Source: Trypanosoma brucei (taxonomy: Eukaryota). Taken from it: a stretch of 64,000 nucleotides of DNA. Positions within the stretch are counted from its first letter, which is position 1, and each line of letters starts with the position of its first letter. The position numbers and the translations under genes are program-made. The notes under the pieces are model-generated. The model did no database searches and was not told the DNA's origin. It worked only from the letters and a program-made list of their open reading frames with translations. The stretch lies in the NCBI GenBank assembly GCA_000002445.1, contig CM000207.1, forward strand, positions 512,001 through 576,000. The letters are read 5' to 3'. Of the stretch, positions 1 to 64,000 are shown piece by piece.

Positions 1-260
1 GTCGGCACTCACAATATTTTCTTTACTTCACTTTCTCCTTTTTCCCCACTTAAAAATACATTCCTTCATGTGGTAGGAATGTATTTGTGTAGACACATTC
101 TAAAGAAGCGAAACAAGGAAAAAGCTTTTCCATTACGCGTAAGTGTTTTTTTTTTCGTTTGCCTTCCTATACATGGTCGTCACTGTAAAATAACAATCAA
201 ACAGCAAAAAAGGTACCTATGTATGACAATTGGTGCCCCCCCCAAAAAAAGTGTATACTT

Positions 261-845
261 TCATCTTAGCAAATAGAGCGATGAAGTTCTCGGAAATTTG
301 CATACTTTCAAGCGGGCATGGAAGGGCCGCTCCCCGCCATCATCATGCGAGTGGTCGACAATGAATGTTACCACAAGAATATCAGTAAGTTTCAGCTCCA
401 GCTGAAGAATACGACCAATATCGAGTCCACATCCCTCGCTAATATCCTCCTTGACGGCCTGCGCCACGAGATCCTTTTTCTCTTCTATCAAATTTGCCCA
501 ATCCGACATGCGAAACCGAATAGTATGTCTGGCAATTCGGTGCCCATTACCTGGTACGGCTGATTGTACAGACACGGAGGGCCTAGAACTACGACAGGAA
601 TCGGCGCATTCTTCTTCTACAGGCATCACGATCTTTTCCTTTGGAGGTGCCTTCTTTAATATTTTAAGACCTTGCGGGAATCTTTTCTTCAGCACGGTGA
701 CAGGAACACTTGGAGGGGCCTTCTCCTCTTCGACCAGTGGCGTATCATTCAGGCACTTGGACTCAGTTTCGAGATGACTGAGAATCCAACTTGGCATACG
801 GTGGCCACGGAGCGATGAGGCACATTCACCATCTGTGGACCCCAT
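261..845 (-). CDS. hypothetical protein (194 aa)
   Basis: Longest ORF in this interval and on the same strand as every other gene in the unit. ATG start verified at 843-845. No recognisable domain. Confidence 0.3.
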   Translation of the reverse strand: MGSTDGECASSLRGHRMPSWILSHLETESKCLNDTPLVEEEKAPPSVPVTVLKKRFPQGLKILKKAPPKEKIVMPVEEECADSCRSSRPSVSVQSAVPGNGHRIARHTIRFRMSDWANLIEEKKDLVAQAVKEDISEGCGLDIGRILQLELKLTDILVVTFIVDHSHDDGGERPFHARLKVCKFPRTSSLYLLR

Positions 846-1385
846 CCCTTCAAGAGTTTCGTAGGACTGTATATATGGGTCACTTAAATACGACCTCTAC
901 GAAAACAACTTGGACACGGGACAAAACAAAAAACAAAGAGCAAAGAAAGAAAGAAAGAGGAGAACCAAGAGGGAAAAGGAGCGGGTGAATGAAGTGATGA
1001 ATTGATTGAATTGAAGGATGACAGCAAACACGCAATAATAGTGAGTGCAGCATACAACAAAATGAATAAATTGAGAAGGGTACATTTTACAGGTATATAA
1101 AAAACGCGGTAACTACTCACCCCTATAATGACGGTAAAGAATCATTAAGGAATAATGAGGACCCCATGACCCAATGCGCGAGGAAACCTTCAACAGGTAT
1201 ATAAGGTGTGGGAAACATCCACCAAGATACCGCATCAATTGCATAAAATACTATCACCATTTAATCCTCACCATCCATTTCGTGGACCACCTCTTCAATA
1301 CCCCCTTTCCCTCCTCTTCCTCCTCCTCCCACGTGGCACACGATGGTTACATGGGTTAGGAGGGAGAGACATAAGGAAAGAAAAA

Positions 1386-1404
1386 AACAAACAAACAAAC
1401 AAAC
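1386..1404. repeat. (CAAA)n microsatellite
   Basis: acaaacaaacaaacaaac. Confidence 0.85.
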
Positions 1405-1725
1405 GTACCAACAAAAAATCATACAATCAAGAATATCATGCGCTCACTCACCTTTAAATACATATGTCCACATATATACATCAACATGAACATAAGGGGG
1501 TGATACTGCATCAAGGCAACAAAGCGGACACACAAGCACTAATTAGAATTTGGGTATTTGAGGGTGTGGACGAAGGAAAAGAAAAAAAACAAGAGGAACA
1601 AAGGAGAAGAAAGAATAACAATAAAATTAACTGCTTTTTTTTTTTTTGGTGTTCTAATACTGTTGCTGGTGGGCCCTTGTCGGCATTGATATGGGAGGGG
1701 GAAGGGGACTTCAAGATAGTCTAGT

Positions 1726-2358
1726 TTAGCTGTCATGTTGCTTGGTAATAACTTTCCCCATCTTGTGGTCAAGAAATAACGTTGCTAACGGGGTACCAGA
1801 GAGAAATACATTACATTCCAAGAAACGTTCCGCGTCCCCCTCTTCAGCACCGCATTCTTCATCCTCAAACGCAACTTCAAAACCTTCCTCTTCATCCTTG
1901 CCGTTTAGCAGTGGCTTCCACCCCGACCCACGGAAACGAACAACATGTTTGGTCGCATTACCGTCACTTCCAGGACCCGAAGACAGCAGAGATAAGGAGG
2001 GACCTCTACCGTTATCGCGCCCTGCAAGCCTCCTGAGAGAAGCGACCTCGTTATTTTCTTTTGATGGAGTTCGTTCTGCAATACTGGCGGCATCAGTTGA
2101 GGGTTCCACAGCTAATATAGTATCCAGTCTCTGTTCCGAGTCGCCAACGGTTGTATTTTCCGGTGACTCGCATGATGTAAATGCGGGGGACTCGCTGTCC
2201 GAAACTGTGGTAGGCTTGCGGCCTGAGCCGCTTTGAGGAGACATAACGGGAGCCGTACCAAGGGGAGTGTTGATGGGTAAATTAAAACGTCTGCGAACCC
2301 AGTCGGGCATGGGGTGCCATGTGAGGCTATTGATTATATCCTCCGCGTAATACGGCAT
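1726..2358 (-). CDS. hypothetical Ser/Pro-rich protein (210 aa)
   Basis: ATG at 2356-2358. Minus-strand ORF consistent with the unit's orientation. A +strand ORF overlaps it on the opposite strand (1742-2236), which I regard as spurious. Confidence 0.3.
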   Translation of the reverse strand: MPYYAEDIINSLTWHPMPDWVRRRFNLPINTPLGTAPVMSPQSGSGRKPTTVSDSESPAFTSCESPENTTVGDSEQRLDTILAVEPSTDAASIAERTPSKENNEVASLRRLAGRDNGRGPSLSLLSSGPGSDGNATKHVVRFRGSGWKPLLNGKDEEEGFEVAFEDEECGAEEGDAERFLECNVFLSGTPLATLFLDHKMGKVITKQHDS

Positions 2359-3915
2359 CTTTCGTAAGTTACTGACTCAATTTCGTATTTATGTAGGATT
2401 TTAAAAGGATCTTTGTATCACAGAAGGAATAAAAAAACAACAACAAGATGAGAAAAAGCAATCGAATACGTCTCAAAGCAAAGGTGACTCGCAAAGCGAA
2501 ATAGTCACGTGAGAGATGACAATAGCAAAAACGGTAAGAACCAATTTATTCTGTCAATCAGAATACGCCACCCACCGACCCACCCACCCACATATATATA
2601 TGTATCGCAACATGTTGGTTATCCTGACTCTCAAGAATTGTTACCAGCTCCTGCCAGACATTTCAAACCCTTGCATGAACAATAAAAACTTTCAACGCCG
2701 GCAGGCCAACCGCTTACCATCTGTATGGTTATATATCATTTTCACACACCACACGGGCATTAAGATGTCTTACAAGTATGTATTTCTCCGAGTGCCCACA
2801 CATATATTTATTGTGATGTACCAAAATGTGTGTATTATTGAAGCATAAATCCAATATGTGTAAAAGAAACAAATTCACTTTTTGTTTCACCGTAGCGAGA
2901 ACGTGCTAGTCGTAGTGTTGGTAAAGGGAAAAAGGTAAGGAAATGTAAGGAAATAAAGGAAAACAAAATAACACGAACCACACGGTTCGATGTCCGTACG
3001 TGCACATGTGCTCCACAACCACGAACGAATGATTAAAGAGAGCTTGTCACTCTTCAACTTGCCTTCTTCAAGAATTTGTCTCATACCTTCATCACCCCAC
3101 ACTGTCGCAATCATCTGCATCGATTCATTTGTCGGTGTACAGACGAAAAATAAATAAATAATAATAATAATACGAATCAAAAAAAAAAAGGCAGAAGATG
3201 GTTTTATGAGAACATGAATGTGTTTGGGTATTTGCGATATGTAAAGATAACAGAATGGCTTGCGACAAAATAAGATAGTTAAATATAAACGAACTAACTG
3301 AAATCCATCAGATCGCAAAACTTTTAATGTCGCGGTGTTTGGAAAATGAAGTTGCAGGTTGCATGCCTTTGTGTAGTTATTCCGTGTCCTTTAACAAAAA
3401 AAAAGGAGGAGGGGAAAACACTCACCTGTGTTGAATCTATTTTCCTCTCACCACTCTGACAGTAGTGAAGGGTATAACAACGAAGCGATGAGGCGGTCGC
3501 TGCAAAGCGGTGTGCGAAACAATCAGTTTAACAAGACTACAATAGGGGGAGGGAATGACGATAAAAATAATTCGAAGACGAACAAATAGACAAAAAAAAT
3601 AATGTTAGAACAGAAAATGAGTGAACCAAGTACATGTAAGTGGGCGTTAGCTACCCATAGGTCAGATGTTCCACATGTTAGAATGCAGCGATGGGACCAA
3701 ACAAAAGTTTTTCACCACCTCGAGGCACGAACCGCAGTCCTACCTAACACAAATTGCCATACAACACAAGGCACTGCGTGCAAAGTCACGCCATTTCCAG
3801 CACAAACCCCCGTTATCTCATTCGCTGGTAATCTCATCTCTCTCCCTTTTCTTCTTCCATACTCAAACCCCAAACACCCTCTCGAGCGTCCCACGCACGT
3901 TGTTCTTTACCCCCG

Positions 3916-5076
3916 TTAGATTTCACTGGGTTTCTGGACGGAGGCGACATTTTCATCTAACATTGTGGCGACATTTGCTACCTTTATATTTATTGCTGCT
4001 TGGCCGTTATCATCAGACGCGCCTGCCTCTCGTCGTTGGATAACCTTATCCCTCTCATAATCCATCATCCGGCGCAGTAGTTTACTGTAGCTTTCAAACC
4101 ATTGAAACTCCTTTGTTGTATAGTCACAGAACTTTCCTTCAGGGTTCATCAGGTACATGATGATGGAGTGGTCCACAAGATAGTCATCCTCGCTCAGTAC
4201 TGTCTCATCAGGGAGAGCAAAGTAAACGCGGTACTGACGCGCCACTGATTCCACTTCTTCCTGAGTGCCCACAAGCCCCAGAATCCGTGGGTTAAAATCT
4301 GCTAGATAATCCCGTATTTTCTCAGGTGTGTCACGGTGCGGATCGAGGGAAATAAATATGGGCTGCCAGTAGTCACGACCCACCTTCTTGTCAAGGTGTT
4401 GAACGACACGGCTGAGCTTTGCCATCTCCTCCGGGCACACATCAGGGCAGTTGGTGAAACCAAAGTAAATGTAGAGCCACTTTCCAAGAAAGTCCTTTTC
4501 AGTGTAGCGGCGCCCATCGACGCCAATTAATGAGAAGGGCCCGCCAATGCTTGGTCCTTCGGGGCTGTCAAAAGCCTTAACCGCACGTAACTTTGGGTCG
4601 AACCGCATTTGCTCACGCCGCACACGAATAGATATGACAACTGTTATAACTCCCAGAGAAAGGAACAACAAACCCCACAGCATCCACGCGGGGCTGTCCC
4701 GCACCTCAGATAACCGCTCACTAAGTTTTCTCCGTTCCGCCTCCTCCTCTCTTTCCACATATTCTTGAAAGGTAAATATCTGTGAGTCCCTTTGCTCCGC
4801 CACGCGAATGTGAATAGGTTTTTCCTTGTCCACAACGTCAATATCTTTTCCACCACCAGTGCCTCCAGTTGAGTGACGTCTCATCATACTAATGGTTATC
4901 ACATCAACCTGGTGAGAAACCGGCCGAGGAGACGCCGCCCGTATCGCCGGTGCAAATGAGGCGCTACTTCCGCATCGGTGCCTGAAAGCAACGCTGATGG
5001 TCCCGCGGTTCTGCAGTAAATTACAAGAAACACTGCAGTTGATCCCTAAATGGACGAGGTGTGAGCCGCGTATCAT
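3916..5076 (-). CDS. SCO1: SCO1/SenC-family cytochrome c oxidase assembly copper chaperone (mitochondrial)
   Basis: Thioredoxin-fold SCO motifs are present: GGPFSLIGVDGRRYTEKDFLGKWLYIYFGFTNCPDVCPEEM (CxxxCP copper site), FISLDPHRDTPEKIRDY, GLVGTQEEVESVARQYRVYF. The N-terminus is Arg-rich and presequence-like, followed by a TM helix (AWMLWGLLFLSLGVITVVISI). ATG at 5074-5076. An internal Met (MMRRHS, about residue 64) is an alternative start. Confidence 0.85.
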   Translation of the reverse strand: MIRGSHLVHLGINCSVSCNLLQNRGTISVAFRHRCGSSASFAPAIRAASPRPVSHQVDVITISMMRRHSTGGTGGGKDIDVVDKEKPIHIRVAEQRDSQIFTFQEYVEREEEAERRKLSERLSEVRDSPAWMLWGLLFLSLGVITVVISIRVRREQMRFDPKLRAVKAFDSPEGPSIGGPFSLIGVDGRRYTEKDFLGKWLYIYFGFTNCPDVCPEEMAKLSRVVQHLDKKVGRDYWQPIFISLDPHRDTPEKIRDYLADFNPRILGLVGTQEEVESVARQYRVYFALPDETVLSEDDYLVDHSIIMYLMNPEGKFCDYTTKEFQWFESYSKLLRRMMDYERDKVIQRREAGASDDNGQAAINIKVANVATMLDENVASVQKPSEI

Positions 5077-6900
5077 TTATTTTCGCACTTCCTCCTCCCT
5101 TTCAACTTTCCTTTCTCTATTCACGTGCAGTGAGGGCACCAATGTGCTTGCTTCAGTGAAGCGAAGCCGTCCCAAGATCAGTTGCTGGAGGTTGCAGACG
5201 CACGTGCACCGAACCACGGAGAATAATTATGTATAAATTGATTTATGTTGCGTGTGAGCGCGTCAAAGCAGTGGAAGAGAGATGCACTCTCCTTTTCCCT
5301 AGATGCAACTTTATACTCTCCCTTCTATTCTTAATACGTATGATGTAATTAACCTAAAGCGGCAGTGGCTCGGCACCAAAACAGGGGAGGGGGTGGGTAA
5401 AACGTGAAAGGTAAAAGGGGCAAAAAAGGAATAAATAGTACAACACACTGCAGAACAAAGAATTATCAAAAAAAAATGAAGAACAAGGGAATGAGGACGG
5501 CCGTCGAGGGAACAGAGTACAGGGGGAAAAGGATGTTAAGGGGTTCGTACACCTCATACAAGCTCCCAAGGGAAAGGGCTGAAGGCAGAGCTGAAAAATC
5601 TATATATATTAAATGCTCCTTTTTTTACTCCTTTCTTCTTCCCCCCTTTTTTCTTTTTGTCGTTTTCTCTTCCATTTCCGCTTTGCAATTCACTATGTTT
5701 GTGGTAAAACTGAAGCCGTGCACTCCAGAGAATGTCATACCATTTGCTGTTGAAACAACAACTGCTCATGAGAGAGATTGCAAATGAGGAATATGAAAAG
5801 TGAAAATAAAAAGAAACACCAACAGTGTCTCCCACGTTTGTCAGTGGGACTTCAACGGTTCCTTCATATTTCTCACAATCCATGGAATCCGAAACCCTTT
5901 TGACCTTTTCATAGTCGGTGGGTATGCCATATATGATGTATATATGCATGTATATGTATGTCCTTCATTTCGTATAAACAGTTTCACATCCTACTTGTTT
6001 CTTGCACATACATGGGTTCCCATCTTTTTGTTTTCACAGATACATTTTAAATCCCCCCTTCCTTCCTTTTCTTTCCGTCTCTTCTTTTTTTTTCTTTTTG
6101 AATTACTGTTCTTCTTCATTTATTTCACTTTTTGCTATGTTCCCTTTTCTTCTCATTCACCTATTCTTCCCTGAAAAAGAACAACTTTTCCCTGCATAAC
6201 ATTATTATTCCTGATATCATCCCCTAATTCGCTTTCATAGTCGCGGTCGGGCACACCTGTACATCCGACCACATTATGGACTCCAGCGCCCCACCAGAAA
6301 CTAGCACAGATGGCTTATTTTGGTTTGGGTGAAGTGTTCAGCATTTTTTTTCAATCCTGGAGAGAATCTCTTTGCTTTTGCTTCTCCCCCATGCACATGT
6401 ACACACGCACACATATATAATTAGAACAAAAATAAAAGAAATACAGATACTTTTCTTCTTCCTTTTTCTTTCCGCTCGATTCAACGGCATGTTTAGTTTA
6501 CCTCTCCTCGCCACATCAGAGGCAAGTCGATCCAATCGCGCTCGACCCCAGCGTTACTTTTCCTTTTTATTATCTTCCTTAGAAAAACCTATGACGACTC
6601 ACTCTTTTACTGCGGTCTTTTAGGTTCCTTCACGTTCTGGGTTCCGCTTCAAAACTTAATACCTCCCAGCGCACAGAAGTGCCAACACGGGCAGAACAAA
6701 CCCGAACGTTCTGACAGCCACCGAGTTACCCATAGTCTGTCTCACTTCCCCCATAGCCAATAGGAGGAAAAGGACAAATCAAATCTGAAAGGGAGACAAA
6801 AATGCATAATACATACAAGAATCTTCAATAATACATGCGCACATTATCCACGCGACGTACCGCCTCCAGTCACATTAGAGTCAGTAACAGTTGGAGAGGT

Positions 6901-9183
6901 TTAAGATGCCTGTTGCACAGATGCATCCTCACTGCCAAGTTCCTCAACATCATTGATACTTGGCTCATCGGCGCCCGGAGCGGCTCCAGCCGCAACGTCA
7001 TTGAAGCTCAGTTCCTCAAGTTCCGCACTCGGGAGTTTGTCTGCTGGATGTTCTGCCGCTGTGGGTGCCTCACCCTCAGGGCCCGGGATATCAGAGTTGG
7101 AACCATCTGATTTCGGGGAGTCACCACCACCCAATTGTTTCATCGTTCCCGCCAGCACTTGATCCCTTCTCACAGCGGATGCCTGTCTCGACGAAGTCTG
7201 CTGTTCTCTCCTCCCACCACGGTCAAAAAAATCATCAGCTGCTTCATTATAACCAAGCAGCGCATAACCGTAGCGCACAGCAGGATCATAGTCACACCGG
7301 ACTTCAGCAATTTCCACGCACGGTTTTCGATAATCTTCATCATCTGTATAGCCATAGTCCTCATCACCGAAGTCTTCCAAAGTCTCCACCAAACCGCTTC
7401 CGGCAAAGTTCAACTCCCACATCCTTTCGCGTCGCAACTGAACCAACCACTCGTCAATACGCAGCTTGCTCATTGATTTCGTCGTTCCACCAGTTAGAGA
7501 ATGGTAGAAGGCACAAACTGTTGGGAAGGCGCAACGCTCTAGCAACGCCTGGAGTTCCTCCTTAGGGGTGCTCTTATCGTGCTCCGTAGTGAACGACGCC
7601 TCCAGTGGGTAACCCTCAAAAGTTAGGTTGGTGAAATTCTCTTTCGGCAATCTGAGTGTCGCAGATGCGTCCTCCTTAAAAGCAGCGTCCAGATATTCAC
7701 GGTGCTCCTCATTATCAAGCACTTCCTGCCACTTATCTCCAGTGAAAAATATGTGCAGATCGGAGTACACTGTGTTCTCAATCCGGCGGCGCTTCTCCAG
7801 ATACAGTTTGTCACGACCAGCCTTCTCCAAGCAGCGGCGCCGCCACACCGTCCTTTCGTGTCGACGATCCACATCCGTGAGGAAGGCATCAAGTTGCCGC
7901 ATCTCCTCCTCATCATCTTCGGTGAACAACTCCTTCTTGCTGAGCTCCTCCATGCGTAACTGCAGTTCGCGCTTCTCCTGGTCATCCCGTTCCTCGGCAG
8001 CGAAGAGAGCCTCAAGTTCGTCAATGTCGTGCAGGTCGTTGACGGTGCGAACTGTCTGCTGCATCTTCAGTACTTCTTCAGGTTGTAGTTGAACATAGAC
8101 GGGAATCTCCTTACCCAGGAGCGTCTTGCTTTCCTTCGGCCCAAAAACAAGTAAAACGCTGTCGAGTGAAACAATATCACTCACAACGCGACCGTTCGTT
8201 GTGCGTTGTACGTAGCATCCTTCAACATTGATAGGTTCCTCTTCATCATTTAGTAGATTAAGTGGTTCTTCACCAATCAAAGCCTGCTTCTTTTCGGAAA
8301 TTTGCACCCCTAACATAGCAATCATCTCACGCAGTCCGTTGACCTCGGTGATAAGAAGAGCTTGTTCTTGGAGTTGAGCGAAGCAACCATCAACGACGCG
8401 TTCCTCCGCCTCCCGAGCTCTTGAACACGCCATCTGCACATTCAGCCACCTCCTAATAACAACTGGAAGTGGAGCACCTTGTAGCGCCTGTGAAGATGCG
8501 CCCTTTCTCTTGCTTTCTTTCAGCGATTCGGCGGGGACCAACGCAAGCTCATTCTTTATCTTCTTCCGTTGCAGTTTCGACAGCGGTGCGACCGTGCAGT
8601 CAAGTTCCATTATCCGCCCAACAAAATCACTTTGACGCATGACAATCTGCATGCTTTCCCAACTTCCATTATGATCCTCTTGTAGGGCAATCATGAGCGC
8701 GCGGACAAGTGAAAACAGTTCCTCAGATGGTCGACCCGCTGAACGTAATTCCCTCCAACTGCGCGCGGGTACTTGTTCAATCGCGGCGCGAACTTGATCA
8801 AGCTCCACCATTTGCTGACGAGTGAACGCCGCTGCAATGGCCTGTTTTTCTTGAGTTACCTCACGGGCACGGTAGAGCCGTTCAGAAGAACGATCCTCAT
8901 CCTCCACCAGCTGCTGGTATTGCTGTTGGAGCGCTTTCAGCTCGTTCAGCCCATCAAGACGATCCTGCTGCACCGCAAGTTCACCCAGTTTTTCGTCATA
9001 CGGTTCAAACCCACCAGGCACGGCATCGACACGATCGAACAATTCGACACGAACGTGCTGACTTGTGGGCAGTCCGATAACACGAGCAAGAGTATTGCTC
9101 CACTCATAATCACCGCCAATCCGTTCCAAGCAAATGTAGTCACTTACATTGACCTCCAAACACGATCTGTTCATTCCCGTCAT
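6901..9183 (-). CDS. dynein-MTBD-like (stalk/microtubule-binding-domain-like) coiled-coil protein, paralog A (760 aa) with acidic C-terminal tail
   Basis: ATG at 9181-9183. Residues ~143-265 align to the dynein heavy-chain MTBD pattern (WRELRSAGRPSEELFSLVRALMIALQED..W.SMQIVMRQSDF..RIMELD ... GAPLPVVIRRWLNVQMA). Coiled-coil segments flank this domain. Residues ~478-562 form one F.G..W..VL...AF module, the same module that is repeated in the giant neighbour. The C-terminal tail is D/E-rich (DEDYGYTDDEDY...). Confidence 0.7.
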   Translation of the reverse strand: MTGMNRSCLEVNVSDYICLERIGGDYEWSNTLARVIGLPTSQHVRVELFDRVDAVPGGFEPYDEKLGELAVQQDRLDGLNELKALQQQYQQLVEDEDRSSERLYRAREVTQEKQAIAAAFTRQQMVELDQVRAAIEQVPARSWRELRSAGRPSEELFSLVRALMIALQEDHNGSWESMQIVMRQSDFVGRIMELDCTVAPLSKLQRKKIKNELALVPAESLKESKRKGASSQALQGAPLPVVIRRWLNVQMACSRAREAEERVVDGCFAQLQEQALLITEVNGLREMIAMLGVQISEKKQALIGEEPLNLLNDEEEPINVEGCYVQRTTNGRVVSDIVSLDSVLLVFGPKESKTLLGKEIPVYVQLQPEEVLKMQQTVRTVNDLHDIDELEALFAAEERDDQEKRELQLRMEELSKKELFTEDDEEEMRQLDAFLTDVDRRHERTVWRRRCLEKAGRDKLYLEKRRRIENTVYSDLHIFFTGDKWQEVLDNEEHREYLDAAFKEDASATLRLPKENFTNLTFEGYPLEASFTTEHDKSTPKEELQALLERCAFPTVCAFYHSLTGGTTKSMSKLRIDEWLVQLRRERMWELNFAGSGLVETLEDFGDEDYGYTDDEDYRKPCVEIAEVRCDYDPAVRYGYALLGYNEAADDFFDRGGRREQQTSSRQASAVRRDQVLAGTMKQLGGGDSPKSDGSNSDIPGPEGEAPTAAEHPADKLPSAELEELSFNDVAAGAAPGADEPSINDVEELGSEDASVQQAS

Positions 9184-9802
9184 TTACCTCAATACTCGCG
9201 TATGGTTTACTCCACGTTGACACGCGTGGTCACTACCCTCGCAGCCACGTGACGCGCACGAGGAGTTTTAACAATAAAAACTTGATAACTCTCTCCTCTG
9301 CTACTTACACTCTCAAGTAAAAAATTAACACAAACTACTTCCTACCTATTACAGTCAGTGATATGCTTAAAAAGATTAATACCTTTATTCTCTTTTCCTC
9401 TTGTCCTCAGGTTTACAGGAAAATACGAAAGGAATCAATCAATCAATCAACATATAAAGAGGATCAGCATCAACACGCATGCAACAACATGATCATCCAC
9501 GAAAAAACATCACCAAAATCACGAGCAGCCGCAGCTACAATACACACACACAAACACACAGATGCGCAAAAACGTACACCGATACCACCTTTCTATATAT
9601 GTCATAAAACAAGCAGCAACAAAAAAGCAACAGAAAAGACACAAACGCACACAAACACACAGAAATTTAAAAATGTTAAAAAACAAATCCACATAAAAAA
9701 CAGCAACAATATATATGCAAAACAGCACAATCAGCACCAACGTACAGAAGCAATATAAAATATACAAACAACAAAAGCTACACACAAAAAGTCAGTAAAG
9801 CA
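7470..9802 (-). repeat. segmental tandem duplication, copy 1 (2.73 kb period): gene A 5' 1.7 kb plus 0.6 kb upstream flank
   Basis: Near-identical to 10210-12535. Offset is 2733 bp at the gene starts (9183 vs 11916). The flank 9184-9802 matches 11917-12535. Confidence 0.9.
8193..8991 (-). other. dynein stalk/MTBD-like domain within paralog A (equivalent region in paralog B at about 10930-11725)
   Basis: Same motif order as in the giant protein. The Trp marking the start of the domain is at residue 143 in both proteins. Confidence 0.55.
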
Positions 9803-10176
9803 AATTAATACGTCATAAACACATAAAACAAACAGCGTAATTGCCGACACATGACGTCACCACAAAGAAGCCGAACCAGATCCAGTGGTAAAGGAGAAAT
9901 CCCATGAATTAGGGTGGCAAACCAAAGATACAAGCAAGAAAGGTGTATAAAGATTGGATACACTTCCAACGCTAACACCATCTAACTGTGAGAAAACAAT
10001 CAGAGGTGCAATTCAATAAGAAATCGCCTGCAGCAGGTAAATAGCATTTTAAAAATGAAAATGCAAAATTAACAAATGAAAGGTTGCAAAGTTACGTAAA
10101 ACTGTTAAACTACAAGCGGTATTTAGGAATAGAAAAAAAAAATTACGACACAACGATAAAGAAACTTTTCAAGGAA

Positions 10177-11916
10177 CTATCCATCAACGTCCTCCCCTTC
10201 CACTGATTCCGTCGTTCCACCAGTTAGAGAATGGTAGAAGGCACAAACTGTTGGGAAGGCGCAACGCTCTAGCAACGCCTGGAGTTCCTCCTTAGGGGTG
10301 CTCTTATCGTGCTCCGTAGTGAACGACGCCTCCAGTGGGTAACCCTCAAAAGTTAGGTTGGTGAAATTCTCTTTCGGTAATCTGAGTGTCGCAGATGCGT
10401 CCTCCTTAAAAGCAGCGTCCAGATATTCACGGTGCTCCTCATTATCAAGCACTTCCTGCCACTTATCTCCAGTGAAAAATATGTGCAGATCGGAGTACAC
10501 TATGTTCTCAATCCGGCGGCGCTTCTCCAGATACAGTTTGTCACGACCAGCCTTCTCCAAGCAGCGGCGCCGCCACACCGTCCTTTCGTGTCGACGATCC
10601 ACATCCGTGAGGAAGGCATCAAGTTGCCGCATCTCCTCCTCATCATCTTCGGTGAACAACTCCTTCTTGCTGAGCTCCTCCATGCGTAACTGCAGTTCGC
10701 GCTTCTCCTGGTCATCCCGTTCCTCGGCAGCGAAGAGAGCCTCAAGTTCGTCAATGTCGTACAGGTCGTTGACGGTGCGAACTGTCTGCTGCATCTTCAG
10801 TACTTCTTCAGGTTGTAGTTGAACATAGACGGGAATCTCCTTACCCAGGAGCGTCTTGCTTTCCTTCGGCCCAAAAACAAGTAAAACGCTGTCGAGTGAA
10901 ACAATATCACTCACAACGCGACCGTTCGTTGTGCGTTGTACGTAGCATCCTTCAACATTGATAGGTTCCTCTTCATCATTTAGTAGATTAAGTGGTTCTT
11001 CACCAATCAAAGCCTGCTTCTTTTCGGAAATTTGCACCCCTAACATAGCAATCTTCCCACGCAGTCCGTTGACCTCGGACAGCAGCGCAGCTATTCGGTC
11101 ATGTTTCACAACCAATCGATCAGCGACGCGTTCCTCCGCCTCCCGAGCTCTTGAACACGCCATCTGCACATTCAGCCACCTCCTAATAACAACTGGAAGT
11201 GGAGCACCGCGCAACAATTTAGGGAATGAGTCACTCTTCCCTCTACGTTCTTTCAGCGATTCGGCGGGGACCAACGCAAGCTCGTTCTTTATCTTCTTCC
11301 GTTGCAGTTTCGACAGCGGTGCGACCGTGCAGTCAAGTTCCATTATCCGCCCAACAAAATCACTTTGACGCATGACAATCTGCATGCTTTCCCAACTTCC
11401 ATTATGATCCTCTTGTAGGGCAATCATGAGCGCGCGGACAAGTGAAAACAGTTCCTCAGAAGGATTGTTTATATTCCTAATAATCCTCCAACTGCGCGCG
11501 GGTACTTGTTCAATCGCGGCGCGAACTTGATCAAGCTCCACCATTTGCTGACGAGTGAACGCCGCTGCAATGGCCTGTTTTTCTTGAGTTACCTCACGGG
11601 CACGGCAGAGCCGTTCAGAAGAACGATCCTCATCCTCCACCAGCTGCTGGTATTGCTGTTGGAGCGCTTTCAGCTCGTTCAGCCCATCAAGACGATCCTG
11701 CTGCACCGCAAGTTCACCCAGTTTTTCGGCATACGGTTCAAACCCACCAGGCACGGCATCGACACGATCGAACAATTCGACACGAACGTGCTGACTTGTG
11801 GGCAGTCCGATAACACGAGCAAGAGTATTGCTCCACTCATAATCACCGCCAATCCGTTCCAAGCAAATGTAGTCACTTACATTGACCTCCAAACACGATC
11901 TGTTCATTCCCGTCAT
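10177..11916 (-). CDS. dynein-MTBD-like protein, paralog B (579 aa; tandem duplicate of A lacking the acidic tail)
   Basis: ATG at 11914-11916. About 99% nt identity to gene A over most of its length, with three short divergent patches. Homology to A ends near 10210, so B terminates early (…TGGTTESVEGEDVDG*) and has its own 3' flank (9803-10209). Confidence 0.6.
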   Translation of the reverse strand: MTGMNRSCLEVNVSDYICLERIGGDYEWSNTLARVIGLPTSQHVRVELFDRVDAVPGGFEPYAEKLGELAVQQDRLDGLNELKALQQQYQQLVEDEDRSSERLCRAREVTQEKQAIAAAFTRQQMVELDQVRAAIEQVPARSWRIIRNINNPSEELFSLVRALMIALQEDHNGSWESMQIVMRQSDFVGRIMELDCTVAPLSKLQRKKIKNELALVPAESLKERRGKSDSFPKLLRGAPLPVVIRRWLNVQMACSRAREAEERVADRLVVKHDRIAALLSEVNGLRGKIAMLGVQISEKKQALIGEEPLNLLNDEEEPINVEGCYVQRTTNGRVVSDIVSLDSVLLVFGPKESKTLLGKEIPVYVQLQPEEVLKMQQTVRTVNDLYDIDELEALFAAEERDDQEKRELQLRMEELSKKELFTEDDEEEMRQLDAFLTDVDRRHERTVWRRRCLEKAGRDKLYLEKRRRIENIVYSDLHIFFTGDKWQEVLDNEEHREYLDAAFKEDASATLRLPKENFTNLTFEGYPLEASFTTEHDKSTPKEELQALLERCAFPTVCAFYHSLTGGTTESVEGEDVDG

Positions 11917-12535
11917 TTACCTCAATACTCGCGTATGGTTTACTCCACGTTGACACGCGTGGTCACTACCCTCGCAGCCACGTGACGCGCACGAGGAGTT
12001 TTAACAATAAAAACTTGATAACTCTCTCCTCTGCTACTTACACTCTCAAGTAAAAAATTAACACAAACTACTTCCTACCTATTACAGTCAGTGATATGCT
12101 TAAAAAGATTAATACCTTTATTCTCTTTTCCTCTTGTCCTCAGGTTTACAGGAAAATACGAAAGGAATCAATCAATCAATCAACATATAAAGAGGATCAG
12201 CATCAACACGCATGCAACAACATGATCATCCACGAAAAAACATCACCAAAATCACGAGCAGCCGCAGCTACAATACACACACACAAACACACAGATGCGC
12301 AAAAACGTACACCGATACCACCTTTCTATATATGTCATAAAACAAGCAGCAACAAAAAAGCAACAGAAAAGAAACAAACGCACACAAACACACAGAAATT
12401 TAAAAATGTTAAAAAACAAATCCACATAAAAAAAAGCAACAATATATATGCAAAACAGCACAATCAGCACCAACGTACAGAAGCAATATAAAATATACAA
12501 ACAACAAAAGCTACACACAAAAAGTCAATAAAGCA
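10210..12535 (-). repeat. segmental tandem duplication, copy 2 (gene B plus flank); flank copy abuts the 3' end of the giant ORF
   Basis: See copy 1. The flank copy ends at about 12535, where the 600-bp repeat array sequence begins. The giant ORF's TGA (12525-12527) lies inside the flank-derived sequence. Confidence 0.9.
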
Positions 12536-15500
12536 TCCACACAGCAGTGTATGGACACTCGTGGAGACTCTCATCAATATCATCCTTCTTTAGGTTGTGT
12601 GGTGGGGTTATGGTAAATTCAAGTTTTAGCATTTCCTCGCTGTAACTCACCACCAAGTCCTGCACCTGTTCCTCATTAAGATGCAACTGAGCAGCCGTTT
12701 CTTTGGTAAAGGCACTTACGACATCAGGTTTCCTCTTCTCCAAAACATAATCCCAGTCCTCACCCTCAAACCCAACATAGTGTTTCGTCACCGTTCCTGT
12801 TGCAGAAGATGAATCCTTCATCATAGCCGCACGTGCAGCGGAAGCACGTGGCACATATAGTGACCACATCTCAGAGAAGGGGCATGCAGCAAGGGTACTT
12901 AATATATCAGCATCATTTAATGAGCACCCAATGACTTTATAATCAATCAACAGACTTCCGAGTCGGCAATCAATGATAACCGCCTGCTGTGGAGAGACAC
13001 CGAGAACACGCGCAGCGTCATTACGGAATGCGTTCTCCAACCCTTCACGATCACCACTAAGCACAAGATCCCAATCATCTCCCTCAAATTTCTCTGTCAA
13101 TACCGATGACTCCCGTGGTCTAAGTTCATACAGCATCCACACAGCAGTGTATGGACATTCATTAAGACGCTCATCAATATCATCCTTCTTTAAGTTGTGT
13201 GGTGGGGTTATGGTAAATTCAAGTTTTAGCATTTCCTCGCTGTAACTCAGCACCAAGTCCTGCACCTGTTCCTCATTAAGATGCAACTGAGCAGCCGTTT
13301 CTTTGGTAAAGGCACTTACGACATCAGGTTTCCTCTTCTCCAAAACATAATCCCAGTCCTCACCCTCAAACCCAACATAGTGTTTCGTCACCGTTTCTGT
13401 TGCAGAAGATGAATCCTTCATCATAGCCGCACGTGCAGCGGAAGCACGTGGCACATATAGTGACCACACTTCAGAGAAGGGACATGCAGCAAGGGTACTT
13501 AATATATCAGCATCATTTAATGAGCACCCAATGACTTTATAATCAATCAACAGACTTCCGAGTCGGCAATCAATGATAACCACCTGCTGTGGAGAGACAC
13601 CGAGAACACGCGCAGCGTCATTACGGAATGCGTTCTCCAACCCTTCACGATCACCACTAAGCACAAGATCCCAATCATCTCCCTCAAATTTTTCTGTCAA
13701 TACCGATGACTCCCGTGGTCTAGATTCATACAGCATCCACACAGCAGTGTATGGACATTCATTAAGACGCTCATCAATATCATCCTTCTTTAGGTTGTGT
13801 GGTAGGGTTATGGTAAATTCAAGTTTTAGCATTTCCTCGCTGTAACTCACCACCAAGTCCTGCACCTGTTCCTCATTAAGTTGCAACTGAGCAGCCGTTT
13901 CTTTGGTAAAGGCACTTACGACATCAGGTTTCCTCTTCTCCAAAACATAATCCCAGTCCTCACCCTCAAATTCCACGTGGTGTTGCGTAACCGTTTCTGT
14001 TGCAGAAGATGAATCCTTCATCATAGCCGCACGTGCAGCGGAAGCACGTGGCACATATAGTGACCACATCTCAGAGAAGGGACATGCAGCAAGGGTACTT
14101 AATATATCAGCATCATTTAATGAGCTCCCAATGACTTTATAATCAATCAACAGACTTCCGAGTCGGCAATCAATGATAACCACCTGCTGTGGAGAGACAC
14201 CGAGAACACGCGCAGCGTCATTACGGAATGCGTTCTCCAACCCTTCACGATCACCACTAAGCACAAGATCCCAATCATCTCCCTCAAATTTTTCTGTCAA
14301 TACCGATGACTCCCGTGGTCTAGATTCATACAGCATCCACACAGCAGTGTATGGACATTCATTAAGACGCTCATCAATATCATCCTTCTTTAGGTTGTGT
14401 GGTAGGGTTATGGTAAATTCAAGTTTTAGCATTTCCTCGCTGTAACTCACCACCAAGTCCTGCACCTGTTCCTCATTAAGTTGCAACTGAGCAGCCGTTT
14501 CTTTGGTAAAGGCACTTACGACATCAGGTTTCCTCTTCTCCAAAACATAATCCCAGTCCTCACCCTCAAATTCCACGTGGTGTTGCGTAACCGTTTCTGT
14601 TGCAGAAGATGAATCCTCCATCATAGCCGCACGTGCAGCGGAAGCACGTGGCACATATAGTGACCACACCTCAGAGAAGGGACATGCAGCAAGGGTACTT
14701 AATATATCAGCATCATTTAATGAGCTCCCAATGACTTTATAATCAATTAACAGACTTCCGAGTCGGCAATCAATGATAACCACCTGCTGTGGAGAGACAC
14801 CGAGAACACGCGCAGCGTCATTACGGAATGCGTTCTCCAACCCTTCACGATCACCACTAAGCACAAGATCCCAGTCATCTCCCTCAAATTTTTCTGTCAA
14901 TACCGATGACTCCCGTGGTCTAGATTCATACAGCATCCACACAGCAGTGTATGGACATTCATTAAGACGCTCATCAATATCATCCTTCTTTAGGTTGTGT
15001 GGTAGGGTTATGGTAAATTCAAGTTTTAGCATTTCCTCGCTGTAACTCACCACCAAGTCCTGCACCTGTTCCTCATTAAGTTGCAACTGAGCAGCCGTTT
15101 CTTTGGTAAAGGCACTTACGACATCAGGTTTCCTCTTCTCCAAAACATAATCCCAGTCCTCACCCTCAAATTCCACGTGGTGTTGCGTAACCGTTTCTGT
15201 TGCAGAAGATGAATCCTCCATCATAGCCGCACGTGCAGCGGAAGCACGTGGCACATATAGTGACCACATCTCAGAGAAGGGACATGCAGCAAGGGTACTT
15301 AATATATCAGCATCATTTAATGAGCTCCCAATGACTTTATAATCAATCAACAGACTTCCGAGTCGGCAATCAATGATAACCACCTGCTGTGGAGAGACAC
15401 CGAGAACACGCGCAGCGTCATTACGGAATGCGTTCTCCAACCCTTCACGATCACCACTAAGCACAAGATCCCAATCATCTCCCTCAAATTTTTCTGTCAG

Positions 15501-18500
15501 TACCGATGACTCCCGTGGTCTAGATTCATACAGCATCCACACAGCAGTGTATGGACATTCATTAAGACGCTCATCAATATCATCCTTCTTTAGGTTGTGT
15601 GGTAGGGTTATGGTAAATTCAAGTTTTAGCATTTCCTCGCTGTAACTCACCACCAAGTCCTGCACCTGTTCCTCATTAAGTTGCAACTGAGCAGCCGTTT
15701 CTTTGGTAAAGGCACTTACGACATCAGGTTTCCTCTTCTCCAAAACATAATCCCAGTCCTCACCCTCAAATTCCACGTGGTGTTGCGTAACCGTTTCTGT
15801 TGCAGAAGATGAATCCTTCATCATAGCCGCACGTGCAGCGGAAGCACGTGGCACATATAGTGACCACACCTCAGAGAAGGGACATGCAGCAAGGGTACTT
15901 AATATATCAGCATCATTTAATGAGCACCCAATGACTTTATAATCAATCAACAGACTTCCGAGTCGGCAATCAATGATAACCACCTGCTGTGGAGAGACAC
16001 CGAGAACACGCGCAGCGTCATTACGGAATGCGTTCTCCAACCCTTCACGATCACCACTAAGCACAAGATCCCAATCATCTCCCTCAAATTTCTCTGTCAA
16101 TACCGATGACTCCCGTGGTCTAGATTCATACAGCATCCACACAGCAGTGTATGGACATTCATTAAGACGCTCATCAACATCATCCTTCTTTAGGTTGTGT
16201 GGTAGGGTTATGGTAAATTCAAGTTTTAGCATTTCCTCGCTGTAACTCACCACCAAGTCCTGCACCTGTTCCTCATTAAGTTGCAACTGAGCAGCCGTTT
16301 CTTTGGTAAAGGCACTTACGACATCAGGTTTCCTCTTCTCCAAAACATAATCCCAGTCCTCACCCTCAAATTCCACGTGGTGTTGCGTAACCGTTTCTGT
16401 TGCAGAAGATGAATCCTCCATCATAGCCGCACGTGCAGCGGAAGCACGTGGCACATATAGTGACCACACCTCAGAGAAGGGACATGCAGCAAGGGTACTT
16501 AATATATCAGCATCATTTAATGAGCACCCAATGACTTTATAATCAATCAACAGACTTCCGAGTCGGCAATCAATGATAACCACCTGCTGTGGAGAGACAC
16601 CGAGAGCACACGCAGCGTCATTACGGAATGCGTTCTCCAACCCTTCACGATCACCACTAAGCACAAGATCCCAGTCATCTCCCTCAAATTTTTCTGTCAA
16701 TACCGATGACTCCCGTGGTCTAGGTTCATACAGCATCCACACAGCAGTGTATGGACATTCGTGGAGACGCTCATCAATATCATCCTTCTGTAGGTTGTGT
16801 GGTAGGGTTATGGTAAATTCAAGTTTTAGCATTTCCTCGCTGTAACTCACCACCAAGTCCTGCACCTGTTCCTCATTAAGTTGCAACTGAGCAGCCGTTT
16901 CTTTGGTAAAGGCACTTACGACATCAGGTTTCCTCTTCTCCAAAACATAATCCCAGTCCTCACCCTCAAATTCCACGTGGTGTTGCGTAACCGTTTCTGT
17001 TGCAGAAGATGAATCCTCCATCATAGCCGCACGTGCAGCGGAAGCACGTGGCACATATAGTGACCACATCTCAGAGAAGGGACATGCAGCAAGGGTACTT
17101 AATATATCAGCATCATTTAATGAGCACCCAATGACTTTATAATCAATCAACAGACTTCCGAGTCGGCAATCAATGATAACCACCTGCTGTGGAGAGACAC
17201 CGAGAGCACGCGCAGCGTCATTACGGAATGCGTTCTCCAACCCTTCACGATCACCACTAAGCACAAGATCCCAATCATCTCCCTCAAATTTCTCTGTCAA
17301 TACCGATGACTCCCGTGGTCTAGATTCATACAGCATCCACACAGCAGTGTATGGACATTCATTAAGACGCTCATCAATATCATCCTTCTTTAGGTTGTGT
17401 GGTAGGGTTATGGTAAATTCAAGTTTTAGCATTTCCTCGCTGTAACTCACCACCAAGTCCTGCACCTGTTCCTCATTAAGTTGCAACTGAGCAGCCGTTT
17501 CTTTGGTAAAGGCACTTACGACATCAGGTTTCCTCTTCTCCAAAACATAATCCCAGTCCTCACCCTCAAATTCCACGTGGTGTTGCGTAACCGTTTCTGT
17601 TGCAGAAGATGAATCCTCCATCATAGCCGCACGTGCAGCGGAAGCACGTGGCACATATAGTGACCACACCTCAGAGAAGGGACATGCAGCAAGGGTACTT
17701 AATATATCAGCATCATTTAATGAGCACCCAATGACTTTATAATCAATCAACAGACTTCCGAGTCGGCAATCAATGATAACCACCTGCTGTGGAGAGACAC
17801 CGAGAGCACACGCAGCGTCATTACGGAATGCGTTCTCCAACCCTTCACGATCACCACTAAGCACAAGATCCCAATCATCTCCCTCAAATTTCTCTGTCAA
17901 TACCGATGACTCCCGTGGTCTAGATTCATACAGCATCCACACAGCAGTGTATGGACATTCATTAAGACGCTCATCAACATCATCCTTCTTTAGGTTGTGT
18001 GGTAGGGTTATGGTAAATTCAAGTTTTAGCATTTCCTCGCTGTAACTCACCACCAAGTCCTGCACCTGTTCCTCATTAAGTTGCAACTGAGCAGCCGTTT
18101 CTTTGGTAAAGGCACTTACGACATCAGGTTTCCTCTTCTCCAAAACATAATCCCAGTCCTCACCCTCAAATTCCACGTGGTGTTGCGTAACCGTTTCTGT
18201 TGCAGAAGATGAATCCTCCATCATAGCCGCACGTGCAGCGGAAGCACGTGGCACATATAGTGACCACACCTCAGAGAAGGGACATGCAGCAAGGGTACTT
18301 AATATATCAGCATCATTTAATGAGCACCCAGTGACTTTATAATCAATCAACAGACTTCCGAGTCGGCAATCAATGATAACCACCTGCTGTGGAGAGACAC
18401 CGAGAACACGCGCAGCGTCATTACGGAATGCGTTCTCCAACCCTTCACGATCACCACTAAGCACAAGATCCCAATCATCTCCCTCAAATTTTTCTGTCAG

Positions 18501-21500
18501 TACCGATGACTCCCGTGGTCTAGGTTCATACAGCATCCACACAGCAGTGTATGGACATTCGTGGAGACGCTCATCAATATCATCCTTCTTTAGGTTGTGT
18601 GGTGGGGTTATGGTAAATTCAAGTTTTAGCATTTCCTCGCTGTAACTCACCACCAAGTCCTGCACCTGTTCCTCATTAAGTTGCAACTGAGCAGCCGTTT
18701 CTTTGGTAAAGGCACTTACGACATCAGGTTTCCTCTTCTCCAAAACATAATCCCAGTCCTCACCCTCAAATTCCACGTGGTGTTGCGTAACCGTTTCTGT
18801 TGCAGAAGATGAATCCTCCATCATAGCCGCACGTGCAGCGGAAGCACGTGGCACATATAGTGACCACACCTCAGAGAAGGGACATGCAGCAAGGTTACTT
18901 AATATATCAGCATCATTTAATGAGCACCCAATGACTTTATAATCAATCAACAGACTTCCGAGTCGGCAATCAATGATAACCACCTGCTGTGGAGAGACAC
19001 CGAGAGCACGCGCAGCGTCATTACGGAATGCGTTCTCCAACCCTTCACGATCACCACTAAGCACAAGATCCCAATCATCTCCCTCAAATTTTTCTGTCAA
19101 TACCGATGACTCCCGTGGTCTAGATTCATACAGCATCCACACAGCAGTGTATGGACATTCATTAAGACGCTCATCAACATCATCCTTCTTTAGGTTGTGT
19201 GGTAGGGTTATGGTAAATTCAAGTTTTAGCATTTCCTCGCTGTAACTCACCACCAAGTCCTGCACCTGTTCCTCATTAAGTTGCAACTGAGCAGCCGTTT
19301 CTTTGGTAAAGGCACTTACGACATCAGGTTTCCTCTTCTCCAAAACATAATCCCAGTCCTCACCCTCAAATTCCACGTGGTGTTGCGTAACCGTTTCTGT
19401 TGCAGAAGATGAATCCTTCATCATAGCCGCACGTGCAGCGGAAGCACGTGGCACATATAGTGACCACACTTCAGAGAAGGGACATGCAGCAAGGGTACTT
19501 AATATATCAGCATCATTTAATGAGCACCCAATGACTTTATAATCAATCAACAGACTTCCGAGTCGGCAATCAATGATAACCACCTGCTGTGGAGAGACAC
19601 CGAGAGCACGCGCAGCGTCATTACGGAATGCGTTCTCCAACCCTTCACGATCACCACTAAGCACAAGATCCCAATCATCTCCCTCAAATTTCTCTGTCAA
19701 TACCGATGACTCCCGTGGTCTAGATTCATACAGCATCCACACAGCAGTGTATGGACATTCATTAAGACGCTCATCAACATCATCCTTCTTTAGGTTGTGT
19801 GGTAGGGTTATGGTAAATTCAAGTTTTAGCATTTCCTCGCTGTAACTCACCACCAAGTCCTGCACCTGTTCCTCATTAAGTTGCAACTGAGCAGCCGTTT
19901 CTTTGGTAAAGGCACTTACGACATCAGGTTTCCTCTTCTCCAAAACATAATCCCAGTCCTCACCCTCAAATTCCACGTGGTGTTGCGTAACCGTTTCTGT
20001 TGCAGAAGATGAATCCTTCATCATAGCCGCACGTGCAGCGGAAGCACGTGGCACATATAGTGACCACACCTCAGAGAAGGGACATGCAGCAAGGGTACTT
20101 AATATATCAGCATCATTTAATGAGCACCCAATGACTTTATAATCAATCAACAGACTTCCGAGTCGGCAATCAATGATAACCACCTGCTGTGGAGAGACAC
20201 CGAGAACACGCGCAGCGTCATTACGGAATGCGTTCTCCAACCCTTCACGATCACCACTAAGCACAAGATCCCAATCATCTCCCTCAAATTTTTCTGTCAG
20301 TACCGATGACTCCCGTGGTCTAGATTCATACAGCATCCACACAGCAGTGTATGGACATTCATTAAGACGCTCATCAATATCATCCTTCTTTAGGTTGTGT
20401 GGTAGGGTTATGGTAAATTCAAGTTTTAGCATTTCCTCGCTGTAACTCACCACCAAGTCCTGCACCTGTTCCTCATTAAGTTGCAACTGAGCAGCCGTTT
20501 CTTTGGTAAAGGCACTTACGACATCAGGTTTCCTCTTCTCCAAAACATAATCCCAGTCCTCACCCTCAAATTCCACGTGGTGTTGCGTAACCGTTTCTGT
20601 TGCAGAAGATGAATCCTCCATCATAGCCGCACGTGCAGCGGAAGCACGTGGCACATATAGTGACCACACTTCAGAGAAGGGACATGCAGCAAGGGTACTT
20701 AATATATCAGCATCATTTAATGAGCTCCCAATGACTTTATAATCAATCAACAGACTTCCGAGTCGGCAATCAATGATAACCACCTGCTGTGGAGAGACAC
20801 CGAGAACACGCGCAGCGTCATTACGGAATGCGTTCTCCAACCCTTCACGATCACCACTAAGCACAAGATCCCAATCATCTCCCTCAAATTTTTCTGTCAG
20901 TACCGATGACTCCCGTGGTCTAGGTTCATACAGCATCCACACAGCAGTGTATGGACATTCGTGGAGACGCTCATCAATATCATCCTTCTTTAGGTTGTGT
21001 GGTGGGGTTATGGTAAATTCAAGTTTTAGCATTTCCTCGCTGTAACTCACCACCAAGTCCTGCACCTGTTCCTCATTAAGTTGCAACTGAGCAGCCGTTT
21101 CTTTGGTAAAGGCACTTACGACATCAGGTTTCCTCTTCTCCAAAACATAATCCCAGTCCTCACCCTCAAATTCCACGTGGTGTTGCGTAACCGTTTCTGT
21201 TGCAGAAGATGAATCCTTCATCATAGCCGCACGTGCAGCGGAAGCACGTGGCACATATAGTGACCACATCTCAGAGAAGGGACATGCAGCAAGGGTACTT
21301 AATATATCAGCATCATTTAATGAGCACCCAATGACTTTATAATCAATCAACAGACTTCCGAGTCGGCAATCAATGATAACCACCTGCTGTGGAGAGACAC
21401 CGAGAACACGCGCAGCGTCATTACGGAATGCGTTCTCCAACCCTTCACGATCACCACTAAGCACAAGATCCCAATCATCTCCCTCAAATTTTTCTGTCAA

Positions 21501-24500
21501 TACCGATGACTCCCGTGGTCTAGATTCATACAGCATCCACACAGCAGTGTATGGACATTCATTAAGACGCTCATCAATATCATCCTTCTTTAGGTTGTGT
21601 GGTGGGGTTATGGTAAATTCAAGTTTTAGCATTTCCTCGCTGTAACTCAGCACCAAGTCCTGCACCTGTTCCTCATTAAGATGCAACTGAGCAGCCGTTT
21701 CTTTGGTAAAGGCACTTACGACATCAGGTTTCCTCTTCTCCAAAACATAATCCCAGTCCTCACCCTCAAACCCAACATAGTGTTTCGTCACCGTTCCTGT
21801 TGCAGAAGATGAATCCTTCATCATAGCCGCACGTGCAGCGGAAGCACGTGGCACATATAGTGACCACATCTCAGAGAAGGGACATGCAGCAAGGGTACTT
21901 AATATATCAGAATCATTTAATGAGCGTCCAATGACTTTATAATCAATCAACAGACTTCCGAGTCGGCAATCAATGATAACCACCTGCTGTGGAGAGACAC
22001 CGAGAACACGCGCAGCGTCATTACGGAATGCGTTCTCCAACCCTTCACGATCACCACTAAGCACAAGATCCCAATCATCTCCCTCAAATTTTTCTGTCAA
22101 TACCGATGACTCCCGTGGTCTAGATTCATACAGCATCCACACAGCAGTGTATGGACATTCATTAAGACGCTCATCAATATCATCCTTCTTTAGGTTGTGT
22201 GGTGGGGTTATGGTAAATTCAAGTTTTAGCATTTCCTCGCTGTAACTCACCACCAAGTCCTGCACCTGTTCCTCATTAAGTTGCAACTGAGCAGCCGTTT
22301 CTTTGGTAAAGGCACTTACGACATCAGGTTTCCTCTTCTCCAAAACATAATCCCAGTCCTCACCCTCAAATTCCACGTGGTGTTGCGTAACCGTTTCTGT
22401 TGCAGAAGATGAATCCTTCATCATAGCCGCACGTGCAGCGGAAGCACGTGGCACATATAGTGACCACACTTCAGAGAAGGGACATGCAGCAAGGGTACTT
22501 AATATATCAGCATCATTTAATGAGCACCCAATGACTTTATAATCAATCAACAGACTTCCGAGTCGGCAATCAATGATAACCACCTGCTGTGGAGAGACAC
22601 CGAGAACACGCGCAGCGTCATTACGGAATGCGTTCTCCAACCCTTCACGATCACCACTAAGCACAAGATCCCAGTCATCTCCCTCAAATTTTTCTGTCAA
22701 TACCGATGACTCCCGTGGTCTAGATTCATACAGCATCCACACAGCAGTGTATGGACATTCATTAAGACGCTCATCAATATCATCCTTCTTTAGGTTGTGT
22801 GGTGGGGTTATGGTAAATTCAAGTTTTAGCATTTCCTCGCTGTAACTCACCACCAAGTCCTGCACCTGTTCCTCATTAAGTTGCAACTGAGCAGCCGTTT
22901 CTTTGGTAAAGGCACTTACGACATCAGGTTTCCTCTTCTCCAAAACATAATCCCAGTCCTCACCCTCAAATTCCACGTGGTGTTGCGTAACCGTTTCTGT
23001 TGCAGAAGATGAATCCTTCATCATAGCCGCACGTGCAGCGGAAGCACGTGGCACATATAGTGACCACATCTCAGAGAAGGGACATGCAGCAAGGGTACTT
23101 AATATATCAGAATCATTTAATGAGCACCCAATGACTTTATAATCAATCAACAGACTTCCGAGTCGGCAATCAATGATAACCACCTGCTGTGGAGAGACAC
23201 CGAGAACACGCGCAGCGTCATTACGGAATGCGTTCTCCAACCCTTCACGATCACCACTAAGCACAAGATCCCAGTCATCTCCCTCAAATTTCTCTGTCAA
23301 TACCGATGACTCCCGTGGTCTAGATTCATACAGCATCCACACAGCAGTGTATGGACATTCATTAAGACGCTCATCAATATCATCCTTCTTTAGGTTGTGT
23401 GGTAGGGTTATGGTAAATTCAAGTTTTAGCATTTCCTCGCTGTAACTCACCACCAAGTCCTGCACCTGTTCCTCATTAAGTTGCAACTGAGCAGCCGTTT
23501 CTTTGGTAAAGGCACTTACGACATCAGGTTTCCTCTTCTCCAAAACATAATCCCAGTCCTCACCCTCAAATTCCACGTGGTGTTGCGTAACCGTTTCTGT
23601 TGCAGAAGATGAATCCTTCATCATAGCCGCACGTGCAGCGGAAGCACGTGGCACATATAGTGACCACATCTCAGAGAAGGGACATGCAGCAAGGGTACTT
23701 AATATATCAGCATCATTTAATGAGCACCCAATGACTTTATAATCAATCAACAGACTTCCGAGTCGGCAATCAATGATAACCACCTGCTGTGGAGAGACAC
23801 CGAGAACACGCGCAGCGTCATTACGGAATGCGTTCTCCAACCCTTCACGATCACCACTAAGCACAAGATCCCAGTCATCTCCCTCAAATTTTTCTGTCAA
23901 TACCGATGACTCCCGTGGTCTAGATTCATACAGCATCCACACAGCAGTGTATGGACATTCATTAAGACGCTCATCAATATCATCCTTCTTTAGGTTGTGT
24001 GGTGGGGTTATGGTAAATTCAAGTTTTAGCATTTCCTCGCTGTAACTCACCACCAAGTCCTGCACCTGTTCCTCATTAAGTTGCAACTGAGCAGCCGTTT
24101 CTTTGGTAAAGGCACTTACGACATCAGGTTTCCTCTTCTCCAAAACATAATCCCAGTCCTCACCCTCAAATTCCACGTGGTGTTGCGTAACCGTTTCTGT
24201 TGCAGAAGATGAATCCTTCATCATAGCCGCACGTGCAGCGGAAGCACGTGGCACATATAGTGACCACACCTCAGAGAAGGGACATGCAGCAAGGGTACTT
24301 AATATATCAGCATCATTTAATGAGCACCCAATGACTTTATAATCAATCAACAGACTTCCGAGTCGGCAATCAATGATAACCACCTGCTGTGGAGAGACAC
24401 CGAGAACACGCGCAGCGTCATTACGGAATGCGTTCTCCAACCCTTCACGATCACCACTAAGCACAAGATCCCAGTCATCTCCCTCAAATTTTTCTGTCAA

Positions 24501-27500
24501 TACCGATGACTCCCGTGGTCTAGATTCATACAGCATCCACACAGCAGTGTATGGACATTCATTAAGACGCTCATCAATATCATCCTTCTTTAGGTTGTGT
24601 GGTGGGGTTATGGTAAATTCAAGTTTTAGCATTTCCTCGCTGTAACTCACCACCAAGTCCTGCACCTGTTCCTCATTAAGTTGCAACTGAGCAGCCGTTT
24701 CTTTGGTAAAGGCACTTACGACATCAGGTTTCCTCTTCTCCAAAACATAATCCCAGTCCTCACCCTCAAATTCCACGTGGTGTTGCGTAACCGTTTCTGT
24801 TGCAGAAGATGAATCCTTCATCATAGCCGCACGTGCAGCGGAAGCACGTGGCACATATAGTGACCACATCTCAGAGAAGGGACATGCAGCAAGGGTACTT
24901 AATATATCAGCATCATTTAATGAGCACCCAATGACTTTATAATCAATCAACAGACTTCCGAGTCGGCAATCAATGATAACCACCTGCTGTGGAGAGACAC
25001 CGAGAACACGCGCAGCGTCATTACGGAATGCGTTCTCCAACCCTTCACGATCACCACTAAGCACAAGATCCCAGTCATCTCCCTCAAATTTTTCTGTCAA
25101 TACCGATGACTCCCGTGGTCTAGATTCATACAGCATCCACACAGCAGTGTATGGACATTCATTAAGACGCTCATCAACATCATCCTTCTTTAGGTTGTGT
25201 GGTAGGGTTATGGTAAATTCAAGTTTTAGCATTTCCTCGCTGTAACTCACCACCAAGTCCTGCACCTGTTCCTCATTAAGTTGCAACTGAGCAGCCGTTT
25301 CTTTGGTAAAGGCACTTACAACATCAGGTTTCCTCTTCTCCAAAACATAATCCCAGTCCTCACCCTCAAATTCCATGTGGTGTTGCGTAACCGTTCCTGT
25401 TGCAGAAGATGAATCCTTCATCATAGCCGCACGTGCAGCGGAAGCACGTGGCACATATAGTGACCACATCTCAGAGAAGGGACATGCAGCAAGGGTACTT
25501 AATATATCAGCATCATTTAATGAGCTCCCAATGACTTTATAATCAATCAACAGACTTCCGAGTCGGCAATCAATGATAACCACCTGCTGTGGAGAGACAC
25601 CGAGAACACGCGCAGCGTCATTACGGAATGCGTTCTCCAACCCTTCACGATCACCACTAAGCACAAGATCCCAGTCATCTCCCTCAAATTTCTCTGTCAA
25701 TACCGATGACTCCCGTGGTCTAGATTCATACAGCATCCACACAGCAGTGTATGGACATTCATTAAGACGCTCATCAATATCATCCTTCTTTAGGTTGTGT
25801 GGTAGGGTTATGGTAAATTCAAGTTTTAGCATTTCCTCGCTGTAACTCACCACCAAGTCCTGCACCTGTTCCTCATTAAGTTGCAACTGAGCAGCCGTTT
25901 CTTTGGTAAAGGCACTTACGACATCAGGTTTCCTCTTCTCCAAAACATAATCCCAGTCCTCACCCTCAAATTCCACGTGGTGTTGCGTAACCGTTTCTGT
26001 TGCAGAAGATGAATCCTCCATCATAGCCGCACGTGCAGCGGAAGCACGTGGCACATATAGTGACCACATCTCAGAGAAGGGGCATGCAGCAAGGGTACTT
26101 AATATATCAGCATCATTTAATGAGCACCCAATGACTTTATAATCAATCAACAGACTTCCGAGTCGGCAATCAATGATAACCACCTGCTGTGGAGAGACAC
26201 CGAGAACACGCGCAGCGTCATTACGGAATGCGTTCTCCAACCCTTCACGATCACCACTAAGCACAAGATCCCAATCATCTCCCTCAAATTTCTCTGTCAA
26301 TACCGATGACTCCCGTGGTCTAGGTTCATACAGCATCCACACAGCAGTGTATGGACATTCGTGGAGACGCTCATCAATATCATCCTTCTTTAGGTTGTGT
26401 GGTGGGGTTATGGTAAATTCAAGTTTTAGCATTTCCTCGCTGTAACTCACCACCAAGTCCTGCACCTGTTCCTCATTAAGTTGCAACTGAGCAGCCGTTT
26501 CTTTGGTAAAGGCACTTACGACATCAGGTTTCCTCTTCTCCAAAACATAATCCCAGTCCTCACCCTCAAATTCCACGTGGTGTTGCGTAACCGTTTCTGT
26601 TGCAGAAGATGAATCCTCCATCATAGCCGCACGTGCAGCGGAAGCACGTGGCACATATAGTGACCACATCTCAGAGAAGGGACATGCAGCAAGGTTACTT
26701 AATATATCAGCATCATTTAATGAGCACCCAATGACTTTATAATCAATCAACAGACTTCCGAGTCGGCAATCAATGATAACCACCTGCTGTGGAGAGACAC
26801 CGAGAACACGCGCAGCGTCATTACGGAATGCGTTCTCCAACCCTTCACGATCACCACTAAGCACAAGATCCCAATCATCTCCCTCAAATTTTTCTGTCAG
26901 TACCGATGACTCCCGTGGTCTAGATTCATACAGCATCCACACAGCAGTGTATGGACATTCATTAAGACGCTCATCAACATCATCCTTCTTTAGGTTGTGT
27001 GGTAGGGTTATGGTAAATTCAAGTTTTAGCATTTCCTCGCTGTAACTCACCACCAAGTCCTGCACCTGTTCCTCATTAAGTTGCAACTGAGCAGCCGTTT
27101 CTTTGGTAAAGGCACTTACGACATCAGGTTTCCTCTTCTCCAAAACATAATCCCAGTCCTCACCCTCAAATTCCACGTGGTGTTGCGTAACCGTTTCTGT
27201 TGCAGAAGATGAATCCTCCATCATAGCCGCACGTGCAGCGGAAGCACGTGGCACATATAGTGACCACACTTCAGAGAAGGGACATGCAGCAAGGGTACTT
27301 AATATATCAGCATCATTTAATGAGCACCCAATGACTTTATAATCAATCAACAGACTTCCGAGTCGGCAATCAATGATAACCACCTGCTGTGGAGAGACAC
27401 CGAGAGCACGCGCAGCGTCATTACGGAATGCGTTCTCCAACCCTTCACGATCACCACTAAGCACAAGATCCCAGTCATCTCCCTCAAATTTCTCTGTCAA

Positions 27501-30500
27501 TACCGATGACTCCCGTGGTCTAGATTCATACAGCATCCACACAGCAGTGTATGGACATTCATTAAGACGCTCATCAATATCATCCTTCTTTAGGTTGTGT
27601 GGTGGGGTTATGGTAAATTCAAGTTTTAGCATTTCCTCGCTGTAACTCACCACCAAGTCCTGCACCTGTTCCTCATTAAGTTGCAACTGAGCAGCCGTTT
27701 CTTTGGTAAAGGCACTTACGACATCAGGTTTCCTCTTCTCCAAAACATAATCCCAGTCCTCACCCTCAAATTCCACGTGGTGTTGCGTAACCGTTTCTGT
27801 TGCAGAAGATGAATCCTTCATCATAGCCGCACGTGCAGCGGAAGCACGTGGCACATATAGTGACCACATCTCAGAGAAGGGACATGCAGCAAGGGTACTT
27901 AATATATCAGCATCATTTAATGAGCACCCAATGACTTTATAATCAATCAACAGACTTCCGAGTCGGCAATCAATGATAACCACCTGCTGTGGAGAGACAC
28001 CGAGAGCACACGCAGCGTCATTACGGAATGCGTTCTCCAACCCTTCACGATCACCACTAAGCACAAGATCCCAATCATCTCCCTCAAATTTCTCTGTCAA
28101 TACCGATGACTCCCGTGGTCTAGATTCATACAGCATCCACACAGCAGTGTATGGACATTCATTAAGACGCTCATCAATATCATCCTTCTTTAGGTTGTGT
28201 GGTAGGGTTATGGTAAATTCAAGTTTTAGCATTTCCTCGCTGTAACTCACCACCAAGTCCTGCACCTGTTCCTCATTAAGTTGCAACTGAGCAGCCGTTT
28301 CTTTGGTAAAGGCACTTACGACATCAGGTTTCCTCTTCTCCAAAACATAATCCCAGTCCTCACCCTCAAATTCCATGTGGTGTTGCGTAACCGTTTCTGT
28401 TGCAGAAGATGAATCCTCCATCATAGCCGCACGTGCAGCGGAAGCACGTGGCACATATAGTGACCACACCTCAGAGAAGGGACATGCAGCAAGGGTACTT
28501 AATATATCAGCATCATTTAATGAGCACCCAATGACTTTATAATCAATCAACAGACTTCCGAGTCGGCAATCAATGATAACCACCTGCTGTGGAGAGACAC
28601 CGAGAACACGCGCAGCGTCATTACGGAATGCGTTCTCCAACCCTTCACGATCACCACTAAGCACAAGATCCCAATCATCTCCCTCAAATTTTTCTGTCAG
28701 TACCGATGACTCCCGTGGTCTAGATTCATACAGCATCCACACAGCAGTGTATGGACATTCATTAAGACGCTCATCAATATCATCCTTCTTTAGGTTGTGT
28801 GGTAGGGTTATGGTAAATTCAAGTTTTAGCATTTCCTCGCTGTAACTCACCACCAAGTCCTGCACCTGTTCCTCATTAAGTTGCAACTGAGCAGCCGTTT
28901 CTTTGGTAAAGGCACTTACGACATCAGGTTTCCTCTTCTCCAAAACATAATCCCAGTCCTCACCCTCAAATTCCACGTGGTGTTGCGTAACCGTTTCTGT
29001 TGCAGAAGATGAATCCTTCATCATAGCCGCACGTGCAGCGGAAGCACGTGGCACATATAGTGACCACACTTCAGAGAAGGGACATGCAGCAAGGGTACTT
29101 AATATATCAGCATCATTTAATGAGCACCCAATGACTTTATAATCAATCAACAGACTTCCGAGTCGGCAATCAATGATAACCACCTGCTGTGGAGAGACAC
29201 CGAGAGCACGCGCAGCGTCATTACGGAATGCGTTCTCCAACCCTTCACGATCACCACTAAGCACAAGATCCCAGTCATCTCCCTCAAATTTCTCTGTCAA
29301 TACCGATGACTCCCGTGGTCTAGATTCATACAGCATCCACACAGCAGTGTATGGACATTCATTAAGACGCTCATCAATATCATCCTTCTTTAGGTTGTGT
29401 GGTAGGGTTATGGTAAATTCAAGTTTTAGCATTTCCTCGCTGTAACTCACCACCAAGTCCTGCACCTGTTCCTCATTAAGTTGCAACTGAGCAGCCGTTT
29501 CTTTGGTAAAGGCACTTACGACATCAGGTTTCCTCTTCTCCAAAACATAATCCCAGTCCTCACCCTCAAATTCCACGTGGTGTTGCGTAACCGTTTCTGT
29601 TGCAGAAGATGAATCCTCCATCATAGCCGCACGTGCAGCGGAAGCACGTGGCACATATAGTGACCACATCTCAGAGAAGGGACATGCAGCAAGGGTACTT
29701 AATATATCAGCATCATTTAATGAGCACCCAATGACTTTATAATCAATCAACAGACTTCCGAGTCGGCAATCAATGATAACCACCTGCTGTGGAGAGACAC
29801 CGAGAGCACGCGCAGCGTCATTACGGAATGCGTTCTCCAACCCTTCACGATCACCACTAAGCACAAGATCCCAATCATCTCCCTCAAATTTTTCTGTCAA
29901 TACCGATGACTCCCGTGGTCTAGATTCATACAGCATCCACACAGCAGTGTATGGACATTCATTAAGACGCTCATCAACATCATCCTTCTTTAGGTTGTGT
30001 GGTAGGGTTATGGTAAATTCAAGTTTTAGCATTTCCTCGCTGTAACTCACCACCAAGTCCTGCACCTGTTCCTCATTAAGTTGCAACTGAGCAGCCGTTT
30101 CTTTGGTAAAGGCACTTACGACATCAGGTTTCCTCTTCTCCAAAACATAATCCCAGTCCTCACCCTCAAATTCCACGTGGTGTTGCGTAACCGTTTCTGT
30201 TGCAGAAGATGAATCCTCCATCATAGCCGCACGTGCAGCGGAAGCACGTGGCACATATAGTGACCACACTTCAGAGAAGGGACATGCAGCAAGGGTACTT
30301 AATATATCAGCATCATTTAATGAGCACCCAATGACTTTATAATCAATCAACAGACTTCCGAGTCGGCAATCAATGATAACCACCTGCTGTGGAGAGACAC
30401 CGAGAACACGCGCAGCGTCATTACGGAATGCGTTCTCCAACCCTTCACGATCACCACTAAGCACAAGATCCCAGTCATCTCCCTCAAATTTTTCTGTCAA

Positions 30501-33500
30501 TACCGATGACTCCCGTGGTCTAGATTCATACAGCATCCACACAGCAGTGTATGGACATTCATTAAGACGCTCATCAATATCATCCTTCTTTAGGTTGTGT
30601 GGTGGGGTTATGGTAAATTCAAGTTTTAGCATTTCCTCGCTGTAACTCACCACCAAGTCCTGCACCTGTTCCTCATTAAGTTGCAACTGAGCAGCCGTTT
30701 CTTTGGTAAAGGCACTTACGACATCAGGTTTCCTCTTCTCCAAAACATAATCCCAGTCCTCACCCTCAAATTCCACGTGGTGTTGCGTAACCGTTCCTGT
30801 TGCAGAAGATGAATCCTTCATCATAGCCGCACGTGCAGCGGAAGCACGTGGCACATATAGTGACCACATCTCAGAGAAGGGACATGCAGCAAGGGTACTT
30901 AATATATCAGCATCATTTAATGAGCACCCAATGACTTTATAATCAATCAACAGACTTCCGAGTCGGCAATCAATGATAACCACCTGCTGTGGAGAGACAC
31001 CGAGAACACGCGCAGCGTCATTACGGAATGCGTTCTCCAACCCTTCACGATCACCACTAAGCACAAGATCCCAGTCATCTCCCTCAAATTTTTCTGTCAA
31101 TACCGATGACTCCCGTGGTCTAGATTCATACAGCATCCACACAGCAGTGTATGGACATTCATTAAGACGCTCATCAACATCATCCTTCTTTAGGTTGTGT
31201 GGTGGGGTTATGGTAAATTCAAGTTTTAGCATTTCCTCGCTGTAACTCACCACCAAGTCCTGCACCTGTTCCTCATTAAGTTGCAACTGAGCAGCCGTTT
31301 CTTTGGTAAAGGCACTTACGACATCAGGTTTCCTCTTCTCCAAAACATAATCCCAGTCCTCACCCTCAAATTCCACGTGGTGTTGCGTAACCGTTTCTGT
31401 TGCAGAAGATGAATCCTTCATCATAGCCGCACGTGCAGCGGAAGCACGTGGCACATATAGTGACCACATCTCAGAGAAGGGGCATGCAGCAAGGGTACTT
31501 AATATATCAGCATCATTTAATGAGCACCCAATGACTTTATAATCAATCAACAGACTTCCGAGTCGGCAATCAATGATAACCACCTGCTGTGGAGAGACAC
31601 CGAGAACACGCGCAGCGTCATTACGGAATGCGTTCTCCAACCCTTCACGATCACCACTAAGCACAAGATCCCAATCATCTCCCTCAAATTTTTCTGTCAA
31701 TACCGATGACTCCCGTGGTCTAGATTCATACAGCATCCACACAGCAGTGTATGGACATTCATTAAGACGCTCATCAATATCATCCTTCTTTAGGTTGTGT
31801 GGTGGGGTTATGGTAAATTCAAGTTTTAGCATTTCCTCGCTGTAACTCACCACCAAGTCCTGCACCTGTTCCTCATTAAGTTGCAACTGAGCAGCCGTTT
31901 CTTTGGTAAAGGCACTTACGACATCAGGTTTCCTCTTCTCCAAAACATAATCCCAGTCCTCACCCTCAAATTCCATGTGGTGTTGCGTAACCGTTCCTGT
32001 TGCAGAAGATGAATCCTTCATCATAGCCGCACGTGCAGCGGAAGCACGTGGCACATATAGTGACCACATCTCAGAGAAGGGACATGCAGCAAGGGTACTT
32101 AATATATCAGCATCATTTAATGAGCTCCCAATGACTTTATAATCAATCAACAGACTTCCGAGTCGGCAATCAATGATAACCACCTGCTGTGGAGAGACAC
32201 CGAGAACACGCGCAGCGTCATTACGGAATGCGTTCTCCAACCCTTCACGATCACCACTAAGCACAAGATCCCAATCATCTCCCTCAAATTTTTCTGTCAA
32301 TACCGATGACTCCCGTGGTCTAGATTCATACAGCATCCACACAGCAGTGTATGGACATTCATTAAGACGCTCATCAATATCATCCTTCTTTAGGTTGTGT
32401 GGTAGGGTTATGGTAAATTCAAGTTTTAGCATTTCCTCGCTGTAACTCACCACCAAGTCCTGCACCTGTTCCTCATTAAGTTGCAACTGAGCAGCCGTTT
32501 CTTTGGTAAAGGCACTTACGACATCAGGTTTCCTCTTCTCCAAAACATAATCCCAGTCCTCACCCTCAAATTCCACGTGGTGTTGCGTAACCGTTTCTGT
32601 TGCAGAAGATGAATCCTTCATCATAGCCGCACGTGCAGCGGAAGCACGTGGCACATATAGTGACCACACCTCAGAGAAGGGACATGCAGCAAGGGTACTT
32701 AATATATCAGCATCATTTAATGAGCACCCAATGACTTTATAATCAATCAACAGACTTCCGAGTCGGCAATCAATGATAACCACCTGCTGTGGAGAGACAC
32801 CGAGAACACGCGCAGCGTCATTACGGAATGCGTTCTCCAACCCTTCACGATCACCACTAAGCACAAGATCCCAGTCATCTCCCTCAAATTTTTCTGTCAA
32901 TACCGATGACTCCCGTGGTCTAGATTCATACAGCATCCACACAGCAGTGTATGGACATTCATTAAGACGCTCATCAATATCATCCTTCTTTAGGTTGTGT
33001 GGTGGGGTTATGGTAAATTCAAGTTTTAGCATTTCCTCGCTGTAACTCACCACCAAGTCCTGCACCTGTTCCTCATTAAGTTGCAACTGAGCAGCCGTTT
33101 CTTTGGTAAAGGCACTTACGACATCAGGTTTCCTCTTCTCCAAAACATAATCCCAGTCCTCACCCTCAAATTCCACGTGGTGTTGCGTAACCGTTTCTGT
33201 TGCAGAAGATGAATCCTTCATCATAGCCGCACGTGCAGCGGAAGCACGTGGCACATATAGTGACCACACCTCAGAGAAGGGACATGCAGCAAGGGTACTT
33301 AATATATCAGCATCATTTAATGAGCACCCAATGACTTTATAATCAATCAACAGACTTCCGAGTCGGCAATCAATGATAACCACCTGCTGTGGAGAGACAC
33401 CGAGAACACGCGCAGCGTCATTACGGAATGCGTTCTCCAACCCTTCACGATCACCACTAAGCACAAGATCCCAATCATCTCCCTCAAATTTCTCTGTCAA

Positions 33501-36500
33501 TACCGATGACTCCCGTGGTCTAGATTCATACAGCATCCACACAGCAGTGTATGGACATTCATTAAGACGCTCATCAACATCATCCTTCTTTAGGTTGTGT
33601 GGTAGGGTTATGGTAAATTCAAGTTTTAGCATTTCCTCGCTGTAACTCACCACCAAGTCCTGCACCTGTTCCTCATTAAGTTGCAACTGAGCAGCCGTTT
33701 CTTTGGTAAAGGCACTTACGACATCAGGTTTCCTCTTCTCCAAAACATAATCCCAGTCCTCACCCTCAAATTCCACGTGGTGTTGCGTAACCGTTTCTGT
33801 TGCAGAAGATGAATCCTCCATCATAGCCGCACGTGCAGCGGAAGCACGTGGCACATATAGTGACCACACTTCAGAGAAGGGACATGCAGCAAGGGTACTT
33901 AATATATCAGCATCATTTAATGAGCACCCAATGACTTTATAATCAATCAACAGACTTCCGAGTCGGCAATCAATGATAACCACCTGCTGTGGAGAGACAC
34001 CGAGAGCACGCGCAGCGTCATTACGGAATGCGTTCTCCAACCCTTCACGATCACCACTAAGCACAAGATCCCAATCATCTCCCTCAAATTTCTCTGTCAA
34101 TACCGATGACTCCCGTGGTCTAGATTCATACAGCATCCACACAGCAGTGTATGGACATTCATTAAGACGCTCATCAACATCATCCTTCTTTAGGTTGTGT
34201 GGTAGGGTTATGGTAAATTCAAGTTTTAGCATTTCCTCGCTGTAACTCACCACCAAGTCCTGCACCTGTTCCTCATTAAGTTGCAACTGAGCAGCCGTTT
34301 CTTTGGTAAAGGCACTTACGACATCAGGTTTCCTCTTCTCCAAAACATAATCCCAGTCCTCACCCTCAAATTCCACGTGGTGTTGCGTAACCGTTTCTGT
34401 AGCAGAAGATGAATCCTCCATCATAGCCGCACGTGCAGCGGAAGCACGTGGCACATATAGTGACCACACTTCAGAGAAGGGACATGCAGCAAGGGTACTT
34501 AATATATCAGCATCATTTAATGAGCACCCAATGACTTTATAATCAATCAACAGACTTCCGAGTCGGCAATCAATGATAACCACCTGCTGTGGAGAGACAC
34601 CGAGAGCACACGCAGCGTCATTACGGAATGCGTTCTCCAACCCTTCACGATCACCACTAAGCACAAGATCCCAGTCATCTCCCTCAAATTTTTCTGTCAG
34701 TACCGATGACTCCCGTGGTCTAGATTCATACAGCATCCACACAGCAGTGTATGGACATTCATTAAGACGCTCATCAATATCATCCTTCTTTAGGTTGTGT
34801 GGTGGGGTTATGGTAAATTCAAGTTTTAGCATTCCCTCGCTGTAACTCACGACCAAGTCCTGCACCTGTTCCTCATTAAGTTGCAACTGAGCAGCCGTTT
34901 CTTCGATAAAGGCATTCACGACTTCATTTTTTTTGTTGTGAATCGAAGTGTACCATTCTTTTCCTGCGAAATGTTTGGTGTGTTTTTTACTTTCTAATAT
35001 TAATTTGTTGTAATTTACTGGGTTTTTTTCGTTATAGAAGTTCCAAAGCCGTGGGTATTGGTGCTGAAGTATTTGGTGTTTTATTCTCTCCGGTGACTTT
35101 TTATTGTCGTATACGCTGTATTCGACTTGTAGATTGTGATCAGTTGCGTGCATGTTAGTGACAACGATTTTTTCGGTTTTCACTTCCAGTGCTGTTGATG
35201 TTTCGTGCAAAAATATGTCGTGTATTTTTTCTTTATCGTGGAGCATTTTGTATTTCCATTCTGTACCCATGAAGCTTCTCTTGTATTTAATTTTTTTGTA
35301 CGCGGTATATTTTTTGTAAATGGCGGTCGTTTGTGGGTATTCGTAGCTGTGTATGTTGTTGCCAGAATCATTGCTTTTCTTTATTCCCTTGCTCACAACA
35401 TATTCGACGTGAAGTCTGCTTGTTGCTAATATTTTTGTTACATATACATCGGCCGTACTGGCTAACCAGTGAAGATTGTAAATATCTGTTTCTGCTGCTT
35501 TTTTCACTTCATACTTGTGGTCATCAGCAATAGTTTTCCAGTCGTCACCTCTCAACGTGAAATTATGCAGTGACATATTTTTGCATTCTTCTTCATATAG
35601 TCTTCTGAGCAATGGGTAGTTGTATTCTGCGACTGCAGCCCTCAAGTCGTTTTGTGTCATAGAGTTGTCATGCTGTAATTCCGCCTGAATTATCAAGCAG
35701 TTTTGTTCCTCGTTGTAAGAAGAATGAGTGACTATTACATTACTTTTGGGCACACCCACCGCTGTTCCTGTCTCGACACAAAATGTGTGCTCAATGTCAG
35801 CTTGCCTAAAGTAGAGGATAACCTCCCAATCTTTCCCTGCGTATTCACGGCGCACCACACCGATAGTACCAGAAGGGATATTATCTACGGAGTGCGTTGT
35901 GGGTATAAATATCCCCTCGCTAATGTCCATCTCTTCTTGTTCTGATTTCCCCCGTCTACTGTTCGCTAACCGCTGCATCATAACGGTATCAAGATATCTA
36001 ATACAGGGTTCCTCGAGAGAGTACAGGTTATCCCCCCCTAGCAGTTCTTGTGAACCAAGTACCACGAGCACATTCTTTCGCAAAACGATGATGCTATAGT
36101 TTGTTGGCACCCACGTGTAGAAGGCAGGTAGCAGATATTCTTTGTTCTCCGCCCCGGCAAAACTCTGCCGGTACCTCTCTAGCGCTAAGTCTTTCGGGGC
36201 CGAGTGTTCTTCTGCCCTTGCGGGCTGCATCGAATCCCCCTCTTGCGTCTCCGTCTCTTCACCACCCCCAAATCCCATCTGCCTGTAAGCACGCAATTCC
36301 TCATTAACCTTGTCCAGTTGGGTTTGATACATCCCCATAGAGTACTGCTGCTTCTGAATGTCATTCATAACGTCAGCCAATACGCGCTTTTGTTCTTCCA
36401 TAATATCCTCTGCAGTAACCTTCTCCTTCACTGCATGGCATATGTCTAATTGAGCGAGCGTCCAGTAGTATATGGGTCCCATTGCCCTGCTGCCGTCTAC

Positions 36501-37169
36501 AGCCCGATCGTAGCAGAAGCTACGCCTACTCACGCAATCCCGCAAAATGAAATTACATCTCTCAATAGACAGTTCTTCGTCTGCAGAGAATTCTAGAATG
36601 CGCGCGCGAAAGTGCTGATGGCGTAACACACTCTGCATTTGTGGCCACGTTTTGGCTCCATCCTCACTCAGTAACAACATCACCGCGCGGAGGATAGTTG
36701 TTACCATCTTGGGTGGTGAACGATACGACTTCAGCTCATTCCAATGGTTGTACGAAATCGACTCAACATCGCAGCGGGCAGCAGACACTGCGGCGCGGGA
36801 CTGCATCAAGTGCGCCTCAGCTGCTGAACTAGTTCTCATCAATTCAGCTCGTGCGTTGCGAAGAGACTCGGTAAGCTCGGCCGCTCGCCGTAAGCACTGT
36901 TCAAACCCCTTCTTCGATTCTTCTACTTTACGCAGCATAGCGCCTCTCTCCCCAATGACGGTGGTGCCGCTGTTATCATCATCAACCAATTCCCACCTCC
37001 GCTCCCACAGCTGTATTTCAGCATCCTGGGCGTAAGGGGCTGACACTACCTGCCCCAGCGTCCAGTTGATTCCTCCACTATCGTCATTGGTCAGTACCAA
37101 CGCAACCACATCACCCGGTTTAATGGACCGAATGTCTGTACTGCACGTTAACGTTCTCTCTTGCATCAT
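12525..37169 (-). CDS. giant repetitive protein (8214 aa): N-terminal dynein-MTBD-like stalk domain followed by 37 tandem 200-aa repeats
   Basis: Uninterrupted 24,645-nt ORF. ATG-ATG at 37164-37169, preceded by an in-frame stop at 37215-37217. TGA stop at 12525-12527. The N-terminal ~760 aa are unique and include the MTBD-like region (aa ~143-253: WNELKSYRSPPKMVTTILRAVMLLLSEDGAKTWPQMQSVLRHQHFRARILEFSADEELS...AMGPIYYWTLAQL). The remainder is a 600-bp repeat array. Confidence 0.85.
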   Translation of the reverse strand: MMQERTLTCSTDIRSIKPGDVVALVLTNDDSGGINWTLGQVVSAPYAQDAEIQLWERRWELVDDDNSGTTVIGERGAMLRKVEESKKGFEQCLRRAAELTESLRNARAELMRTSSAAEAHLMQSRAAVSAARCDVESISYNHWNELKSYRSPPKMVTTILRAVMLLLSEDGAKTWPQMQSVLRHQHFRARILEFSADEELSIERCNFILRDCVSRRSFCYDRAVDGSRAMGPIYYWTLAQLDICHAVKEKVTAEDIMEEQKRVLADVMNDIQKQQYSMGMYQTQLDKVNEELRAYRQMGFGGGEETETQEGDSMQPARAEEHSAPKDLALERYRQSFAGAENKEYLLPAFYTWVPTNYSIIVLRKNVLVVLGSQELLGGDNLYSLEEPCIRYLDTVMMQRLANSRRGKSEQEEMDISEGIFIPTTHSVDNIPSGTIGVVRREYAGKDWEVILYFRQADIEHTFCVETGTAVGVPKSNVIVTHSSYNEEQNCLIIQAELQHDNSMTQNDLRAAVAEYNYPLLRRLYEEECKNMSLHNFTLRGDDWKTIADDHKYEVKKAAETDIYNLHWLASTADVYVTKILATSRLHVEYVVSKGIKKSNDSGNNIHSYEYPQTTAIYKKYTAYKKIKYKRSFMGTEWKYKMLHDKEKIHDIFLHETSTALEVKTEKIVVTNMHATDHNLQVEYSVYDNKKSPERIKHQILQHQYPRLWNFYNEKNPVNYNKLILESKKHTKHFAGKEWYTSIHNKKNEVVNAFIEETAAQLQLNEEQVQDLVVSYSEGMLKLEFTITPPHNLKKDDIDERLNECPYTAVWMLYESRPRESSVLTEKFEGDDWDLVLSGDREGLENAFRNDAACALGVSPQQVVIIDCRLGSLLIDYKVIGCSLNDADILSTLAACPFSEVWSLYVPRASAARAAMMEDSSSATETVTQHHVEFEGEDWDYVLEKRKPDVVSAFTKETAAQLQLNEEQVQDLVVSYSEEMLKLEFTITLPHNLKKDDVDERLNECPYTAVWMLYESRPRESSVLTEKFEGDDWDLVLSGDREGLENAFRNDAARALGVSPQQVVIIDCRLGSLLIDYKVIGCSLNDADILSTLAACPFSEVWSLYVPRASAARAAMMEDSSSATETVTQHHVEFEGEDWDYVLEKRKPDVVSAFTKETAAQLQLNEEQVQDLVVSYSEEMLKLEFTITLPHNLKKDDVDERLNECPYTAVWMLYESRPRESSVLTEKFEGDDWDLVLSGDREGLENAFRNDAARVLGVSPQQVVIIDCRLGSLLIDYKVIGCSLNDADILSTLAACPFSEVWSLYVPRASAARAAMMKDSSSATETVTQHHVEFEGEDWDYVLEKRKPDVVSAFTKETAAQLQLNEEQVQDLVVSYSEEMLKLEFTITPPHNLKKDDIDERLNECPYTAVWMLYESRPRESSVLTEKFEGDDWDLVLSGDREGLENAFRNDAARVLGVSPQQVVIIDCRLGSLLIDYKVIGCSLNDADILSTLAACPFSEVWSLYVPRASAARAAMMKDSSSATETVTQHHVEFEGEDWDYVLEKRKPDVVSAFTKETAAQLQLNEEQVQDLVVSYSEEMLKLEFTITLPHNLKKDDIDERLNECPYTAVWMLYESRPRESSVLTEKFEGDDWDLVLSGDREGLENAFRNDAARVLGVSPQQVVIIDCRLGSLLIDYKVIGSSLNDADILSTLAACPFSEMWSLYVPRASAARAAMMKDSSSATGTVTQHHMEFEGEDWDYVLEKRKPDVVSAFTKETAAQLQLNEEQVQDLVVSYSEEMLKLEFTITPPHNLKKDDIDERLNECPYTAVWMLYESRPRESSVLTEKFEGDDWDLVLSGDREGLENAFRNDAARVLGVSPQQVVIIDCRLGSLLIDYKVIGCSLNDADILSTLAACPFSEMWSLYVPRASAARAAMMKDSSSATETVTQHHVEFEGEDWDYVLEKRKPDVVSAFTKETAAQLQLNEEQVQDLVVSYSEEMLKLEFTITPPHNLKKDDVDERLNECPYTAVWMLYESRPRESSVLTEKFEGDDWDLVLSGDREGLENAFRNDAARVLGVSPQQVVIIDCRLGSLLIDYKVIGCSLNDADILSTLAACPFSEMWSLYVPRASAARAAMMKDSSSATGTVTQHHVEFEGEDWDYVLEKRKPDVVSAFTKETAAQLQLNEEQVQDLVVSYSEEMLKLEFTITPPHNLKKDDIDERLNECPYTAVWMLYESRPRESSVLTEKFEGDDWDLVLSGDREGLENAFRNDAARVLGVSPQQVVIIDCRLGSLLIDYKVIGCSLNDADILSTLAACPFSEVWSLYVPRASAARAAMMEDSSSATETVTQHHVEFEGEDWDYVLEKRKPDVVSAFTKETAAQLQLNEEQVQDLVVSYSEEMLKLEFTITLPHNLKKDDVDERLNECPYTAVWMLYESRPRESSVLTEKFEGDDWDLVLSGDREGLENAFRNDAARALGVSPQQVVIIDCRLGSLLIDYKVIGCSLNDADILSTLAACPFSEMWSLYVPRASAARAAMMEDSSSATETVTQHHVEFEGEDWDYVLEKRKPDVVSAFTKETAAQLQLNEEQVQDLVVSYSEEMLKLEFTITLPHNLKKDDIDERLNECPYTAVWMLYESRPRESSVLTEKFEGDDWDLVLSGDREGLENAFRNDAARALGVSPQQVVIIDCRLGSLLIDYKVIGCSLNDADILSTLAACPFSEVWSLYVPRASAARAAMMKDSSSATETVTQHHVEFEGEDWDYVLEKRKPDVVSAFTKETAAQLQLNEEQVQDLVVSYSEEMLKLEFTITLPHNLKKDDIDERLNECPYTAVWMLYESRPRESSVLTEKFEGDDWDLVLSGDREGLENAFRNDAARVLGVSPQQVVIIDCRLGSLLIDYKVIGCSLNDADILSTLAACPFSEVWSLYVPRASAARAAMMEDSSSATETVTQHHMEFEGEDWDYVLEKRKPDVVSAFTKETAAQLQLNEEQVQDLVVSYSEEMLKLEFTITLPHNLKKDDIDERLNECPYTAVWMLYESRPRESSVLTEKFEGDDWDLVLSGDREGLENAFRNDAACALGVSPQQVVIIDCRLGSLLIDYKVIGCSLNDADILSTLAACPFSEMWSLYVPRASAARAAMMKDSSSATETVTQHHVEFEGEDWDYVLEKRKPDVVSAFTKETAAQLQLNEEQVQDLVVSYSEEMLKLEFTITPPHNLKKDDIDERLNECPYTAVWMLYESRPRESSVLTEKFEGDDWDLVLSGDREGLENAFRNDAARALGVSPQQVVIIDCRLGSLLIDYKVIGCSLNDADILSTLAACPFSEVWSLYVPRASAARAAMMEDSSSATETVTQHHVEFEGEDWDYVLEKRKPDVVSAFTKETAAQLQLNEEQVQDLVVSYSEEMLKLEFTITLPHNLKKDDVDERLNECPYTAVWMLYESRPRESSVLTEKFEGDDWDLVLSGDREGLENAFRNDAARVLGVSPQQVVIIDCRLGSLLIDYKVIGCSLNDADILSNLAACPFSEMWSLYVPRASAARAAMMEDSSSATETVTQHHVEFEGEDWDYVLEKRKPDVVSAFTKETAAQLQLNEEQVQDLVVSYSEEMLKLEFTITPPHNLKKDDIDERLHECPYTAVWMLYEPRPRESSVLTEKFEGDDWDLVLSGDREGLENAFRNDAARVLGVSPQQVVIIDCRLGSLLIDYKVIGCSLNDADILSTLAACPFSEMWSLYVPRASAARAAMMEDSSSATETVTQHHVEFEGEDWDYVLEKRKPDVVSAFTKETAAQLQLNEEQVQDLVVSYSEEMLKLEFTITLPHNLKKDDIDERLNECPYTAVWMLYESRPRESSVLTEKFEGDDWDLVLSGDREGLENAFRNDAARVLGVSPQQVVIIDCRLGSLLIDYKVIGSSLNDADILSTLAACPFSEMWSLYVPRASAARAAMMKDSSSATGTVTQHHMEFEGEDWDYVLEKRKPDVVSAFTKETAAQLQLNEEQVQDLVVSYSEEMLKLEFTITLPHNLKKDDVDERLNECPYTAVWMLYESRPRESSVLTEKFEGDDWDLVLSGDREGLENAFRNDAARVLGVSPQQVVIIDCRLGSLLIDYKVIGCSLNDADILSTLAACPFSEMWSLYVPRASAARAAMMKDSSSATETVTQHHVEFEGEDWDYVLEKRKPDVVSAFTKETAAQLQLNEEQVQDLVVSYSEEMLKLEFTITPPHNLKKDDIDERLNECPYTAVWMLYESRPRESSVLTEKFEGDDWDLVLSGDREGLENAFRNDAARVLGVSPQQVVIIDCRLGSLLIDYKVIGCSLNDADILSTLAACPFSEVWSLYVPRASAARAAMMKDSSSATETVTQHHVEFEGEDWDYVLEKRKPDVVSAFTKETAAQLQLNEEQVQDLVVSYSEEMLKLEFTITPPHNLKKDDIDERLNECPYTAVWMLYESRPRESSVLTEKFEGDDWDLVLSGDREGLENAFRNDAARVLGVSPQQVVIIDCRLGSLLIDYKVIGCSLNDADILSTLAACPFSEMWSLYVPRASAARAAMMKDSSSATETVTQHHVEFEGEDWDYVLEKRKPDVVSAFTKETAAQLQLNEEQVQDLVVSYSEEMLKLEFTITLPHNLKKDDIDERLNECPYTAVWMLYESRPRESSVLTEKFEGDDWDLVLSGDREGLENAFRNDAARVLGVSPQQVVIIDCRLGSLLIDYKVIGCSLNDSDILSTLAACPFSEMWSLYVPRASAARAAMMKDSSSATETVTQHHVEFEGEDWDYVLEKRKPDVVSAFTKETAAQLQLNEEQVQDLVVSYSEEMLKLEFTITPPHNLKKDDIDERLNECPYTAVWMLYESRPRESSVLTEKFEGDDWDLVLSGDREGLENAFRNDAARVLGVSPQQVVIIDCRLGSLLIDYKVIGCSLNDADILSTLAACPFSEVWSLYVPRASAARAAMMKDSSSATETVTQHHVEFEGEDWDYVLEKRKPDVVSAFTKETAAQLQLNEEQVQDLVVSYSEEMLKLEFTITPPHNLKKDDIDERLNECPYTAVWMLYESRPRESSVLTEKFEGDDWDLVLSGDREGLENAFRNDAARVLGVSPQQVVIIDCRLGSLLIDYKVIGRSLNDSDILSTLAACPFSEMWSLYVPRASAARAAMMKDSSSATGTVTKHYVGFEGEDWDYVLEKRKPDVVSAFTKETAAQLHLNEEQVQDLVLSYSEEMLKLEFTITPPHNLKKDDIDERLNECPYTAVWMLYESRPRESSVLTEKFEGDDWDLVLSGDREGLENAFRNDAARVLGVSPQQVVIIDCRLGSLLIDYKVIGCSLNDADILSTLAACPFSEMWSLYVPRASAARAAMMKDSSSATETVTQHHVEFEGEDWDYVLEKRKPDVVSAFTKETAAQLQLNEEQVQDLVVSYSEEMLKLEFTITPPHNLKKDDIDERLHECPYTAVWMLYEPRPRESSVLTEKFEGDDWDLVLSGDREGLENAFRNDAARVLGVSPQQVVIIDCRLGSLLIDYKVIGSSLNDADILSTLAACPFSEVWSLYVPRASAARAAMMEDSSSATETVTQHHVEFEGEDWDYVLEKRKPDVVSAFTKETAAQLQLNEEQVQDLVVSYSEEMLKLEFTITLPHNLKKDDIDERLNECPYTAVWMLYESRPRESSVLTEKFEGDDWDLVLSGDREGLENAFRNDAARVLGVSPQQVVIIDCRLGSLLIDYKVIGCSLNDADILSTLAACPFSEVWSLYVPRASAARAAMMKDSSSATETVTQHHVEFEGEDWDYVLEKRKPDVVSAFTKETAAQLQLNEEQVQDLVVSYSEEMLKLEFTITLPHNLKKDDVDERLNECPYTAVWMLYESRPRESSVLTEKFEGDDWDLVLSGDREGLENAFRNDAARALGVSPQQVVIIDCRLGSLLIDYKVIGCSLNDADILSTLAACPFSEVWSLYVPRASAARAAMMKDSSSATETVTQHHVEFEGEDWDYVLEKRKPDVVSAFTKETAAQLQLNEEQVQDLVVSYSEEMLKLEFTITLPHNLKKDDVDERLNECPYTAVWMLYESRPRESSVLTEKFEGDDWDLVLSGDREGLENAFRNDAARALGVSPQQVVIIDCRLGSLLIDYKVIGCSLNDADILSNLAACPFSEVWSLYVPRASAARAAMMEDSSSATETVTQHHVEFEGEDWDYVLEKRKPDVVSAFTKETAAQLQLNEEQVQDLVVSYSEEMLKLEFTITPPHNLKKDDIDERLHECPYTAVWMLYEPRPRESSVLTEKFEGDDWDLVLSGDREGLENAFRNDAARVLGVSPQQVVIIDCRLGSLLIDYKVTGCSLNDADILSTLAACPFSEVWSLYVPRASAARAAMMEDSSSATETVTQHHVEFEGEDWDYVLEKRKPDVVSAFTKETAAQLQLNEEQVQDLVVSYSEEMLKLEFTITLPHNLKKDDVDERLNECPYTAVWMLYESRPRESSVLTEKFEGDDWDLVLSGDREGLENAFRNDAACALGVSPQQVVIIDCRLGSLLIDYKVIGCSLNDADILSTLAACPFSEVWSLYVPRASAARAAMMEDSSSATETVTQHHVEFEGEDWDYVLEKRKPDVVSAFTKETAAQLQLNEEQVQDLVVSYSEEMLKLEFTITLPHNLKKDDIDERLNECPYTAVWMLYESRPRESSVLTEKFEGDDWDLVLSGDREGLENAFRNDAARALGVSPQQVVIIDCRLGSLLIDYKVIGCSLNDADILSTLAACPFSEMWSLYVPRASAARAAMMEDSSSATETVTQHHVEFEGEDWDYVLEKRKPDVVSAFTKETAAQLQLNEEQVQDLVVSYSEEMLKLEFTITLPHNLQKDDIDERLHECPYTAVWMLYEPRPRESSVLTEKFEGDDWDLVLSGDREGLENAFRNDAACALGVSPQQVVIIDCRLGSLLIDYKVIGCSLNDADILSTLAACPFSEVWSLYVPRASAARAAMMEDSSSATETVTQHHVEFEGEDWDYVLEKRKPDVVSAFTKETAAQLQLNEEQVQDLVVSYSEEMLKLEFTITLPHNLKKDDVDERLNECPYTAVWMLYESRPRESSVLTEKFEGDDWDLVLSGDREGLENAFRNDAARVLGVSPQQVVIIDCRLGSLLIDYKVIGCSLNDADILSTLAACPFSEVWSLYVPRASAARAAMMKDSSSATETVTQHHVEFEGEDWDYVLEKRKPDVVSAFTKETAAQLQLNEEQVQDLVVSYSEEMLKLEFTITLPHNLKKDDIDERLNECPYTAVWMLYESRPRESSVLTEKFEGDDWDLVLSGDREGLENAFRNDAARVLGVSPQQVVIIDCRLGSLLIDYKVIGSSLNDADILSTLAACPFSEMWSLYVPRASAARAAMMEDSSSATETVTQHHVEFEGEDWDYVLEKRKPDVVSAFTKETAAQLQLNEEQVQDLVVSYSEEMLKLEFTITLPHNLKKDDIDERLNECPYTAVWMLYESRPRESSVLTEKFEGDDWDLVLSGDREGLENAFRNDAARVLGVSPQQVVIIDCRLGSLLIDYKVIGSSLNDADILSTLAACPFSEVWSLYVPRASAARAAMMEDSSSATETVTQHHVEFEGEDWDYVLEKRKPDVVSAFTKETAAQLQLNEEQVQDLVVSYSEEMLKLEFTITLPHNLKKDDIDERLNECPYTAVWMLYESRPRESSVLTEKFEGDDWDLVLSGDREGLENAFRNDAARVLGVSPQQVVIIDCRLGSLLIDYKVIGSSLNDADILSTLAACPFSEMWSLYVPRASAARAAMMKDSSSATETVTQHHVEFEGEDWDYVLEKRKPDVVSAFTKETAAQLQLNEEQVQDLVVSYSEEMLKLEFTITLPHNLKKDDIDERLNECPYTAVWMLYESRPRESSVLTEKFEGDDWDLVLSGDREGLENAFRNDAARVLGVSPQQVVIIDCRLGSLLIDYKVIGCSLNDADILSTLAACPFSEVWSLYVPRASAARAAMMKDSSSATETVTKHYVGFEGEDWDYVLEKRKPDVVSAFTKETAAQLHLNEEQVQDLVLSYSEEMLKLEFTITPPHNLKKDDIDERLNECPYTAVWMLYELRPRESSVLTEKFEGDDWDLVLSGDREGLENAFRNDAARVLGVSPQQAVIIDCRLGSLLIDYKVIGCSLNDADILSTLAACPFSEMWSLYVPRASAARAAMMKDSSSATGTVTKHYVGFEGEDWDYVLEKRKPDVVSAFTKETAAQLHLNEEQVQDLVVSYSEEMLKLEFTITPPHNLKKDDIDESLHECPYTAVWMLY
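12529..34895 (-). repeat. tandem array of 37 x 600-bp coding repeats (>95% identical), internal to the giant ORF
   Basis: Exact 600-bp periodicity. It is visible as identical antisense 90-aa ORFs at 12973+600k, k=0..36. Each unit encodes two ~100-aa modules (FEGEDWDYVLEKRKPDVVSAFTKE... and FEGDDWDLVLSGDREGLENAFRND...). Variation is limited to a few biallelic sites shuffled among units. Confidence 0.95.
34896..35700 (-). repeat. degenerate A/T-rich ancestral copies of the ~100-aa module preceding the homogenised array
   Basis: The protein shows F.G.EW/F.GDDW modules (FAGKEWYTSIHNKKNEVVNAF..., FMGTEWKYKMLHDKEKIHDIF..., TLRGDDWKTIADDHKYEV...). At nt level they share little identity with the array, and the sequence is T-rich on the + strand. 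Confidence 0.6.
36270..36917 (-). other. dynein heavy chain stalk/MTBD-like domain (CC1-MTBD-CC2) within the giant ORF
   Basis: By-eye alignment to the canonical dynein MTBD ([55 protein letters not shown]...ACGPMVKWAIAQL) gives near-colinear matches. Helix-rich coiled-coil flanks lie on both sides. Confidence 0.6.
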
Positions 37170-38268
37170 GTGAAATGCCTTTACCGAAACTAAATCAATC
37201 TCAGGTTTCTGTTTTCACTGATTCACTTACTTACTTGTTTTTGGTGCCTTTTCTTATTGATCCTATCAACACCTGTGTACAAGTCCCTTTTGTCCGTTGC
37301 TGTTGTTGTTGTTTCGTCTTTTTTTCTTCCTTTTTTTTTCTCCAGTTCTACACCACTCCTTGGAACTTCGGAAACAGCAGAAGGTACTACTTCCTCCTGC
37401 TATGACCCCCAGATGCCGTACTGGACGTATGGTCTCTGTTTTTCTTTCTTTTCCCTTACCTTTTTCTTCGCAGCTGTGACTGTCCTTTAAGTAAGCTAAC
37501 TGTCAGATATATTAACAAACTTGTACAATTCTGTATATATATACACGTGCGTGTATGTGTGTTTATTTATTTGCTTTTGGTTGGGTAGGTGTGCTTGTTG
37601 TTGCCGTATTTTTAAACCTTTCCCGTTTGATTCACTTCCTGAAGACAAGTTGGTGCAGTAAGAAGCAGAAGTTCTTCCTTAACTTAACTTAAGCTCGTTT
37701 GCTCGCTTACCTTCCCTTGGTTTGCTTTTATGACCTTTTTTGGGGGGGCTTGATTCCCCCTTTTTTTTTTCTTTCTTCCCAACCCTCACTCTGTCTTGTC
37801 TCCTTTTTGTATTTTCTCTTGCTTTTTTTTCACGGAAACTCTCTCTCTCTCGTCTCCTTCGTTACGTTATGCACCCTCTAAACACGCTACAAAGGTATTG
37901 TGAACTGTACAACTGATATAAAGAGGCGCGCAATCAAATATATTTTTTTTTAATTTTTTTTTGATTTTTGCACCAGCCTTTGTGCTTACCTTTCGTGCCC
38001 GCGGCTCCCGCAAAACGTGCGCTCCGTTGATGGCGATGTTGTTGATATCGACTTTTTCGTAGCCGGTTTCCTTTAGTTTTTCCCGCTATTCGTGTCGTCG
38101 CCTAATCGCCTCAATTCCGTACTGTTTTGTTTCTTCCACACCTCTATTTTTAAATGATGATTCTTCTCTCAATTCGTATAAACGGACGGGAGGGCGGTAA
38201 TCCGAGGAAGGCAGCCTTTTGGTTCTCCTTCCCTTTTTTCCTTTTTCCTTCTTTTTTTTTTCTCTCTC

Positions 38269-38281
38269 GTGTGTATTGTAT

Positions 38282-38316
<35 letters not shown>
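38269..38316. repeat. (TG)n microsatellite
   Basis: gtgtgtattgtatgtgtatg(tg)15 by direct reading. Confidence 0.95.
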
Positions 38317-38317
<1 letters not shown>

Positions 38318-40254
38318 CTCTGCGGTGTAAATATACTATTATTATTATTATTGTATATTATAGCCTTTTCTTTCTTTTATTTCCTTTTCTTTTAATAATT
38401 TATTCTCCCTCAGGGAGAACTGCCGGTAGCAGTGATTTTACGCCAAGTAGCACCACGGTTCCGTGACCGGTAGCCGCCAGCAGTAATATAATAATAATAA
38501 CAATAATAATAATAATAGTGGCAACAGTGCTGTTGGGTAGCGATGATTATGATGACAGTGCTAACGAGCAATAATATTTCATAAATATTTAAAAATAATA
38601 ATAATATAGATAATAATGACATTACCAATAGTATTAGCATCAGTGGTTATGAGTGACAATAATAAAAATATAGATGAGAGTGAAGACAAAAGGAAAGAAT
38701 GTGGAAAGACGGATCAACGGGGGTCATAAAATAATAATAATGGTGAAGACACGAAACTAAGTCACATAATACAAACGCATAAAATAATTAATATCTAGGC
38801 AAGCATGGCTTATCCACATAGAAACTTTATACTTTCACGCGAGACGACTTAACCTTCTAAACAAAGGCACAAGAAGAAAGAATACAACAATTAAAAAAGT
38901 AAATACCATTGCAACCACGTCACAACACCGACTTTAAAAAAAAAAAAAAAGAAAAAAAGACATGTACACACAGAACACTTAAGATGGGTGGAAAAAAGAA
39001 AAGAAAAACAATGTCACGGGAAATAGGGACAAGACATCAAGCAACTACCCACCTCCCATTTACCACACCCTTCAATCTAAATATTTAAATATATATATTC
39101 AAATATTTGTCTCTTTTGTTACCTTCTCTCCTCGATGAGGTCTTATTAAGCATCAACACAACGTAACTCAACACATAAATAATTGAAATGCTTACAATCT
39201 TATTTAACATTTCTCTCTCAGTTCTCCTTATACGTATTTTTTTTTCTTTGGTTAAATTCTAATTTGTTTTACGTTCCTTTTTGATTGTTTTACGCAATGA
39301 AAATAATACTCAAACTAAAATCAGAATAAACTATTTAAGATTGATAGCCCCAGCCACAGCGATAAGATGAAGAAGTAGCGGCTAAACTCAAGCGCCATTT
39401 TGGCCCTTACACTAACAATAGTAATGATACCTTTTTTTAAAAAAAAAAACTAGCATAACTTCCTTTTGTTATGGTTAACAAAGAAAAAAAGACGTCACGC
39501 TTCTCTTCAGAAACGCTGTGATGGAAACTTCCTACATGCAAATTATGTGCTCAGAAGTTAAAGGTGACACACAAAAGAAAAAAGAGAGAAAATGAAACGA
39601 AAGGGGAAGGAAATGGACTAAAACAGCAGCATCGTTAAAAGACGGAAAAAGAGAGGTAAGTTGAACCTCACGAAACAACAATATTGCACCGCATTACATC
39701 ACAAAGATAGGGTTTTGAAGCGTGTACATATAAGAAGTTAAGAATACATAAGAGAGGGCATCAGCCTTAAAAATAAGCTTTAAAAAAATGCATGCATGCA
39801 CTAGGGGTCATGGAGAGAGAGAGAGACAAGGAGAACAAAGAACACATATTTATATTACTCAAACAGCAAATGATATCTGGCGTTGGGGGTTGAAAACGGT
39901 GAAATCCAGTGTGCAAAGTACAGTTTAAAATAAAAACAAACAGAATGAAAGGAAAGTAAAAAAATGAAGTTAAGCGAAGAGCACACAAAAATATAAATGA
40001 GCGTAACGTCACGCCCACCTAAACGAAAGGTTTTAGGTGGCACGCAGCGCATGTGAAACTTCCCCTCCCTATTGCCTTTCTTCACTCTTCTTCACTTCCC
40101 TCCTCTCTCCTCCTCCCGAGGCGATGTCTGGACGGCATGAAGCTTCCCGCCAACCAGAAACCTTTTTTACACCACATGCCGCTACACACACACCGCGTTG
40201 TGCCCAACGCCACAAATCAAAGAAATTAGATTATTAAAACACAGCGCCGCAACT

Positions 40255-40265
40255 CCCCCCCCCCC
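40255..40265. repeat. poly(C)11 homopolymer
   Basis: Direct reading. Confidence 0.9.
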
Positions 40266-40785
40266 AGCAGTGTAGTCTAACGAGCTTCAAACTAAAATAA
40301 GTTAATGACGTTGGGAAAATGGAAGAACAAATGGAATGCTGAAGAAAATAAAGAAAGGAACACCACTCAAAGGCGTCCGCGCTTACCGAGTTGCGAGTCG
40401 TTCCAGCCCGCAAAACACCTCACCCTATTAACTATGAACAAATGACAAATCCATTCGAACGGGGGCCGCGGTATAATAATGTCGGACGTAAGGAGTAAGC
40501 TCCGCATGGTAGTGCGAAGGTGATGTTGCTGCTTGGTCGGGTTCTGCCTCCCATTCCTTAACTACACAACTCAACAATCGTTCCGCTTTGTGGTTTCTCA
40601 TCAAATCACATCACATCAAATCAAACTCTCGCATCCCTCCTCAGTTTATATATGCCTCTATATAATGCGGTCATTCCACAAATCACTTTAATAGTGGGGT
40701 AGTAAACCGTGACATCACACTCCTCTCACACATCATTCCCATCACAACACGATCCAAACACATAACTGCTCCACCAACGCCTGCA

Positions 40786-43700
40786 TTAAGCTGCTGTCCG
40801 AGAGGCTTCTTCTCTCGCCTCTTCTAGCACCGCTGAATCGAGCGTAAAAAACACGAAAGGTTTTAACCGGGTGCGGTACATAACGGTGCTTTGTGGTAGT
40901 TGCTGCTCTTCCTTCGATGGTGTCGATTGGGCAGGGGAACCGCTGCTGGGAGTCACTTCACCCACCGGTGGTGAAAAGAAGGTCATGGACATATTGAATC
41001 CGGTTGTCCGGTAACGACCCGCCGTAACCGCATCCTCATCCCCCAAGGCAGGAGCAGCTGCTGGAGAGTCGTGCTTCGTTTCTGCCGTCACAGCTTGAGG
41101 TACCCCGGCGTCACCACTGTCAAAAACTAATGTGTCGTCCATCAAAACCCGAATCTGCTTTACCCACGCCGCGCGACCCTCCATGACCAATGCACGGTTT
41201 AATGAGAGAACGGATAAACAAAAAGGGGTGTCTGCCACGTACACCAATGAAATAGACGCCTGTACTAGAGATGTATGAATACCCGCCCTCGCGGCGATAA
41301 CAGCAGCTTCTGCATCTTGCTGTATGGCGTTTGGTAGTGCAGTGAAAAGACACTCAGTCTGCAGTGCACCACGACCCTCTCCTGAGTAACTGCTCGTATC
41401 CCCCTCACCCTTTTTCCTAGAATTTTTCCCGTCCCGTTGCTGCTCGCCGGTGGAGCCTCGTGCCTTACTCCCAGAACCACGACCAGTAATCCGCTCGCCA
41501 TTTTCGTCGGCAAATGTACAGGCACGCAACGGGTTCAGCATCCACTCCTTCGCATACGTCTTAAGCTCACTCACGCCCCGGGCACAAAGAATAAGGTTCA
41601 GTTTGAGTACATACCCTACTGGAAGTAGTGGCGTCAGGTACGGCTGATATTCCAACAACCACTTGGGCCGCGGTTTTAGGGCCATGCGGGCACGCCGCAT
41701 TGACATCTCCGCGCGTATTGTCATGGAGGCAGTAAGACTCTGCGAAAGGGGTCGGTAAAGAGCGCCACCGCCAGCCAGTGGACCGCTAACAGAAGAGGCT
41801 CCATCAGGCCCGCCACCCAAAGATAGGTCATACACTTGAAACCGGGGAATAGTGAGAAAGGCAGGTGCCTTGCGCAAACTAACACCCTCCTCCGGGGTTA
41901 CCTCGTAAACGCCGTGCGCCGCTAGGATGCTGCGCATGGCGTTTCCATCACGCGACCATAAAGCCGCATAGGCCCTCACAAAGGATTCTGGTGAATGACA
42001 CTCTGTAGAGGTGCTACAGTTCGTCGAGGTGAGAAACAGTCGCGCTTCCTTGACACCGCAAAAAGTGTGTTCGCCCTGTGAGTAGTTGGCAACCTCCAGA
42101 AGACCTAAGGTTGGCAGGGGAGTCGCAAACACGAATATTATCTCAATGCCACGCACACAGGGAAGCGTCATTGCGGTTTCCGCATTTTCGTCAAAGAGGT
42201 ATTGCAGCTGGTCTGCCCACCTTTCCAGTTCGCCACCGCTGATGTCGTGCGCAGAACCCTGTTCTGCCTCCTGGAATGGAAATCGCACGTACCAATGAGT
42301 GATATACTGACTGACCAGACTCCCATTGGCGTCGCGCAAGCGGATCCCGCTCAATCCAATTTTCTCCGTGTCACCCCAAGTCCCCAACAGCATCATGCAA
42401 AGCGAAGTCACATTCCTTGGACACCCGGGGGGTCCAGCATCAGAGACACCGATAGTAGCTGACGAAACCGCTGAATGTGCCGACTGCGCACCACTGACGG
42501 TATTCGAAGAAATCACGACAGCCTTCTCGTTACCGAATCGCTTCACGTCGCCTTCGTTGCCCGACGACACCAAAAGAGTTGTTGCTGACTGACACAGATT
42601 GTTGCTCGGTTTGTAAGAGGAAGGCAAACCTATATTTGCCGGTTCTCGGTAAGTGTTTTTGGGCGCGAGCGCCGGAGATTTATCATTGGAATTGGTGTCA
42701 TAAAAAAGCATCCGCTGCAACACAACCTCATCCTCCGTAAAGAGAATGTTTTCACAATTCTTTAATCCCACCTGATGAGAAGGAATCACCTCGCCTGTGT
42801 TCTCGGCGATCTCCCCGCGGAAAACGAGTTTGTCATCTACTGTCATCTCCATCAACCGCACACCCTTGTTAGTATGCACGCGCCCACTTCCACCATAGTT
42901 GTGCACCCGCACCATGGAGACAGTAACGGGAAAAGGAAGAATGAAACCAATCAAGTGATGGTTGTCAACACTATACGGCATGGTAAAAAGGCACGTCTCG
43001 TCGTGTGTGTTGTTAACGCCATTTATAATGTTTGACACGCATCGCCGTGGGTCCGAGTTCCCATGAGCAGTTGAAACAAGAGCATCCTCATCGTATGACA
43101 TGCGCGCGAGGTCGTTGCGAGCTGCAGCGGTGGCCATTTCCATTTCGCTCGCCATCTCGTAGGGAGTGGGGTGTTCCACAATCAGAAGGAGTTGATTGTT
43201 TGGTGCACAATACGAGACGTTCGTAAAACCGCCCTCAATCCTCACCTTCTCCTCTTGCTGTTGTTTCGCCCGATCCACCACTTTTTCCTCTAACAACTCT
43301 GCCGGAGGAATGATCCGGTCACCTTTTTCGTCGAAAACCTCTATCCCATTCAAGCCCACCTCATTCAAGTCCCCCCACGTACTAAGAAGATTAAACAAGA
43401 TAAACCTCCCACGCGGCATCTCGTTGGTTAGAAAAGGCTCCAGCTCCAGCGGAGTGCTCTGCGGCAGTGCCCCACTACCCTCGTCAAGTGAAGGGACCGA
43501 ATCGAACTGTGCCTCAGGCTGCGAAGGCGCTACCGGAGTTGGTGGTCCGTTACTCATGCTGGGAGAGTCACAAGAAAAGGGAATGGCTTCATTGCCACCC
43601 ATAAAAAAGGAGTTGTGAAGCACACCCTCGACGACTTGGGGGTGACTGTTTTGTTGCCGTGAACGATCAGGGATGCGAATCATATGTTCACTGCTCACCT

Positions 43701-43914
43701 CGCAGTGCCTGTCATTTTCGCATGGAGGGAAGTCTCTGTTACGTGTTAAGTTAATGGTCGAAAGCCGTGGACCAGCAAACCCACAACTTTGATCCCGCAA
43801 CCGAGCACTGCAACGCTGGTTGCTGTCAACAGAACCACTACCGCTGCCCCTACTTCTCAAGTTATCAATTCTTAAACTTTGTCTATGGAGTTTGTGCCGT
43901 TCCTCACGACGCAT
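40786..43914 (-). CDS. large hypothetical protein with repeated TWGD…GL.GIE motifs, possibly KATNIP/KIAA0556-like (DUF4457)
   Basis: The ORF track begins at a GTG (44023-44025). The first ATG is at 43912-43914 (MRREERHKL...). Motifs: FILFNLLSTWGDLNEVGLNGIEVFDEKGDRI, LCMMLLGTWGDTEKIGLSGIRLRDANGSLV, and a related C-terminal LMDDTLVFDSGD. The DUF4457 assignment comes from memory of a TWGD-containing family and is not a search result. Confidence 0.55.
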   Translation of the reverse strand: MRREERHKLHRQSLRIDNLRSRGSGSGSVDSNQRCSARLRDQSCGFAGPRLSTINLTRNRDFPPCENDRHCEVSSEHMIRIPDRSRQQNSHPQVVEGVLHNSFFMGGNEAIPFSCDSPSMSNGPPTPVAPSQPEAQFDSVPSLDEGSGALPQSTPLELEPFLTNEMPRGRFILFNLLSTWGDLNEVGLNGIEVFDEKGDRIIPPAELLEEKVVDRAKQQQEEKVRIEGGFTNVSYCAPNNQLLLIVEHPTPYEMASEMEMATAAARNDLARMSYDEDALVSTAHGNSDPRRCVSNIINGVNNTHDETCLFTMPYSVDNHHLIGFILPFPVTVSMVRVHNYGGSGRVHTNKGVRLMEMTVDDKLVFRGEIAENTGEVIPSHQVGLKNCENILFTEDEVVLQRMLFYDTNSNDKSPALAPKNTYREPANIGLPSSYKPSNNLCQSATTLLVSSGNEGDVKRFGNEKAVVISSNTVSGAQSAHSAVSSATIGVSDAGPPGCPRNVTSLCMMLLGTWGDTEKIGLSGIRLRDANGSLVSQYITHWYVRFPFQEAEQGSAHDISGGELERWADQLQYLFDENAETAMTLPCVRGIEIIFVFATPLPTLGLLEVANYSQGEHTFCGVKEARLFLTSTNCSTSTECHSPESFVRAYAALWSRDGNAMRSILAAHGVYEVTPEEGVSLRKAPAFLTIPRFQVYDLSLGGGPDGASSVSGPLAGGGALYRPLSQSLTASMTIRAEMSMRRARMALKPRPKWLLEYQPYLTPLLPVGYVLKLNLILCARGVSELKTYAKEWMLNPLRACTFADENGERITGRGSGSKARGSTGEQQRDGKNSRKKGEGDTSSYSGEGRGALQTECLFTALPNAIQQDAEAAVIAARAGIHTSLVQASISLVYVADTPFCLSVLSLNRALVMEGRAAWVKQIRVLMDDTLVFDSGDAGVPQAVTAETKHDSPAAAPALGDEDAVTAGRYRTTGFNMSMTFFSPPVGEVTPSSGSPAQSTPSKEEQQLPQSTVMYRTRLKPFVFFTLDSAVLEEAREEASRTAA

Positions 43915-44180
43915 GTTGGTGTTTGGGAAAGAACTCGTTTGAGTGTGTGCGTTGCCGTCCACTCTTCCCCTTCGTCGCTTATTATTGTTATTGCTGTTTC
44001 CTGTTTGTTTGCTTTGTTTTTGCACCTCTCTCTATCGTCGCTACTATCGTCTTGCTTGCTAATATATGTATGGATGTATGAGTCTATCGTTTTTCTTCTT
44101 CCTTCGCTCTACCTTATTTCCCTACGTTTCGTCCCGATTGGCTACGTTTGCTGCTTCAATTCACAGAGTTAAGCAAACTT

Positions 44181-44250
44181 TAGGGTAAAAAGTACTGAGC
44201 ACCGGAAAGCGGGAGAAAAAACAAATAAATAAACCAAGACCACAGAAATG
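44181..44250 (-). promoter_or_regulatory. purine-rich (+strand), i.e. pyrimidine-rich on the coding strand, region upstream of the 40786-43914 gene
   Basis: tagggtaaaaagtactgagcaccggaaagcgggagaaaaaacaaataaataaaccaagaccacagaaatg. Confidence 0.25.
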
Positions 44251-45907
44251 ATAGCAATGTAACCACGCACTTGCCTGTAAAAGAGTTTGATACATTTGGT
44301 TAACGCGTTACCGGCAGAAATCCAGAGACACAAAACATTTGCCGCAAGAGTCAGATTCATCCGACTGCATCTTCATGTGTTTTGTCTCTACGGGAAGCTA
44401 CGTGCCAAACACTCAAGGCTGCGGCACTGTTGGGAAGTGTAACGTTTCCCTTAGCTCCTCTCCTCACTTTTTAAACTTGAAAAGGTCTCCTTCTTATTAG
44501 TATCAGTAAAAGTATTAGTGTTATTGTCAGCATTATTATTGTTATTATTATTGCTTCCGCTATTATCGCTATTTGGTGCCGACACTCCAAAGAAACACGA
44601 CCGCGACCGCGCTCATCAGCTCGTTACACGGGGAAACAAGTAACGAAAAAAAGAGTAAGCGGGAAATGGCCCCTTCTTATCCACAACTAGTTGTGCCAAC
44701 AAACAGGTGTAGGAGAAACGAGATTGCATGTACATACATAAATATATTGAAAAACACAGGCGAATGTACGGGTAGAAGAGGAGAGAAAGGTGTTGACAGG
44801 GGTTTATTTATCGTTTGCACAACGGAAGAGACAATAATGATGTCAATAATAATACAATAACGGGAGAAGGTACAGCAGCAGTAAAGTAATGAGGTGGACA
44901 TCTTCACTCAAAAGTAATACAGCACAACACTACCAAAAAATCACGGGTTAACCACCAAACGGGAGGGGGAAATAATGGTACCTTTTTTTTTTAAAAAAAA
45001 GAGAAAAGCACTGGAGACACAACCGACGAGGTGGCAATAAGAACGAAACGAGAGAAATAAAAAACATTATTCGGTCACTTCGCTTTATCTTTTTTTCTAC
45101 GTAAGTACAGGCATACACACAACAGAGACTAAAATGTGTAATCTTTTAACTGGTATAAGTACGCTACCTTTCTCACCAAACAAAAAGAAATACACCAAAA
45201 AAAAAGGAGCGCTTATCCATCACCATTCTGTCATTATTCCTAAACTATCATCCAAATATCAACGCGTTGCTTTACGTAACCCTGTGAAACTTATTAAGTA
45301 AATGTTATCATGGACAGAAATCCAATATATATATATATATATGTATATGGAAACATGTAAATGTTCATATGATTTTATATATTCACATATAACATAAACT
45401 TTTACATACTCAAACACACGTTCACTACGCCCCTTTCCCTCTATGTGCGTTTACCCTCCATTCATCTGCGATATATTCAAATATTAAGGCCCTTCCTTCC
45501 CCGTCAGTACCTCTATGCAGTCTTCCCATACGCCTGGACCTCTGGAAAGTGGCGACAAATTTTGAAAAAAAAAACAACTGAGATGAACAAAGGCAACAGA
45601 AAACTCCCCAGCTGAATGTGAAAGGGGTGCGTGACGTCGCATATCCTTTCATTTGCGACATGCATCAACCCATGTGCAATCAAGTAGAGAAATAACCATC
45701 ACAACATGGTAACATGCAAACAGAAGAATGGGCGGTAATACAAAAAAAAAATCAGCAACAGCCACTGCTTCAAAGGAAAAAGAGTGGTTTTATCACAAGC
45801 ACCATATGGCGGGCGCGTTATCTCAACAGAAGATGCTTCTATCAAAAAGTTACTCCATTCCGCATAACGTAGTACAAAACAAAGTCTTCGTTACGGATCA
45901 CACCCAT

Positions 45908-46759
45908 TTATTCTTTCTTCTTCCTTTTACTGACGGACACCTGATCATCAGCATTACTGTCATCAGCGACGACAAAGCGTCTATAGCCCTGCTTCATAAT
46001 CTCAAAAAGCCACACGTACTGCAAACTCTGAATGATAGACAGGAGCACCATGGAAACAATTATACTTGCTTCATCATGTACCACGACCTTATCATCGCTC
46101 CGCGTATCCATGAGCAATTTGTACATTAATTGTAGCCATCTGAATGTCACAACCGAACCTCCCACAACACGAATGATGAGAAACATAAATGCAAACACAA
46201 CATCGCAGATTGTCGCAAGGGAGCTGAATGCTGTAGTATGCAGCGTGCGTATGATGGAGGAGATATGAAACGGTACGTTGCTAAGCTCAAACATACCTGT
46301 GAAGTACGATCCATACTGATCGGAGTAGGGAAACGATAGCAAGTAAGCTCCCACGAGGCTTGCAAAAGCATGAACTTTCCACTGCGCCTCCCATTTATAT
46401 GCAAAACAGACAAAAATGTCCCAAACAAAATACGCTACTATGGCAACCCGAAAGAAACGGTAATATGGAATCTCGCGATACACGTCAGTGTCGAGGACGT
46501 AACCATGATCACGAAGGTTCGTAACAAAGCACACTGCAGAACCTACCATAAGAAGCCCATTAAAAACACTCACCGTCCGCACAATAACATTATTTTGGTC
46601 ATCTCGCGCGAGTTTTTGGAAAGCGGTACCAAACACTTTAGGATATATCCACTGTGCTGTTACCTGAACGGCACCGTACACCGCCACCATAGGAAGGAGA
46701 ATGGGCCAGTCACGGACTAGAGGTGACATGTACGTGTCATATGCACCATAAAGCCCCAT
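45908..46759 (-). CDS. polytopic membrane protein (~6 TM helices), family unassigned (possibly TLC-like)
   Basis: ATG at 46757-46759. There are several 20-aa hydrophobic stretches (WPILLPMVAVYGAVQV, VSVFNGLLMVGSAVCFV, FRVAIVAYFVWDIFVCFAY, ATICDVVFAFMFLIIRVVGG, IIVSMVLLSIIQSLQYVWLF). The C-terminus is KKKE. Confidence 0.5.
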   Translation of the reverse strand: MGLYGAYDTYMSPLVRDWPILLPMVAVYGAVQVTAQWIYPKVFGTAFQKLARDDQNNVIVRTVSVFNGLLMVGSAVCFVTNLRDHGYVLDTDVYREIPYYRFFRVAIVAYFVWDIFVCFAYKWEAQWKVHAFASLVGAYLLSFPYSDQYGSYFTGMFELSNVPFHISSIIRTLHTTAFSSLATICDVVFAFMFLIIRVVGGSVVTFRWLQLMYKLLMDTRSDDKVVVHDEASIIVSMVLLSIIQSLQYVWLFEIMKQGYRRFVVADDSNADDQVSVSKRKKKE

Positions 46760-47858
46760 TGGTTCTAACTTCTGTTTGTTTCAATCTTCTGTTGGTAGTT
46801 TCTATGTGAACTACTTTACTATTATATTGCTATTGTTATCTTTTTCTTGTTTGTTTGCTTTTTTCCCACTTTCAAGGAGAGTCTTACTTTGGAGTAACTG
46901 CAAAATTGTGAAAAGCAAAACAACTTGGACGAGAACAAGTAACGAAAACAACCATACAGTAACGTTGTGGAACACGTGCGTCACGCAAAGTATAAACTTA
47001 AACAACTTCACACACCTGTGCGCAGTTGGGTGGAGTGAAGATTCTTGTGCGAAGGAAAGTGAGAATAACATATATATATATAAGAATGAGTAAAGGGAAG
47101 AAAAAGCTACGCGTTTTACACAATACCACCTCCTCTTCTTTCCGATGCTCAACCTCAATATCTTCATCCTGTTTTTTTCATTCTTTTTTCCCTCACATCG
47201 CTCCCTCTTCCTCTTTATCTTTCTCCCCCCCCCCTATTTCCCATTTCCTTTCTTCGAGCTTCTTACACTTTGCGTGCATTTAAAAAGAAAAAAAACGTTT
47301 AAGCGAATACTTTTTCTTATGTATCCCCTTCTTTTTAGTTTAGGGGGTTAAGTGAATGCACTGAAAGTAAACCAACAGCAGCAACACAATGGAGAAAGCA
47401 CGCAGCCCAGCATTCACCTGTGCACTCATGCGAACTTGTAATGCAAGTCAAGACCATGCTTAAATCATCCACTCGTCGCTTCAATTAGTACCTGCCACGT
47501 AACACGTACGAACACATATGCATATGAGGAGAATGAATAGGACTATTGGCGTATGCTGAGGCACAGCAGTGGGTGAGTAACATTCTCAGCCACACCTCTT
47601 GAGAAAATAGAGAGGGGAAAGAAGGTTGAAGGACGACCAGCGACGTGTCAACAGTCACATCAATCGTTCGAAAAGAAGCACGACAATGCATCTCGGTGGC
47701 ATCAAATTTCATAACGCGAGAGCATAGCACTGCGAAAACTGCAACACATGCACTCACTGACAGACATACATATACTTATTTATATACGCATGTGTGGACA
47801 CCATTTCCTCACCATGCTCAAGAGGCCATGATCCTTCTCAGGACTACAGCACTGACCA

Positions 47859-48812
47859 CTAGTGTTGGATTCTCTGATTGTTAAATTGTGACCAATATTT
47901 ATGCATTTCAAGCGCTACCACGCAACTATCACGCACGATCGCTTCCTTGTGCTTCGCATACTCCTCTAATGCGGGAAGTGTCTTTGGATCAGCGATTGCC
48001 CCCAGCGCCTCCGCCGCCTCGTGTCGCACCATTGGGGCCTCATGCTCATCCCGAAGTGCATCAAGCAGAGCGGGTTGGCTTGCCGGATGCTCCAGCTGTC
48101 CAAGTACAAATGCCACCTCGTGCCGAAGTAATGCACTCGTGTTGTCTTGCCGCAGTGCCCGAGAGAGCGCAGCTACCGCTTCCGGGGTTCCAATGTTTCT
48201 AAGCGTGAACATAGCCTGGTAACGTAACCACAGCGAAACTGCACCGGTAGTGTCACATAATAGATTCTCAAGTTCTGAAACGGTATAGGGGGCAGAGCCA
48301 CCGGTGTTGGTGCCGTTGAAGGCGGGTGCAGGATCAATAGAGACAAATGGACAGTTTGCCGCCGGTCCCACAGCCTCCTTACCTTTCTCTTCGAGCATTT
48401 CTATTCGTTTCAGTGCGAGTTCACATGACTCACGAATGGCGGCCTCTGGTTCATTCGCCGGTTCCATGAAGTGCCGCAGAAGTGGAATACATGCAGGGTC
48501 CCCAATGGCGCCTAAGGCCTCAACCGCCTCGTGACGAGTAACAATATCATACTTGCCCACTGCGCGAATGAACCGTTCCAGATGTGGGCATGCTTCTACC
48601 ATAGCCGATTGACCAAGATTGTACACAAGCTCATGCTGTAGTAACACAGAGTTTGTAGTGTCAACAGCTTTGGCAAGCACATGAACACCAGCAGGAGTCC
48701 TCAGTATGGATTCCTTCAGACGGTACAACTCGCGTGTGCGACTAAACAGAGGTTCCTCGGGGTCGAGCAGCTTTCTGTACTCCTGCTCACAAACAGAGAG
48801 GTCCTGATCCAT
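47859..48812 (-). CDS. DOHH: deoxyhypusine hydroxylase (HEAT-repeat di-iron enzyme)
   Basis: Four His-Glu motifs lie in HEAT repeats: [55 protein letters not shown]. The dyad-symmetric layout is colinear with eukaryotic DOHH. ATG at 48810-48812. Confidence 0.9.
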
Positions 48813-48935
48813 CGTTAGTGTTAGAGCAGCAGCGCTTGAGAACAGATGCGAAAGGGTACGGAGCGCTTACTTCCAAACCGTAACCGGCTTGCCGTGAGGA
48901 AATACGCTACGTAAAACCCAAGAAATTCAAAACCG

Positions 48936-48962
48936 TACGTAAAAAGAAAAGGAAAAGAATAC
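48936..48962 (-). promoter_or_regulatory. coding-strand polypyrimidine tract upstream of the DOHH gene
   Basis: +strand aaaaagaaaaggaaaagaatacag lies about 130 nt upstream of the ATG at 48812. Confidence 0.3.
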
Positions 48963-49803
48963 AGTTCACTGGGACGGGTGCACAACACACCCAAATGTTT
49001 ACCACTTCAACAGTACTCTTTGCTCTGCGGCGGAGTGAACGTGATACATCACATAGGAGGTTTAACGAAATATTGATCATTATCAACAGCGGTCGATGCA
49101 TGACTGCCTTACGTCGCGGCTGTTATAACATTCTGTAAAGGAATGTGGTAAAACTTTGCTGCTTCCGGTGTCTCTGCCTTGCCATCAGAAAGAAGTAACA
49201 TCACCGAATATGAACACCACAGACACACACGTACAGACACCTTACAAATTATATTTCCCGGTTCCTCCAGGTGTGCGAACCATCCCGCCCCAGGGGGTTT
49301 CAACACCTTTTTCCGTTTTCTTTCCCTTCTTCACCTTCACCTCCCTCCCCTCTCCTCAGTCGCGTATCGACTATGATGAAAGAAAGCAAAAGAACCCACA
49401 ACTTCGACCAGCACTCTGAATGTCCTTGAACCAATCAAACAATGGAAAGTAAACATAACTCGTTGCAAAGCAATACATGTGGGAGGGAGAAGAGGACGTA
49501 AGTAAGGTGAAGGAAGGGCAATGTGGAACGGCTGGGTGCACACTCTCATACAGGCGAGATCGGTCAAACGCACTACCTTTCCTTCGCTTTCACACTAACA
49601 CACCTTCCACCTAAAATGGTTCCACACTTCTCAAATAATACGCCTATACACAGGAAAAATCACAGATACAGCACGTGGACGCCGTCAAGTAAGAACCCCT
49701 CTGCTTTTTTTTCTGAAATCCCTTCATTTCACACAAACAAAAGTTACATGTGCCAACAAATAACTTCCCTCCCCGTACTTTCCCACTATTCAACCCATTT
49801 TTC

Positions 49804-49830
49804 CACACACACACACACACGCACACGCAC
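49804..49830. repeat. (CA)n microsatellite
   Basis: cacacacacacacacacgcacacgcac. Confidence 0.9.
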
Positions 49831-50426
49831 CACCCTCAAAAGTTAACGCCCCAGTCCCCAGCTCCATAACCCCCTCACAATAAAAGCGCAAGTTTTACTC
49901 ATATCACTCCCACACTGCTTCTGTTACGTGTTTTTTTTTCCCCCTCCCTTCCTTCTTCCCTCCACTTCTCTTTCTTTCTTTTTACTTTACGCGACCTTGA
50001 ATAGCGCAGAACCGTAGGGCCACAGCTGATAACAGCAGAAAACTAGAAAGTCGACATGCAGACAAACAGACATGCATCCTCTCTCTCTCTTACAGTTGTG
50101 GCGTAACTCAAGAAACGAGAAGGAAGAGTTGACTGCTGGTTTTCACGTGCGCCGCAGCACGTAGGAAGACGTGGACACGTGTGTTTATAGCGTCATGAAT
50201 AACATACGTCTCTTTAATGGGATGAATCGGGCCCGAACATAAACAACAGGATTGCTGAAGTAAAAATAAGTTTTCTAAGAAGCATCAATCACAATGTATT
50301 GGGGAAAGATAACAATATTAAAAAAACAAGAAACTACAGTGAGCCTATAATATTTAAAGCAAAGTTTAACCAGGCACATAGAGTTTGCACATTTGTTGCA
50401 TTATTTCACCCATTATTTCAACGTTG

Positions 50427-53400
50427 TTAGGTTCCGAGCCGGCGGAGCACTTGACGCAGCGTGAACACTTCCGAAAAAAACTTCTCTCTCGTCTCCGCTG
50501 CGTTCGTAAGAACCGAGAAAGCCTCCCGCAGTGTCGCATGTTTACCCTCCGGGAACGACATAATCAGTTGCTCCACGTAGTTAAACCAGAAAGGAGGGTG
50601 TGCCTCGAAGATATGATGTACGACAGCACAGCTTGAATTTACTGCGCGATCCTGAAACACAATAATGTTCATGGCTGTACTCAATAACCTCTGCCATACG
50701 CTATCATGTGGCGCTAATAACCTGGCCAAATGCTCACGAACCTCTGTTGCCAGCCGTGGGGGCCTGCTGACGATGCTCTGCTGAACAGGGGGCATTGGGG
50801 ACGAGAGACGGGAGGATCCGAAGGGTTGCGTGAAGGGTGCAGGGGACTGGTCCGGGCCGTGAGTATCTGTGGGACGCAACGATGGCGAGAGAGCGATCGC
50901 CCTCACCTCCTGTACAAGTCCCGAGATAAATGTGAGAAACCCCAACCCATGCACAAGCACGCCAGACTGCGTGTCCACGTCTTCACACACTGTTATAACG
51001 GCGTTGATTAACCCCACTAGCTCGTCGCCTGTGAGACCCCGTAGACAAAAATACAAGTTTTCCTCAACTAACAGACGCAAAAGGTCAACAGCAACTACAG
51101 TAAACTTTCCGTGCTCCTTAAACACATTTGTCCCAACCAATGCCAGCTTTCGGAGGAGGTCTACCGTAGTGCGTTCAAAAGTGTCATCATTGTAGTATAA
51201 CATCGCACCAAAAGGAACAAAAGACCCTTCCATGCACCTCTTCATGATATCCATGGCCAGCATCCATGGTTTAAGCACCTTGTTGTAGCTGCCTGATAAG
51301 GAGGAGAGAGCCATAAGATGATCGATGGAGAATGTGCGCTTCTCTACCTTCTCAACGAGATCACAGAGATGCTTGAAAAGCATTAGTCCAACGGCACTGT
51401 TGCTGCTTGATGATATGTGAAGCCTTCCATATTTTCCAGGGGTAACGAGCTCGCAGAGGAAGCGCATGAGTGCTGTTACCACAATCGGTGAATCACCCGC
51501 TGTGTCAACGATGGTGACAAAGACGGAGTAACGGGAGAGAAACCAATCGATGAAGTCCAAAGAAGACAACTGGTCTTCCTTCAACGCCTGGCAAGCGCCA
51601 CGCAGGTCACGCACCCACCCGGCTATAAAGCTCGGGCTATTTACCTCATTATTCACAGTTCTCTGCATGCTGAAGTCAACGTTGCTAAGATATGACTCCA
51701 TGCGCTCCCTTGTGTAACTCCCCGTTGAACGGACAAACCACAATGCCTTCGTGATATTGGTACGGAGTTTGTATGTTTGTTCTGATTGGGCAAGTGGCAG
51801 ATCAGACGTTGGGGGAAGTTCAAGGGACAGCTCTCGCAGTAACTGAGGCGGAGCCTCACGGCAAGCCTCAACGATGACATCGGCAGACGATCGGATGATG
51901 TCCACCGCGTCCAAGCTATCAGGACCACGCAACAAATTATGGCCGACGTTATCCAATACAAACTGAAAGAGTTGCCCACGGTCCTGAAAAACATTAGTCA
52001 CAACAGCTGATAGGTTGCCGTGGCGAGCACCAGTGATCACAGACTGCATATTCGTCAGGAAGTGCAGCATTCCACGCTCCACAAAACTACTGAATAATGC
52101 AGGGTTGCCACTGTGGTTCCTGCGATGGTCAGCACAGCCCCTAGCGTATGCAAAAACATGTGAGCACGGTTCAATACCTGAACTTTCCATGCTAAACAGC
52201 ACGAGCCACGCAACACCACCAGCAATATAAAACAGCCAACCAGTGGAGAGAGGTGATGTGAAGATCGACATGCCCACTTGCTGATTGAGATAATTTGCGA
52301 AATCACCAAGATACGTTGCGGGGTCGAGGAGGCACACGTTAGCGTAGGCATCAGACTGTGCGAGTACCGCTTCCGCGAGACCACCATCCGCATCTTCTAA
52401 CGAGAAAGAATCCCCACCGCTTGCATCCGCGCCGTGAATACGTGCCACCAAGAAGGCACGTAGAACCGGAAGTACTGCAACCTCAATATCTTGAGGACAC
52501 TGCTCCGAGTAACTACGCCGCTTTGAAGTTGTAAGCGCAACCCAGAACGCCATCACTGCAGTGGCTGTGGAGAAACTCCCTTCTTGGCCAAATGTAATCG
52601 ACAGCACATCTACCGAAATGGATTGAAACGCCGTCACCCATTGCTCGAAGACTGCAACCTGACGGAGTTCGCGGTAGCCAAGGGAAAGCACTACACGGCG
52701 GAATGCCTCAGCAAGAGTCTCAATGTAGCGGGGTATCTTAAGCCGACCATCTTGCAACATGGTCACCTGTATTAATTTAGTGAGTGTGAATTCAATGTAC
52801 TGCAGCCGTTCCTCTACCGTTTCAAAGAATGAGCGATAAGTGCCACATATATTCGAAATAGCTGAAAGTAGACTTGCACAGTGCGGGTGCGGCAGCGCGG
52901 CGTGCTGGCCCCATAGCGTTTGTAGGGTCTGGTCACTTAAGATAGTAGGTTTCCATGCGCATGGGAAGTGAACGAAGGGAAGGTCCTCCGTATCATCAAC
53001 CATTATAGCTCGAAAATCAAACGAGAAGCAGTTTTCCACGAGCTTCACAATTTCGGTAATGTGCGGAGTGTTCACCGTTAACTTCTCTAGTAGTTTCAGC
53101 GCCTCCACCAAAATATTCAGGAGACACTTCTCATTGAAGTTACCGCTACAGTGTCGATGCGCCACAAATCCTAGATATGTCTTAGACCGAGATGAATCGT
53201 ACTTGGAGAACTCCACCACCAACGCATTGAGCATCATCAAACCAAGCAGTTGCATGTTCGTACCATCCGCCTCATGTCGCAGCAACTCAATGGGATAATT
53301 TACAGCTCCTTCAAGGAGGGGATCAGCTTCAAAGGCAAGTTTTGTCAATTTCGCGTACGCAGATAGAAGGGCCGACACCACATGTTTCGGCGCACCATTT

Positions 53401-53693
53401 TCAAGGGCACGCTTGACACAGCCGCCGCAATGCACAACAATCACATTCTGCTTCTCTTCCTCGCTGATCCACTTCCGCACAGCTTTGAACCACAGAACAA
53501 GACATTGAGACATGAAGAGCAGCGCGTATTGATTGTTGGACTGCTGAAGAATGGCACATATGATAGACTGGTCCGCTTCCGCCTTTGTAAGTTGTTCAAG
53601 TGATGCCTGCGCCCGCTGCCTGATTGAGGGATCCGGGCTCGAGTACATTTGTTCTGCGAGGCAATCAACCTCCGAGACACTGCTAGTCTGCAT
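50427..53693 (-). CDS. exportin-7 (RanBP16)-like importin-beta family nuclear transport receptor (1088 aa)
   Basis: The N-terminus matches the importin-beta N-terminal/XPO7 pattern: LAEQMYSSPDPSIRQRAQASLEQL compared with XPO7 [24 protein letters not shown], and ALLSAYAKLTKLAFEADP compared with ALIQLYARITKLGWFD. Length is about the same as human XPO7 (1087 aa). It is all-helical HEAT-like. ATG at 53691-53693. Confidence 0.7.
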   Translation of the reverse strand: MQTSSVSEVDCLAEQMYSSPDPSIRQRAQASLEQLTKAEADQSIICAILQQSNNQYALLFMSQCLVLWFKAVRKWISEEEKQNVIVVHCGGCVKRALENGAPKHVVSALLSAYAKLTKLAFEADPLLEGAVNYPIELLRHEADGTNMQLLGLMMLNALVVEFSKYDSSRSKTYLGFVAHRHCSGNFNEKCLLNILVEALKLLEKLTVNTPHITEIVKLVENCFSFDFRAIMVDDTEDLPFVHFPCAWKPTILSDQTLQTLWGQHAALPHPHCASLLSAISNICGTYRSFFETVEERLQYIEFTLTKLIQVTMLQDGRLKIPRYIETLAEAFRRVVLSLGYRELRQVAVFEQWVTAFQSISVDVLSITFGQEGSFSTATAVMAFWVALTTSKRRSYSEQCPQDIEVAVLPVLRAFLVARIHGADASGGDSFSLEDADGGLAEAVLAQSDAYANVCLLDPATYLGDFANYLNQQVGMSIFTSPLSTGWLFYIAGGVAWLVLFSMESSGIEPCSHVFAYARGCADHRRNHSGNPALFSSFVERGMLHFLTNMQSVITGARHGNLSAVVTNVFQDRGQLFQFVLDNVGHNLLRGPDSLDAVDIIRSSADVIVEACREAPPQLLRELSLELPPTSDLPLAQSEQTYKLRTNITKALWFVRSTGSYTRERMESYLSNVDFSMQRTVNNEVNSPSFIAGWVRDLRGACQALKEDQLSSLDFIDWFLSRYSVFVTIVDTAGDSPIVVTALMRFLCELVTPGKYGRLHISSSSNSAVGLMLFKHLCDLVEKVEKRTFSIDHLMALSSLSGSYNKVLKPWMLAMDIMKRCMEGSFVPFGAMLYYNDDTFERTTVDLLRKLALVGTNVFKEHGKFTVVAVDLLRLLVEENLYFCLRGLTGDELVGLINAVITVCEDVDTQSGVLVHGLGFLTFISGLVQEVRAIALSPSLRPTDTHGPDQSPAPFTQPFGSSRLSSPMPPVQQSIVSRPPRLATEVREHLARLLAPHDSVWQRLLSTAMNIIVFQDRAVNSSCAVVHHIFEAHPPFWFNYVEQLIMSFPEGKHATLREAFSVLTNAAETREKFFSEVFTLRQVLRRLGT

Positions 53694-53901
53694 TGTAAAA
53701 TAGATTTCTTTTCCTATTCTTCTTAAAAAGAGAACGGTTTTGTTTTGTTTACGGTGGGAAGGGAAGGGTGGCAGTAAAAGTTAGTGAAGCATTTTTCAAT
53801 CGTTTGCATTGTGTACATGTATGATTTCCTTTACTGCCCCTGACAGCGCGCACGGAAACAGGCAAATACAGACGGGGTGAGACCAGATACGTATTCGTAT
53901 C

Positions 53902-53926
53902 TATATATATATATATATATATATAT

Positions 53927-53966
<40 letters not shown>
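53902..53966. repeat. compound (TA)12-(TTTA)10 microsatellite
   Basis: Direct reading: tatatatatatatatatatatata then tttatttatttattta... Confidence 0.95.
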
Positions 53967-54603
53967 ATGAATAACTGGTGATAAAGAGAGGAATTACCCT
54001 AATTAGCAGCCCACGCGCTTTGGCTGCGTGTGCACACGTATGTTTGGTTACGCCACCAGTTCACCAACTTCGCACCTCAAATCCACTGACAGCACTAACC
54101 CACTGAGACCTATCAGGTTGTCGTGAACCCCTTCACTCCATTACCTTTTTTTTTTGATGGCATTGCCTGTGCTGGTGTTGCTGCTCCGTTTGTCTGCAAT
54201 GGCGGATATACATTTACCTTTCGACTGACATATTACTTTGCCGATGACCATTGTGGCTCTTACCTCACTCTCCCGCCAATAATACAACGGAACCACGCAA
54301 GTAAGACGGAAAGAAAAAAGGGAATAGAATAATTAGAATAAAGAAGATAGCACAACAAAACAGTAGTGTCTTATCACAATGAGAAGGAGAGACAGGAGTT
54401 TGCGTGCAGGTGTTGTAGCAAAACAGTCAAGCTCACGCGAAGCGCAATTTCTTTATAACAGTTTGCGGAGGAAACAGTGAGACTTCGCAACGGTATGCGA
54501 AATACACCCCGTAGTCGACACAACAAAGACGGTGGAGCAAATAAAAACATCAATGGTCAAAAAAGTGCGACTACGTCACCGATATCCCGGTGAGTGTTGT
54601 GAC

Positions 54604-55293
54604 TCAAGTGAAGGCGCTCGCGGTGAATGGCTCAATGTTTGTCTGTATCTGCATATTGAAGGCACGGGAGTTGGCTAGAGACGGATCCTCATCCATCGCA
54701 TCCCGCGCCGACAGCGGGAAAAATTTTACCACGTCAGCGTCAGATCCGATGATGTCTGCCCTCACAGTCCTACACAGGCGGCGAAGCAGTTCAGCGCTCG
54801 TCCGTGTTAAACAAAACGGGTTGCACAGCGCTGCAGATGCGGCCTCATACGTCGAGCGGCAGAGCGGCAGGACAGCATCAAGTGGAGCGTCGCCCACAAC
54901 TGCCAGTACGGTTCGGATGCCAGAGGCCGACTGAAAGCCGTAAGTAGTGAATGTGTAACTTCGTATGAGTTTCCCCAGAAAACGAACATCAGCTCCAGCT
55001 GTTACCCGCGCAGAACCTCTAGGAGAGGCAGAGCCGTCACCCGACTTCTCGACGTTGGCCATCTGCTGCTTCCGCCGTTCTTGAACAATCTCGTCGCACC
55101 GATCCAATGACGATAAGATGAGGACGTGTAGCCGCATAACATCCTCTTCTCCAACAAAAACGCCCCCACGACAAACCGCCGGTACGCCGCCATGTCCGCT
55201 GTTGGGAGAAGTAAATGTGCGGATGATAAGCGGTTTTCCGTCACCGCTAAAGAGCGCAAGGGCAGCCACAGCCCACGACTGAGCGGTGCTCAT
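54604..55293 (-). CDS. sedlin-like TRAPP subunit (TRAPPC2/TRAPPC2L family)
   Basis: Motifs TTYGFQSASGIRTVLAVVGD, SSLDRCDEIV and CNPFC match the TRAPPC2L pattern (YGYVTNSKVKFVMVVD, SLDVVDEKI, CNPFY). ATG at 55291-55293. Confidence 0.5.
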   Translation of the reverse strand: MSTAQSWAVAALALFSGDGKPLIIRTFTSPNSGHGGVPAVCRGGVFVGEEDVMRLHVLILSSLDRCDEIVQERRKQQMANVEKSGDGSASPRGSARVTAGADVRFLGKLIRSYTFTTYGFQSASGIRTVLAVVGDAPLDAVLPLCRSTYEAASAALCNPFCLTRTSAELLRRLCRTVRADIIGSDADVVKFFPLSARDAMDEDPSLANSRAFNMQIQTNIEPFTASAFT

Positions 55294-55741
55294 CCGGCTT
55301 CTTCTCTATAATCGCGTCTTTCGGTGCGTAACGCAACGCCACACTAGCTCTCCCTTACCCACCTCACCCTGACTTCTCTTCATTGTCATATATGCAGAGG
55401 GAAAAAGATATAAATACCAGTGGCAGACCCTCAGAACAGTAACTAGTACAGTTACAACAATAATGATAAATAAGCCCAGCAGTACCAGAGCAAACAACAG
55501 CGAGAAAGAGATAAGCGTGCGTCCGCCGTTCCGTTCCTCCTAAACTTCATCCTTTACACTCCGCTAAAGCATAACGGCCTACGTGCATGGTAAAGAGGGC
55601 TTTAGGAAGGGGTAGTCCCCGTACGAATCCCCCGACTTACTCTTGTGGTGTAGGAGTGCGGATGCTCCCCTCTTCACGTCTCCATTTAATCATAACCGTT
55701 TGTTTCGGATTGTGTGGAGGTCTAAAGGAATGGCCGCGTCC

Positions 55742-56050
55742 TTATGCGTCATTTAAAAGGGTTAAAGGAAGAAAAGGGGGGCGATTGAGAAAGAATGGTG
55801 CAGAAACTTCTGAAGTCCGAACGCGGAGATGTTCATCAAACAACAAACGCACGGACATACAGTGTGGAGCAGACAGCCACTGCGGTGATGGTGTGTGTGG
55901 CGAATCCAGGACGAAGTAGGAGCGCTCATGAGGGAAAGCGTCAACTCGGCGGAAGACATGGTTGGGATACTGTTTCAAGTTGTCCGTAAAGTCATATAGG
56001 AAAGACACATCCAAATCTTGCAGCCCTTTGACACCCAAATCATCCAACAT
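55742..56050 (-). CDS. small hypothetical ORF (first ATG of a TTG-initiated ORF-track call), doubtful
   Basis: Its 5' end overlaps an ~70-bp direct repeat. There are no domain hits. It is included only because it is the longest minus-strand ORF in this gap. Confidence 0.12.
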   Translation of the reverse strand: MLDDLGVKGLQDLDVSFLYDFTDNLKQYPNHVFRRVDAFPHERSYFVLDSPHTPSPQWLSAPHCMSVRLLFDEHLRVRTSEVSAPFFLNRPPFLPLTLLNDA

Positions 56051-56188
56051 ATCAAAGTAGTCGGTAGGGTAACACGGTACTGCTTTCAACGAAGCACGGA
56101 AAACGCCAGAACAAAAAGATCTTGCAGCCCTTTGACACCCAAATCATCCAACATATCAAAGCAGTCGGTAGGGTAACACGGTACTGCT
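56015..56188. repeat. imperfect direct repeat, 2 x ~70 bp separated by ~35 bp
   Basis: atcttgcagccctttgacacccaaatcatccaacatatcaaag[t/gc]agtcggtagggtaacacggtactgct appears at 56015-56084 and again at 56118-56188. Confidence 0.9.
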
Positions 56189-56679
56189 ACCTCTCCCTTT
56201 CTCAAACGACAAATGGCAACTGCATTTCCCCCCACAACGCAACATTCACTACACTACAGCAAACCTACCCAGAACAAGAGAGGAAAAAAGAGAAAAAAAA
56301 AGAGACGTGATGAAATGGAAAAGGGGCAGATAGTCAATGTTGGCACGCTAGGTAGAATCCACTACTTTCGGTTGCCTGTCAGAGTGTTAAGAGCCAATTA
56401 TACACCTAGGCCGTCAGAATGTGCAAATCGTACCGCGTATTTACCGTGAAAACACCCTCGGTGTGTAGCCAAGGTTCGATATGCGATTTAGGCGACAAAA
56501 CACCGTCAGTGAAGAGGTCACCCTGCTCTGCCGTCGCAATGATTCCCCGACCGCCATACATGGGTATGTGCACAACTCCATCGTTCGCTCATTCGGATGT
56601 TTTACCACACGCGAAATATGCGATACCATTGACCATCAGTGTGCGCAGTCGGTCAAGAATATCGTTGGTACCAATAGCT

Positions 56680-58710
56680 TTAAAATCCAGGTTTTATCCC
56701 CCTGGTCAGTGTGGGAAACCCCTTCGGCTGCACTTTAGCATTGTTGATCTCCAGCACATCGCCCATCTTTTGATACTCAAACCTTCGACTCTTCTTCCCA
56801 TACGTACCACGCAGTTGGTCCAACATTTTCTTTGCAGCCTCTTCACGGTGCCAGCGATTGGTTAACATGAAAGTGTGCGCCATGTCATCAATGTCACTAG
56901 TTGGGACTTGGTCCACATACGGCTCAGCGTAGAACCCTTCCCACTTCAGTTGATCCTCTGCTTCAGCGTCAGAGTTGAAGGTTACTGCATGCGACAGAGG
57001 CCGCTCAACAGGAAGCGTGTCGACTCTACTATTACTGGACGCAAGATATTCATCCATATGAGGGTTTGTTTGTCGATACAAATGACGCATGCGCTCAGCT
57101 ACCGTTGGCGAGTCGTCACCACTCCGCTCTCCTTTTTCCTGACATTCCACCATCAACTCCTCATCATGTTGTTGTTTCCTTCGCCTTTCCTCTTCCTCCC
57201 GCTGCATTGCGCTTGCCGCCAGAAGTTCTTCTCGTTTGCGACTCTTCGCCTCCTGTTGAACCTCCTCCACATACCTCACAAGCGCATCACCATCAAAATT
57301 GTACGGAAGCGCCAAAAGTCCGTTCGCCCAATCAATATCGACATCAGGGGAAAGAACGAAGGTCATTTCCGACCAATCCCATGGAGCGAGCGAGGGGCCT
57401 ATACGGAACAGTTCCTTTGACCATTGTAACCGCTCGGCGTACGTGCAATCGTTGCTGAAGGCGTCGACACCTCCTGGCTCAACCATAGTGCGAAATTCTT
57501 TCAGATGCCACAGTGTAGATTCCAACATTTGCTTGGACAGCTCATACAGACGCTGCTGCAGTGGAAGTTTAGGCGAGATTGCCTTTAACCATGGGCGCAG
57601 CTGCTCCGAGGTGAGGCTGCAGTTAATGATAACCACACCGTTGGCTCGTGTTGCATGACGGTTCCCCACCTCCAGCGTTAACTTGGACAGCCCGTACTGA
57701 ATCAACAGCTCCCTGTTGCGGTGAAGCAGCTCCATCAACCGCAAAGCATCTTGGTGACTGCACGAAACTAGAATGTCATCTAATTCCAGCGCTGTGCAAA
57801 GCTCGGCAATAAGTTGTTCGATAGTTGATGCGTATTGAGTGGCAACCTCACGGCAGTGGGCAACCCCTTTTTCGTTATGTGCCATGAAGCTGTGAAACTG
57901 CTCAGGGGTAAAATCCCATGGAATCGTTATTGTGCCAGTGAGGTCACCGATGCTAAATTGGTTCGATACAATGACTGGCATTGACTCCCATGCCGAGTAG
58001 TTCAGTTCCCCGAGGTGGCGCTGCAGTGTGCTCAGAGCGGCGGCGGACTGCAGTGGTGAAAGATCCCGAGAAAACAGAATTTGGTCGGCTTCAATGAGTT
58101 CCTGCAGTGTTGGAGCGGGTGTAAGGCTCCACTGTACAGTCATACTTTCCACCGCCTCGTCAAGCAACGATTTAGGCCCAGTTGGGGCGCCTCGGTGTTG
58201 ACTTCCTCTCGGCCGCCGCCTCAGTGGTTTTGCTTCCGCACGCGCCGCCGTGGCGTCCTCTGCCTCGGATATCGACTCTGTCACGGAATCAATGCAAGCG
58301 GCCCGGCGAAGCAAATCGCGCAGGAATTTATTCACCGCACGTTCCACCGTTCCACGGTGATTGTCACTTGGTGCGAAATTCGAAGGGAGTTCAAAGGTAG
58401 ATTGGATGATTGTTGGCGATAATGACCCATCTCCCATGCTGCGGCCCACAAGCGAAGAAACTGGGGAACCGGACCCCTCCCTTCTTGTCTCACCATTACC
58501 CATGTTGTCGTCAGGTTTCCTGTAGAATGTAAGTGTAAATGACGAAGAGGGTGGCGGTTGAAGATGGCCACTCTTGAATGCCTTGGCCCAACTGAGCAAC
58601 TCATTGAGGCGGGCAACAGAACTTTCATTAACCGTCTGTTGGCTACGGTTGTGGTGGAAAAAGTCAGGATGCACCTTCAAAAAAAAGGAATGAAGGGCCT
58701 TCTTGTACAT
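56680..58710 (-). CDS. hypothetical protein (676 aa) with N-terminal J-domain-like segment (HPD motif)
   Basis: ATG at 58708-58710. The N-terminus MYKKALHSFFLKVHPDFFHHN...VARLNELLSWAK resembles J-domain helices II-III with the HPD tripeptide. The rest is helical, with a Glu/Arg-rich stretch (REEEERRRKQQHDEE). Confidence 0.6.
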   Translation of the reverse strand: MYKKALHSFFLKVHPDFFHHNRSQQTVNESSVARLNELLSWAKAFKSGHLQPPPSSSFTLTFYRKPDDNMGNGETRREGSGSPVSSLVGRSMGDGSLSPTIIQSTFELPSNFAPSDNHRGTVERAVNKFLRDLLRRAACIDSVTESISEAEDATAARAEAKPLRRRPRGSQHRGAPTGPKSLLDEAVESMTVQWSLTPAPTLQELIEADQILFSRDLSPLQSAAALSTLQRHLGELNYSAWESMPVIVSNQFSIGDLTGTITIPWDFTPEQFHSFMAHNEKGVAHCREVATQYASTIEQLIAELCTALELDDILVSCSHQDALRLMELLHRNRELLIQYGLSKLTLEVGNRHATRANGVVIINCSLTSEQLRPWLKAISPKLPLQQRLYELSKQMLESTLWHLKEFRTMVEPGGVDAFSNDCTYAERLQWSKELFRIGPSLAPWDWSEMTFVLSPDVDIDWANGLLALPYNFDGDALVRYVEEVQQEAKSRKREELLAASAMQREEEERRRKQQHDEELMVECQEKGERSGDDSPTVAERMRHLYRQTNPHMDEYLASSNSRVDTLPVERPLSHAVTFNSDAEAEDQLKWEGFYAEPYVDQVPTSDIDDMAHTFMLTNRWHREEAAKKMLDQLRGTYGKKSRRFEYQKMGDVLEINNAKVQPKGFPTLTRGIKPGF

Positions 58711-58754
58711 TTTCCGTCGCTGCCACGGTCGTAATTGGATGGTACGCCCCCATC

Positions 58755-58803
58755 ACGACGCACCGAGAAAGAAAAAAAAAAGCAAATGAAAATGAGGAGG
58801 AGA
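58755..58803 (-). promoter_or_regulatory. coding-strand polypyrimidine tract immediately upstream of the ATG at 58710 (candidate trans-splice/polyadenylation coupling signal)
   Basis: +strand gagaaagaaaaaaaaaagcaaatgaaaatgaggaggagaataca equals a polyY run on the minus strand. In kinetoplastids such tracts direct spliced-leader addition at a downstream AG. Confidence 0.4.
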
Positions 58804-59370
58804 ATACACAAAGCACATCACTGACTTGGTGGACGCACTTAACCATCAATATAGTGCACATAATGGCACAATCGTTCGGTGGAAAAAAAAAAACATCCAA
58901 ATATGAATGTAGACCAATCCTTTGACAATGCACGCACTACTTCACGGTACCCCTCTTACCGGATGAACCCGGGCATCAAAAGACAATTTGAAAGACGGCG
59001 TACACTGCATATGGGGCAACAGCAAACGCCACCGGCCACGATGAGGAAAAAAAAAAGAAACACCGCAAACACACCAAAACAAATACTTCAATATTCAAAA
59101 TGACGAAACATCGCTATAAGCAAACTTCCTCGGAGACAGAATTATTTTCTGTTTAAAAAGTTATCACCCCACTGTGTCACGCTCTGACGTATTATAACCG
59201 CCTTTCTGCACATACTGATTCCCCTCATTCCCCCTCACAACACCTTTTACACATGCTAGTCTGCAATTATCTCCGCTTCTCAGTGGAGAGTAGAACGAGC
59301 ATAGTACAGGCGTAACACAAAGAAAAGGAAGTTTATTAGTATCGACGTAGCCTACCGGGTTCAATGACAT

Positions 59371-62300
59371 TTACGTATGTAGGGAACGAGCAGCCGCAGC
59401 AGCAGCTTGTCGTCTTTGTTCATTTATTGTGTCGCGAATCATTGAAACCGCACGTTCTCCCGCCTCGTGAATGGCGGTGACAGCTCTACGCGCCTTCGCT
59501 GCGCTCTTCAATGTGACACGCATTGTCACTTGGCGATTCAGAAGCTGAGCTGCCGTCGGCATCAATGTTAAAAACATTGAACCATTGCTGTGCTCCGCAC
59601 TGCCTACGGCCGAGATGGATGAATGTCGACTTATCACACTGTTTTCACCCGCTGCCATATTCATCTGTGAGTTACGGTTGCTGCACATGGAAGGTGCTCC
59701 TTCCTTCTTCCGTACAGTGGTCAATATCAGTTGTTGCAGCCGCTGCTCCAGCTCGGAAGTGGTGAGGCCCAAAGTCTCTGGGTCGTAGTGCCGCTCTACA
59801 TGAATAACCACATCGTTGCCACTGGTGTGCGTGTCGTTGGCCGCATTCCCTCCAACTTCGACAGAACACCTTACACCGCTCGCAATGGGGTGCACAAGCA
59901 CAAGGGATTTACGAGAGGAGACACGAAAGGCAGAGTGCTTCACAAAGTACACAACAAGGAAAACGTCCCATTCCACAGCAACTGTCACACACACACGCCC
60001 CCATTTACCTTTGCATATGCGGTTCTTGTGTCGTTGTCGCCTGTCCAAGAGAAGGGCACCGTGTGCAATCGCATTGTAGGAGAGGTATTGTAAACGACGG
60101 AGCTTTTCAGCGAAAACTGACTCCATGCTGGTGGCAATACTCTCGTCATTATCCTCTGTGCTATCTTGAGCGACACTGGGGGCACCGTTTGCCTCGTTTG
60201 GAAGTTGTGACACCAAGTCAAACTGCCTATTCACAGAAGAAGACAGCGAAGAGATTGTAGAGGGGGGTGAAGCCTCGTTGTTCGCAGCGGACTGAGCGGT
60301 AGCGACGGGCGCCTTCTGGGGGCCAACCGCTAGTGCGTGGTTCATGAGTTCAATCCGGGGTACCCTGCGACTTTCCGCGGGTTCTCTTGCCCCCATGTCC
60401 ACACCTTCACCCGACCTTCTGGGTTTCTTCGTGCTTTCAACTTCCTTGTCTGCATGCGGTAAACTAGGGTGGATGTCTTCACTTATCGTACCTTTGGTTG
60501 TCTTTCCCGAGTCCTTTCGGGTACGTTCTTGTGCCTTTGCTGCTGTTGATGGGGCCTCGACAAATGCATCCAAACTCTTCAAACCCGGAAGCATTAATTC
60601 CATTAACAGTCCATCTTCATCGTCATGGAAACAATGTACCAGCGCACTTATCGTACGGTACTTCTCCAGAACGCGTGGACGCACCTGCCCGGTTGTGTCA
60701 CGCTGCTGCAAATGCTTCTCAATAGATGAAACCGTGTTATATGTCGCCTTGGTGCTAAACATGCCTGCAAAGCGTGGGAACGCCGCTTCGCCTTCCTTCT
60801 GCTGCAGGTCCACCAGTCCGCTCGATACCGCCGCATGGGGAAAACTCGTTACCACGCGCAGCTGCATACCAGGAGGTGAACTATCAAACACCATGCGTAC
60901 AGATATTACAGCCGATGACGAACGCTCAGTCCTCAAAGAAAGTTTGGCTCCTGCTCCTTCGTTCCCGTTGCTTAGATTGGGGTTAGCCTTGCCTTCCAGG
61001 GTGTCTTGCAGGAACGACAGCACGTCAGCCTCCAGCTCACGTCTCGCCATCTCCCCAACCTTGTCGGAGCGGCTCAGTAACCTCCAACCGCAGCAAAGAA
61101 TACTCCCTTCCCGGTGTGGTAAAACAAAAAGATGTGCCTTCGTCCTCCCAGAAGGCGAGGAAGGCGAACGAACAGAGCGCTCTCCCTCCGCGTTAACGCC
61201 ATGAAGACCCGAAGATACGCTCCTGGGAGACATATCAAGGGAGGGCGGTACAGGTTCTATGGGATGTGGTATCGCTCCCTCCGCTACCGTTTTTTTCGGC
61301 AGCGTGCTAGCAGGTTTGACATTTATTTGCCCGTTAGACAAACCATGATTACTATGCAACGTTTCTCCCTCCTCATCTCTTCCTTTACTGCCTTTTGCCC
61401 TCTTCCTGATCCTCTCACCGGAAACAGCACCTTCCATATTTGAGAGTGAGGCCTCCTCCGCAGAAAAGCAAACGGAACCCCCAGATATTTGTGCTTCCCC
61501 GGTTTTCAGTTTCAACCGCCCCCTAGCAGAAGAAGAAATAGGTGAGGTAACGGCACACTGTTCCTCGTCGGGCATATCAGCAGCACCAACAAGCAGGTCG
61601 TTCAGGTCCTCCAGCAATTGGTCTTCCCGTCCGTGGTGAGTATGGACAAACGATTCCGCTGTTACGGAACCTAGGTATGCCCGGCGGTGAGAAGGAGCGG
61701 CATTCAAGACGCCTCGAGCCACCTCAACCATGTCTACACCATATACCTGCATTACCTTCGTGAACCGAGGGAAGGCGGTACCTCCATCGACTTGGCTAAC
61801 ACAACTACGCAAACGTTTTTCTAACGTGGACCGACTCTCATTCGACACAACGAGCAGTCTGCTGGTATTCCCCTCCGCATTGATATAGCCGCTGTCACAG
61901 CTCGTTTTGTCGTCGTCAGTTGGAGAGCGGGACGACGAGGTATCGACAAGTAACGTAACAGACTCGACTACCGCATCGTCGCAGTATCCATCTGGTGGTT
62001 GGAGGCACATCAAAAGATCTTTCTCAAGACGCGCACGCGCGTGCTCACCAACTGCATCGTCACGCCGCAGCAACGTCCAGCCGCGGCATATCGTGTCACC
62101 TGCCCGATGGTAATATCGCATAATGATATTCCGTTTGTTGCGGAACTTTAGCTTTCTCTGGAGAGTCGATGAACTCCTGCCCACTCGATTAGGTATTGTG
62201 CGCTTTTTCTTCGCTTGTAGTGCAGTGGTTGTGGTTCCATGAGGCGGCTCCGCATGCCGAGTTGGTGAGTGGAAGTGCGGCAATATGTCGCCTCCTTCGG

Positions 62301-64000
62301 GTATCAGTTGAGAACTAACGTGAACGACTCCACCGGACTCAGTGACTCCGCGCCCCTGCCGTTTATCGTTGTCGTCTCCTCCGCTTTGGTCATTTAGTGA
62401 TGCTACAGATTCCTTGCTGAGAAATCCACTGTCCTGATCATGCGTCACTTCCCGTGACCCTAAGAGGTGGCCAAACTCAACACCGAGAGAGGACGGTAAC
62501 ACAGTCACCTGCGAGGCACACGAGCGGCACTGCACCTCACTATCCTCATGTTGCGGTGGGCCATTATACGTACTGAACCACATGTTCTCCGGAGGCGAAC
62601 CGTCTGCAATCAACCGTTGCAAAAGCGACGACTCCGTGTGCAAACACCGTGGGGTCCACTGTTGTGCCTCACCCACATCCGCGTATTCGTCAACACGCGC
62701 AGTACGTAACTCCATAGAAGCAACACTATCCAACTGATGTGCATAAAGTAGCGTCTCTGAGAGAAACTTTTCCGTGTGCAGCTGCTCCTGATGTTGTTCA
62801 TCGCACTGTGAAGACGATACGATAATTCCAATTGATGTGCCTAACGATCTGCAAACGCGTTTTGCCGCCGGCTTCGGTGCGCGATCACACATGTGACTGA
62901 TGGTTGCACCCTTCCAATCTGTACGGGGTCCCTTCAGCGTGATTTCCTCGTTACTTGAACGAGTCTGCACAGCTGCCCCATACGCCCCAAAATGAACGAG
63001 TAGCGAGGGTACATGACTTTTCCTCCTTTGCTCCTCCTTCCTTCGTTTAACGGCATTCAATGCAGCCCGATTAACTTCCTCAAAAGCCTTTATGTTGCCA
63101 CAAGCGATACCCCTACTTTGTTGCAGCGACACAACTTCCACCGACGAGACGGACAATGGCCACTCTATTACAAACGCGTGCAGAAGACACACGCAACCTC
63201 GTGAGGTGAGAAAATTGTCTGCCACGTTTAGTAACGTGAGTTCAGCCAAAACACCAGTCAGTACGACAGTTCGTACGGAGGCGGTTAACCCTTTCACAGC
63301 GGCGTCAGAAATTCCTGTACCTTCCAGGTGTATTTCCTTCAATCTACGAAACGCTGTTGGAGCAGGGCAATGCCGCCTCTGCGCATTCAACGCTGCGTGA
63401 GCAAATAGTTCACACATTATATTCCCCACACACACCTGCCTGTCAAACATTAGTTTCTCAAGAGCAAATACTGATGCGTCAACCAACTTTTCTGCTTCGT
63501 GATTAAAAGACTGTTGAAAAATGTCGTTGTCAGCAAGAACCTGCTCGTTACCAAACTGAATCTGCCGAATAGCCACTGCTGGTAACTGAGCCGCGTCAAA
63601 TGTGCCCGACAGATCGAGCACACTTAAACGGGGGCAGCAAAAGAGGAGGTTTAGGAAAAGGTTGCGGCAACAAAGAGGTGTGCATAATGTTGATAGCGGT
63701 ACGCCACCAAGATTAACTGTGGTTAGCATGCAAGGGTGCTTAAGCTCCGCGAAATTTGAAAACCTACAGGCACTGCTGGGTAGAAGTGAGCCGGTAGAAG
63801 AGCTGTCACCTACTTTTTTGCTCTCAGTTGAGGGTGGAGTGGTTACCACATCATCGCTGGCATTGGGATCGCCGGCAGCGTCTTGAATGCCGCATCTTTT
63901 ACCTAACTGCTTGGGTTCTGACCGCAAAGACGTAGGGGCAGAGTTTCCCGAAAACAACACGGTGCTCAAACGGTGGGCAGCACTCGCCGCCGCTAGAAGC
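59371..64000 (-). CDS. large Ser-rich protein with N-terminal RNI-like leucine-rich repeats; 5' end runs off the window
   Basis: The ORF-track start is a TTG at 63967-63969. The frame stays open to position 64000, so the true ATG is either upstream of the window or internal. The LRR-like segment is LKEIHLEGTGISDAAVKGL...LTLLNVADNFLTSRGCVCLL. Confidence 0.55.
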   Translation of the reverse strand, partial: LLAAASAAHRLSTVLFSGNSAPTSLRSEPKQLGKRCGIQDAAGDPNASDDVVTTPPSTESKKVGDSSSTGSLLPSSACRFSNFAELKHPCMLTTVNLGGVPLSTLCTPLCCRNLFLNLLFCCPRLSVLDLSGTFDAAQLPAVAIRQIQFGNEQVLADNDIFQQSFNHEAEKLVDASVFALEKLMFDRQVCVGNIMCELFAHAALNAQRRHCPAPTAFRRLKEIHLEGTGISDAAVKGLTASVRTVVLTGVLAELTLLNVADNFLTSRGCVCLLHAFVIEWPLSVSSVEVVSLQQSRGIACGNIKAFEEVNRAALNAVKRRKEEQRRKSHVPSLLVHFGAYGAAVQTRSSNEEITLKGPRTDWKGATISHMCDRAPKPAAKRVCRSLGTSIGIIVSSSQCDEQHQEQLHTEKFLSETLLYAHQLDSVASMELRTARVDEYADVGEAQQWTPRCLHTESSLLQRLIADGSPPENMWFSTYNGPPQHEDSEVQCRSCASQVTVLPSSLGVEFGHLLGSREVTHDQDSGFLSKESVASLNDQSGGDDNDKRQGRGVTESGGVVHVSSQLIPEGGDILPHFHSPTRHAEPPHGTTTTALQAKKKRTIPNRVGRSSSTLQRKLKFRNKRNIIMRYYHRAGDTICRGWTLLRRDDAVGEHARARLEKDLLMCLQPPDGYCDDAVVESVTLLVDTSSSRSPTDDDKTSCDSGYINAEGNTSRLLVVSNESRSTLEKRLRSCVSQVDGGTAFPRFTKVMQVYGVDMVEVARGVLNAAPSHRRAYLGSVTAESFVHTHHGREDQLLEDLNDLLVGAADMPDEEQCAVTSPISSSARGRLKLKTGEAQISGGSVCFSAEEASLSNMEGAVSGERIRKRAKGSKGRDEEGETLHSNHGLSNGQINVKPASTLPKKTVAEGAIPHPIEPVPPSLDMSPRSVSSGLHGVNAEGERSVRSPSSPSGRTKAHLFVLPHREGSILCCGWRLLSRSDKVGEMARRELEADVLSFLQDTLEGKANPNLSNGNEGAGAKLSLRTERSSSAVISVRMVFDSSPPGMQLRVVTSFPHAAVSSGLVDLQQKEGEAAFPRFAGMFSTKATYNTVSSIEKHLQQRDTTGQVRPRVLEKYRTISALVHCFHDDEDGLLMELMLPGLKSLDAFVEAPSTAAKAQERTRKDSGKTTKGTISEDIHPSLPHADKEVESTKKPRRSGEGVDMGAREPAESRRVPRIELMNHALAVGPQKAPVATAQSAANNEASPPSTISSLSSSVNRQFDLVSQLPNEANGAPSVAQDSTEDNDESIATSMESVFAEKLRRLQYLSYNAIAHGALLLDRRQRHKNRICKGKWGRVCVTVAVEWDVFLVVYFVKHSAFRVSSRKSLVLVHPIASGVRCSVEVGGNAANDTHTSGNDVVIHVERHYDPETLGLTTSELEQRLQQLILTTVRKKEGAPSMCSNRNSQMNMAAGENSVISRHSSISAVGSAEHSNGSMFLTLMPTAAQLLNRQVTMRVTLKSAAKARRAVTAIHEAGERAVSMIRDTINEQRRQAAAAAARSLHT

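Follow-up and report, generated by a model that had tools for sequence, protein, structure and literature searches.

In Trypanosoma brucei, the subpellicular (cortical) microtubules are capped at their posterior (plus) ends by Gb4, which serves as a marker of the microtubule plus-end and of the posterior (PMC13544905). Gb4 has been used to mark the posterior end since 1993, while what its repeats do is stated to be unknown (PMC8625193). Its L. mexicana orthologue is found on peripheral microtubules with a posterior bias. The GB4 mRNA has been imaged with probes that jointly span the whole 24,645-nt ORF and the 8214-aa protein has been seen by mass spectrometry (PMC5397161, PMC3545838). TbNOP86 (Tb09.160.1160) is a nucleolar protein that shifts to the mitotic spindle; it has been reported to be spindle-associated and required for mitotic progression (PMC6144804), and to be essential, with a mechanistic role that "has not been elucidated" (PMC11569230). 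NOP66 (Tb09.160.1180) is called a 'nucleolar protein' (PMC2771046), and the coding sequences of NOP66 and NOP86 are largely identical while their 3'UTRs differ and their expression is distinct (PMC11405848). The T. brucei proteins listed in the study of the Pfam-B 506 module are all cytoskeleton-associated (PMC4406125). Finally, Phyre2 'dynein stalk/motor' predictions have been published for FAZ proteins, Gb4 and NOP86 not being concerned (PMC7394968).

Identification of the three genes

The window, that is the whole stretch of 64,000 nucleotides analysed here, originates from T. brucei chromosome 9, and the neighbouring proteins of the locus are identical to T. brucei TREU927 entries. As originally predicted, three adjacent ORFs lie on the same (minus) strand, each with an ATG start (Table 1). 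Comparison with the published data shows that these ORFs are GB4, TbNOP66 and TbNOP86. The original prediction had missed that the genes are named and studied, and that the module they share is an existing Pfam family, FAZ1_cons, formerly Pfam-B 506. The longest ORF is GB4 because its length and repeat layout match those published: 2256 nt of unique 5' sequence are followed by 37 x 600 nt, as in Tb427tmp.160.1200/Tb09.160.1200 (PMC5397161, PMC3545838). Regarding the two shorter genes, they are adjacent, near-identical in their coding sequences and different at their 3' ends, as expected for proteins of ~86 and ~66 kDa (computed masses are 86.2 kDa for NOP86, 66.5 kDa for NOP66 and 928.4 kDa for Gb4). 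NOP86 could be told from its neighbour because the published TbNOP86 qPCR primers match uniquely, at 7159-7229, within the tail that only NOP86 possesses. It should be noted that the database versions of the three proteins differ from these ORFs by start codon or allele.

Table 1. Features of the GB4-TbNOP66-TbNOP86 locus (positions in the window)
Feature	Position	Strand	Remarks
GB4 gene	12525..37169	-	24,645 nt, 8214 aa, 928 kDa
Gb4 N-terminal small beta domain, aa ~10-58, three strands	36996..37142	-	AF2 strands 20-28, 34-43, 49-58, pLDDT ~80
Gb4 dynein-type stalk hairpin	36270..36950	-	CC1 aa 74-136, six-helix MTBD aa 140-228, CC2 aa 230-300
Gb4 post-CC2 element, aa ~328-404	35958..36188	-	short helices, beta hairpin 352-373, helix; AF2 pLDDT 82-88
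Gb4 diverged FAZ1_cons modules, unique part	34914..35846	-	aa 442-533, 540-592 (weak), 632-714; module HMM
Gb4 tandem array, 37 units of 600 nt	12525..34913	-	identity at 600-nt lag 0.97-0.998
TbNOP66 gene	10177..11916	-	579 aa, 66.5 kDa; N-domain, hairpin aa ~66-311, module aa 473-562
TbNOP86 gene	6901..9183	-	760-aa ORF, 86.2 kDa; N-domain ~10-52, hairpin ~66-310, beta element ~321-385, module 472-561
Tandem duplication, copy 1	7471..9802	-	most NOP86 coding sequence + 619 nt upstream
Tandem duplication, copy 2	10201..12535	-	NOP66 coding sequence + upstream DNA, 11 nt into GB4 3' end
Small 194-aa gene	261..845	-	one C-terminal FAZ1_cons module aa 106-191; Pfam 46 bits, E=5e-12

A common cassette with a dynein-type hairpin

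One collinear cassette of ~540 residues is common to Gb4, NOP66 and NOP86 and demonstrates their descent from a single ancestral gene. It comprises, in this order, a small beta N-domain, a first coiled coil (CC1), a six-helix globular domain, a second coiled coil (CC2), a short beta element and one FAZ1_cons module. When profiles of the Gb4 and NOP86 lineages were aligned with hhalign, the whole cassette gave E=3.7e-38 over 478 collinear columns, which bears out the shared architecture that had been proposed. The resemblance of the N-domains, proposed as well, is weak but real: hhalign gave E=8.5e-7 between the lineages, T. brucei Gb4 scored 9.5 bits against the profile of the NOP86 lineage, more than any of 1400 shuffles (at most 7.7), and across both lineages W36 never varies and D20, L38, V41 and P45 hardly do. 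For the hairpin, BLASTP of NOP86 against Gb4 found 25.6% identity over 172 aa (E=1e-13) and hhalign E=7e-22. The post-CC2 element reached E=5e-6 by hhalign, with a score above all 1400 shuffles, and both lineages retain its motif F-Y-x-W..PT..I-x-L-R-x-x-V-L-x-x-F-G. With E=8.9e-19 for the FAZ1_cons module, module and hairpin are both far from the E>1 at which the proposed kinship was to be abandoned.

The MTBD core is the best-conserved part of the cassette and holds most of its invariant columns. The Trp at residue 143, which had been noticed in all three proteins, is indeed present in each and invariant in 15/15 family sequences; the shared number depends on the start codon, the same residue being W140 in the database NOP86 (757 aa, starting at Met4). 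With a Pfam gathering cut-off of 27.5 bits for FAZ1_cons (PF23398), one module was detected in NOP86 (residues 472-561, 58.2 bits, E=8e-16), where it had been predicted, and NOP66 likewise carries one (residues 473-562, 58.4 bits, E=7e-16), so that NOP86 is not alone in this respect. Residues 1-1500 of Gb4 scored 663 bits in 11 stretches (E=1.5e-204).

The region originally described as MTBD-like is a true homologue of the dynein stalk/MTBD, an antiparallel coiled-coil hairpin with a six-helix globular domain at its tip. In phmmer searches of the PDB, Gb4 retrieved dynein with E=2e-13, and 52/56 among the matches listed were dynein heavy-chain or MTBD chains, cytoplasmic dynein-1 being the best. 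The best match of NOP86 (aa 84-225, E=2e-6) was the L. tarentolae dynein heavy chain 9y6s_7G, from a flagellar doublet-microtubule structure. Foldseek also matched dynein (E=3e-10), and MTBD-only structures superpose at 2.0-3.2 Å (TM 0.75-0.78), the matches being centred on the globular MTBD. As to the Pfam stalk family PF12777, its gathering cut-off of 24 bits is not reached by Gb4 (20.7 bits, E=2.4e-4) and no match to it was obtained with NOP86 or NOP66; relatives from T. congolense (49.4 bits), Angomonas (31.3 bits) and L. major (28.3 bits) pass it, and a precomputed PF12777 match exists for the Gb4-like protein of T. congolense.

Neither an AAA+ ring nor dynein motor families were found by Pfam in NOP86, NOP66 or the first 1500 aa of Gb4. 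FAZ1_cons is the only family detected in NOP86 and NOP66. In Gb4 1-1500 it is accompanied by the sub-threshold MT match and by others (PqqF_C_3, HTH_28, VWA and more) that were rejected as summed-repeat artefacts, none having an individually significant stretch. The remainder of Gb4 consists of FAZ1_cons modules. Gb4, NOP66 and NOP86 are thus non-motor proteins that possess only the dynein 'stalk', and not dynein heavy chains.

The explanation that we favour, with a probability of about 75%, combines the gene identities, descent from a single cassette, docking through the dynein-type hairpin and the history described below. We infer that Gb4, NOP66 and NOP86 attach to microtubules by this hairpin. 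The MTBD, with a pI of 9-10 the sole basic region of proteins of pI ~4.5, would dock on the tubulin lattice as in dynein, and coiled coils of ~65-70 residues would keep it roughly 10 nm off a base made of the N-domain and the post-CC2 element, which are predicted to adjoin each other at that end of the hairpin. In Gb4, the base would run on into 78 acidic globular modules of ~100 residues, a string that may jut from the microtubules at the posterior as the plus-end cap. In NOP86 and NOP66 it would be followed by a single module, NOP86 having an acidic tail in addition. The MTBD of NOP86 is more diverged than that of Gb4 and contains, between helices 5 and 6, a K/R-rich insert (aa ~205-235) that is a candidate nuclear targeting signal for NOP86/66. 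Because mitosis is closed, nuclear NOP86 would meet microtubules only upon formation of the intranuclear spindle, which would explain why it has been reported to move from the nucleolus to the spindle. Dynein MTBDs bind along the microtubule lattice, and for this reason the plus-end preference of Gb4 lies outside the favoured explanation and counts against it.

Alternatively, the hairpin could be a genuine relic of a dynein stalk that now acts merely as a rigid spacer or dimerisation element, attachment being ensured by the modules, the acidic tail or partners. Not all basic residues of helix 1 in mouse are retained (its start, SIKKQH, reads SISYNH in Gb4, without both lysines), MARP1/2 bind microtubules through repeats (cited in PMC8625193) and many proteins associated with the cytoskeleton contain the FAZ1_cons module (PMC4406125). 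We nevertheless regard a spacer as unlikely: the Gb4 repeats (net charge -21 per array unit of 200 aa) and the NOP86 tail (-25) are acidic whereas the MTBD alone is basic, the MTBD core is the part of the cassette that has been conserved most, and Gb4 and NOP86 share nothing but the cassette and yet both reach microtubule structures.

Age of the family and of the repeat array

The sequences of the two shorter genes and of their upstream DNA show that NOP66 and NOP86 result from a recent tandem duplication of ~2.3 kb. Copy 1 is 96.9% identical to 10201-12524 over 2329 nt, and the upstream stretches 9184-9802 and 11917-12535 are 99.5% identical; the segment 9803-10200 is present only in the NOP66 copy. 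NOP66 stops 8 residues past its divergence from NOP86, which continues into its acidic tail (aa 572-760). Since the two proteins are recent duplicates with 93.5% identity (over 572 aa), the three genes amount to two old lineages: the predicted three-gene family holds as to kinship but not as to the number of its ancient members.

The Gb4 array was measured with a lag-identity script, the 600-nt unit being longer than the 500-nt period limit of Tandem Repeats Finder. Each unit encodes two modules, one of FEGDDW and one of FEGEDW type, that are 28% identical to each other, and the motif starts (37 + 37) are spaced by exactly 200 aa. A fourth diverged module (aa 733-830) lies across the junction with the array, and the ORF stops where a module ends. 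AF2 predicts a beta-alpha-beta-beta-alpha-alpha fold for the first module (pLDDT ~92). A giant with many repeated modules had rightly been announced; the HMM count is 78 (4 diverged and 74 in the array) rather than about 75.

T. cruzi, T. melophagium, Porcisia and Angomonas all have the Gb4/NOP86 paralogues at the syntenic position, where their absence had been put forward as a sign of misassembly. Trypanosomatids share the gene order Gb4, NOP86, SCO1, small module genes: in the window, the 194-aa gene lies downstream of SCO1 within this conserved module-gene cluster, and small module genes are found downstream of SCO1 in four further trypanosomatids. Syntenic Gb4 orthologues (Leishmaniinae, Phytomonas, T. 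cruzi, T. melophagium) contain 15-29 detected modules that are mostly 22-38% identical to each other; in those of Porcisia and Phytomonas and in two further orthologues, the 15-24 modules share just 22-26% identity. The amplified unit comprises three modules in T. cruzi and T. melophagium versus two in T. brucei. At the level of sequence comparison, these data demonstrate that the Gb4/NOP86 split and the adjacency of the genes predate the trypanosomatid radiation, that a many-module Gb4 is ancestral, and that the 37-fold T. brucei array arose recently by amplification and homogenisation of a unit of two modules.

N-domain and hairpin also occur in a third group of trypanosomatid proteins of ~600-900 aa. 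Those of T. brucei and T. cruzi, annotated 'dynein heavy chain, cytosolic, putative', have ~800 aa, that of L. major 627 aa and that of T. congolense 907 aa. Some Leishmaniinae 'kinetoplast-associated protein-like' proteins and one Angomonas protein have hairpin and module without the N-domain, and an exhaustive profile search found the cassette in environmental eukaryote contigs too.

These relatives weigh on the idea, put forward in the original prediction, of a local, lineage-specific family in which a protein with one module grew into a giant, from 1 to about 75 modules. The single module of NOP86/66 next to the 78 of Gb4, and a near-identical T. brucei array that implies recent amplification, speak in its favour. 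However, the pair is at least trypanosomatid-wide, the syntenic Gb4 orthologues carry many diverged modules across trypanosomatids, the cassette recurs in further paralogues and in environmental contigs, and the direction of change (one to many or many to one) is not readable from these data. The lineage-specific part of this idea is thereby contradicted, and such an expansion is very improbable and too simple an account, only the 37-fold array being recent. That the dynein similarity is compositional noise of coiled coils, or that the array or the NOP66/86 pair is misassembled, is hardly credible: long, near-identical repeats are difficult to assemble, but the dynein matches centre on, and superpose with, the globular MTBD, the GB4 mRNA and the 8214-aa protein have been observed as cited above, and NOP66 and NOP86 differ in 3'UTR and expression.

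Comparison with known systems

The genes, the module family, the stalk domain and the Pfam stalk annotation of relatives are already known. In the literature covered, to which Boucher 2007 and Rindisbacher 1993 do not belong, we found no published statement of paralogy among these genes or of binding by a motor-less dynein hairpin. By the homology described above, a mitotic protein of the nucleus and a protein of the cortical cap are paralogues. A motor-less hairpin of dynein type may explain how Gb4, NOP66 and NOP86 are attached to microtubules, and in Gb4 and NOP86 it offers a concrete, mutable candidate binding site. If the hairpin is read correctly, the dynein stalk is reusable as a stand-alone microtubule-binding module and, for dynein biology, a natural MTBD fixed in a single coiled-coil registry becomes available. 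More tentatively, and with odds that we put at less than even, trypanosomatids and possibly other euglenozoans could possess an undescribed superfamily of non-motor microtubule-associated proteins derived from a captured dynein stalk/MTBD hairpin on a small beta base, with Gb4 at the plus ends of subpellicular microtubules, NOP86/66 on the intranuclear spindle and the ~800-aa 'DHC-like' proteins at another site. This would supply the missing binding mechanism of two long-known proteins and, to our knowledge, be the first case of a dynein microtubule-binding domain at work outside a dynein motor.

Compared to the stalk/MTBD of the dynein heavy chain (PF12777; mouse DYNC1H1, PDB 5AYH, 3ERR, 6RZB), the Gb4/NOP cassette has the same CC1/CC2 hairpin and six-helix tip at 22-28% sequence identity, the tip domain is basic in both, and the P-P/NPP turn that follows helix 1 is kept, as is the hydrophobic core. 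By contrast, AAA+ ring, linker and tail are lacking, the coiled coils (~65-70 residues each) are about two-thirds as long, and the base of the hairpin is closed by the beta N-domain and the post-CC2 element instead of AAA4/AAA5, so that ATP-driven registry sliding as in dynein cannot occur.

The short 'dynein heavy chain' proteins (T. brucei Q57U59, 798 aa; T. cruzi, 803 aa; L. major Q4Q6D7, 627 aa) begin with the same N-domain and hairpin, the profile matching from position ~10 and Pfam MT being detected; they differ from Gb4 and NOP86 in lacking FAZ1_cons, in being encoded elsewhere in the genome and by an identity of ~25-35% or less. A literature search found no functional study of them. 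L. major Q4Q6D7 is annotated as a 'Dynein heavy chain coiled coil stalk domain-containing protein'. The module of ~90 residues is the one found in the FAZ1_cons/Pfam-B 506 proteins (FAZ1, FAZ8, FLAM8, PFC20 and others; Sunter et al. 2015); GB4 is listed there, and NOP86/66 are absent from the nine proteins of that study. Lastly, MARP1/2, I/6 and WCB resemble Gb4 in that they are acidic proteins, giant or rich in repeats, that belong to the subpellicular corset (PMC8625193). In the MARPs, however, it is the repeats that bind microtubules, whereas Gb4 has repeats made of folded, acidic modules and, as its candidate binding site, a single N-terminal domain of dynein type.

Genes of the GB4-NOP locus

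All long ORFs of the window lie on the minus strand, and three neighbours, encoding an importin-N protein, mt-SAF6 and deoxyhypusine hydroxylase, are identical to T. brucei TREU927 entries, which places the window on T. brucei chromosome 9. The giant ORF was identified as GB4 because its length and its layout (unique sequence plus 37 x 600 nt) exactly fit the published description (Tb427tmp.160.1200 / Tb09.160.1200, 8214 aa, 928 kDa; PMC5397161; PMC3545838), with which its computed mass agrees. The L. mexicana Gb4 orthologue is found on peripheral microtubules with a posterior bias, and Gb4 is a marker of the posterior, plus-end tips of subpellicular microtubules (PMC13544905). Published NOP86 qPCR primers match uniquely at 7159-7229, within the portion exclusive to the NOP86 gene. 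TbNOP86 is nucleolar, is found on the anaphase spindle and is required for mitotic progression (PMC6144804); its mechanism has been described as not elucidated (PMC11569230). The GC content falls to the window minimum of 0.35 at 38001-40000, upstream of GB4, presumably a long 5'UTR or intergenic region. The two small genes share an N-terminal H.MP.W motif; the 210-aa product has the module start VRFRGSGW followed by a degenerate remainder.

Features of the GB4-NOP locus, in window positions
Feature	Position	Strand	Description
Small FAZ1_cons gene	261-845	-	194 aa; clear C-terminal module, E=5e-12; downstream of SCO1
Second small gene	1726-2358	-	210 aa; downstream of SCO1
SCO1	3916-5076	-	
TbNOP86	6901-9183	-	86.2 kDa; old identifier Tb09.160.1160 so named in the literature
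NOP86 divergent patch	8349-8393	-	aa 264-279
NOP86 divergent patch	8479-8514	-	aa 224-235
NOP86 divergent patch	8728-8751	-	aa 145-152
TbNOP66	10177-11916	-	66.5 kDa; old identifier Tb09.160.1180 so named in the literature
GB4	12525-37169	-	24,645 nt; ~2.25 kb unique sequence, then 37 units of 600 nt

A cassette common to Gb4 and NOP86/66

A Gb4-lineage profile (7 sequences) was aligned by hhalign with a NOP86-lineage profile (8 sequences). This profile-profile comparison, proposed as a test in the original prediction, aligned 478 collinear columns at a probability of 100% (E=3.7e-38), with separate E-values of 8.5e-7 for the N-domain, 7e-22 for the hairpin (coiled-coil strand CC1, microtubule-binding domain or MTBD, and CC2), 5e-6 for the short post-CC2 element and 8.9e-19 for the module. 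For most sequences, the two weak regions, the N-domain and the post-CC2 element, outscored every one of 1400 composition-preserving shuffles. In BLASTP, NOP86 23-194 matched Gb4 31-194 (25.6% identity, E=1e-13) and the NOP86 module matched each Gb4 repeat at ~25% identity (E about 4e-5 apiece). At the level of sequence, these comparisons demonstrate that the cassette is homologous between Gb4 and NOP86/66. The Trp announced at residue 143 of all three ORFs is indeed there and does not vary among 15 aligned sequences from both lineages, the common number being partly luck since the database NOP86 (757 aa) begins at Met4 of the window ORF.

The module corresponds to Pfam PF23398, 'FAZ1, conserved domain'. 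As the former Pfam-B 506, it was reported from nine T. brucei proteins associated with the cytoskeleton, GB4 among them but not NOP86/66 (Sunter 2015, PMC4406125); the NOP86 entry bears the automated name 'Flagellar attachment zone protein 1 conserved domain-containing protein'. The module HMM detected the predicted single copy in NOP86, but NOP66 has one too and Gb4 carries 78 copies rather than ~75, namely four diverged ones (aa 442-830) and 74 in the array. PqqF_C_3, HTH_28, DUF3079, VWA and other Pfam matches on Gb4 (12525-34913) contain zero individually significant stretches and are spurious, because weak scores add up across dozens of identical repeats.

AlphaFold2 models of Gb4 (1-311 and 1-540) place three beta strands in the N-domain (20-58), CC1 at 74-136, six short helices at 140-225 and CC2 at 230-300, with a pLDDT of ~90 in the globular part of the hairpin. 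Behind CC2, a disordered linker leads to a conserved stretch (FYxW..PT..IxLRxxVLxxFG) with a beta hairpin at 352-373, then to the first module, of beta-alpha-beta-beta-alpha-alpha fold. The antiparallel course of the coiled coil would bring the N-domain and the post-CC2 element next to each other at its base, and we infer that together they may form a single base domain. The pLDDT of the N-domain rose from ~60-70 to ~80 once the post-CC2 element was included, the alignment also being deeper in the larger model.

When Gb4 1-440 was searched against all PDB sequences by phmmer, matches were almost exclusively dynein heavy chains, the top one being the mouse cytoplasmic dynein-1 stalk/MTBD (E=2e-13, residues 80-273); NOP86 matched a Leishmania tarentolae dynein heavy chain with E=2e-6. 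Foldseek gave the dynein stalk 5AYH as top match of the Gb4 model (E=3e-10), and MTBD-only structures superposed on it at 2.0-3.0 A (TM 0.75-0.78). Coiled-coil noise as the source of the dynein match is dismissed by this superposition and by the six-helix globular fold. Taken together, the sequence matches, fold and superposition establish the region first described as 'MTBD-like' as a genuine dynein stalk/MTBD homologue. Pfam PF12777 scores 20.7 bits in Gb4, below its 24-bit cut-off, and gives no match in NOP86, which is probably why the T. brucei entries are labelled FAZ1_cons only; the cut-off is passed in relatives. No AAA+ or other motor domain was found by Pfam in NOP86, NOP66 or Gb4. 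With a pI of 9.0 in Gb4 and 10.1 in NOP86, the MTBD is basic, in contrast to the strongly acidic whole proteins, NOP86 tail (-25) and Gb4 repeat unit (-21). In the alignment, a K/R-rich insert, a candidate nuclear targeting signal, separates MTBD helices 5 and 6 of the NOP86 lineage and is missing from the Gb4 lineage.

History of the locus and the wider family

A lineage-specific family had been proposed, in which module number grew from 1 to about 75. The first point does not hold, and the second is too simple. T. melophagium, T. cruzi and Porcisia hertigi share one gene order: a giant FAZ1_cons protein, a same-strand NOP86 orthologue, SCO1 and then small FAZ1_cons genes. Angomonas deanei has this order too, with three short FAZ1_cons gene calls instead of one giant gene at the Gb4 position. 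The window order agrees, and since small module genes follow SCO1 in all four species, the cluster comprises five genes. Gb4 orthologues of Porcisia, Phytomonas and two further ones carry 15-24 modules (median identity 22-26%; partly a three-module unit in Porcisia), and the partial genes of T. cruzi and T. melophagium at least 29 and at least 27 (median 38% and 33%), both in three-module units of about 301-303 aa. As these 15-29 detected modules are diverged and spread across trypanosomatids, a many-module Gb4 is ancestral. T. brucei Gb4 has a two-module unit of 200 aa, and its 600-nt tandem units are 97-99.8% identical to one another (DNA). Judged from these repeats, copy number and unit of Gb4 have been remodelled by lineage-specific amplification and homogenisation, and the three-module unit may be the ancestral repeat. 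Within the three-module unit, module types follow a 1-2-2 pattern in T. cruzi (locus positions 1-8813) and T. melophagium (locus positions 1-8503), and partly in Porcisia.

NOP66/NOP86 arose by a recent tandem duplication: block 7471-9802 matches block 10201-12535, which overlaps the 3' end of GB4 by 11 nt, at 97-99.5% identity. The duplicated block upstream of NOP86 keeps 11 nt matching the last GB4 codons and stop. A 398-nt segment (9803-10200) occurs only in the NOP66 copy, comprises its last 8 codons and 3'UTR, and breaks the tandem duplication. Differences between the two coding sequences are almost confined to three short indel-rich patches of the hairpin, one each in MTBD helix 1, the basic insert and CC2. 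The pattern would fit either mosaic gene conversion or selection favouring differing microtubule or nuclear behaviour of the two isoforms.

Searching 1.84 billion representatives with a profile of N-domain plus hairpin gave 351 proteins. The best-scoring non-dynein matches form several groups, all ranked above true dyneins; two of them are the Gb4 and NOP86 groups. Trypanosomatids also have a third group, about 600-900 aa in length (T. brucei Q57U59, 798 aa, outside the window; T. cruzi; L. major Q4Q6D7), with N-domain and hairpin but neither module nor motor; database entries call its members 'dynein heavy chain, cytosolic, putative' or 'Dynein heavy chain coiled coil stalk domain-containing protein', and no functional study of this group was found in the literature. 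Angomonas and Leishmaniinae have hairpin-plus-module proteins without the N-domain. There are many further matches, some on environmental eukaryote contigs. Two such contigs, ENA metagenome ERZ19399582 (1274-7393) and Logan SRR7249135 (3001-8061), both compact and seemingly free of introns, encode 1.7-2.0-kaa proteins that open with this N-domain and hairpin, 25-30% identical to the trypanosomatid members, so the family may reach beyond trypanosomatids.

A dynein-type head in proteins without a motor

The genes, the module as a curated Pfam family and the dynein stalk tags given to relatives by database pipelines were already known. The searchable literature, the two founding papers excluded, yielded no mention of Gb4 and NOP86/66 being paralogues or of either containing a dynein-type MTBD, and recent papers leave their binding mechanisms open. 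The new aspect is the use of a dynein stalk/MTBD, predicted from sequence and model, in non-motor MAPs.

Beyond the gene identities, cassette homology, dynein-type fold, motor absence, charge pattern and syntenic conservation demonstrated here, we propose that the MTBD would be the microtubule contact in both Gb4 and NOP86/66. At the posterior cap, a single Gb4 head would anchor a very long acidic string made up of 78 folded modules, a model that leaves plus-end selection unaccounted for. In NOP86/66, the same head would be routed into the nucleus and encounter microtubules only upon intranuclear spindle formation, from which the published move from nucleolus to spindle would follow. In dynein, sliding of the coiled coil switches affinity, whereas Gb4 and NOP86 have no AAA ring to drive it; their base probably keeps the head in a single state.

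Follow-up and report, generated by a model that had tools for sequence, protein, structure and literature searches.

In human RHD/RHCE and in the red/green opsins, paralogs differ at selected sites despite gene conversion. Paralogs of this kind, which stay different where selection acts although conversion continues, are reportedly the subject of work by Innan in 2003 and by Teshima and Innan in 2004. Both human systems resemble the gene pair considered here, NOP86 and NOP66 of Trypanosoma brucei, in that a near-identical unit contains sharply bounded divergent segments. The comparison has a limit: in NOP86/66 a neutral persistence of the segments through heterology is as possible as selection.

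In T. brucei itself, tandem arrays have been surveyed twice (Jackson, 2007, PMC1855330; Jackson et al., 2010, PMC2854126). Two features of these arrays are encountered again at the present locus, within-genome homogenisation of tandem duplicates and subspecies-specific mosaics between T. b. brucei and T. b. gambiense. However, the surveyed arrays have more than three copies, and the NOP86/66 pair is absent from the main text of both papers. Further, unlike in those arrays, the divergence of NOP86 and NOP66 is confined to three islands of 24-45 nt in a single structural module.

The original description of TbNOP86 is said to be that of Boucher et al. in 2007. The protein has been published as nucleolar, spindle-associated and required for mitotic progression; according to a 2024 paper its mechanistic role has not been elucidated. 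NOP66 and NOP86 have been named as a paralog pair with largely identical coding sequences and distinct 3'UTRs, and the 3'UTRs drive a differential expression of the two (PMC11405848). Tb09.160.1180 is listed as 'nucleolar protein' (PMC2771046). The neighbouring gene, GB4, encodes a protein located to microtubule plus ends; the length of its open reading frame was published for Tb427tmp.160.1200 (PMC5397161).

The gene pair and its duplicated unit

The window, i.e., the whole 64-kb stretch of DNA that was analysed, is from chromosome 9 of T. b. brucei TREU927. The two duplicated copies in it, A and B, are the tandem paralogs already described as TbNOP86 and NOP66, adjoining GB4. All features reported below are on the minus strand. 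Gene A is TbNOP86 (Tb09.160.1160; CDS 6901-9183). It codes for 760 aa with a predicted mass of 86.2 kDa, and the protein is 100% identical to XP_803559.1 of TREU927. The published qPCR primers for TbNOP86 have one perfect site each, at 7159-7178 and 7210-7229, both inside the unique tail of gene A. Gene B, the short paralog NOP66 (Tb09.160.1180; CDS 10177-11916), has an intact ORF of 579 aa (66.5 kDa predicted) which, read from Met4, matches XP_803561.1 of TREU927 exactly. The predicted masses fit the ~86 and ~66 kDa expected of NOP86 and NOP66. The neighbour of gene B is the giant ORF of GB4 (12525-37169; 8214 aa), and its 24,645 nt equal the published length. Protein identity, primers, masses and the GB4 neighbourhood all point to the same known pair.

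A tandem duplication of about 2.73 kb had been claimed in an earlier, sequence-only reading of this DNA, and it is real: local and global alignments, which also define the unit boundaries, give an A/B offset of 2730 nt, rising to 2733 nt past a 3-nt indel, and the assembly of T. b. gambiense DAL972 has the two-copy structure, too. Unit A (7471-9802) comprises a relic of the GB4 end (TGCTTTAC TGA), a 0.6-kb flank and NOP86 codons 1-571. Unit B (10201-12535) comprises the last 8 nt and the stop codon of GB4, 0.6 kb of intergenic/UTR sequence and NOP66 codons 1-572. The extent proposed earlier for A (near 7470-9802) was practically that of the alignment, whereas B had been started at 10210 instead of at 10201. 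The duplicated upstream flank was recognised correctly; it is non-coding, has 619 nt (9184-9802 and 11917-12535) and shows 3 differences. The two units are separated by a unique spacer of 398 nt (9803-10200) which contains the final 7 NOP66 codons with the stop codon and then T-rich, 3'UTR-like sequence; a homolog of the spacer was not found within the window.

Copy B had further been regarded as a truncated duplicate. Its homology to A does stop at 10201, it ends seven codons on (EGEDVDG and stop), and it is without the acidic C-terminal tail of A (6901-7470), a NOP86-specific segment of 190 aa with a pI of 4.2 which is disordered in the AF2 model. A decayed truncation it is not: NOP66 is annotated intact as XP_803561.1, represents a conserved short form and has a 3'UTR of its own. 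NOP86 and NOP66 have common 5' processing signals and differ in their C-termini and 3'UTRs. In the 3'UTR and intergenic region downstream of NOP86 (5077-6900) 8 purine-rich A-rich tracts were counted versus 1 downstream of NOP66, a difference which is consistent with the reported 3'UTR-driven differential expression (PMC11405848).

Both proteins possess a FAZ1_cons domain (PF23398, Pfam), at aa 472-561 of NOP86 (7501-7770) and at the equivalent place in NOP66 (10231-10500); the scores of 58.2 bits for A and 58.4 bits for B compare with a gathering cut-off of 27.5. In GB4, Pfam places FAZ1_cons in 6 stretches. This gene starts with 2256 nt of unique 5' sequence, followed by ~37 repeats of 600 nt, a period to which Tandem Repeats Finder with its period limit of 500 is blind. 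The N-termini of GB4 and NOP86/66 are distantly paralogous (23% identity with B over 172 aa, E 1e-12, BLASTP).

Three islands in a near-identical unit

Along 2332 aligned nt A and B differ by 78 substitutions, an overall identity of 96.7%. As many as 67 of the 78 lie within 130 nt which make up three patches, P1 to P3; the other 11 are spread over the remaining 2202 nt, where identity is 99.5%. When the differences were placed at random (n = 5000), the fullest window of 24, 36 or 45 nt held at most 8-10 of them; the observed numbers are 20-25. The earlier claim of three sharply different blocks in near-identical copies, a mosaic of the kind associated with gene conversion, is supported by these counts.

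P1 marks the start of the stalk helix CC2. It reads VVDGCFAQLQEQALLIT ... EM in A (8324-8393) and VADRLVVKHDRIAALLS ... GK in B (11054-11123), and has a core of 45 nt (8349-8393 in A, 11079-11123 in B) with two extra changes at 8324 and 8327, 22-25 nt beyond. P2 is located in a basic loop ahead of helix H6 of the microtubule-binding domain (MTBD), which is modelled with low confidence; the A version, SKRKGASSQALQ, has 36 nt (8479-8514), the B version, RRGKSDSFPKLLR, is one codon longer with 39 nt (11209-11247). P3 lies at the CC1/H1 junction and consists of 24 nt in either copy, coding for ELRSAGR-P in A (8728-8751) and IIRNINN-P in B (11461-11484). For P1 and P2 the positions given beforehand were about right, and the block put at 8690-8745 was slightly displaced from P3 as aligned.

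The paired patch sequences are 17-44% identical, i.e., no better than unrelated sequence; a reverse-complement relation between them was tested and not found. Every A/B indel is in frame. The stretches between the patches, 85 and 213 nt long, show perfect or near-perfect identity of A and B. Residues which are unchanged within the patches are encoded by different codons in A and B (R CGT/AGG, L CTA/TTG, P CCA/CCT, S TCT/TCA), and these switches look as after long divergence. Outside of the patches the coding differences comprise 8 nonsynonymous versus 2 synonymous changes. An origin of the patches as small inversions or as copies of nearby sequence was rejected, as an 11-mer scan and local alignment on both strands of the window returned chance-level matches only.

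A dynein-like module

The region of NOP86 from aa 60 to 303 (8275-9006) is predicted by AF2, Foldseek and a profile search against PDB sequences to form a hairpin like that of the dynein stalk, with an MTBD. In the AF2 model a CC1 helix (76-136) is followed by small helices (140-233) and a CC2 helix (239-303). The pLDDT of the hairpin is mostly 81-92, with 73-75 in two 10-residue blocks and below 50 in the loop of aa 220-232. A family profile retrieved dynein MTBD chains from the PDB sequences (6KJN, E 1.1e-12; 3ERR, 2.4e-9; 5AYH, 1.9e-8), and the best Foldseek matches are dynein stalk structures (5AYH with E 1.2e-6 and a target TM-score of 0.63); all 18 of the 18 matches with E <= 0.001 are dynein structures. 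The Pfam family 'MT' (dynein MT stalk) was hit by the N-terminus of GB4 only, with 21.5 bits and below the cut-off of 24 bits. The earlier proposal that the patches are in or next to an MTBD-like domain agrees well with the profile and Foldseek results.

Judged from sequence profiles and structure models, a module related by homology to the stalk and MTBD of dynein is present in NOP86/66 and GB4. NOP86/66 share with the dynein heavy chain an antiparallel coiled-coil hairpin tipped by a small bundle of helices, and the junction motif 'E-[LIV]-R-S-x-x-x-P'; P3 aligns with the dynein motif 'EIRSMVNPP', where stalk helix CC1 meets MTBD helix H1. Unlike in dynein, there is no AAA+ motor. In the non-motor proteins NOP86/66 and GB4 the module, known here by homology and model, is N-terminal and FAZ1_cons domains follow. 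Microtubule binding may be expected from the homology together with the published locations at the spindle (NOP86) and at plus ends (GB4), and the association of TbNOP86 with the spindle is plausibly due to the dynein-like module.

In the model the three patches sit in this module, at the CC1/H1 junction, in the basic loop before H6 and at the base of CC2. Because of these positions the two versions may differ in microtubule binding. The AF2 model of B has the same helices and elements as that of A, i.e., the predicted fold survives the patches; the model of B speaks to fold only and cannot show a functional difference.

The pair in other trypanosomes

In T. congolense IL3000 the long form has 767 aa and the short form 578 aa; a further short gene is partial. 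The short forms of T. brucei and T. congolense end a few codons apart. The core proteins of the paralogs are 93.8% identical within T. brucei and 96.0% within T. congolense, and 66-70% between the species. When the long and short proteins of T. congolense are aligned, 20 of 23 internal differences are at aa 147-151 and 214-237, which are the positions of P3 and P2. This comparison was carried out at the protein level only, and the age of the duplication rests on it. No resemblance is seen between the variant patches of T. brucei and those of T. congolense; a common origin is suggested by position alone. At the loci of T. vivax and T. cruzi a single long copy is present (10 kb inspected on each side of the gene). 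Independent duplications with similar breakpoints in T. brucei and T. congolense are unlikely.

At P1 and P3 the orthologs in T. congolense and in kinetoplastids further removed are A-like, and all orthologs retain the A-like motif 'VVDxCFAEQQEQ' at P1. B-type sequence is therefore derived at these two patches. For P2, a variable basic loop, no polarity can be assigned.

These data bear on the conversion from a third paralog which the sequence-only reading had named first, beside diversifying selection. In general form, a duplicate, recent or old, would have received three short tracts by conversion or templated repair, the donor being a third paralog or another ectopic sequence. The sharp edges, the lack of relatedness between paired patches, the preserved reading frame and the deviation of B-type P1 and P3 from every ortholog are all in keeping with an import. 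However, a donor is absent from both strands of the 64-kb window, and three separate tracts would be needed. The distant family members including GB4 are without B-type patches, differ at the patch positions and have only 20-30% protein identity, too distant to provide flanking homology in conversion. The GB4 N-terminus in particular was considered as donor and rejected on account of its 23% protein identity and its different residues at the patch positions. In T. congolense, moreover, the paralogs diverge at two of the patch positions as well, and do so with sequences other than those of T. brucei. We consider an import quite improbable. A protein search with the 171-aa B-type cassette gave zero matches; as it missed the known close relatives as well, it says nothing either way on a third paralog.

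Two strains compared

The strain comparison is that of TREU927 with DAL972. The two copies in TREU927 are set apart from the two in DAL972 by 7 sites, and such strain-specific sites common to both copies require conversion. Only 4 sites track gene position, 3 of these 4 at the extreme edges of the unit. In DAL972 the patch types are in the opposite genes, long and short, relative to TREU927. The swap reflects either a true exchange or an error of assembly; in the former case the version of a patch would be independent of gene position, and the simple view of paralog-specific islands would be complicated. Look-ups of the exact proteins of A, B, P0001 and P0002 did not find further strain contigs. 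T. equiperdum, tried as a third strain for phasing, was uninformative as its scaffold is collapsed and is interrupted by N gaps at both P3 and the unit junction.

One might suspect that two alleles, or mis-sorted reads, were laid out as a tandem pair. The near-identity of the units outside of the patches, the collapse of the pair in the T. equiperdum short-read assembly with gaps at exactly the two critical places, and the discordant assignment of patches to genes in TREU927 and DAL972 would fit such an artefact. Yet both assemblies have two copies with the unique 398-nt spacer and different 3' ends, T. congolense has the same arrangement, and the literature treats the genes as separately expressed paralogs with distinct 3'UTRs. 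An artefact is extremely unlikely.

The strain data are equally pertinent to the possibility that the duplication is recent and that clustered multi-nucleotide changes produced the patches in situ, through local hypermutation or because the microtubule-binding module is under strong diversifying selection. The excess of nonsynonymous over synonymous changes outside of the patches, the derived states in the variant cassette or short gene and the location of the patches at functionally sensitive parts of the dynein-like MTBD argue for it. Against it, the long/short arrangement is common to T. congolense, and the duplication is therefore not young; the codons of identical patch residues differ, and selection acting on the protein leaves this unexplained; and the strain-specific sites common to both copies demand conversion in any case. 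We hold a recent origin to be unlikely.

A probable old duplication with conversion and escape

The most probable explanation, in which we have reasonable confidence, is that the duplication is old, that gene conversion still homogenises it, and that the islands escape homogenisation. The direction of conversion originally proposed would thereby be reversed: the identical parts were converted and the patches escaped, as suggested by the T. congolense differences at the same two positions, the shared strain-specific substitutions and the codon switches. The duplication would predate the split of T. brucei and T. congolense. Repeated conversion between the direct repeats would then homogenise a unit of 2.3 kb, i.e., the 0.6-kb 5' flank and ~570 codons, and short, in-frame islands would escape, three in T. 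brucei and two in T. congolense. In the variant copy the islands would have diverged to saturation, with B-type P1 and P3 being derived and fast-evolving. The near-identical stretches of 85 and 213 nt require that short conversion tracts, or selection, operate between the islands. The islands may persist because selection favours two versions or because heterology itself blocks conversion, causes which the data cannot separate.

A more far-reaching idea is that the islands are functional switches at three points of the hairpin which could set microtubule affinity; two hard-wired versions of the MTBD would be kept, within genes that are otherwise homogenised all the time, as a cassette exchangeable between the long and the short gene, to which the DAL972 arrangement would point. 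In the few sequences available, both species vary at matching island positions and each indel preserves the frame. We regard such switches as rather unlikely. If they exist, selection keeps one of each version and not a fixed pairing with the C-terminal tail.

Implications

The duplication as such is a described gene pair and adds little to what is already known. Searchable papers were not found to describe the three islands and the way they recur in T. congolense, the swapped assignment in DAL972 or the homology to the dynein MTBD. Islands which recur in T. congolense provide a compact natural case for the balance between conversion and divergence; the apparent exchange of islands in T. b. 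gambiense would need confirmation by long reads. For practical work, NOP86 RNAi, qPCR and mass-spectrometry assignments cross-react with NOP66 unless aimed at the tail, the 3'UTRs or the patches. Finally, the predicted dynein-like module would offer a testable mechanism by which TbNOP86 reaches the spindle and GB4 the plus ends of microtubules.

A tandem gene pair with three divergent islands

A repeat scan and two alignments bear out the sequence-only reading of a tandem duplication with patchy divergence. The duplicated units are located at 7471-9802 (A) and 10201-12535 (B) and are offset by 2730 nt, which becomes 2733 nt past a 3-nt indel. Each comprises 619 nt of upstream flank and about 570 of the first ORF codons, on the minus strand in both cases (ORF A, 6901-9183, 760 aa; ORF B, 10177-11916, 579 aa). 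Homology ends at 10201 and the stop codon of B follows seven codons further on. Beyond this divergence point of B lies a unique, T-rich sequence of 398 nt (9803-10200). The units differ by 78 substitutions in 2332 aligned positions, and 67 of these are crowded into 130 nt. They form three patches, given here in minus-strand unit A: P1 at 8349-8393, with adjacent changes at two sites, 8324 and 8327; P2 at 8479-8514, 36 nt versus 39 nt in B; and P3 at 8728-8751. Outside the patches A and B are 99.5% identical across 2202 nt. When 78 differences were placed at random 5000 times, the fullest window of 24, 36 or 45 nt held at most 8-10 differences; the observed maxima are 20-25. Inside the patches the A and B versions are 17-44% identical, i.e., at the level of unrelated DNA, and the reading frame is preserved across all three. 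Version-specific peptides of the A- and B-type proteins include IIRNINNPSEELFSLVR and LVVKHDR. That the patches are inversions of each other was ruled out by comparing the paired sequences.

The duplication is an already known gene pair. Protein A matches XP_803559.1 from T. b. brucei TREU927 with 100% identity, and the published qPCR primers for TbNOP86 (Tb09.160.1160) have one match each, in the unique tail of A. Unit B, earlier taken for a truncated second copy, is instead an intact, annotated and named gene, NOP66; from the fourth codon its protein is exactly XP_803561.1. Both protein matches place the window on TREU927 chromosome 9 or on an identical sequence. The predicted masses are 86.2 kDa (A) and 66.5 kDa (B). 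The original description of TbNOP86, by Boucher et al. in J Biol Chem in 2007, is said to have named both isoforms. Published work describes TbNOP86 as nucleolar, associated with the mitotic spindle and required for mitotic progression (PMC6144804, PMC2727004); according to a 2024 paper its mechanistic role was not elucidated. Tb09.160.1180, the NOP66 gene, appears in a published list as 'nucleolar protein' (PMC2771046). Eight A-rich purine tracts are present downstream of NOP86 versus one downstream of NOP66, in line with the published 3'UTR-driven differential expression of NOP66/86 (PMC11405848). An assembly artefact is extremely unlikely: two independent assemblies both carry the pair, the spacer and the 3' ends are unique, and the literature treats both genes as separately expressed.

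The ORF upstream of the pair (12525-37169, minus strand, 24,645 nt) agrees exactly in length and layout with published GB4, a giant gene in which 2256 nt of unique sequence precede about 37 repeats of 600 nt (PMC5397161). Its product labels posterior microtubule plus ends (PMC13544905). The coding end of GB4 at 12525-12535 reads '...ML Y*'. The start of the NOP86 upstream flank (9792-9802) reads 'TGCTTTAC TGA', a copy of the last GB4 codons and stop. Because the flank carries this relic, the homogenised unit begins at the extreme end of the GB4 CDS, and a copy of the GB4 3'UTR forms part of it. GB4, NOP66 and NOP86 (6901-37169, minus strand) belong to a cluster of FAZ1_cons (PF23398) genes together with a 194-aa ORF (261-845, minus strand), which is separated from NOP86 by a SCO1 gene (3916-5076). 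Similar small FAZ1_cons genes in the fetched T. cruzi and T. vivax loci (L005, L007) suggest an old local family.

A dynein-like module

The AlphaFold2 model of NOP86 has two long helices (aa 76-136 and 239-303) around a bundle of small helices (140-233). For the greater part of this module model confidence lies at 81-92; it drops to 73-75 in two blocks of 10 residues and to <50 in the loop at aa 220-232. The MTBD-like (microtubule-binding) domain of the sequence-only reading is supported by two approaches. In a Foldseek search of this model against the PDB all 18 matches with E <= 0.001 come from dynein, with stalk/MTBD entries at the top (5AYH, E 1.2e-6, target TM-score 0.63). An 18-member family profile matched dynein MTBD sequences (6KJN, E 1.1e-12; 3ERR, 2.4e-9; 5AYH, 1.9e-8). 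Judged from profile and predicted fold, the N-terminal module common to NOP86/66 and GB4 is homologous to the stalk/MTBD of dynein heavy chains; it is located at 8275-9006 in NOP86, at 11005-11739 in NOP66 and at approximately 36200-37000 at the N-terminus of GB4.

P3 aligns to the dynein motif 'EIRSMVNPP' at the entry of stalk helix CC1 into helix H1, P2 is a basic loop of low model confidence ahead of H6, and P1 is the start of stalk helix CC2. The NOP66 model has the same elements as that of NOP86, with slightly lower confidence over P1. From homology and the known spindle location we infer that the NOP86/66 module binds microtubules, and A- and B-type versions may differ in this property.

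Probable old divergence and continual homogenisation

In T. b. gambiense DAL972, which is collinear with the window, both genes are present. Recent conversion can be seen directly at seven strain-specific sites, where one base is common to the two TREU927 copies and another to the two DAL972 copies. Only four sites track gene position, and for three of them an edge of the unit is no more than 10 nt away. The non-coding upstream flank is homogenised as well.

Three consecutively numbered genes are present in T. congolense IL3000: one long (767 aa), one short (578 aa) and one short but partial. The short forms of T. congolense and T. brucei end within a few codons of each other. The paralog cores are 93.8% identical in T. 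brucei and 96.0% in T. congolense, versus 66-70% between the two species. In T. vivax and T. cruzi the locus has one long copy, and the 10 kb to each side of it hold no further one. Most simply, the pair would go back to a single duplication in an ancestor shared by T. brucei and T. congolense and would have been homogenised continually since. Among the T. congolense proteins P0011, P0002 and P0012 (TCIL3000_9_680, 9_670 and 9_660), the third, partial short copy (292 aa) has a C-terminus identical to the short form but the residue of the long form at marker R457. This combination may point to an array of three copies, or to conversion among the T. congolense copies as well.

The long and short proteins of T. 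congolense differ in 26 residues: five at the P3 position (aa 147-151), fifteen at the P2 position (aa 214-237), which also has a two-residue indel, three scattered singles and three at the C-terminal breakpoint. Thus, the paralogs diverge at the same two places in two species, with variant sequences that are unrelated between T. brucei and T. congolense. At the P1 position paralogs differ in T. brucei only. P1 and P3 are A-like in every ortholog, from T. congolense through the most distant family members found; the P1 motif 'VVDxCFAEQQEQ' is conserved throughout, and its B counterpart is 'ADRLVVKHDRIA'. Consequently, in P1 and P3 the B-type is the derived, fast-evolving version.

Residues which are unchanged inside the patches have switched codons between A and B (R, CGT/AGG; L, CTA/TTG; P, CCA/CCT; S, TCT/TCA). 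This codon switching is best read as long divergence; selection acting on a handful of residues in a recent copy would not produce it. A recent duplication with hypermutation confined to the patches is unlikely, since it conflicts with this pattern and with the long/short arrangement common to T. congolense. Import of the patches from another donor, e.g., by conversion from a third paralog as one initial suggestion had it, is distinctly unlikely: the 64-kb window holds no donor, and the rest of the family has diverged too far to act as a conversion partner of NOP86/66. Outside the patches (7471-9183 versus 10201-11916) there are ten coding differences, eight of them nonsynonymous. Compared with orthologs, D63A, Y104C, E286G, M287K, H385Y and T471I have the derived state in the B-type cassette (patch set) or the short gene. 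K569E and M571V are at the breakpoint, where orthologs leave the ancestral state unsettled. Old divergence is probably kept in short islands, protected by selection or by sequence heterology, while the more conserved stretches between them are repeatedly converted.

A possible cassette exchange in DAL972

Comparing DAL972 (L001, 9381-14442) with 7471-12535 of the window, all three patches are swapped with respect to TREU927: the long gene is B-type, the short gene A-type. The swap comprises 71 sites between 8324 and 8873, including the changes at 8324, 8327 and 8873; the position-specific markers 9795, 8031, 7479 and 7473 keep their place. This may be either a real reciprocal exchange or a draft misassembly. 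A real exchange would require a double crossover between direct repeats, or else recombination after conversions in opposite directions had taken place in different lineages. Alternatively, the draft Sanger assembly could have linked the cassettes to flanking sequence that is not their own; the nearest marker is about 300 nt away on one side and about 900 nt on the other.

In a short-read T. equiperdum contig (CZPT02000760.1) NOP66 and NOP86 are collapsed into a chimeric 598-aa 'nucleolar protein', which combines the tail of A with B-type patches and B-specific single changes. Its N gaps at 445-454 and 1540-1560 are exactly at P3 and the unit junction. Because of this collapse and the gap positions, T. 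equiperdum is uninformative on cassette assignment. A 4.4-kb Logan contig (L003, run ERR7929157) has the NOP86 tail, 99.5% identical from window position 7414 downstream, fused to a 912-aa coiled-coil ORF that is unrelated and runs on the opposite strand. Between the junction, L003 3070 = window 7414, and the boundary of the duplication there are 57 nt. The fusion may reflect a chimeric contig, an engineered line or a rearrangement.

Significance

Mosaics and concerted evolution are known in general for T. brucei tandem genes (PMC1855330, PMC2854126), and the evolution of NOP66/NOP86 is of the same general kind. In the searchable papers we found no description of the stalk/MTBD homology of NOP86/66 and GB4; the island structure with its T. 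congolense recurrence, the possible DAL972 cassette exchange and the dynein-like module appear undescribed there. These points are modest additions to a known locus. The dynein-like module would account for the presence of these non-motor proteins at the spindle and at microtubule plus ends.

Follow-up and report, generated by a model that had tools for sequence, protein, structure and literature searches.

We analysed a window of 64 kb from chromosome 9 of Trypanosoma brucei brucei TREU927. Its largest feature is a giant open reading frame (ORF) on the minus strand, taken from a program-made ORF list, that spans positions 12525 to 37169 of the window and encodes 8,214 aa. Judged by its sequence, this ORF is GB4, the known microtubule-associated repetitive protein Gb4, since its N-terminus is orthologous to proteins of that name, it contains FAZ1_cons domains, and the neighbouring proteins of the window are exact TREU927 entries (paralog B, described below and read from its second methionine, and six others were matched). 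Indeed, the N-terminal 750 aa gave five matches, in T. congolense, T. theileri, T. cruzi marinkellei, T. conorhini, and Leptomonas (E-values from 5e-180 to 2e-105, 31–48% identity, 83–98% query coverage), four of which are named Gb4 in their source. When the last 300 aa were used as the query of a protein search, two distant matches only were retrieved. The FAZ1_cons family (PF23398, gathering cutoff 27.5 bits) scored 307.3 bits on two array units and 219.9 bits on the N-terminal 900 aa.

For the GB4 of T. brucei, PMC4406125 and PMC8625193 cite the work of Rindisbacher, Hemphill and Seebeck (1993). As cited in PMC4406125, this work places the protein at the subpellicular microtubules' posterior end; the literature places the Leishmania ortholog there, too. 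FAZ1_cons domains (formerly Pfam-B 506) are listed for GB4 (PMC4406125), and the function of its repeats is stated to be unknown (PMC8625193). In the literature that we searched, the C-terminal end of GB4, its link to a duplicated spacer, and the absence of a tail are not described.

GB4 consists of a unique N-terminus of 750 aa followed by ~37.3 near-identical units of 600 nt, each encoding 200 aa with two FAZ1_cons domains. The homogenised tandem array extends from 12532 to 34940 (minus strand), as judged from the identity of the protein with itself when shifted by 200 residues (93–100%) and from the identity of each unit to the consensus. The 600-nt period was measured by script; the longest period of Tandem Repeats Finder is 500. 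Interior units are 97.5–99.8% identical to the consensus (mostly at least 98.7%), and the last two are 98.0% and 96.3% identical to it. At the 5′ edge, near 34940, the array starts mid-module and is preceded by decayed modules.

The N-terminal part of GB4 contains a domain (aa 69–300, positions 36270 to 36965, minus strand) whose AlphaFold2 model resembles the stalk and the microtubule-binding domain (MTBD) of dynein: a long helix, a six-helix bundle, and a second long helix are predicted, with pLDDT above 90 for most of aa 80–300. A Foldseek search against the PDB returned 52 matches at E ≤ 0.001, and all 50 matches listed are dynein heavy-chain structures, with E-values down to 2.6e-10 (e.g., 5ayh, E 8e-10; 6rzb_C, rmsd 2.9 Å over 143 columns with 29% identity). 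Unlike a dynein heavy chain, GB4 has no AAA+ motor. The Pfam family PF12777 scored 21.8 bits on GB4, below its cutoff of 24; the T. congolense GB4 ortholog has this family in its precomputed annotation. Furthermore, the N-termini of the two paralogs A and B, located downstream of GB4 on the same strand, are homologous to this domain (blastp 1e-14).

Paralog A (6901 to 9183, minus strand, 760 aa; TREU927 EAN76350 from the second methionine) represents the ancestral type, whose C-terminal extension is conserved, and paralog B (10177 to 11916, minus strand, 579 aa; EAN76352 from the second methionine) is of a truncated type without it. The motif NFAG.GL..LEDF...DDE.YR of the extension is also found in the orthologs of T. 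cruzi, T. conorhini, and T. congolense, and counterparts of B, of 578 aa, are present in T. b. gambiense and T. congolense. In T. brucei, A and B share 93.5% identity at the protein level and 97% at the DNA level, and FAZ1_cons scored 58.2 bits on A and 58.4 bits on B.

As the original prediction had stated, one and the same flank, here called F, lies directly upstream of both paralogs on the minus strand: F1 (9184 to 9802) upstream of A and F2 (11917 to 12535) upstream of B, with 99.5% identity over 619 nt; the sites that tell the two copies apart are 12528, 12434, and 12373. F2 is the whole spacer from the GB4 stop to the B start codon, and thus holds both the 3′ flank of GB4 and the presumed trans-splice region of B. 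Its coding strand (43% T and 25% G) presents pyrimidine-rich tracts followed by AG, a composition that suggests a role of F2 in RNA processing, namely in trans-splicing. The homology between the two copies continues beyond F into the coding sequences. Copy 1 of the duplicated tract (7471 to 9802, minus strand) comprises F1 and A codons 1 to ~572, copy 2 (10201 to 12535, minus strand) comprises F2 and B codons 1 to ~571, and the two are 97.0% identical over 2,345 nt. F is therefore the non-coding spacer part of a 2.33-kb tract, itself within a 2.73-kb tandem duplication of A and B, and not a free-standing element. The proposal that F spreads the gene family does not fit this arrangement: it has two copies only, F1 and F2, with none other in the 64-kb window, both within one 2.7-kb tandem duplication, and the pair formed by GB4 and an A-type gene is ancient.

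Between the two tracts lies a unique 398-nt segment, U (9803 to 10200, minus strand), which comprises the end of the B gene (last eight codons and stop) with the 3′ flank that follows, and has no counterpart upstream of F2. Under a simple tandem-duplication model a copy of U would be expected there, and it is missing: a blastn search of U against the whole 64-kb window gave the self match only. We also considered U as a decayed GB4 module. It starts with EGEDVDG*FLEK, comparable to EGEDWDYVLEK in module 2, but this reading was rejected as unsupported. With a FAZ1_cons HMM built from 491 modules, neither U nor F gave a match above those of other intergenic regions, and local DNA alignments of U to the array unit or to the terminal module of T. 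vivax were no better than those of dinucleotide shuffles.

The giant ORF ends, as originally noticed, at the junction between the array and F2, with the residues ...CPYTAVWMLY and the stop codon TGA at 12525–12527 (tca on the plus strand). This stop belongs to F2 and sits 6 nt inside it; F1 has TGA at 9792–9794. The sequence around it is shared as predicted, 12518–12535 being equal to 9785–9802 over 18 nt except for one a/g difference (12528/9795). Both the end of repeat homology and the start of F homology fall within the tetranucleotide AGCA at 12532–12535 (TGCT on the coding strand), as seen when the junction is aligned with F1 and with a unit boundary inside the array. Since array homology ends there, the GB4 ORF continues past the array with CTT TAT TGA only, and F2 holds the last two codons of the gene, its stop, and all of its 3′ flank. 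The shared identities are not due to chance, as they amount to 97–99.5% over hundreds of bases. Conversely, the last repeat had been described as cut mid-module, and this description must be corrected: FAZ1_cons covers the last 89 residues of GB4 (profile positions 2–90 of 93), so that the protein ends with an essentially complete domain, immediately before the inter-domain linker.

The boundary between array and flank is abrupt, the terminal unit keeping 96.3% identity to the consensus as far as the junction itself, whereas the other array edges (the 5′ edge in T. brucei and the 3′ edge of the T. vivax GB4) fade into decayed modules. At the junction, the microhomology consists of a perfect TGCT of 4 nt, or of TGCTnTA with one mismatch (6/7). 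Compared with the consensus unit boundary, F1 has 8 matching positions out of 14, a level not out of the ordinary. At one variant unit boundary, at 13142, the match rises to 10/14 (all-against-all rate for at least 10/14, 7e-4); we discarded this extended microhomology as evidence, since it holds at a single variant boundary of TREU927 and at neither the consensus nor DAL972. Also discarded was the idea that F is a decayed continuation of the array (local alignment score 24, against 21.4 ± 2.3 for shuffles). In T. brucei, the spacer of the A-type gene bears the edge TGCTTTACTGA.

The comparison of strains, named in the original prediction as the way to refute it, showed that the junction is not specific to the TREU927 assembly. 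Its sequence is identical in T. b. gambiense DAL972, and an independent contig of T. equiperdum OVI carries the identical junction together with the same TREU927-type variants of the terminal unit. In T. b. gambiense, homogenisation reaches within ~20 nt of the array edge.

Subspecies comparison also indicates that F1 and F2 recombine, since at four sites of F the two subspecies, T. b. brucei and T. b. gambiense, have different bases while the two copies within each agree; along the duplication, seven sites behave in this way, including these four. The only position-specific site of F is the one closest to the junction. In T. congolense, A, B, and B′ fall into one cluster at 90% identity, and the B proteins of T. 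brucei and T. congolense are 66% identical. The truncation point of the B type in T. congolense is located within ~3 codons of that in T. brucei, and the A/B duplication is thus probably old. Concerted evolution of tandem paralogs by gene conversion is a general phenomenon, which includes other trypanosomatid gene arrays. As in those cases, the paralogs of one species resemble each other more than orthologs of different species do, subspecies-specific changes are common to both copies, and the homology boundaries are sharp. Unlike in plain concerted evolution, A and B carry three short mosaic patches (~90 sites, window positions 11054–11606) that resist homogenisation, and a mosaic block of ~550 bp lies in the opposite paralog in TREU927 with respect to DAL972 and T. 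equiperdum OVI. As part of the explanation that we favour as a whole, and with the same slightly better than even odds, gene conversion between the A tract and the B tract would hold the two F copies at 99.5% identity.

The order GB4, A-type gene, SCO1/SenC, and small genes is found in the window, in T. cruzi, in Angomonas deanei, and in T. b. gambiense. In T. cruzi and Angomonas the syntenic pair consists of GB4 and a single A-type gene, with no F; this conserved synteny indicates that the pair is ancient and predates the genus. The GB4 orthologs of T. cruzi, T. conorhini, T. theileri, and A. deanei have the same N-terminal domain, FAZ1_cons arrays, and a downstream A-type gene, but they end in a non-repeat coiled-coil tail that the T. 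brucei GB4 does not have. The tail carries the motif [IL][TA][FY]LR.A...AR.ERDEY (pairwise E-values from 3e-10 to 2e-27), and no Pfam family was found for it. No remnant of it was detected in the 64-kb window by tblastn with the T. cruzi tail or by six-frame motif scans. The T. vivax GB4 is also tail-less and ends at the matching domain position, four codons past the homologous ...AVWVLY; the junction therefore probably did not remove the tail, which, on the comparison of these sequences, was probably already lost in the salivarian ancestor. When the spacer downstream of the T. vivax GB4 was compared with F, U, and the 3′ flank of A, low-complexity matches only were obtained.

These results bear unevenly on the claim that the present C-terminus of GB4 was created by a recombination junction. 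In its favour, the stop, the last two codons, and the 3′ flank occur also upstream of A, the boundary is abrupt, and the expected copy of U is missing. A marked shortening of the protein by the junction is not evident, as the likewise tail-less GB4 of T. vivax ends four codons later.

On this basis, the junction is an ordinary boundary of two repeat systems homogenised by recombination and, judging by the 64-kb window and the strains compared, neither a mobile element nor an assembly error. The explanation that we favour, with a probability of about 55%, is that the 600-nt GB4 array and the 2.73-kb B/A duplication meet here and that F2 is most likely a secondary copy, joined to the array through microhomology. 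Recombination via the TGCT(n)TA microhomology would have connected the U/F meeting point to the array, at the end of one of its module-2 domains. This could have occurred by tandem duplication of [U-F-A(1-574)] followed by deletion of the old 3′ flank of GB4, a deletion that would take with it the U copy and any decayed terminal module, or else by a one-sided, microhomology-resolved gene conversion with F1-A as the donor. In either case, GB4 would have had its 3′UTR replaced, and of its C-terminus no more than a short or decayed piece.

Breaks in T. brucei are repaired by homologous recombination and by microhomology-mediated end joining (MMEJ), the latter using microhomologies of 5–20 bp with mismatches tolerated (PMC3045614), and gene conversions with homologous recombination at one end and MMEJ at the other have been described (Glover, Jun and Horn 2011, PMC3045614). 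Similarly to the MMEJ events of that study, the GB4/F2 join connects unrelated sequences at a short motif, at the end of a homologously recombining tract. It differs from them in that those events were induced and used 5–20 bp, whereas this join is historical and has 4 perfect nt (6/7 with one mismatch), with MMEJ as its putative mechanism. The perfect microhomology, of 4 nt only, speaks against the reading of F2 as a secondary copy. So does the position of the join exactly at a domain end, which requires selection or luck, and the T. vivax GB4, whose end near the homologous ...AVWVLY implies that the T. brucei end may be inherited and F2 native.

The last point leads to the main alternative, in which GB4 has stopped after ...AVW.LY since the salivarian ancestor, F2 is the original 3′ flank, and F1 is the derived copy. 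The breakpoint of the duplication or conversion would then lie 8–11 nt before the GB4 stop, F1 would retain the relic codons TTG CTT TAC TGA, and U would have been inserted or else be B's older 3′ flank. Coherently with this, the T. vivax GB4 ends tail-less at the same module type four codons later, the leucine and tyrosine codons past the homology break preserve W.LY (CTT TAT vs CTG TAT, a synonymous-type change), and F1 has an in-frame TGA at the same position. Furthermore, homogenisation to ~20 nt of the edge, as in T. b. gambiense, would keep the terminal unit young without any truncation. We nevertheless consider a native end less likely: the breakpoint must coincide with the array edge within ~10 nt, the 398-nt U must sit exactly at the B/F1 join although it resembles nothing else in the window, and the old edges (T. 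brucei 5′ and T. vivax 3′) have decayed modules that this 3′ edge does not have. Far less probable is the proposal that F is a discrete unit, either a recombination hotspot or a mobile element, by which the gene family is spread and the array delimited. F does lie at the array boundary, and F1/F2 is the most similar part of the duplication (99.5% vs 97% overall), but this higher identity is explained by the absence from F of the three mosaic coding patches. Moreover, the two copies in 64 kb are both embedded in the continuous 2.33-kb homology that reaches into coding sequence, and no F copy is found upstream of GB4 itself or upstream of either of two small genes located downstream (one of 194 aa, for which a FAZ1_cons match is recorded, the other of 210 aa, with none on record). 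The F-less pair of GB4 and A-type gene, syntenic in T. cruzi and Angomonas, is older than the genus.

An assembly artefact, that is, a mis-join in the TREU927 reference of the array to F2 or a misplacement of the 2.3-kb copies, is the least probable of all the readings. About 22 kb of 99%-identical repeats next to a 97% duplicate are hard to assemble, the array copy number is taken from the assembly, and the ~550-bp block swapped between TREU927 and the other two assemblies could be a mis-assembly in one of them. The exact junction is nonetheless present in DAL972 and, with TREU927-type variants, on a separate contig of T. equiperdum OVI, and an overlap of 4 nt cannot produce an overlap-based mis-join.

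Within the favoured explanation of F2 as a secondary copy, a more specific course of events can be proposed tentatively, with the odds somewhat against it. The spacer upstream of A would have been copied across B and joined to the array by one-sided, microhomology-resolved conversion, giving GB4, in the chromosome core, a new stop and a 3′UTR identical to the spacer upstream of A, after the loss of the tail in Salivaria. If events took this course, GB4 would have its expression signals linked to those of a paralog with a predicted dynein-like microtubule-binding domain. In the favoured explanation as such, the 3′ flank of GB4 lies in F2. As polyadenylation in trypanosomes is coupled to downstream trans-splicing, formation of the GB4 3′ end would presumably be directed by the spacer signals that serve the trans-splicing of B.

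In general, the wider importance of these findings is small, and their consequences are practical ones for trypanosome cell biologists. The annotated C-terminus of GB4 is real and common to Trypanozoon. Since F2 and F1 are 99.5% identical, C-terminal tagging of GB4 or replacement of its 3′UTR also affects the sequence upstream of A. The salivarian GB4 (T. brucei, T. vivax) does not have the conserved tail, which could bear on how the protein is anchored. The A/B pair provides a compact natural case of concerted evolution with resistant mosaic patches. Finally, the predicted dynein stalk/MTBD-like fold at the N-terminus, common to GB4, A, and B, may represent a candidate, testable explanation of microtubule binding.

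The giant open reading frame (ORF) on the minus strand (12525..37169) encodes 8214 aa, starting with a unique region of about 750 aa that precedes the repeats. This region is 31-48% identical to Gb4-named proteins of T. congolense, T. theileri, T. cruzi marinkellei, T. conorhini, and Leptomonas, and, since these are named microtubule-associated protein Gb4, the ORF is, judging from sequence likeness, GB4. GB4 has been described as a repetitive cytoskeletal protein, the function of whose repeats is not known (PMC8625193), and it is one of a small number of T. brucei proteins listed as containing Pfam-B 506, a domain presently named FAZ1_cons (PMC4406125). The nine smaller proteins of the window that were looked up matched exactly TREU927 chromosome 9 entries (EAN76344, 76345, 76350, 76352, 76356, and 76358-76362).

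The repeat units of 200 aa run from about aa 748 to the GB4 end, with 93-100% identity at a lag of 200 residues. At the DNA level, the array holds about 37.3 units of 600 nt (copy number as assembled), each with two FAZ1_cons domains (PF23398). Identity to the consensus is 97.5-99.8% for interior units (mostly at least 98.7%), and 98.0% and 96.3% for the last two. The array starts near 34940, in the middle of a module 2 (one of the two FAZ1_cons modules of a unit), after three or four diverged AT-rich FAZ1_cons modules (within 34700-35930, minus strand): its 5′ edge is graded, in contrast to the sharp 3′ edge.

At the 3′ edge, the GB4 stop codon TGA lies at 12525-12527 (minus strand), as originally noted, and the 18 nt at 12518-12535 equal those at 9785-9802 except for one a/g difference. 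The two spacers to which these stretches belong, F1 (9184-9802) and F2 (11917-12535), are 99.5% identical and lie directly upstream of the paralogous genes A and B, respectively. On the coding strand, the junction reads ...GTG TGG ATG CTT TAT TGA CTTTTTG, an internal unit boundary ...GTG TGG ATG CTG TAT GAA..., and F1 ...AATT TGCTTTAC TGA CTTTTTG. From their alignment, the homology changes over within TGCT, and therefore F supplies two GB4 codons and the stop. The last unit had been described as cut mid-module, which does not hold: its last 89 residues cover positions 2-90 of the 93 of the FAZ1_cons profile, and the C-terminus of the protein coincides with the end of a complete domain.

The junction is real, being reproduced across three Trypanozoon genomes rather than specific to the TREU927 assembly. 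Indeed, in T. b. gambiense DAL972 the locus keeps the order array-F2-B-U-F1-A, colinear over 15.6 kb with that of the window (97.9% identity), with an identical junction sequence, and a T. equiperdum OVI segment (L008 455-1539), which bears TREU927-type variants of the terminal unit, spans the same junction at 99.7% identity. Of the internal unit boundaries in TREU927, only the last (13128-13142) reads GAA CTT (E-L), the others being GAA TCT (32) or GAA CCT (4). In F2, CTT is also the triplet directly after the stop codon. The variant is absent from DAL972, and it may reflect a minor conversion event involving the junction and the adjoining unit.

F had been proposed as an element in its own right. 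Instead, it is part of one continuous homology tract of 2345 nt (7471-9802 and 10201-12535, minus strand, 97% identity), composed of F plus the first ~571 codons of A (6901-9183, minus strand, 760 aa) and B (10177-11916, minus strand, 579 aa). In T. cruzi and T. conorhini, which have one A-type gene each, that gene shares with A a conserved C-terminal extension (NFAG.GL..LEDF...DDE.YR...), as does T. congolense A; therefore, A is the ancestral form and B a truncated copy. B departs from the homology at codon ~571-574 and then enters U (9803-10200, minus strand), a 398-nt segment with nothing similar elsewhere in the window. The end of B and the start of U (10150-10200, minus strand) read ...SVEGEDVDG*FLEK, resembling the start of GB4 module 2 (FEGEDWDYVLEK). 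HMM and shuffle tests gave no significant support to U as a decayed GB4 module.

T. congolense has one protein of the A type (767 aa) and two or more of the B type (one of 578 aa, and a partial one of 292 aa), with a B truncation point within about three codons of that of T. brucei. All three fall in one 90%-identity cluster and are only 66% identical to T. brucei B, a sequence pattern that indicates an old duplication held uniform by gene conversion. T. brucei subspecies differ at seven sites, including four in F, at which both copies agree within each subspecies; the sole position-specific F site is the one nearest the junction. Three short, strongly divergent patches (11054-11606 in B, 8324-8873 in A, minus strand) interrupt a tract otherwise ~99% identical. 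The ~550-bp block at 11054-11606, with ~90 A/B-distinguishing sites, is in B in TREU927 and in A in DAL972 and T. equiperdum OVI, and T. congolense A is like TREU927 A at two of the three patches. Either this swap is a genuine reciprocal exchange or a trans-specific dimorphism, or one of the genomes is misassembled here.

Outside Salivaria, GB4 ends differently. In a T. cruzi long-read assembly, the array gives way to a non-repeat tail of 60 aa (GAVRPRLIVAEEVEAELDSITFLRNALRRARRERDEYLALL..., L001 8630-8813), and the A-type gene comes next. The tail motif, [IL][TA][FY]LR.A...AR.ERDEY, also ends GB4 in T. theileri (L003 16886-18436), T. conorhini (P0076), Angomonas deanei (L005 20-9322, ORF of at least 3100 aa), and three further kinetoplastid proteins (P0046, P0047, and P0048), with pairwise E-values of 3e-11, 3e-10, and 2e-27. 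The tail is a conserved coiled coil to which no Pfam family corresponds, and its presence in Angomonas, which is phylogenetically outside the genus Trypanosoma, makes it ancestral. No tail was found in any of the six frames of the T. brucei window, nor in GB4 of T. vivax Y486, an early-branching salivarian; by this sequence comparison, the tail was probably lost in Salivaria before the T. brucei junction arose. In T. vivax, the homogeneous GC-rich array changes abruptly into one strongly diverged module 2 (L009 1060-1322), AT-rich, Cys/Phe-rich and decayed, and the ORF stops at ...CDFEAVWVLYIFCF, followed by 914 nt of spacer. The final residues read ...AVWVLYIFCF, and the last bases of the contig, 907 nt downstream, are ATGACGG, the first seven bases of T. 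brucei A and B.

We consider it somewhat probable (roughly 55%) that F2 was joined secondarily to the array. Had B-U-F1-A arisen by simple tandem duplication, the duplicated segment must have been U-F-A(1-574), and a U copy would be expected upstream of F2; it is absent, which counts for a secondary join, and would be explained by a later deletion or by a conversion tract from F1-A resolved at the array. The sharp 3′ edge points the same way: the last unit remains 96.3% like the consensus up to the join and no residual unit similarity was found in F, in contrast to the decayed modules at the T. brucei 5′ edge and the T. vivax 3′ edge. Break repair in T. brucei uses homologous recombination (HR) and MMEJ, and the two may combine in one conversion, each acting at a different end (PMC3045614), a geometry compatible with the array/F2 join. 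Against a secondary join, the junction microhomology is short (4 nt perfect, or 6/7), and no outgroup DNA alignable to F or U was found; F1 matches the consensus unit boundary at only 8/14 positions, and a match at 10/14 is limited to one variant boundary.

That F2 is instead the original GB4 flank is a rather unlikely alternative, but it predicts the end position of T. vivax GB4, which falls at the same domain position as in T. brucei, within four codons. The proposal that F is a hotspot or a mobile element spreading the gene family is very improbable, as the window holds only the copies F1 and F2, both inside the continuous tract. Least credible of all is an assembly artefact, since a 4-nt overlap does not allow overlap-based mis-assembly and the same junction occurs in DAL972 and T. 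equiperdum OVI. The original prediction that a recombination junction made the GB4 C-terminus is plausible, and such an event would have trimmed at most a short piece from the protein.

GB4, B, A, SCO1, and two small downstream genes (261-845, 194 aa, and 1726-2358, 210 aa, minus strand) form an old gene cluster. T. cruzi and Angomonas show synteny with this cluster, and their small genes at the corresponding positions contain FAZ1_cons; in the T. brucei pair, precomputed records for the T. b. gambiense and T. equiperdum loci list this domain for the 194-aa protein alone. An AlphaFold2 model of GB4 aa 1-330 (mean pLDDT 77.6, >90 for most of aa 80-300) predicts a small beta domain followed by a six-helix bundle set between two long helices. 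All 50 matches listed by Foldseek in the PDB were dynein stalk or microtubule-binding domain structures (E-values down to 2.6e-10), 6rzb_C fitting the model with an rmsd of 2.9 A over 143 columns and 29% identity; the Pfam PF12777 score was just under the cutoff. With high confidence, GB4 aa 69-300 (36270-36965, minus strand) are predicted to fold like the dynein heavy-chain stalk and microtubule-binding domain. The N-termini of A (~8600-9115) and B (~11335-11850), both on the minus strand, are homologous to this region (blastp, 1e-14). A full-text literature search combining GB4, dynein, and microtubule-binding domain found no paper.

Overall, the arrangement is an ordinary one, in which a tandem array borders directly on a tandem duplication that has undergone gene conversion. 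F2 makes up the entire 608-nt spacer that separates the GB4 stop from the start codon of B; its coding strand contains 43% T and 25% G, and has pyrimidine-rich tracts, each leading into an AG, at ~198 and ~384 nt from the GB4 stop. Trypanosomes couple the polyadenylation of a gene to the trans-splicing of the next one downstream. Through this coupling, GB4 3′-end formation would rely on the same F2 signals as B, and A would be served by a near-identical copy of them.

What the first reader, a model, noticed from the sequence alone, without database searches (positions are those of the whole stretch)
36270..36917. Stand-alone dynein heavy-chain stalk/MTBD-like domain at the N-terminus of the giant protein
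Residues ~143-253 align almost colinearly by eye to the dynein MTBD and adjacent stalk:
- ELKSYRSPPKMVTTILRAVMLLLSEDGAKTWPQMQSVLRHQHFRARILEFSADEELS versus dynein [55 protein letters not shown].
- ...SRAMGPIYYWTLAQL versus ASLACGPMVKWAIAQL.
The domain is flanked by predicted coiled coils, as with CC1 and CC2 of the dynein stalk. No AAA+ modules are present. An MTBD detached from the motor and fused to a repeat rod would be an unusual domain shuffle. It suggests direct microtubule-lattice binding.
Basis: partly seen in the sequence, partly recalled or inferred. Interest (0 to 1): 0.85.

Follow-up and report, generated by a model that had tools for sequence, protein, structure and literature searches.

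The report
Motor-less dynein microtubule-binding domain in GB4
The giant repetitive trypanosome protein GB4, long known to sit on the cell's cortical microtubules, starts with a genuine copy of the small domain that dynein motors use to grip microtubules but has no motor, which probably explains how it attaches.

Summary

The protein is not anonymous. It is Trypanosoma brucei GB4, with the published ORF length of exactly 24,645 nt and 37 repeats of 600 nt. GB4 is a microtubule-associated protein of the posterior end of the subpellicular corset, first described in 1993.

The MTBD is the best-conserved block among GB4 orthologues. It is also the only basic segment in a protein of net charge -711. 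It is therefore the most likely microtubule anchor, although this is not proven. Three basic residues reported as cytoplasmic-dynein microtubule contacts are replaced.

The same module (beta domain, short stalk, MTBD, second small domain) heads a whole kinetoplastid family, including two paralogues in this window. Some members are already auto-annotated 'dynein heavy chain, cytosolic, putative'. I found no paper that describes the domain in GB4. I rate it a new variant of a known kind, of moderate to high interest.

The parts
12525..37169 (-). GB4 open reading frame: 24,645 nt including the stop, 8214 aa, 928 kDa, net charge -711.
   Evidence: The length and the repeat structure equal those published for Tb427tmp.160.1200 (GB4) in PMC5397161.
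36990..37136 (-). N-terminal small beta domain, residues 12-60, with three strands at 20-27, 35-43 and 49-58. It lies at the base of the stalk.
   Evidence: AF2 model, pLDDT 80-88. The motif (V)GD.VA....W.LG.V is shared with all family members. Mean identity among orthologues is 35%.
36762..36953 (-). CC1-like helix, residues 73-136, the outgoing strand of a short stalk.
   Evidence: A single helix at 73-136 with pLDDT of about 90 or more over most of it. It aligns to dynein CC1.
36483..36761 (-). Globular dynein-type microtubule-binding domain, residues 137-229. Helices lie at 140-147, 154-166, 175-182, 187-193, 196-199, 202-213 and 220-226.
36267..36482 (-). CC2-like helix, residues 230-301, the returning strand of the stalk. 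The dynein hinge proline P3409 is absent (T252).
36189..36266 (-). Acidic, poorly conserved linker, residues 302-327, predicted disordered.
   Evidence: pLDDT is about 50. Identity among orthologues is 5%. Net charge is -6.
35958..36188 (-). Post-stalk domain, residues 328-404: short helices, a beta hairpin at 352-363/367-373 and a helix at 387-404. The motif YLLPAFYTW.PT....VLR is conserved in the family as W......(V/I)LRSSIL.
   Evidence: (45% identity).
34971..35852 (-). Diverged FAZ1_cons (PF23398) domains, residues about 440-733.
12528..34970 (-). 37 near-identical 200-aa (600-nt) super-repeats plus an 81-aa tail. Each super-repeat holds two FAZ1_cons alpha/beta domains (94 + 106 aa) and has net charge -18.
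   Evidence: The AF2 model of one unit has pLDDT 92.6. It has no solved structural relative.
10177..11916 (-). Paralogue 1, 579 aa: the same N-terminal module with a degenerate MTBD, plus one FAZ1_cons domain.
6901..9183 (-). Paralogue 2, 760 aa. It is 94% identical to paralogue 1 over 572 aa, then diverges.

Best explanation
The ORF is Trypanosoma brucei GB4. Its first ~400 residues form a motor-less copy of the tip of a dynein heavy chain. A short antiparallel coiled-coil stalk (CC1 73-136, CC2 230-301) carries a helical MTBD (137-229). The base of the stalk is closed by a small N-terminal beta domain and a post-stalk beta-hairpin domain, in place of the AAA4/AAA5 modules of dynein.

Shown here: homology and fold of the stalk/MTBD, absence of a motor, strong purifying selection on the MTBD, and membership of a kinetoplastid family that shares the module.

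Inferred:
- The MTBD is the part of GB4 that contacts the tubulin lattice of the subpellicular microtubules. With no ATPase to shift the stalk registry, it would act as a static, non-cycling anchor.
- The ~7800-residue, very acidic array of about 80 FAZ1_cons domains projects away from the microtubule as a rod or spacer.
- The module was probably captured once from a cytoplasmic-dynein-like heavy chain in an ancestor of kinetoplastids. It was then fused to different C-terminal parts.
For: Identity as GB4:
- The ORF is 24,645 nt, with 37 repeats of 600 nt after a unique 5' part, exactly as published.
- Orthologues are named 'microtubule-associated protein Gb4'.

Homology and fold:
- phmmer against the PDB gives E=1.6e-13.
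- The AF2 model has mean pLDDT 83 and pTM 0.74, with block means of 94-98 over the MTBD.
- All of the top 50 Foldseek hits are dyneins, with TM 0.79 to the microtubule-bound mouse MTBD 6rzb_C.

Constraint:
- The MTBD block is 65% identical on average across 10 orthologues. The other domains are 27-45% identical and the linkers 5-9%.
- Fold residues E3304, PP3311/12, W3333, R3341, F3345, S3384, GP3388/9, W3393 and Q3397 are all kept.

Electrostatics:
- The MTBD has pI 9.0 and net charge +3, identical to the mouse MTBD.
- CC1 and the MTBD are the only clearly basic segments. Each 200-aa repeat has net charge -18 and the whole protein -711.

Biology from papers:
- GB4 marks the posterior end, where the microtubule plus ends lie.
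- The L. mexicana orthologue decorates peripheral microtubules.
- The function of the repeats is unknown.

Family:
- The module heads proteins that carry C2, PH plus EEP-phosphatase, FAZ1_cons or long coiled-coil C-terminal parts.
- A crude NJ tree gives a nearly exclusive clade.
Against: - Basic residues that the papers read here list as proposed or key cytoplasmic-dynein microtubule contacts are not kept. K3298 is S139 and K3299 is Y140. R3382 is D225 in GB4 and mostly Q in the orthologues. K3334, which is R or K in 20 of 23 dyneins aligned here, is P176.
- The stalk hinge proline P3409 is missing.
- Pfam PF12777 scores just under its cut-off.
- A lattice-binding MTBD does not by itself explain why GB4 concentrates at the posterior end.
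- No binding experiment with the N-terminus was found.
- FAZ1_cons (formerly PFAMB506) domains are common to many cytoskeleton-bound trypanosome proteins, so they could provide the attachment instead.
- The model gives no coordinates, so the position of GB4's own conserved basic residues relative to the tubulin-facing side could not be checked.
Confidence: 0.6

Rival explanations
1. The fold is a true MTBD relic but no longer binds tubulin. GB4 would be held on the cytoskeleton by its FAZ1_cons array, or by partner proteins. The N-terminal module would bind something else, or serve only as a folded-back coiled-coil spacer or oligomerisation element.
For: - Contact residues K3298, K3299 and R3382 are replaced, and the hinge proline is lost.
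- FAZ1_cons/PFAMB506 occurs in nine T. brucei proteins. Eight of them were known to be cytoskeleton-associated and the ninth was then localised to the FAZ, so cytoskeletal association tracks with FAZ1_cons in that set; whether those proteins also have an MTBD was not tested here.
- The two window paralogues have a clearly degenerate MTBD, without S3384 or G-P, yet keep FAZ1_cons.
Against: - The MTBD is the most conserved block of GB4 orthologues, so it is under selection for some function.
- It keeps the net charge and pI of a working MTBD, while the repeats are strongly acidic, like the microtubule surface.
- Axonemal dyneins also diverge at the H1 positions and still bind microtubules (alignment).
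- GB4 orthologues have invariant basic residues of their own on H1, H3 and H6: K147, R183 and R222.
Confidence: 0.27
2. The MTBD is not a plain lattice binder. It would recognise a special tubulin state found at the posterior end, such as newly polymerised, tyrosinated or plus-end lattice, or the gap between neighbouring microtubules. The substituted contact residues would then reflect a changed specificity.
For: - GB4 is used as a posterior, plus-end marker. The 1993 paper describes it as capping microtubules at the posterior end (title cited).
- Contact positions differ from dynein but are conserved within the GB4 orthologue group, for example R161 and R222.
Against: - The L. mexicana orthologue lies along peripheral microtubules with only a bias to the posterior.
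- Nothing in the sequence identifies an end-recognition element.
- This reading is a refinement of the best explanation rather than an exclusive alternative.
Confidence: 0.1
3. The similarity is an artefact: a coiled-coil compositional match, a chimeric assembly, or a dynein pseudogene fragment fused to a repeat array.
Against: - The match covers the globular, non-coiled-coil helices, with invariant P-P, W, G-P and W.
- The same architecture is present in 10 orthologues from other trypanosomatids.
- The ORF length equals an independently published and experimentally probed mRNA.
Confidence: 0.02

Closest known systems
Dynein heavy chain stalk and microtubule-binding domain (Pfam PF12777; PDB 3ERR, 5AYH, 6RZB)
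   Same: - An antiparallel CC1/CC2 hairpin carries a small helical bundle with the same topology.
- The identity to mouse dynein-1 is 24% over about 230 aligned columns.
- The conserved core residues are kept.
- Net charge and pI are the same as in the mouse MTBD.
   Different: - There is no AAA+ ring, linker or tail.
- The stalk is about 60-70 residues per strand, visibly shorter than the complete dynein stalk of 5AYH (own knowledge: roughly 100 residues per strand in dynein).
- The base is closed by two small domains instead of AAA4/AAA5.
- The hinge proline P3409 and the contact lysines and arginine (K3298, K3299, R3382) are not kept.
- Registry-controlled cycling of affinity is therefore not expected.
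GB4 of Trypanosoma brucei (Rindisbacher, Hemphill and Seebeck 1993; Tb427tmp.160.1200)
   Same: It is this very gene. The ORF length, the 600-nt repeats and the unique 5' part all match.
   Different: The papers I could read describe only the repeats, the size and the posterior localisation. None mentions a dynein-type domain at the N-terminus.
Kinetoplastid proteins of about 600-900 aa annotated 'dynein heavy chain, cytosolic, putative' or 'Microtubule binding stalk of dynein motor' (e.g. T. cruzi XP_803265, T. vivax CCD18672, T. theileri XP_028880757)
   Same: They have the same N-terminal module: beta domain, CC1, MTBD, CC2 and the W...LRSSIL domain.
   Different: - They continue into ordinary coiled coils instead of a FAZ1_cons array.
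- They share only about 31% identity with GB4 in the MTBD core.
- More of them keep K or R at the R3382 position (16 of 27).
FAZ1 and the other PFAMB506/FAZ1_cons proteins; 'alternative pull' model of Trepout 2020
   Same: They share the FAZ1_cons domain. Phyre2 was reported to match the N-terminus of FAZ1 to 'dynein motor' templates.
   Different: - GB4 is a separate gene from FAZ1.
- That paper proposed active dynein motor domains that pull the FAZ. Here no motor is present, only the stalk tip. The result argues for passive anchoring, not force generation.
MARP-1/MARP-2 repetitive microtubule-associated proteins of T. brucei
   Same: They are giant repetitive proteins of the subpellicular corset.
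   Different: In MARPs the repeats themselves bind microtubules (statement in PMC8625193). GB4 repeats are strongly acidic, and the candidate binding site is a single N-terminal domain.

Membership tests
Dynein heavy chain (motor protein) | Ring of six AAA+ modules with linker and tail | tested here: not met
   Pfam finds only MT and FAZ1_cons in the parts scanned. Residues 734-8214 are fully occupied by 37 uniform 200-aa repeats. GB4 is therefore not a dynein.
Dynein stalk/MTBD domain (PF12777 and solved MTBD structures) | Significant sequence similarity to dynein MTBDs | tested here: met
   phmmer against the PDB gives E=1.6e-13, with dozens of dynein chains matched. Dyneins also match at E of 1e-12 to 1e-7 among 1.84 billion proteins.
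Dynein stalk/MTBD domain (PF12777 and solved MTBD structures) | Pfam gathering threshold for PF12777 (24 bits) | tested here: not met
   The score is 23.5 bits, E=3.4e-5, over residues 109-171 only. The T. congolense orthologue and several family members do carry the Pfam hit.
Dynein stalk/MTBD domain (PF12777 and solved MTBD structures) | Fold: helical bundle at the tip of an antiparallel coiled coil | tested here: met
Dynein stalk/MTBD domain (PF12777 and solved MTBD structures) | Conserved core residues (P-P after H1, two tryptophans, G-P before CC2, R3341, F3345, S3384, Q3397) | tested here: met
   All are present in GB4: P152-P153, W175, W236, G231-P232, R183, F187, S227 and Q240.
Dynein stalk/MTBD domain (PF12777 and solved MTBD structures) | Tubulin-contact basic residues of cytoplasmic dynein (K3298, K3299, R3342 region, R3382) | tested here: not met
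   S139, Y140 and D225 replace K3298, K3299 and R3382. Only the H3 arginine (R183) is kept (residue list from PMC4987762 and PMC6125590).
Dynein stalk/MTBD domain (PF12777 and solved MTBD structures) | Binding to microtubules | not testable with these tools
   This needs co-sedimentation, TIRF or cryo-EM. Only indirect support exists: GB4 is microtubule-associated in cells.
GB4 (T. brucei microtubule-associated repetitive protein) | Longest ORF of the genome: 24,645 nt, with 2256 nt unique 5' sequence followed by 37 repeats of 600 nt | tested here: met
   The ORF 12525..37169 is 24,645 nt. It has a 200-aa period and 37 units plus a tail from residue 734.
FAZ1 (Tb927.4.3740) | 193-kDa FAZ filament protein, listed separately from GB4 among PFAMB506 proteins | tested here: not met
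   The size is 928 kDa. GB4 and FAZ1 are listed as different genes. Only the FAZ1_cons domain is shared.
FAZ10 (Tb927.7.3330) | 52 repeats of 35 aa within coiled coils | tested here: not met
   The repeats here are 200 aa long and made of alpha/beta domains.

The most novel reading that the evidence does not exclude
Kinetoplastids may possess a whole family of motor-less 'dynein tips'. One module (beta domain, short stalk, MTBD, hairpin domain) would have been captured once from a cytoplasmic-dynein-like heavy chain. It would then have been reused as a general, polarity-reading anchor that fastens very different cargoes to the subpellicular and FAZ microtubules. Those cargoes include giant acidic rods (GB4), C2-domain proteins resembling CC2D, PH plus inositol-phosphatase-like enzymes, and membrane-anchored coiled coils.

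A malawimonad protein with two tandem MTBDs hints that motor-less MTBDs are older and wider than kinetoplastids.
Probability: 0.4. Interest if true: 0.8.

Novelty: new variant of a known kind. Interest (0 to 1): 0.6.

Why it matters
In my own recollection, which I could not check with a literature search, the dynein MTBD is treated as a part peculiar to dynein motors. Here it appears as a free-standing anchor in a classical trypanosome microtubule-associated protein whose mode of attachment I did not find defined in any paper read here, some 30 years after its description.

If the domain binds tubulin, three things follow:
- It gives a direct, testable mechanism for GB4.
- By extension, it gives one for a family of kinetoplastid cytoskeletal proteins, some of which are now mislabelled as dynein heavy chains.
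- It offers a natural experiment on what an MTBD does when no ATPase controls its stalk registry.

It also corrects a published suggestion that FAZ-type proteins contain dynein motor domains that generate force. In GB4, only the stalk tip is present.

Tried and rejected
- First identification as FAZ1. This was suggested by the Pfam name FAZ1_cons. I rejected it because FAZ1 is 193 kDa and is listed apart from GB4.
- FAZ10. Rejected because it has 35-aa repeats.
- The search for homologous proteins. Run with the 440-aa query and with a 4-sequence profile, it returned one protein each time. The exhaustive representative search was needed to see the family. The third search was left unused.
- Tandem Repeats Finder. 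The period was measured on the protein instead.
- afdb50 fold library. It was not available, so UniProt-level naming of structural neighbours was not possible.
- The look-up of encoding contigs. It found no record for two window proteins. The strain was therefore inferred only from the published ORF length and a T. equiperdum fragment identical to a paralogue N-terminus.
- High- versus low-affinity conformation. The TM and rmsd values to 6rzb, 6kio, 6kjn and 6kjo are too similar to decide.
- Literature. No paper holds both FAZ1 and MTBD, links GB4 with a dynein domain, or uses 'MTBD-like' or PF12777 for trypanosome proteins.
- Fold of the repeat unit. It has no significant PDB relative.
Full report
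**What is at the coordinates**

The window carries one enormous minus-strand ORF, 12525..37169, of 8214 aa. The finding's coordinates 36270-36917 are residues 85-300 of that ORF. All large ORFs of the window but one lie on the same strand, and that one overlaps a larger minus-strand ORF. GC skew is uniformly negative. This is the layout of a trypanosomatid polycistronic unit.

**Is the similarity real?**

Yes, by sequence.
- phmmer of residues 1-350 against all PDB sequences gives 5ayh_A and 3wuq_A (mouse cytoplasmic dynein-1 stalk) at E=1.6e-13. The alignment covers residues 79-273 with two one-residue gaps. Nearly all of the other hits listed are dynein heavy chains of every class.
- An exhaustive phmmer of residues 1-440 against 1.84 billion representative proteins finds 387 hits. 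Among them are full-length dyneins (about 4000 aa), matched precisely at their stalk tip, positions about 3000-3300.
- Pfam's PF12777 model alone is marginal: 23.5 bits against a cut-off of 24, over residues 109-171.

**Fold**

I built an AlphaFold2 model of residues 1-440 with a 27-sequence alignment of family members. It has mean pLDDT 83.3 and pTM 0.74, with 10-residue block means of 94-98 over the MTBD. Its elements are:
- three beta strands (20-58);
- one long helix (73-136);
- seven short helices (140-226);
- one long helix (230-301);
- a disordered acidic linker;
- a further small domain with a beta hairpin (328-404).

Two fold comparisons agree.
- Foldseek against the PDB returns only dynein chains in the top 50. 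Isolated MTBDs superpose with TM 0.79 and 2.7 A (6rzb_C, mouse MTBD on microtubules), and TM 0.78 and 1.8 A (6kjo, yeast).

**No motor**

Pfam finds nothing but MT and FAZ1_cons in the parts scanned. From residue 734 to the end the protein is 37 copies of a 200-aa unit plus an 81-aa tail. The copies are at least 90% identical to their consensus, 98% on average.

**Which protein is it?**

The Pfam name first suggested FAZ1, and the size suggested FAZ10. Both are wrong. FAZ10 has 35-aa repeats. FAZ1 is a 193-kDa protein listed separately.

Orthologues found are named 'microtubule-associated protein Gb4'. Kramer (PMC5397161) describes the longest ORF of T. brucei Lister 427, Tb427tmp.160.1200 = GB4. 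It is 24,645 nt, with 2256 unique nucleotides followed by 37 repeats of 600 nt. The window ORF is exactly 24,645 nt with that structure.

[quoted passage not shown] Later work reports the following:
- It is used today as a marker of the posterior, plus-end region.
- Its L. mexicana orthologue decorates peripheral microtubules with a posterior bias.
- The function of its repeats is stated to be unknown.

**Constraint and chemistry**

I aligned GB4 with 10 orthologues, from T. congolense at 56% identity down to proteins at 36%. The MTBD block is the best-conserved part:

| Segment | Mean identity |
|---|---|
| MTBD block (141-245) | 65% |
| N-terminal domain | 35% |
| CC1 | 35% |
| CC2 | 27% |
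| Post-stalk domain | 45% |
| Linkers | 5-9% |

The MTBD (pI 9.0, net +3) has the same charge as the mouse MTBD. It and CC1 are the only clearly basic segments. Each 200-aa repeat carries -18 and the whole 928-kDa protein -711. An acidic rod is unlikely to bind the acidic microtubule surface directly. The N-terminal domain is the natural candidate.

**Caveat on the interface**

I validated mouse numbering using E3289, K3298, K3299, R3342, E3378 and R3382 (residue lists). I then compared 23 dyneins, 11 GB4 orthologues and 27 other family members.
- Fold-defining residues are all kept: E3304, P3311-P3312, W3333, R3341, F3345, S3384, G3388-P3389, W3393 and Q3397.
- The proposed H1 contact lysines K3298 and K3299 are S139 and Y140.
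- The H6 arginine R3382 is D225 in GB4 and mostly Q in the orthologues.
- K3334 is P176.
- The stalk hinge proline P3409 is absent.
- GB4 orthologues have their own invariant basic residues (K147, R161, R183, R222).
- Axonemal dyneins also vary in H1.

Binding is therefore plausible, but a dynein-identical interface is not shown. Without model coordinates I could not map these residues on the tubulin-facing side.

**A family, not a one-off**

Hits of the second tier are proteins of 430-2000 aa. Each begins with the same module: a small beta domain, CC1, the MTBD, CC2, and a domain with the motif W......VLRSSIL. Their C-terminal parts differ:
- ordinary coiled coils;
- FAZ1_cons domains;
- a C2 domain;
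- a PH-like domain plus an EEP-phosphatase domain.

Some members have been annotated since the T. cruzi genome as 'dynein heavy chain, cytosolic, putative'. One in T. vivax is annotated 'Microtubule binding stalk of dynein motor'.

Two tandem paralogues lie just downstream in this window (10177..11916 and 6901..9183). They are 94% identical to each other. Each carries the module, with a degenerate MTBD, plus one FAZ1_cons domain. In a crude neighbour-joining tree of MTBD cores, the stand-alone proteins form a nearly exclusive clade. This is consistent with one capture event, but it is weak evidence.

**Prior knowledge**

Trepout 2020 reported Phyre2 matches of FAZ1, FAZ2 and FAZ10 to 'dynein stalk and motor'. 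That paper built a model in which these proteins pull on microtubules. I found no paper linking GB4 to a dynein domain, and none using 'MTBD' with FAZ1.

The feature is thus visible in automatic annotation but, as far as I could search, undescribed and uninterpreted. What is present is the stalk tip only. This argues against motor activity.

**Mechanism proposed**

GB4 would be fastened to the tubulin lattice by a single N-terminal, non-cycling dynein-type MTBD on a short stalk. The base of the stalk is closed by two small domains. The long acidic chain of about 80 FAZ1_cons alpha/beta domains would extend from the microtubule. The AF2 model of one repeat unit has pLDDT 92.6 and no solved relative.
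- Shown: homology, fold, absence of a motor, selection on the domain, family membership, identity as GB4.
- Inferred: direct tubulin binding, static anchoring, single evolutionary capture.
- Unexplained: the posterior-end preference.

**Verdict**

The added findings are that the protein is the known GB4 and that the module is a kinetoplastid family trait. I rate it a new variant of a known kind, with interest 0.6.

Noticed in passing
window 10177-11916 (-) and 6901-9183 (-): Two tandem paralogues of 579 and 760 aa lie directly downstream of GB4. They are 94% identical over 572 aa, then diverge. Each has the GB4-type N-terminal module with a degenerate MTBD (no S3384 or G-P, and a 10-residue insertion before H6) and one FAZ1_cons domain. 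Their differences cluster in MTBD helix H1 (WRIIRNINNP against WRELRSAGRP). A T. equiperdum 134-aa fragment (P0002) is identical to their N-terminus apart from the positions where the two paralogues differ.
   Followed up: partly
window 12528-34970 (-), modelled unit 34371-34970: One 200-aa GB4 repeat folds confidently (pLDDT 92.6) into two similar alpha/beta domains, each strand, long helix, beta hairpin and two helices. The best Foldseek E-value against the PDB is 0.2, so FAZ1_cons appears to have no solved structural relative.
   Followed up: partly
P0016 (Gefionella okellyi, EukProt transcriptome), residues about 366-613 and 631-845: An 869-aa malawimonad protein has two tandem CC1-MTBD-CC2 units (Pfam MT 92 bits, two stretches). 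It has no AAA+ module and no kinetoplastid-type N-terminal domain. Motor-less MTBDs may therefore exist outside kinetoplastids, unless the transcript is a fragment or chimera.
   Followed up: partly
P0034, P0043, P0046; P0086, P0137 (public assemblies, taxa unknown): The same N-terminal MTBD module is fused to about 1500 residues of coiled coil plus a C-terminal C2 domain. That architecture recalls the FAZ protein CC2D. In other proteins it is fused to a PH-like domain plus an endonuclease/exonuclease/phosphatase domain. Whether T. brucei CC2D itself carries the module was not tested.
   Followed up: no
P0010 (EukProt, 4897 aa), residues 1986-2358: In one GB4 orthologue the module lies about 2000 residues from the annotated N-terminus, behind a low-complexity, partly frame-like sequence. 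This is probably a gene-model fusion rather than a real architecture.
   Followed up: no
window 37170-40785: A 3.6-kb gap without large ORFs lies upstream of GB4. GC drops to 0.35 at 38001-40000. Part of the gap would hold the long UTR (~1250 nt) that one search reports for the GB4 mRNA; its text lists 272 and 1250 nt in the order 3', 5'.
   Followed up: no
window 1726-63969, other ORFs: Neighbouring minus-strand genes encode the following:
- an SCO1/SenC protein (3916-5076);
- a DUF4457 protein (40786-44025);
- a TLC-domain protein (45908-46759);
- a HEAT/PBS-lyase repeat protein of 317 aa (47859-48812);
- a DUF4460/4461 protein (56680-58710).

None of them is related to the finding.
   Followed up: partly
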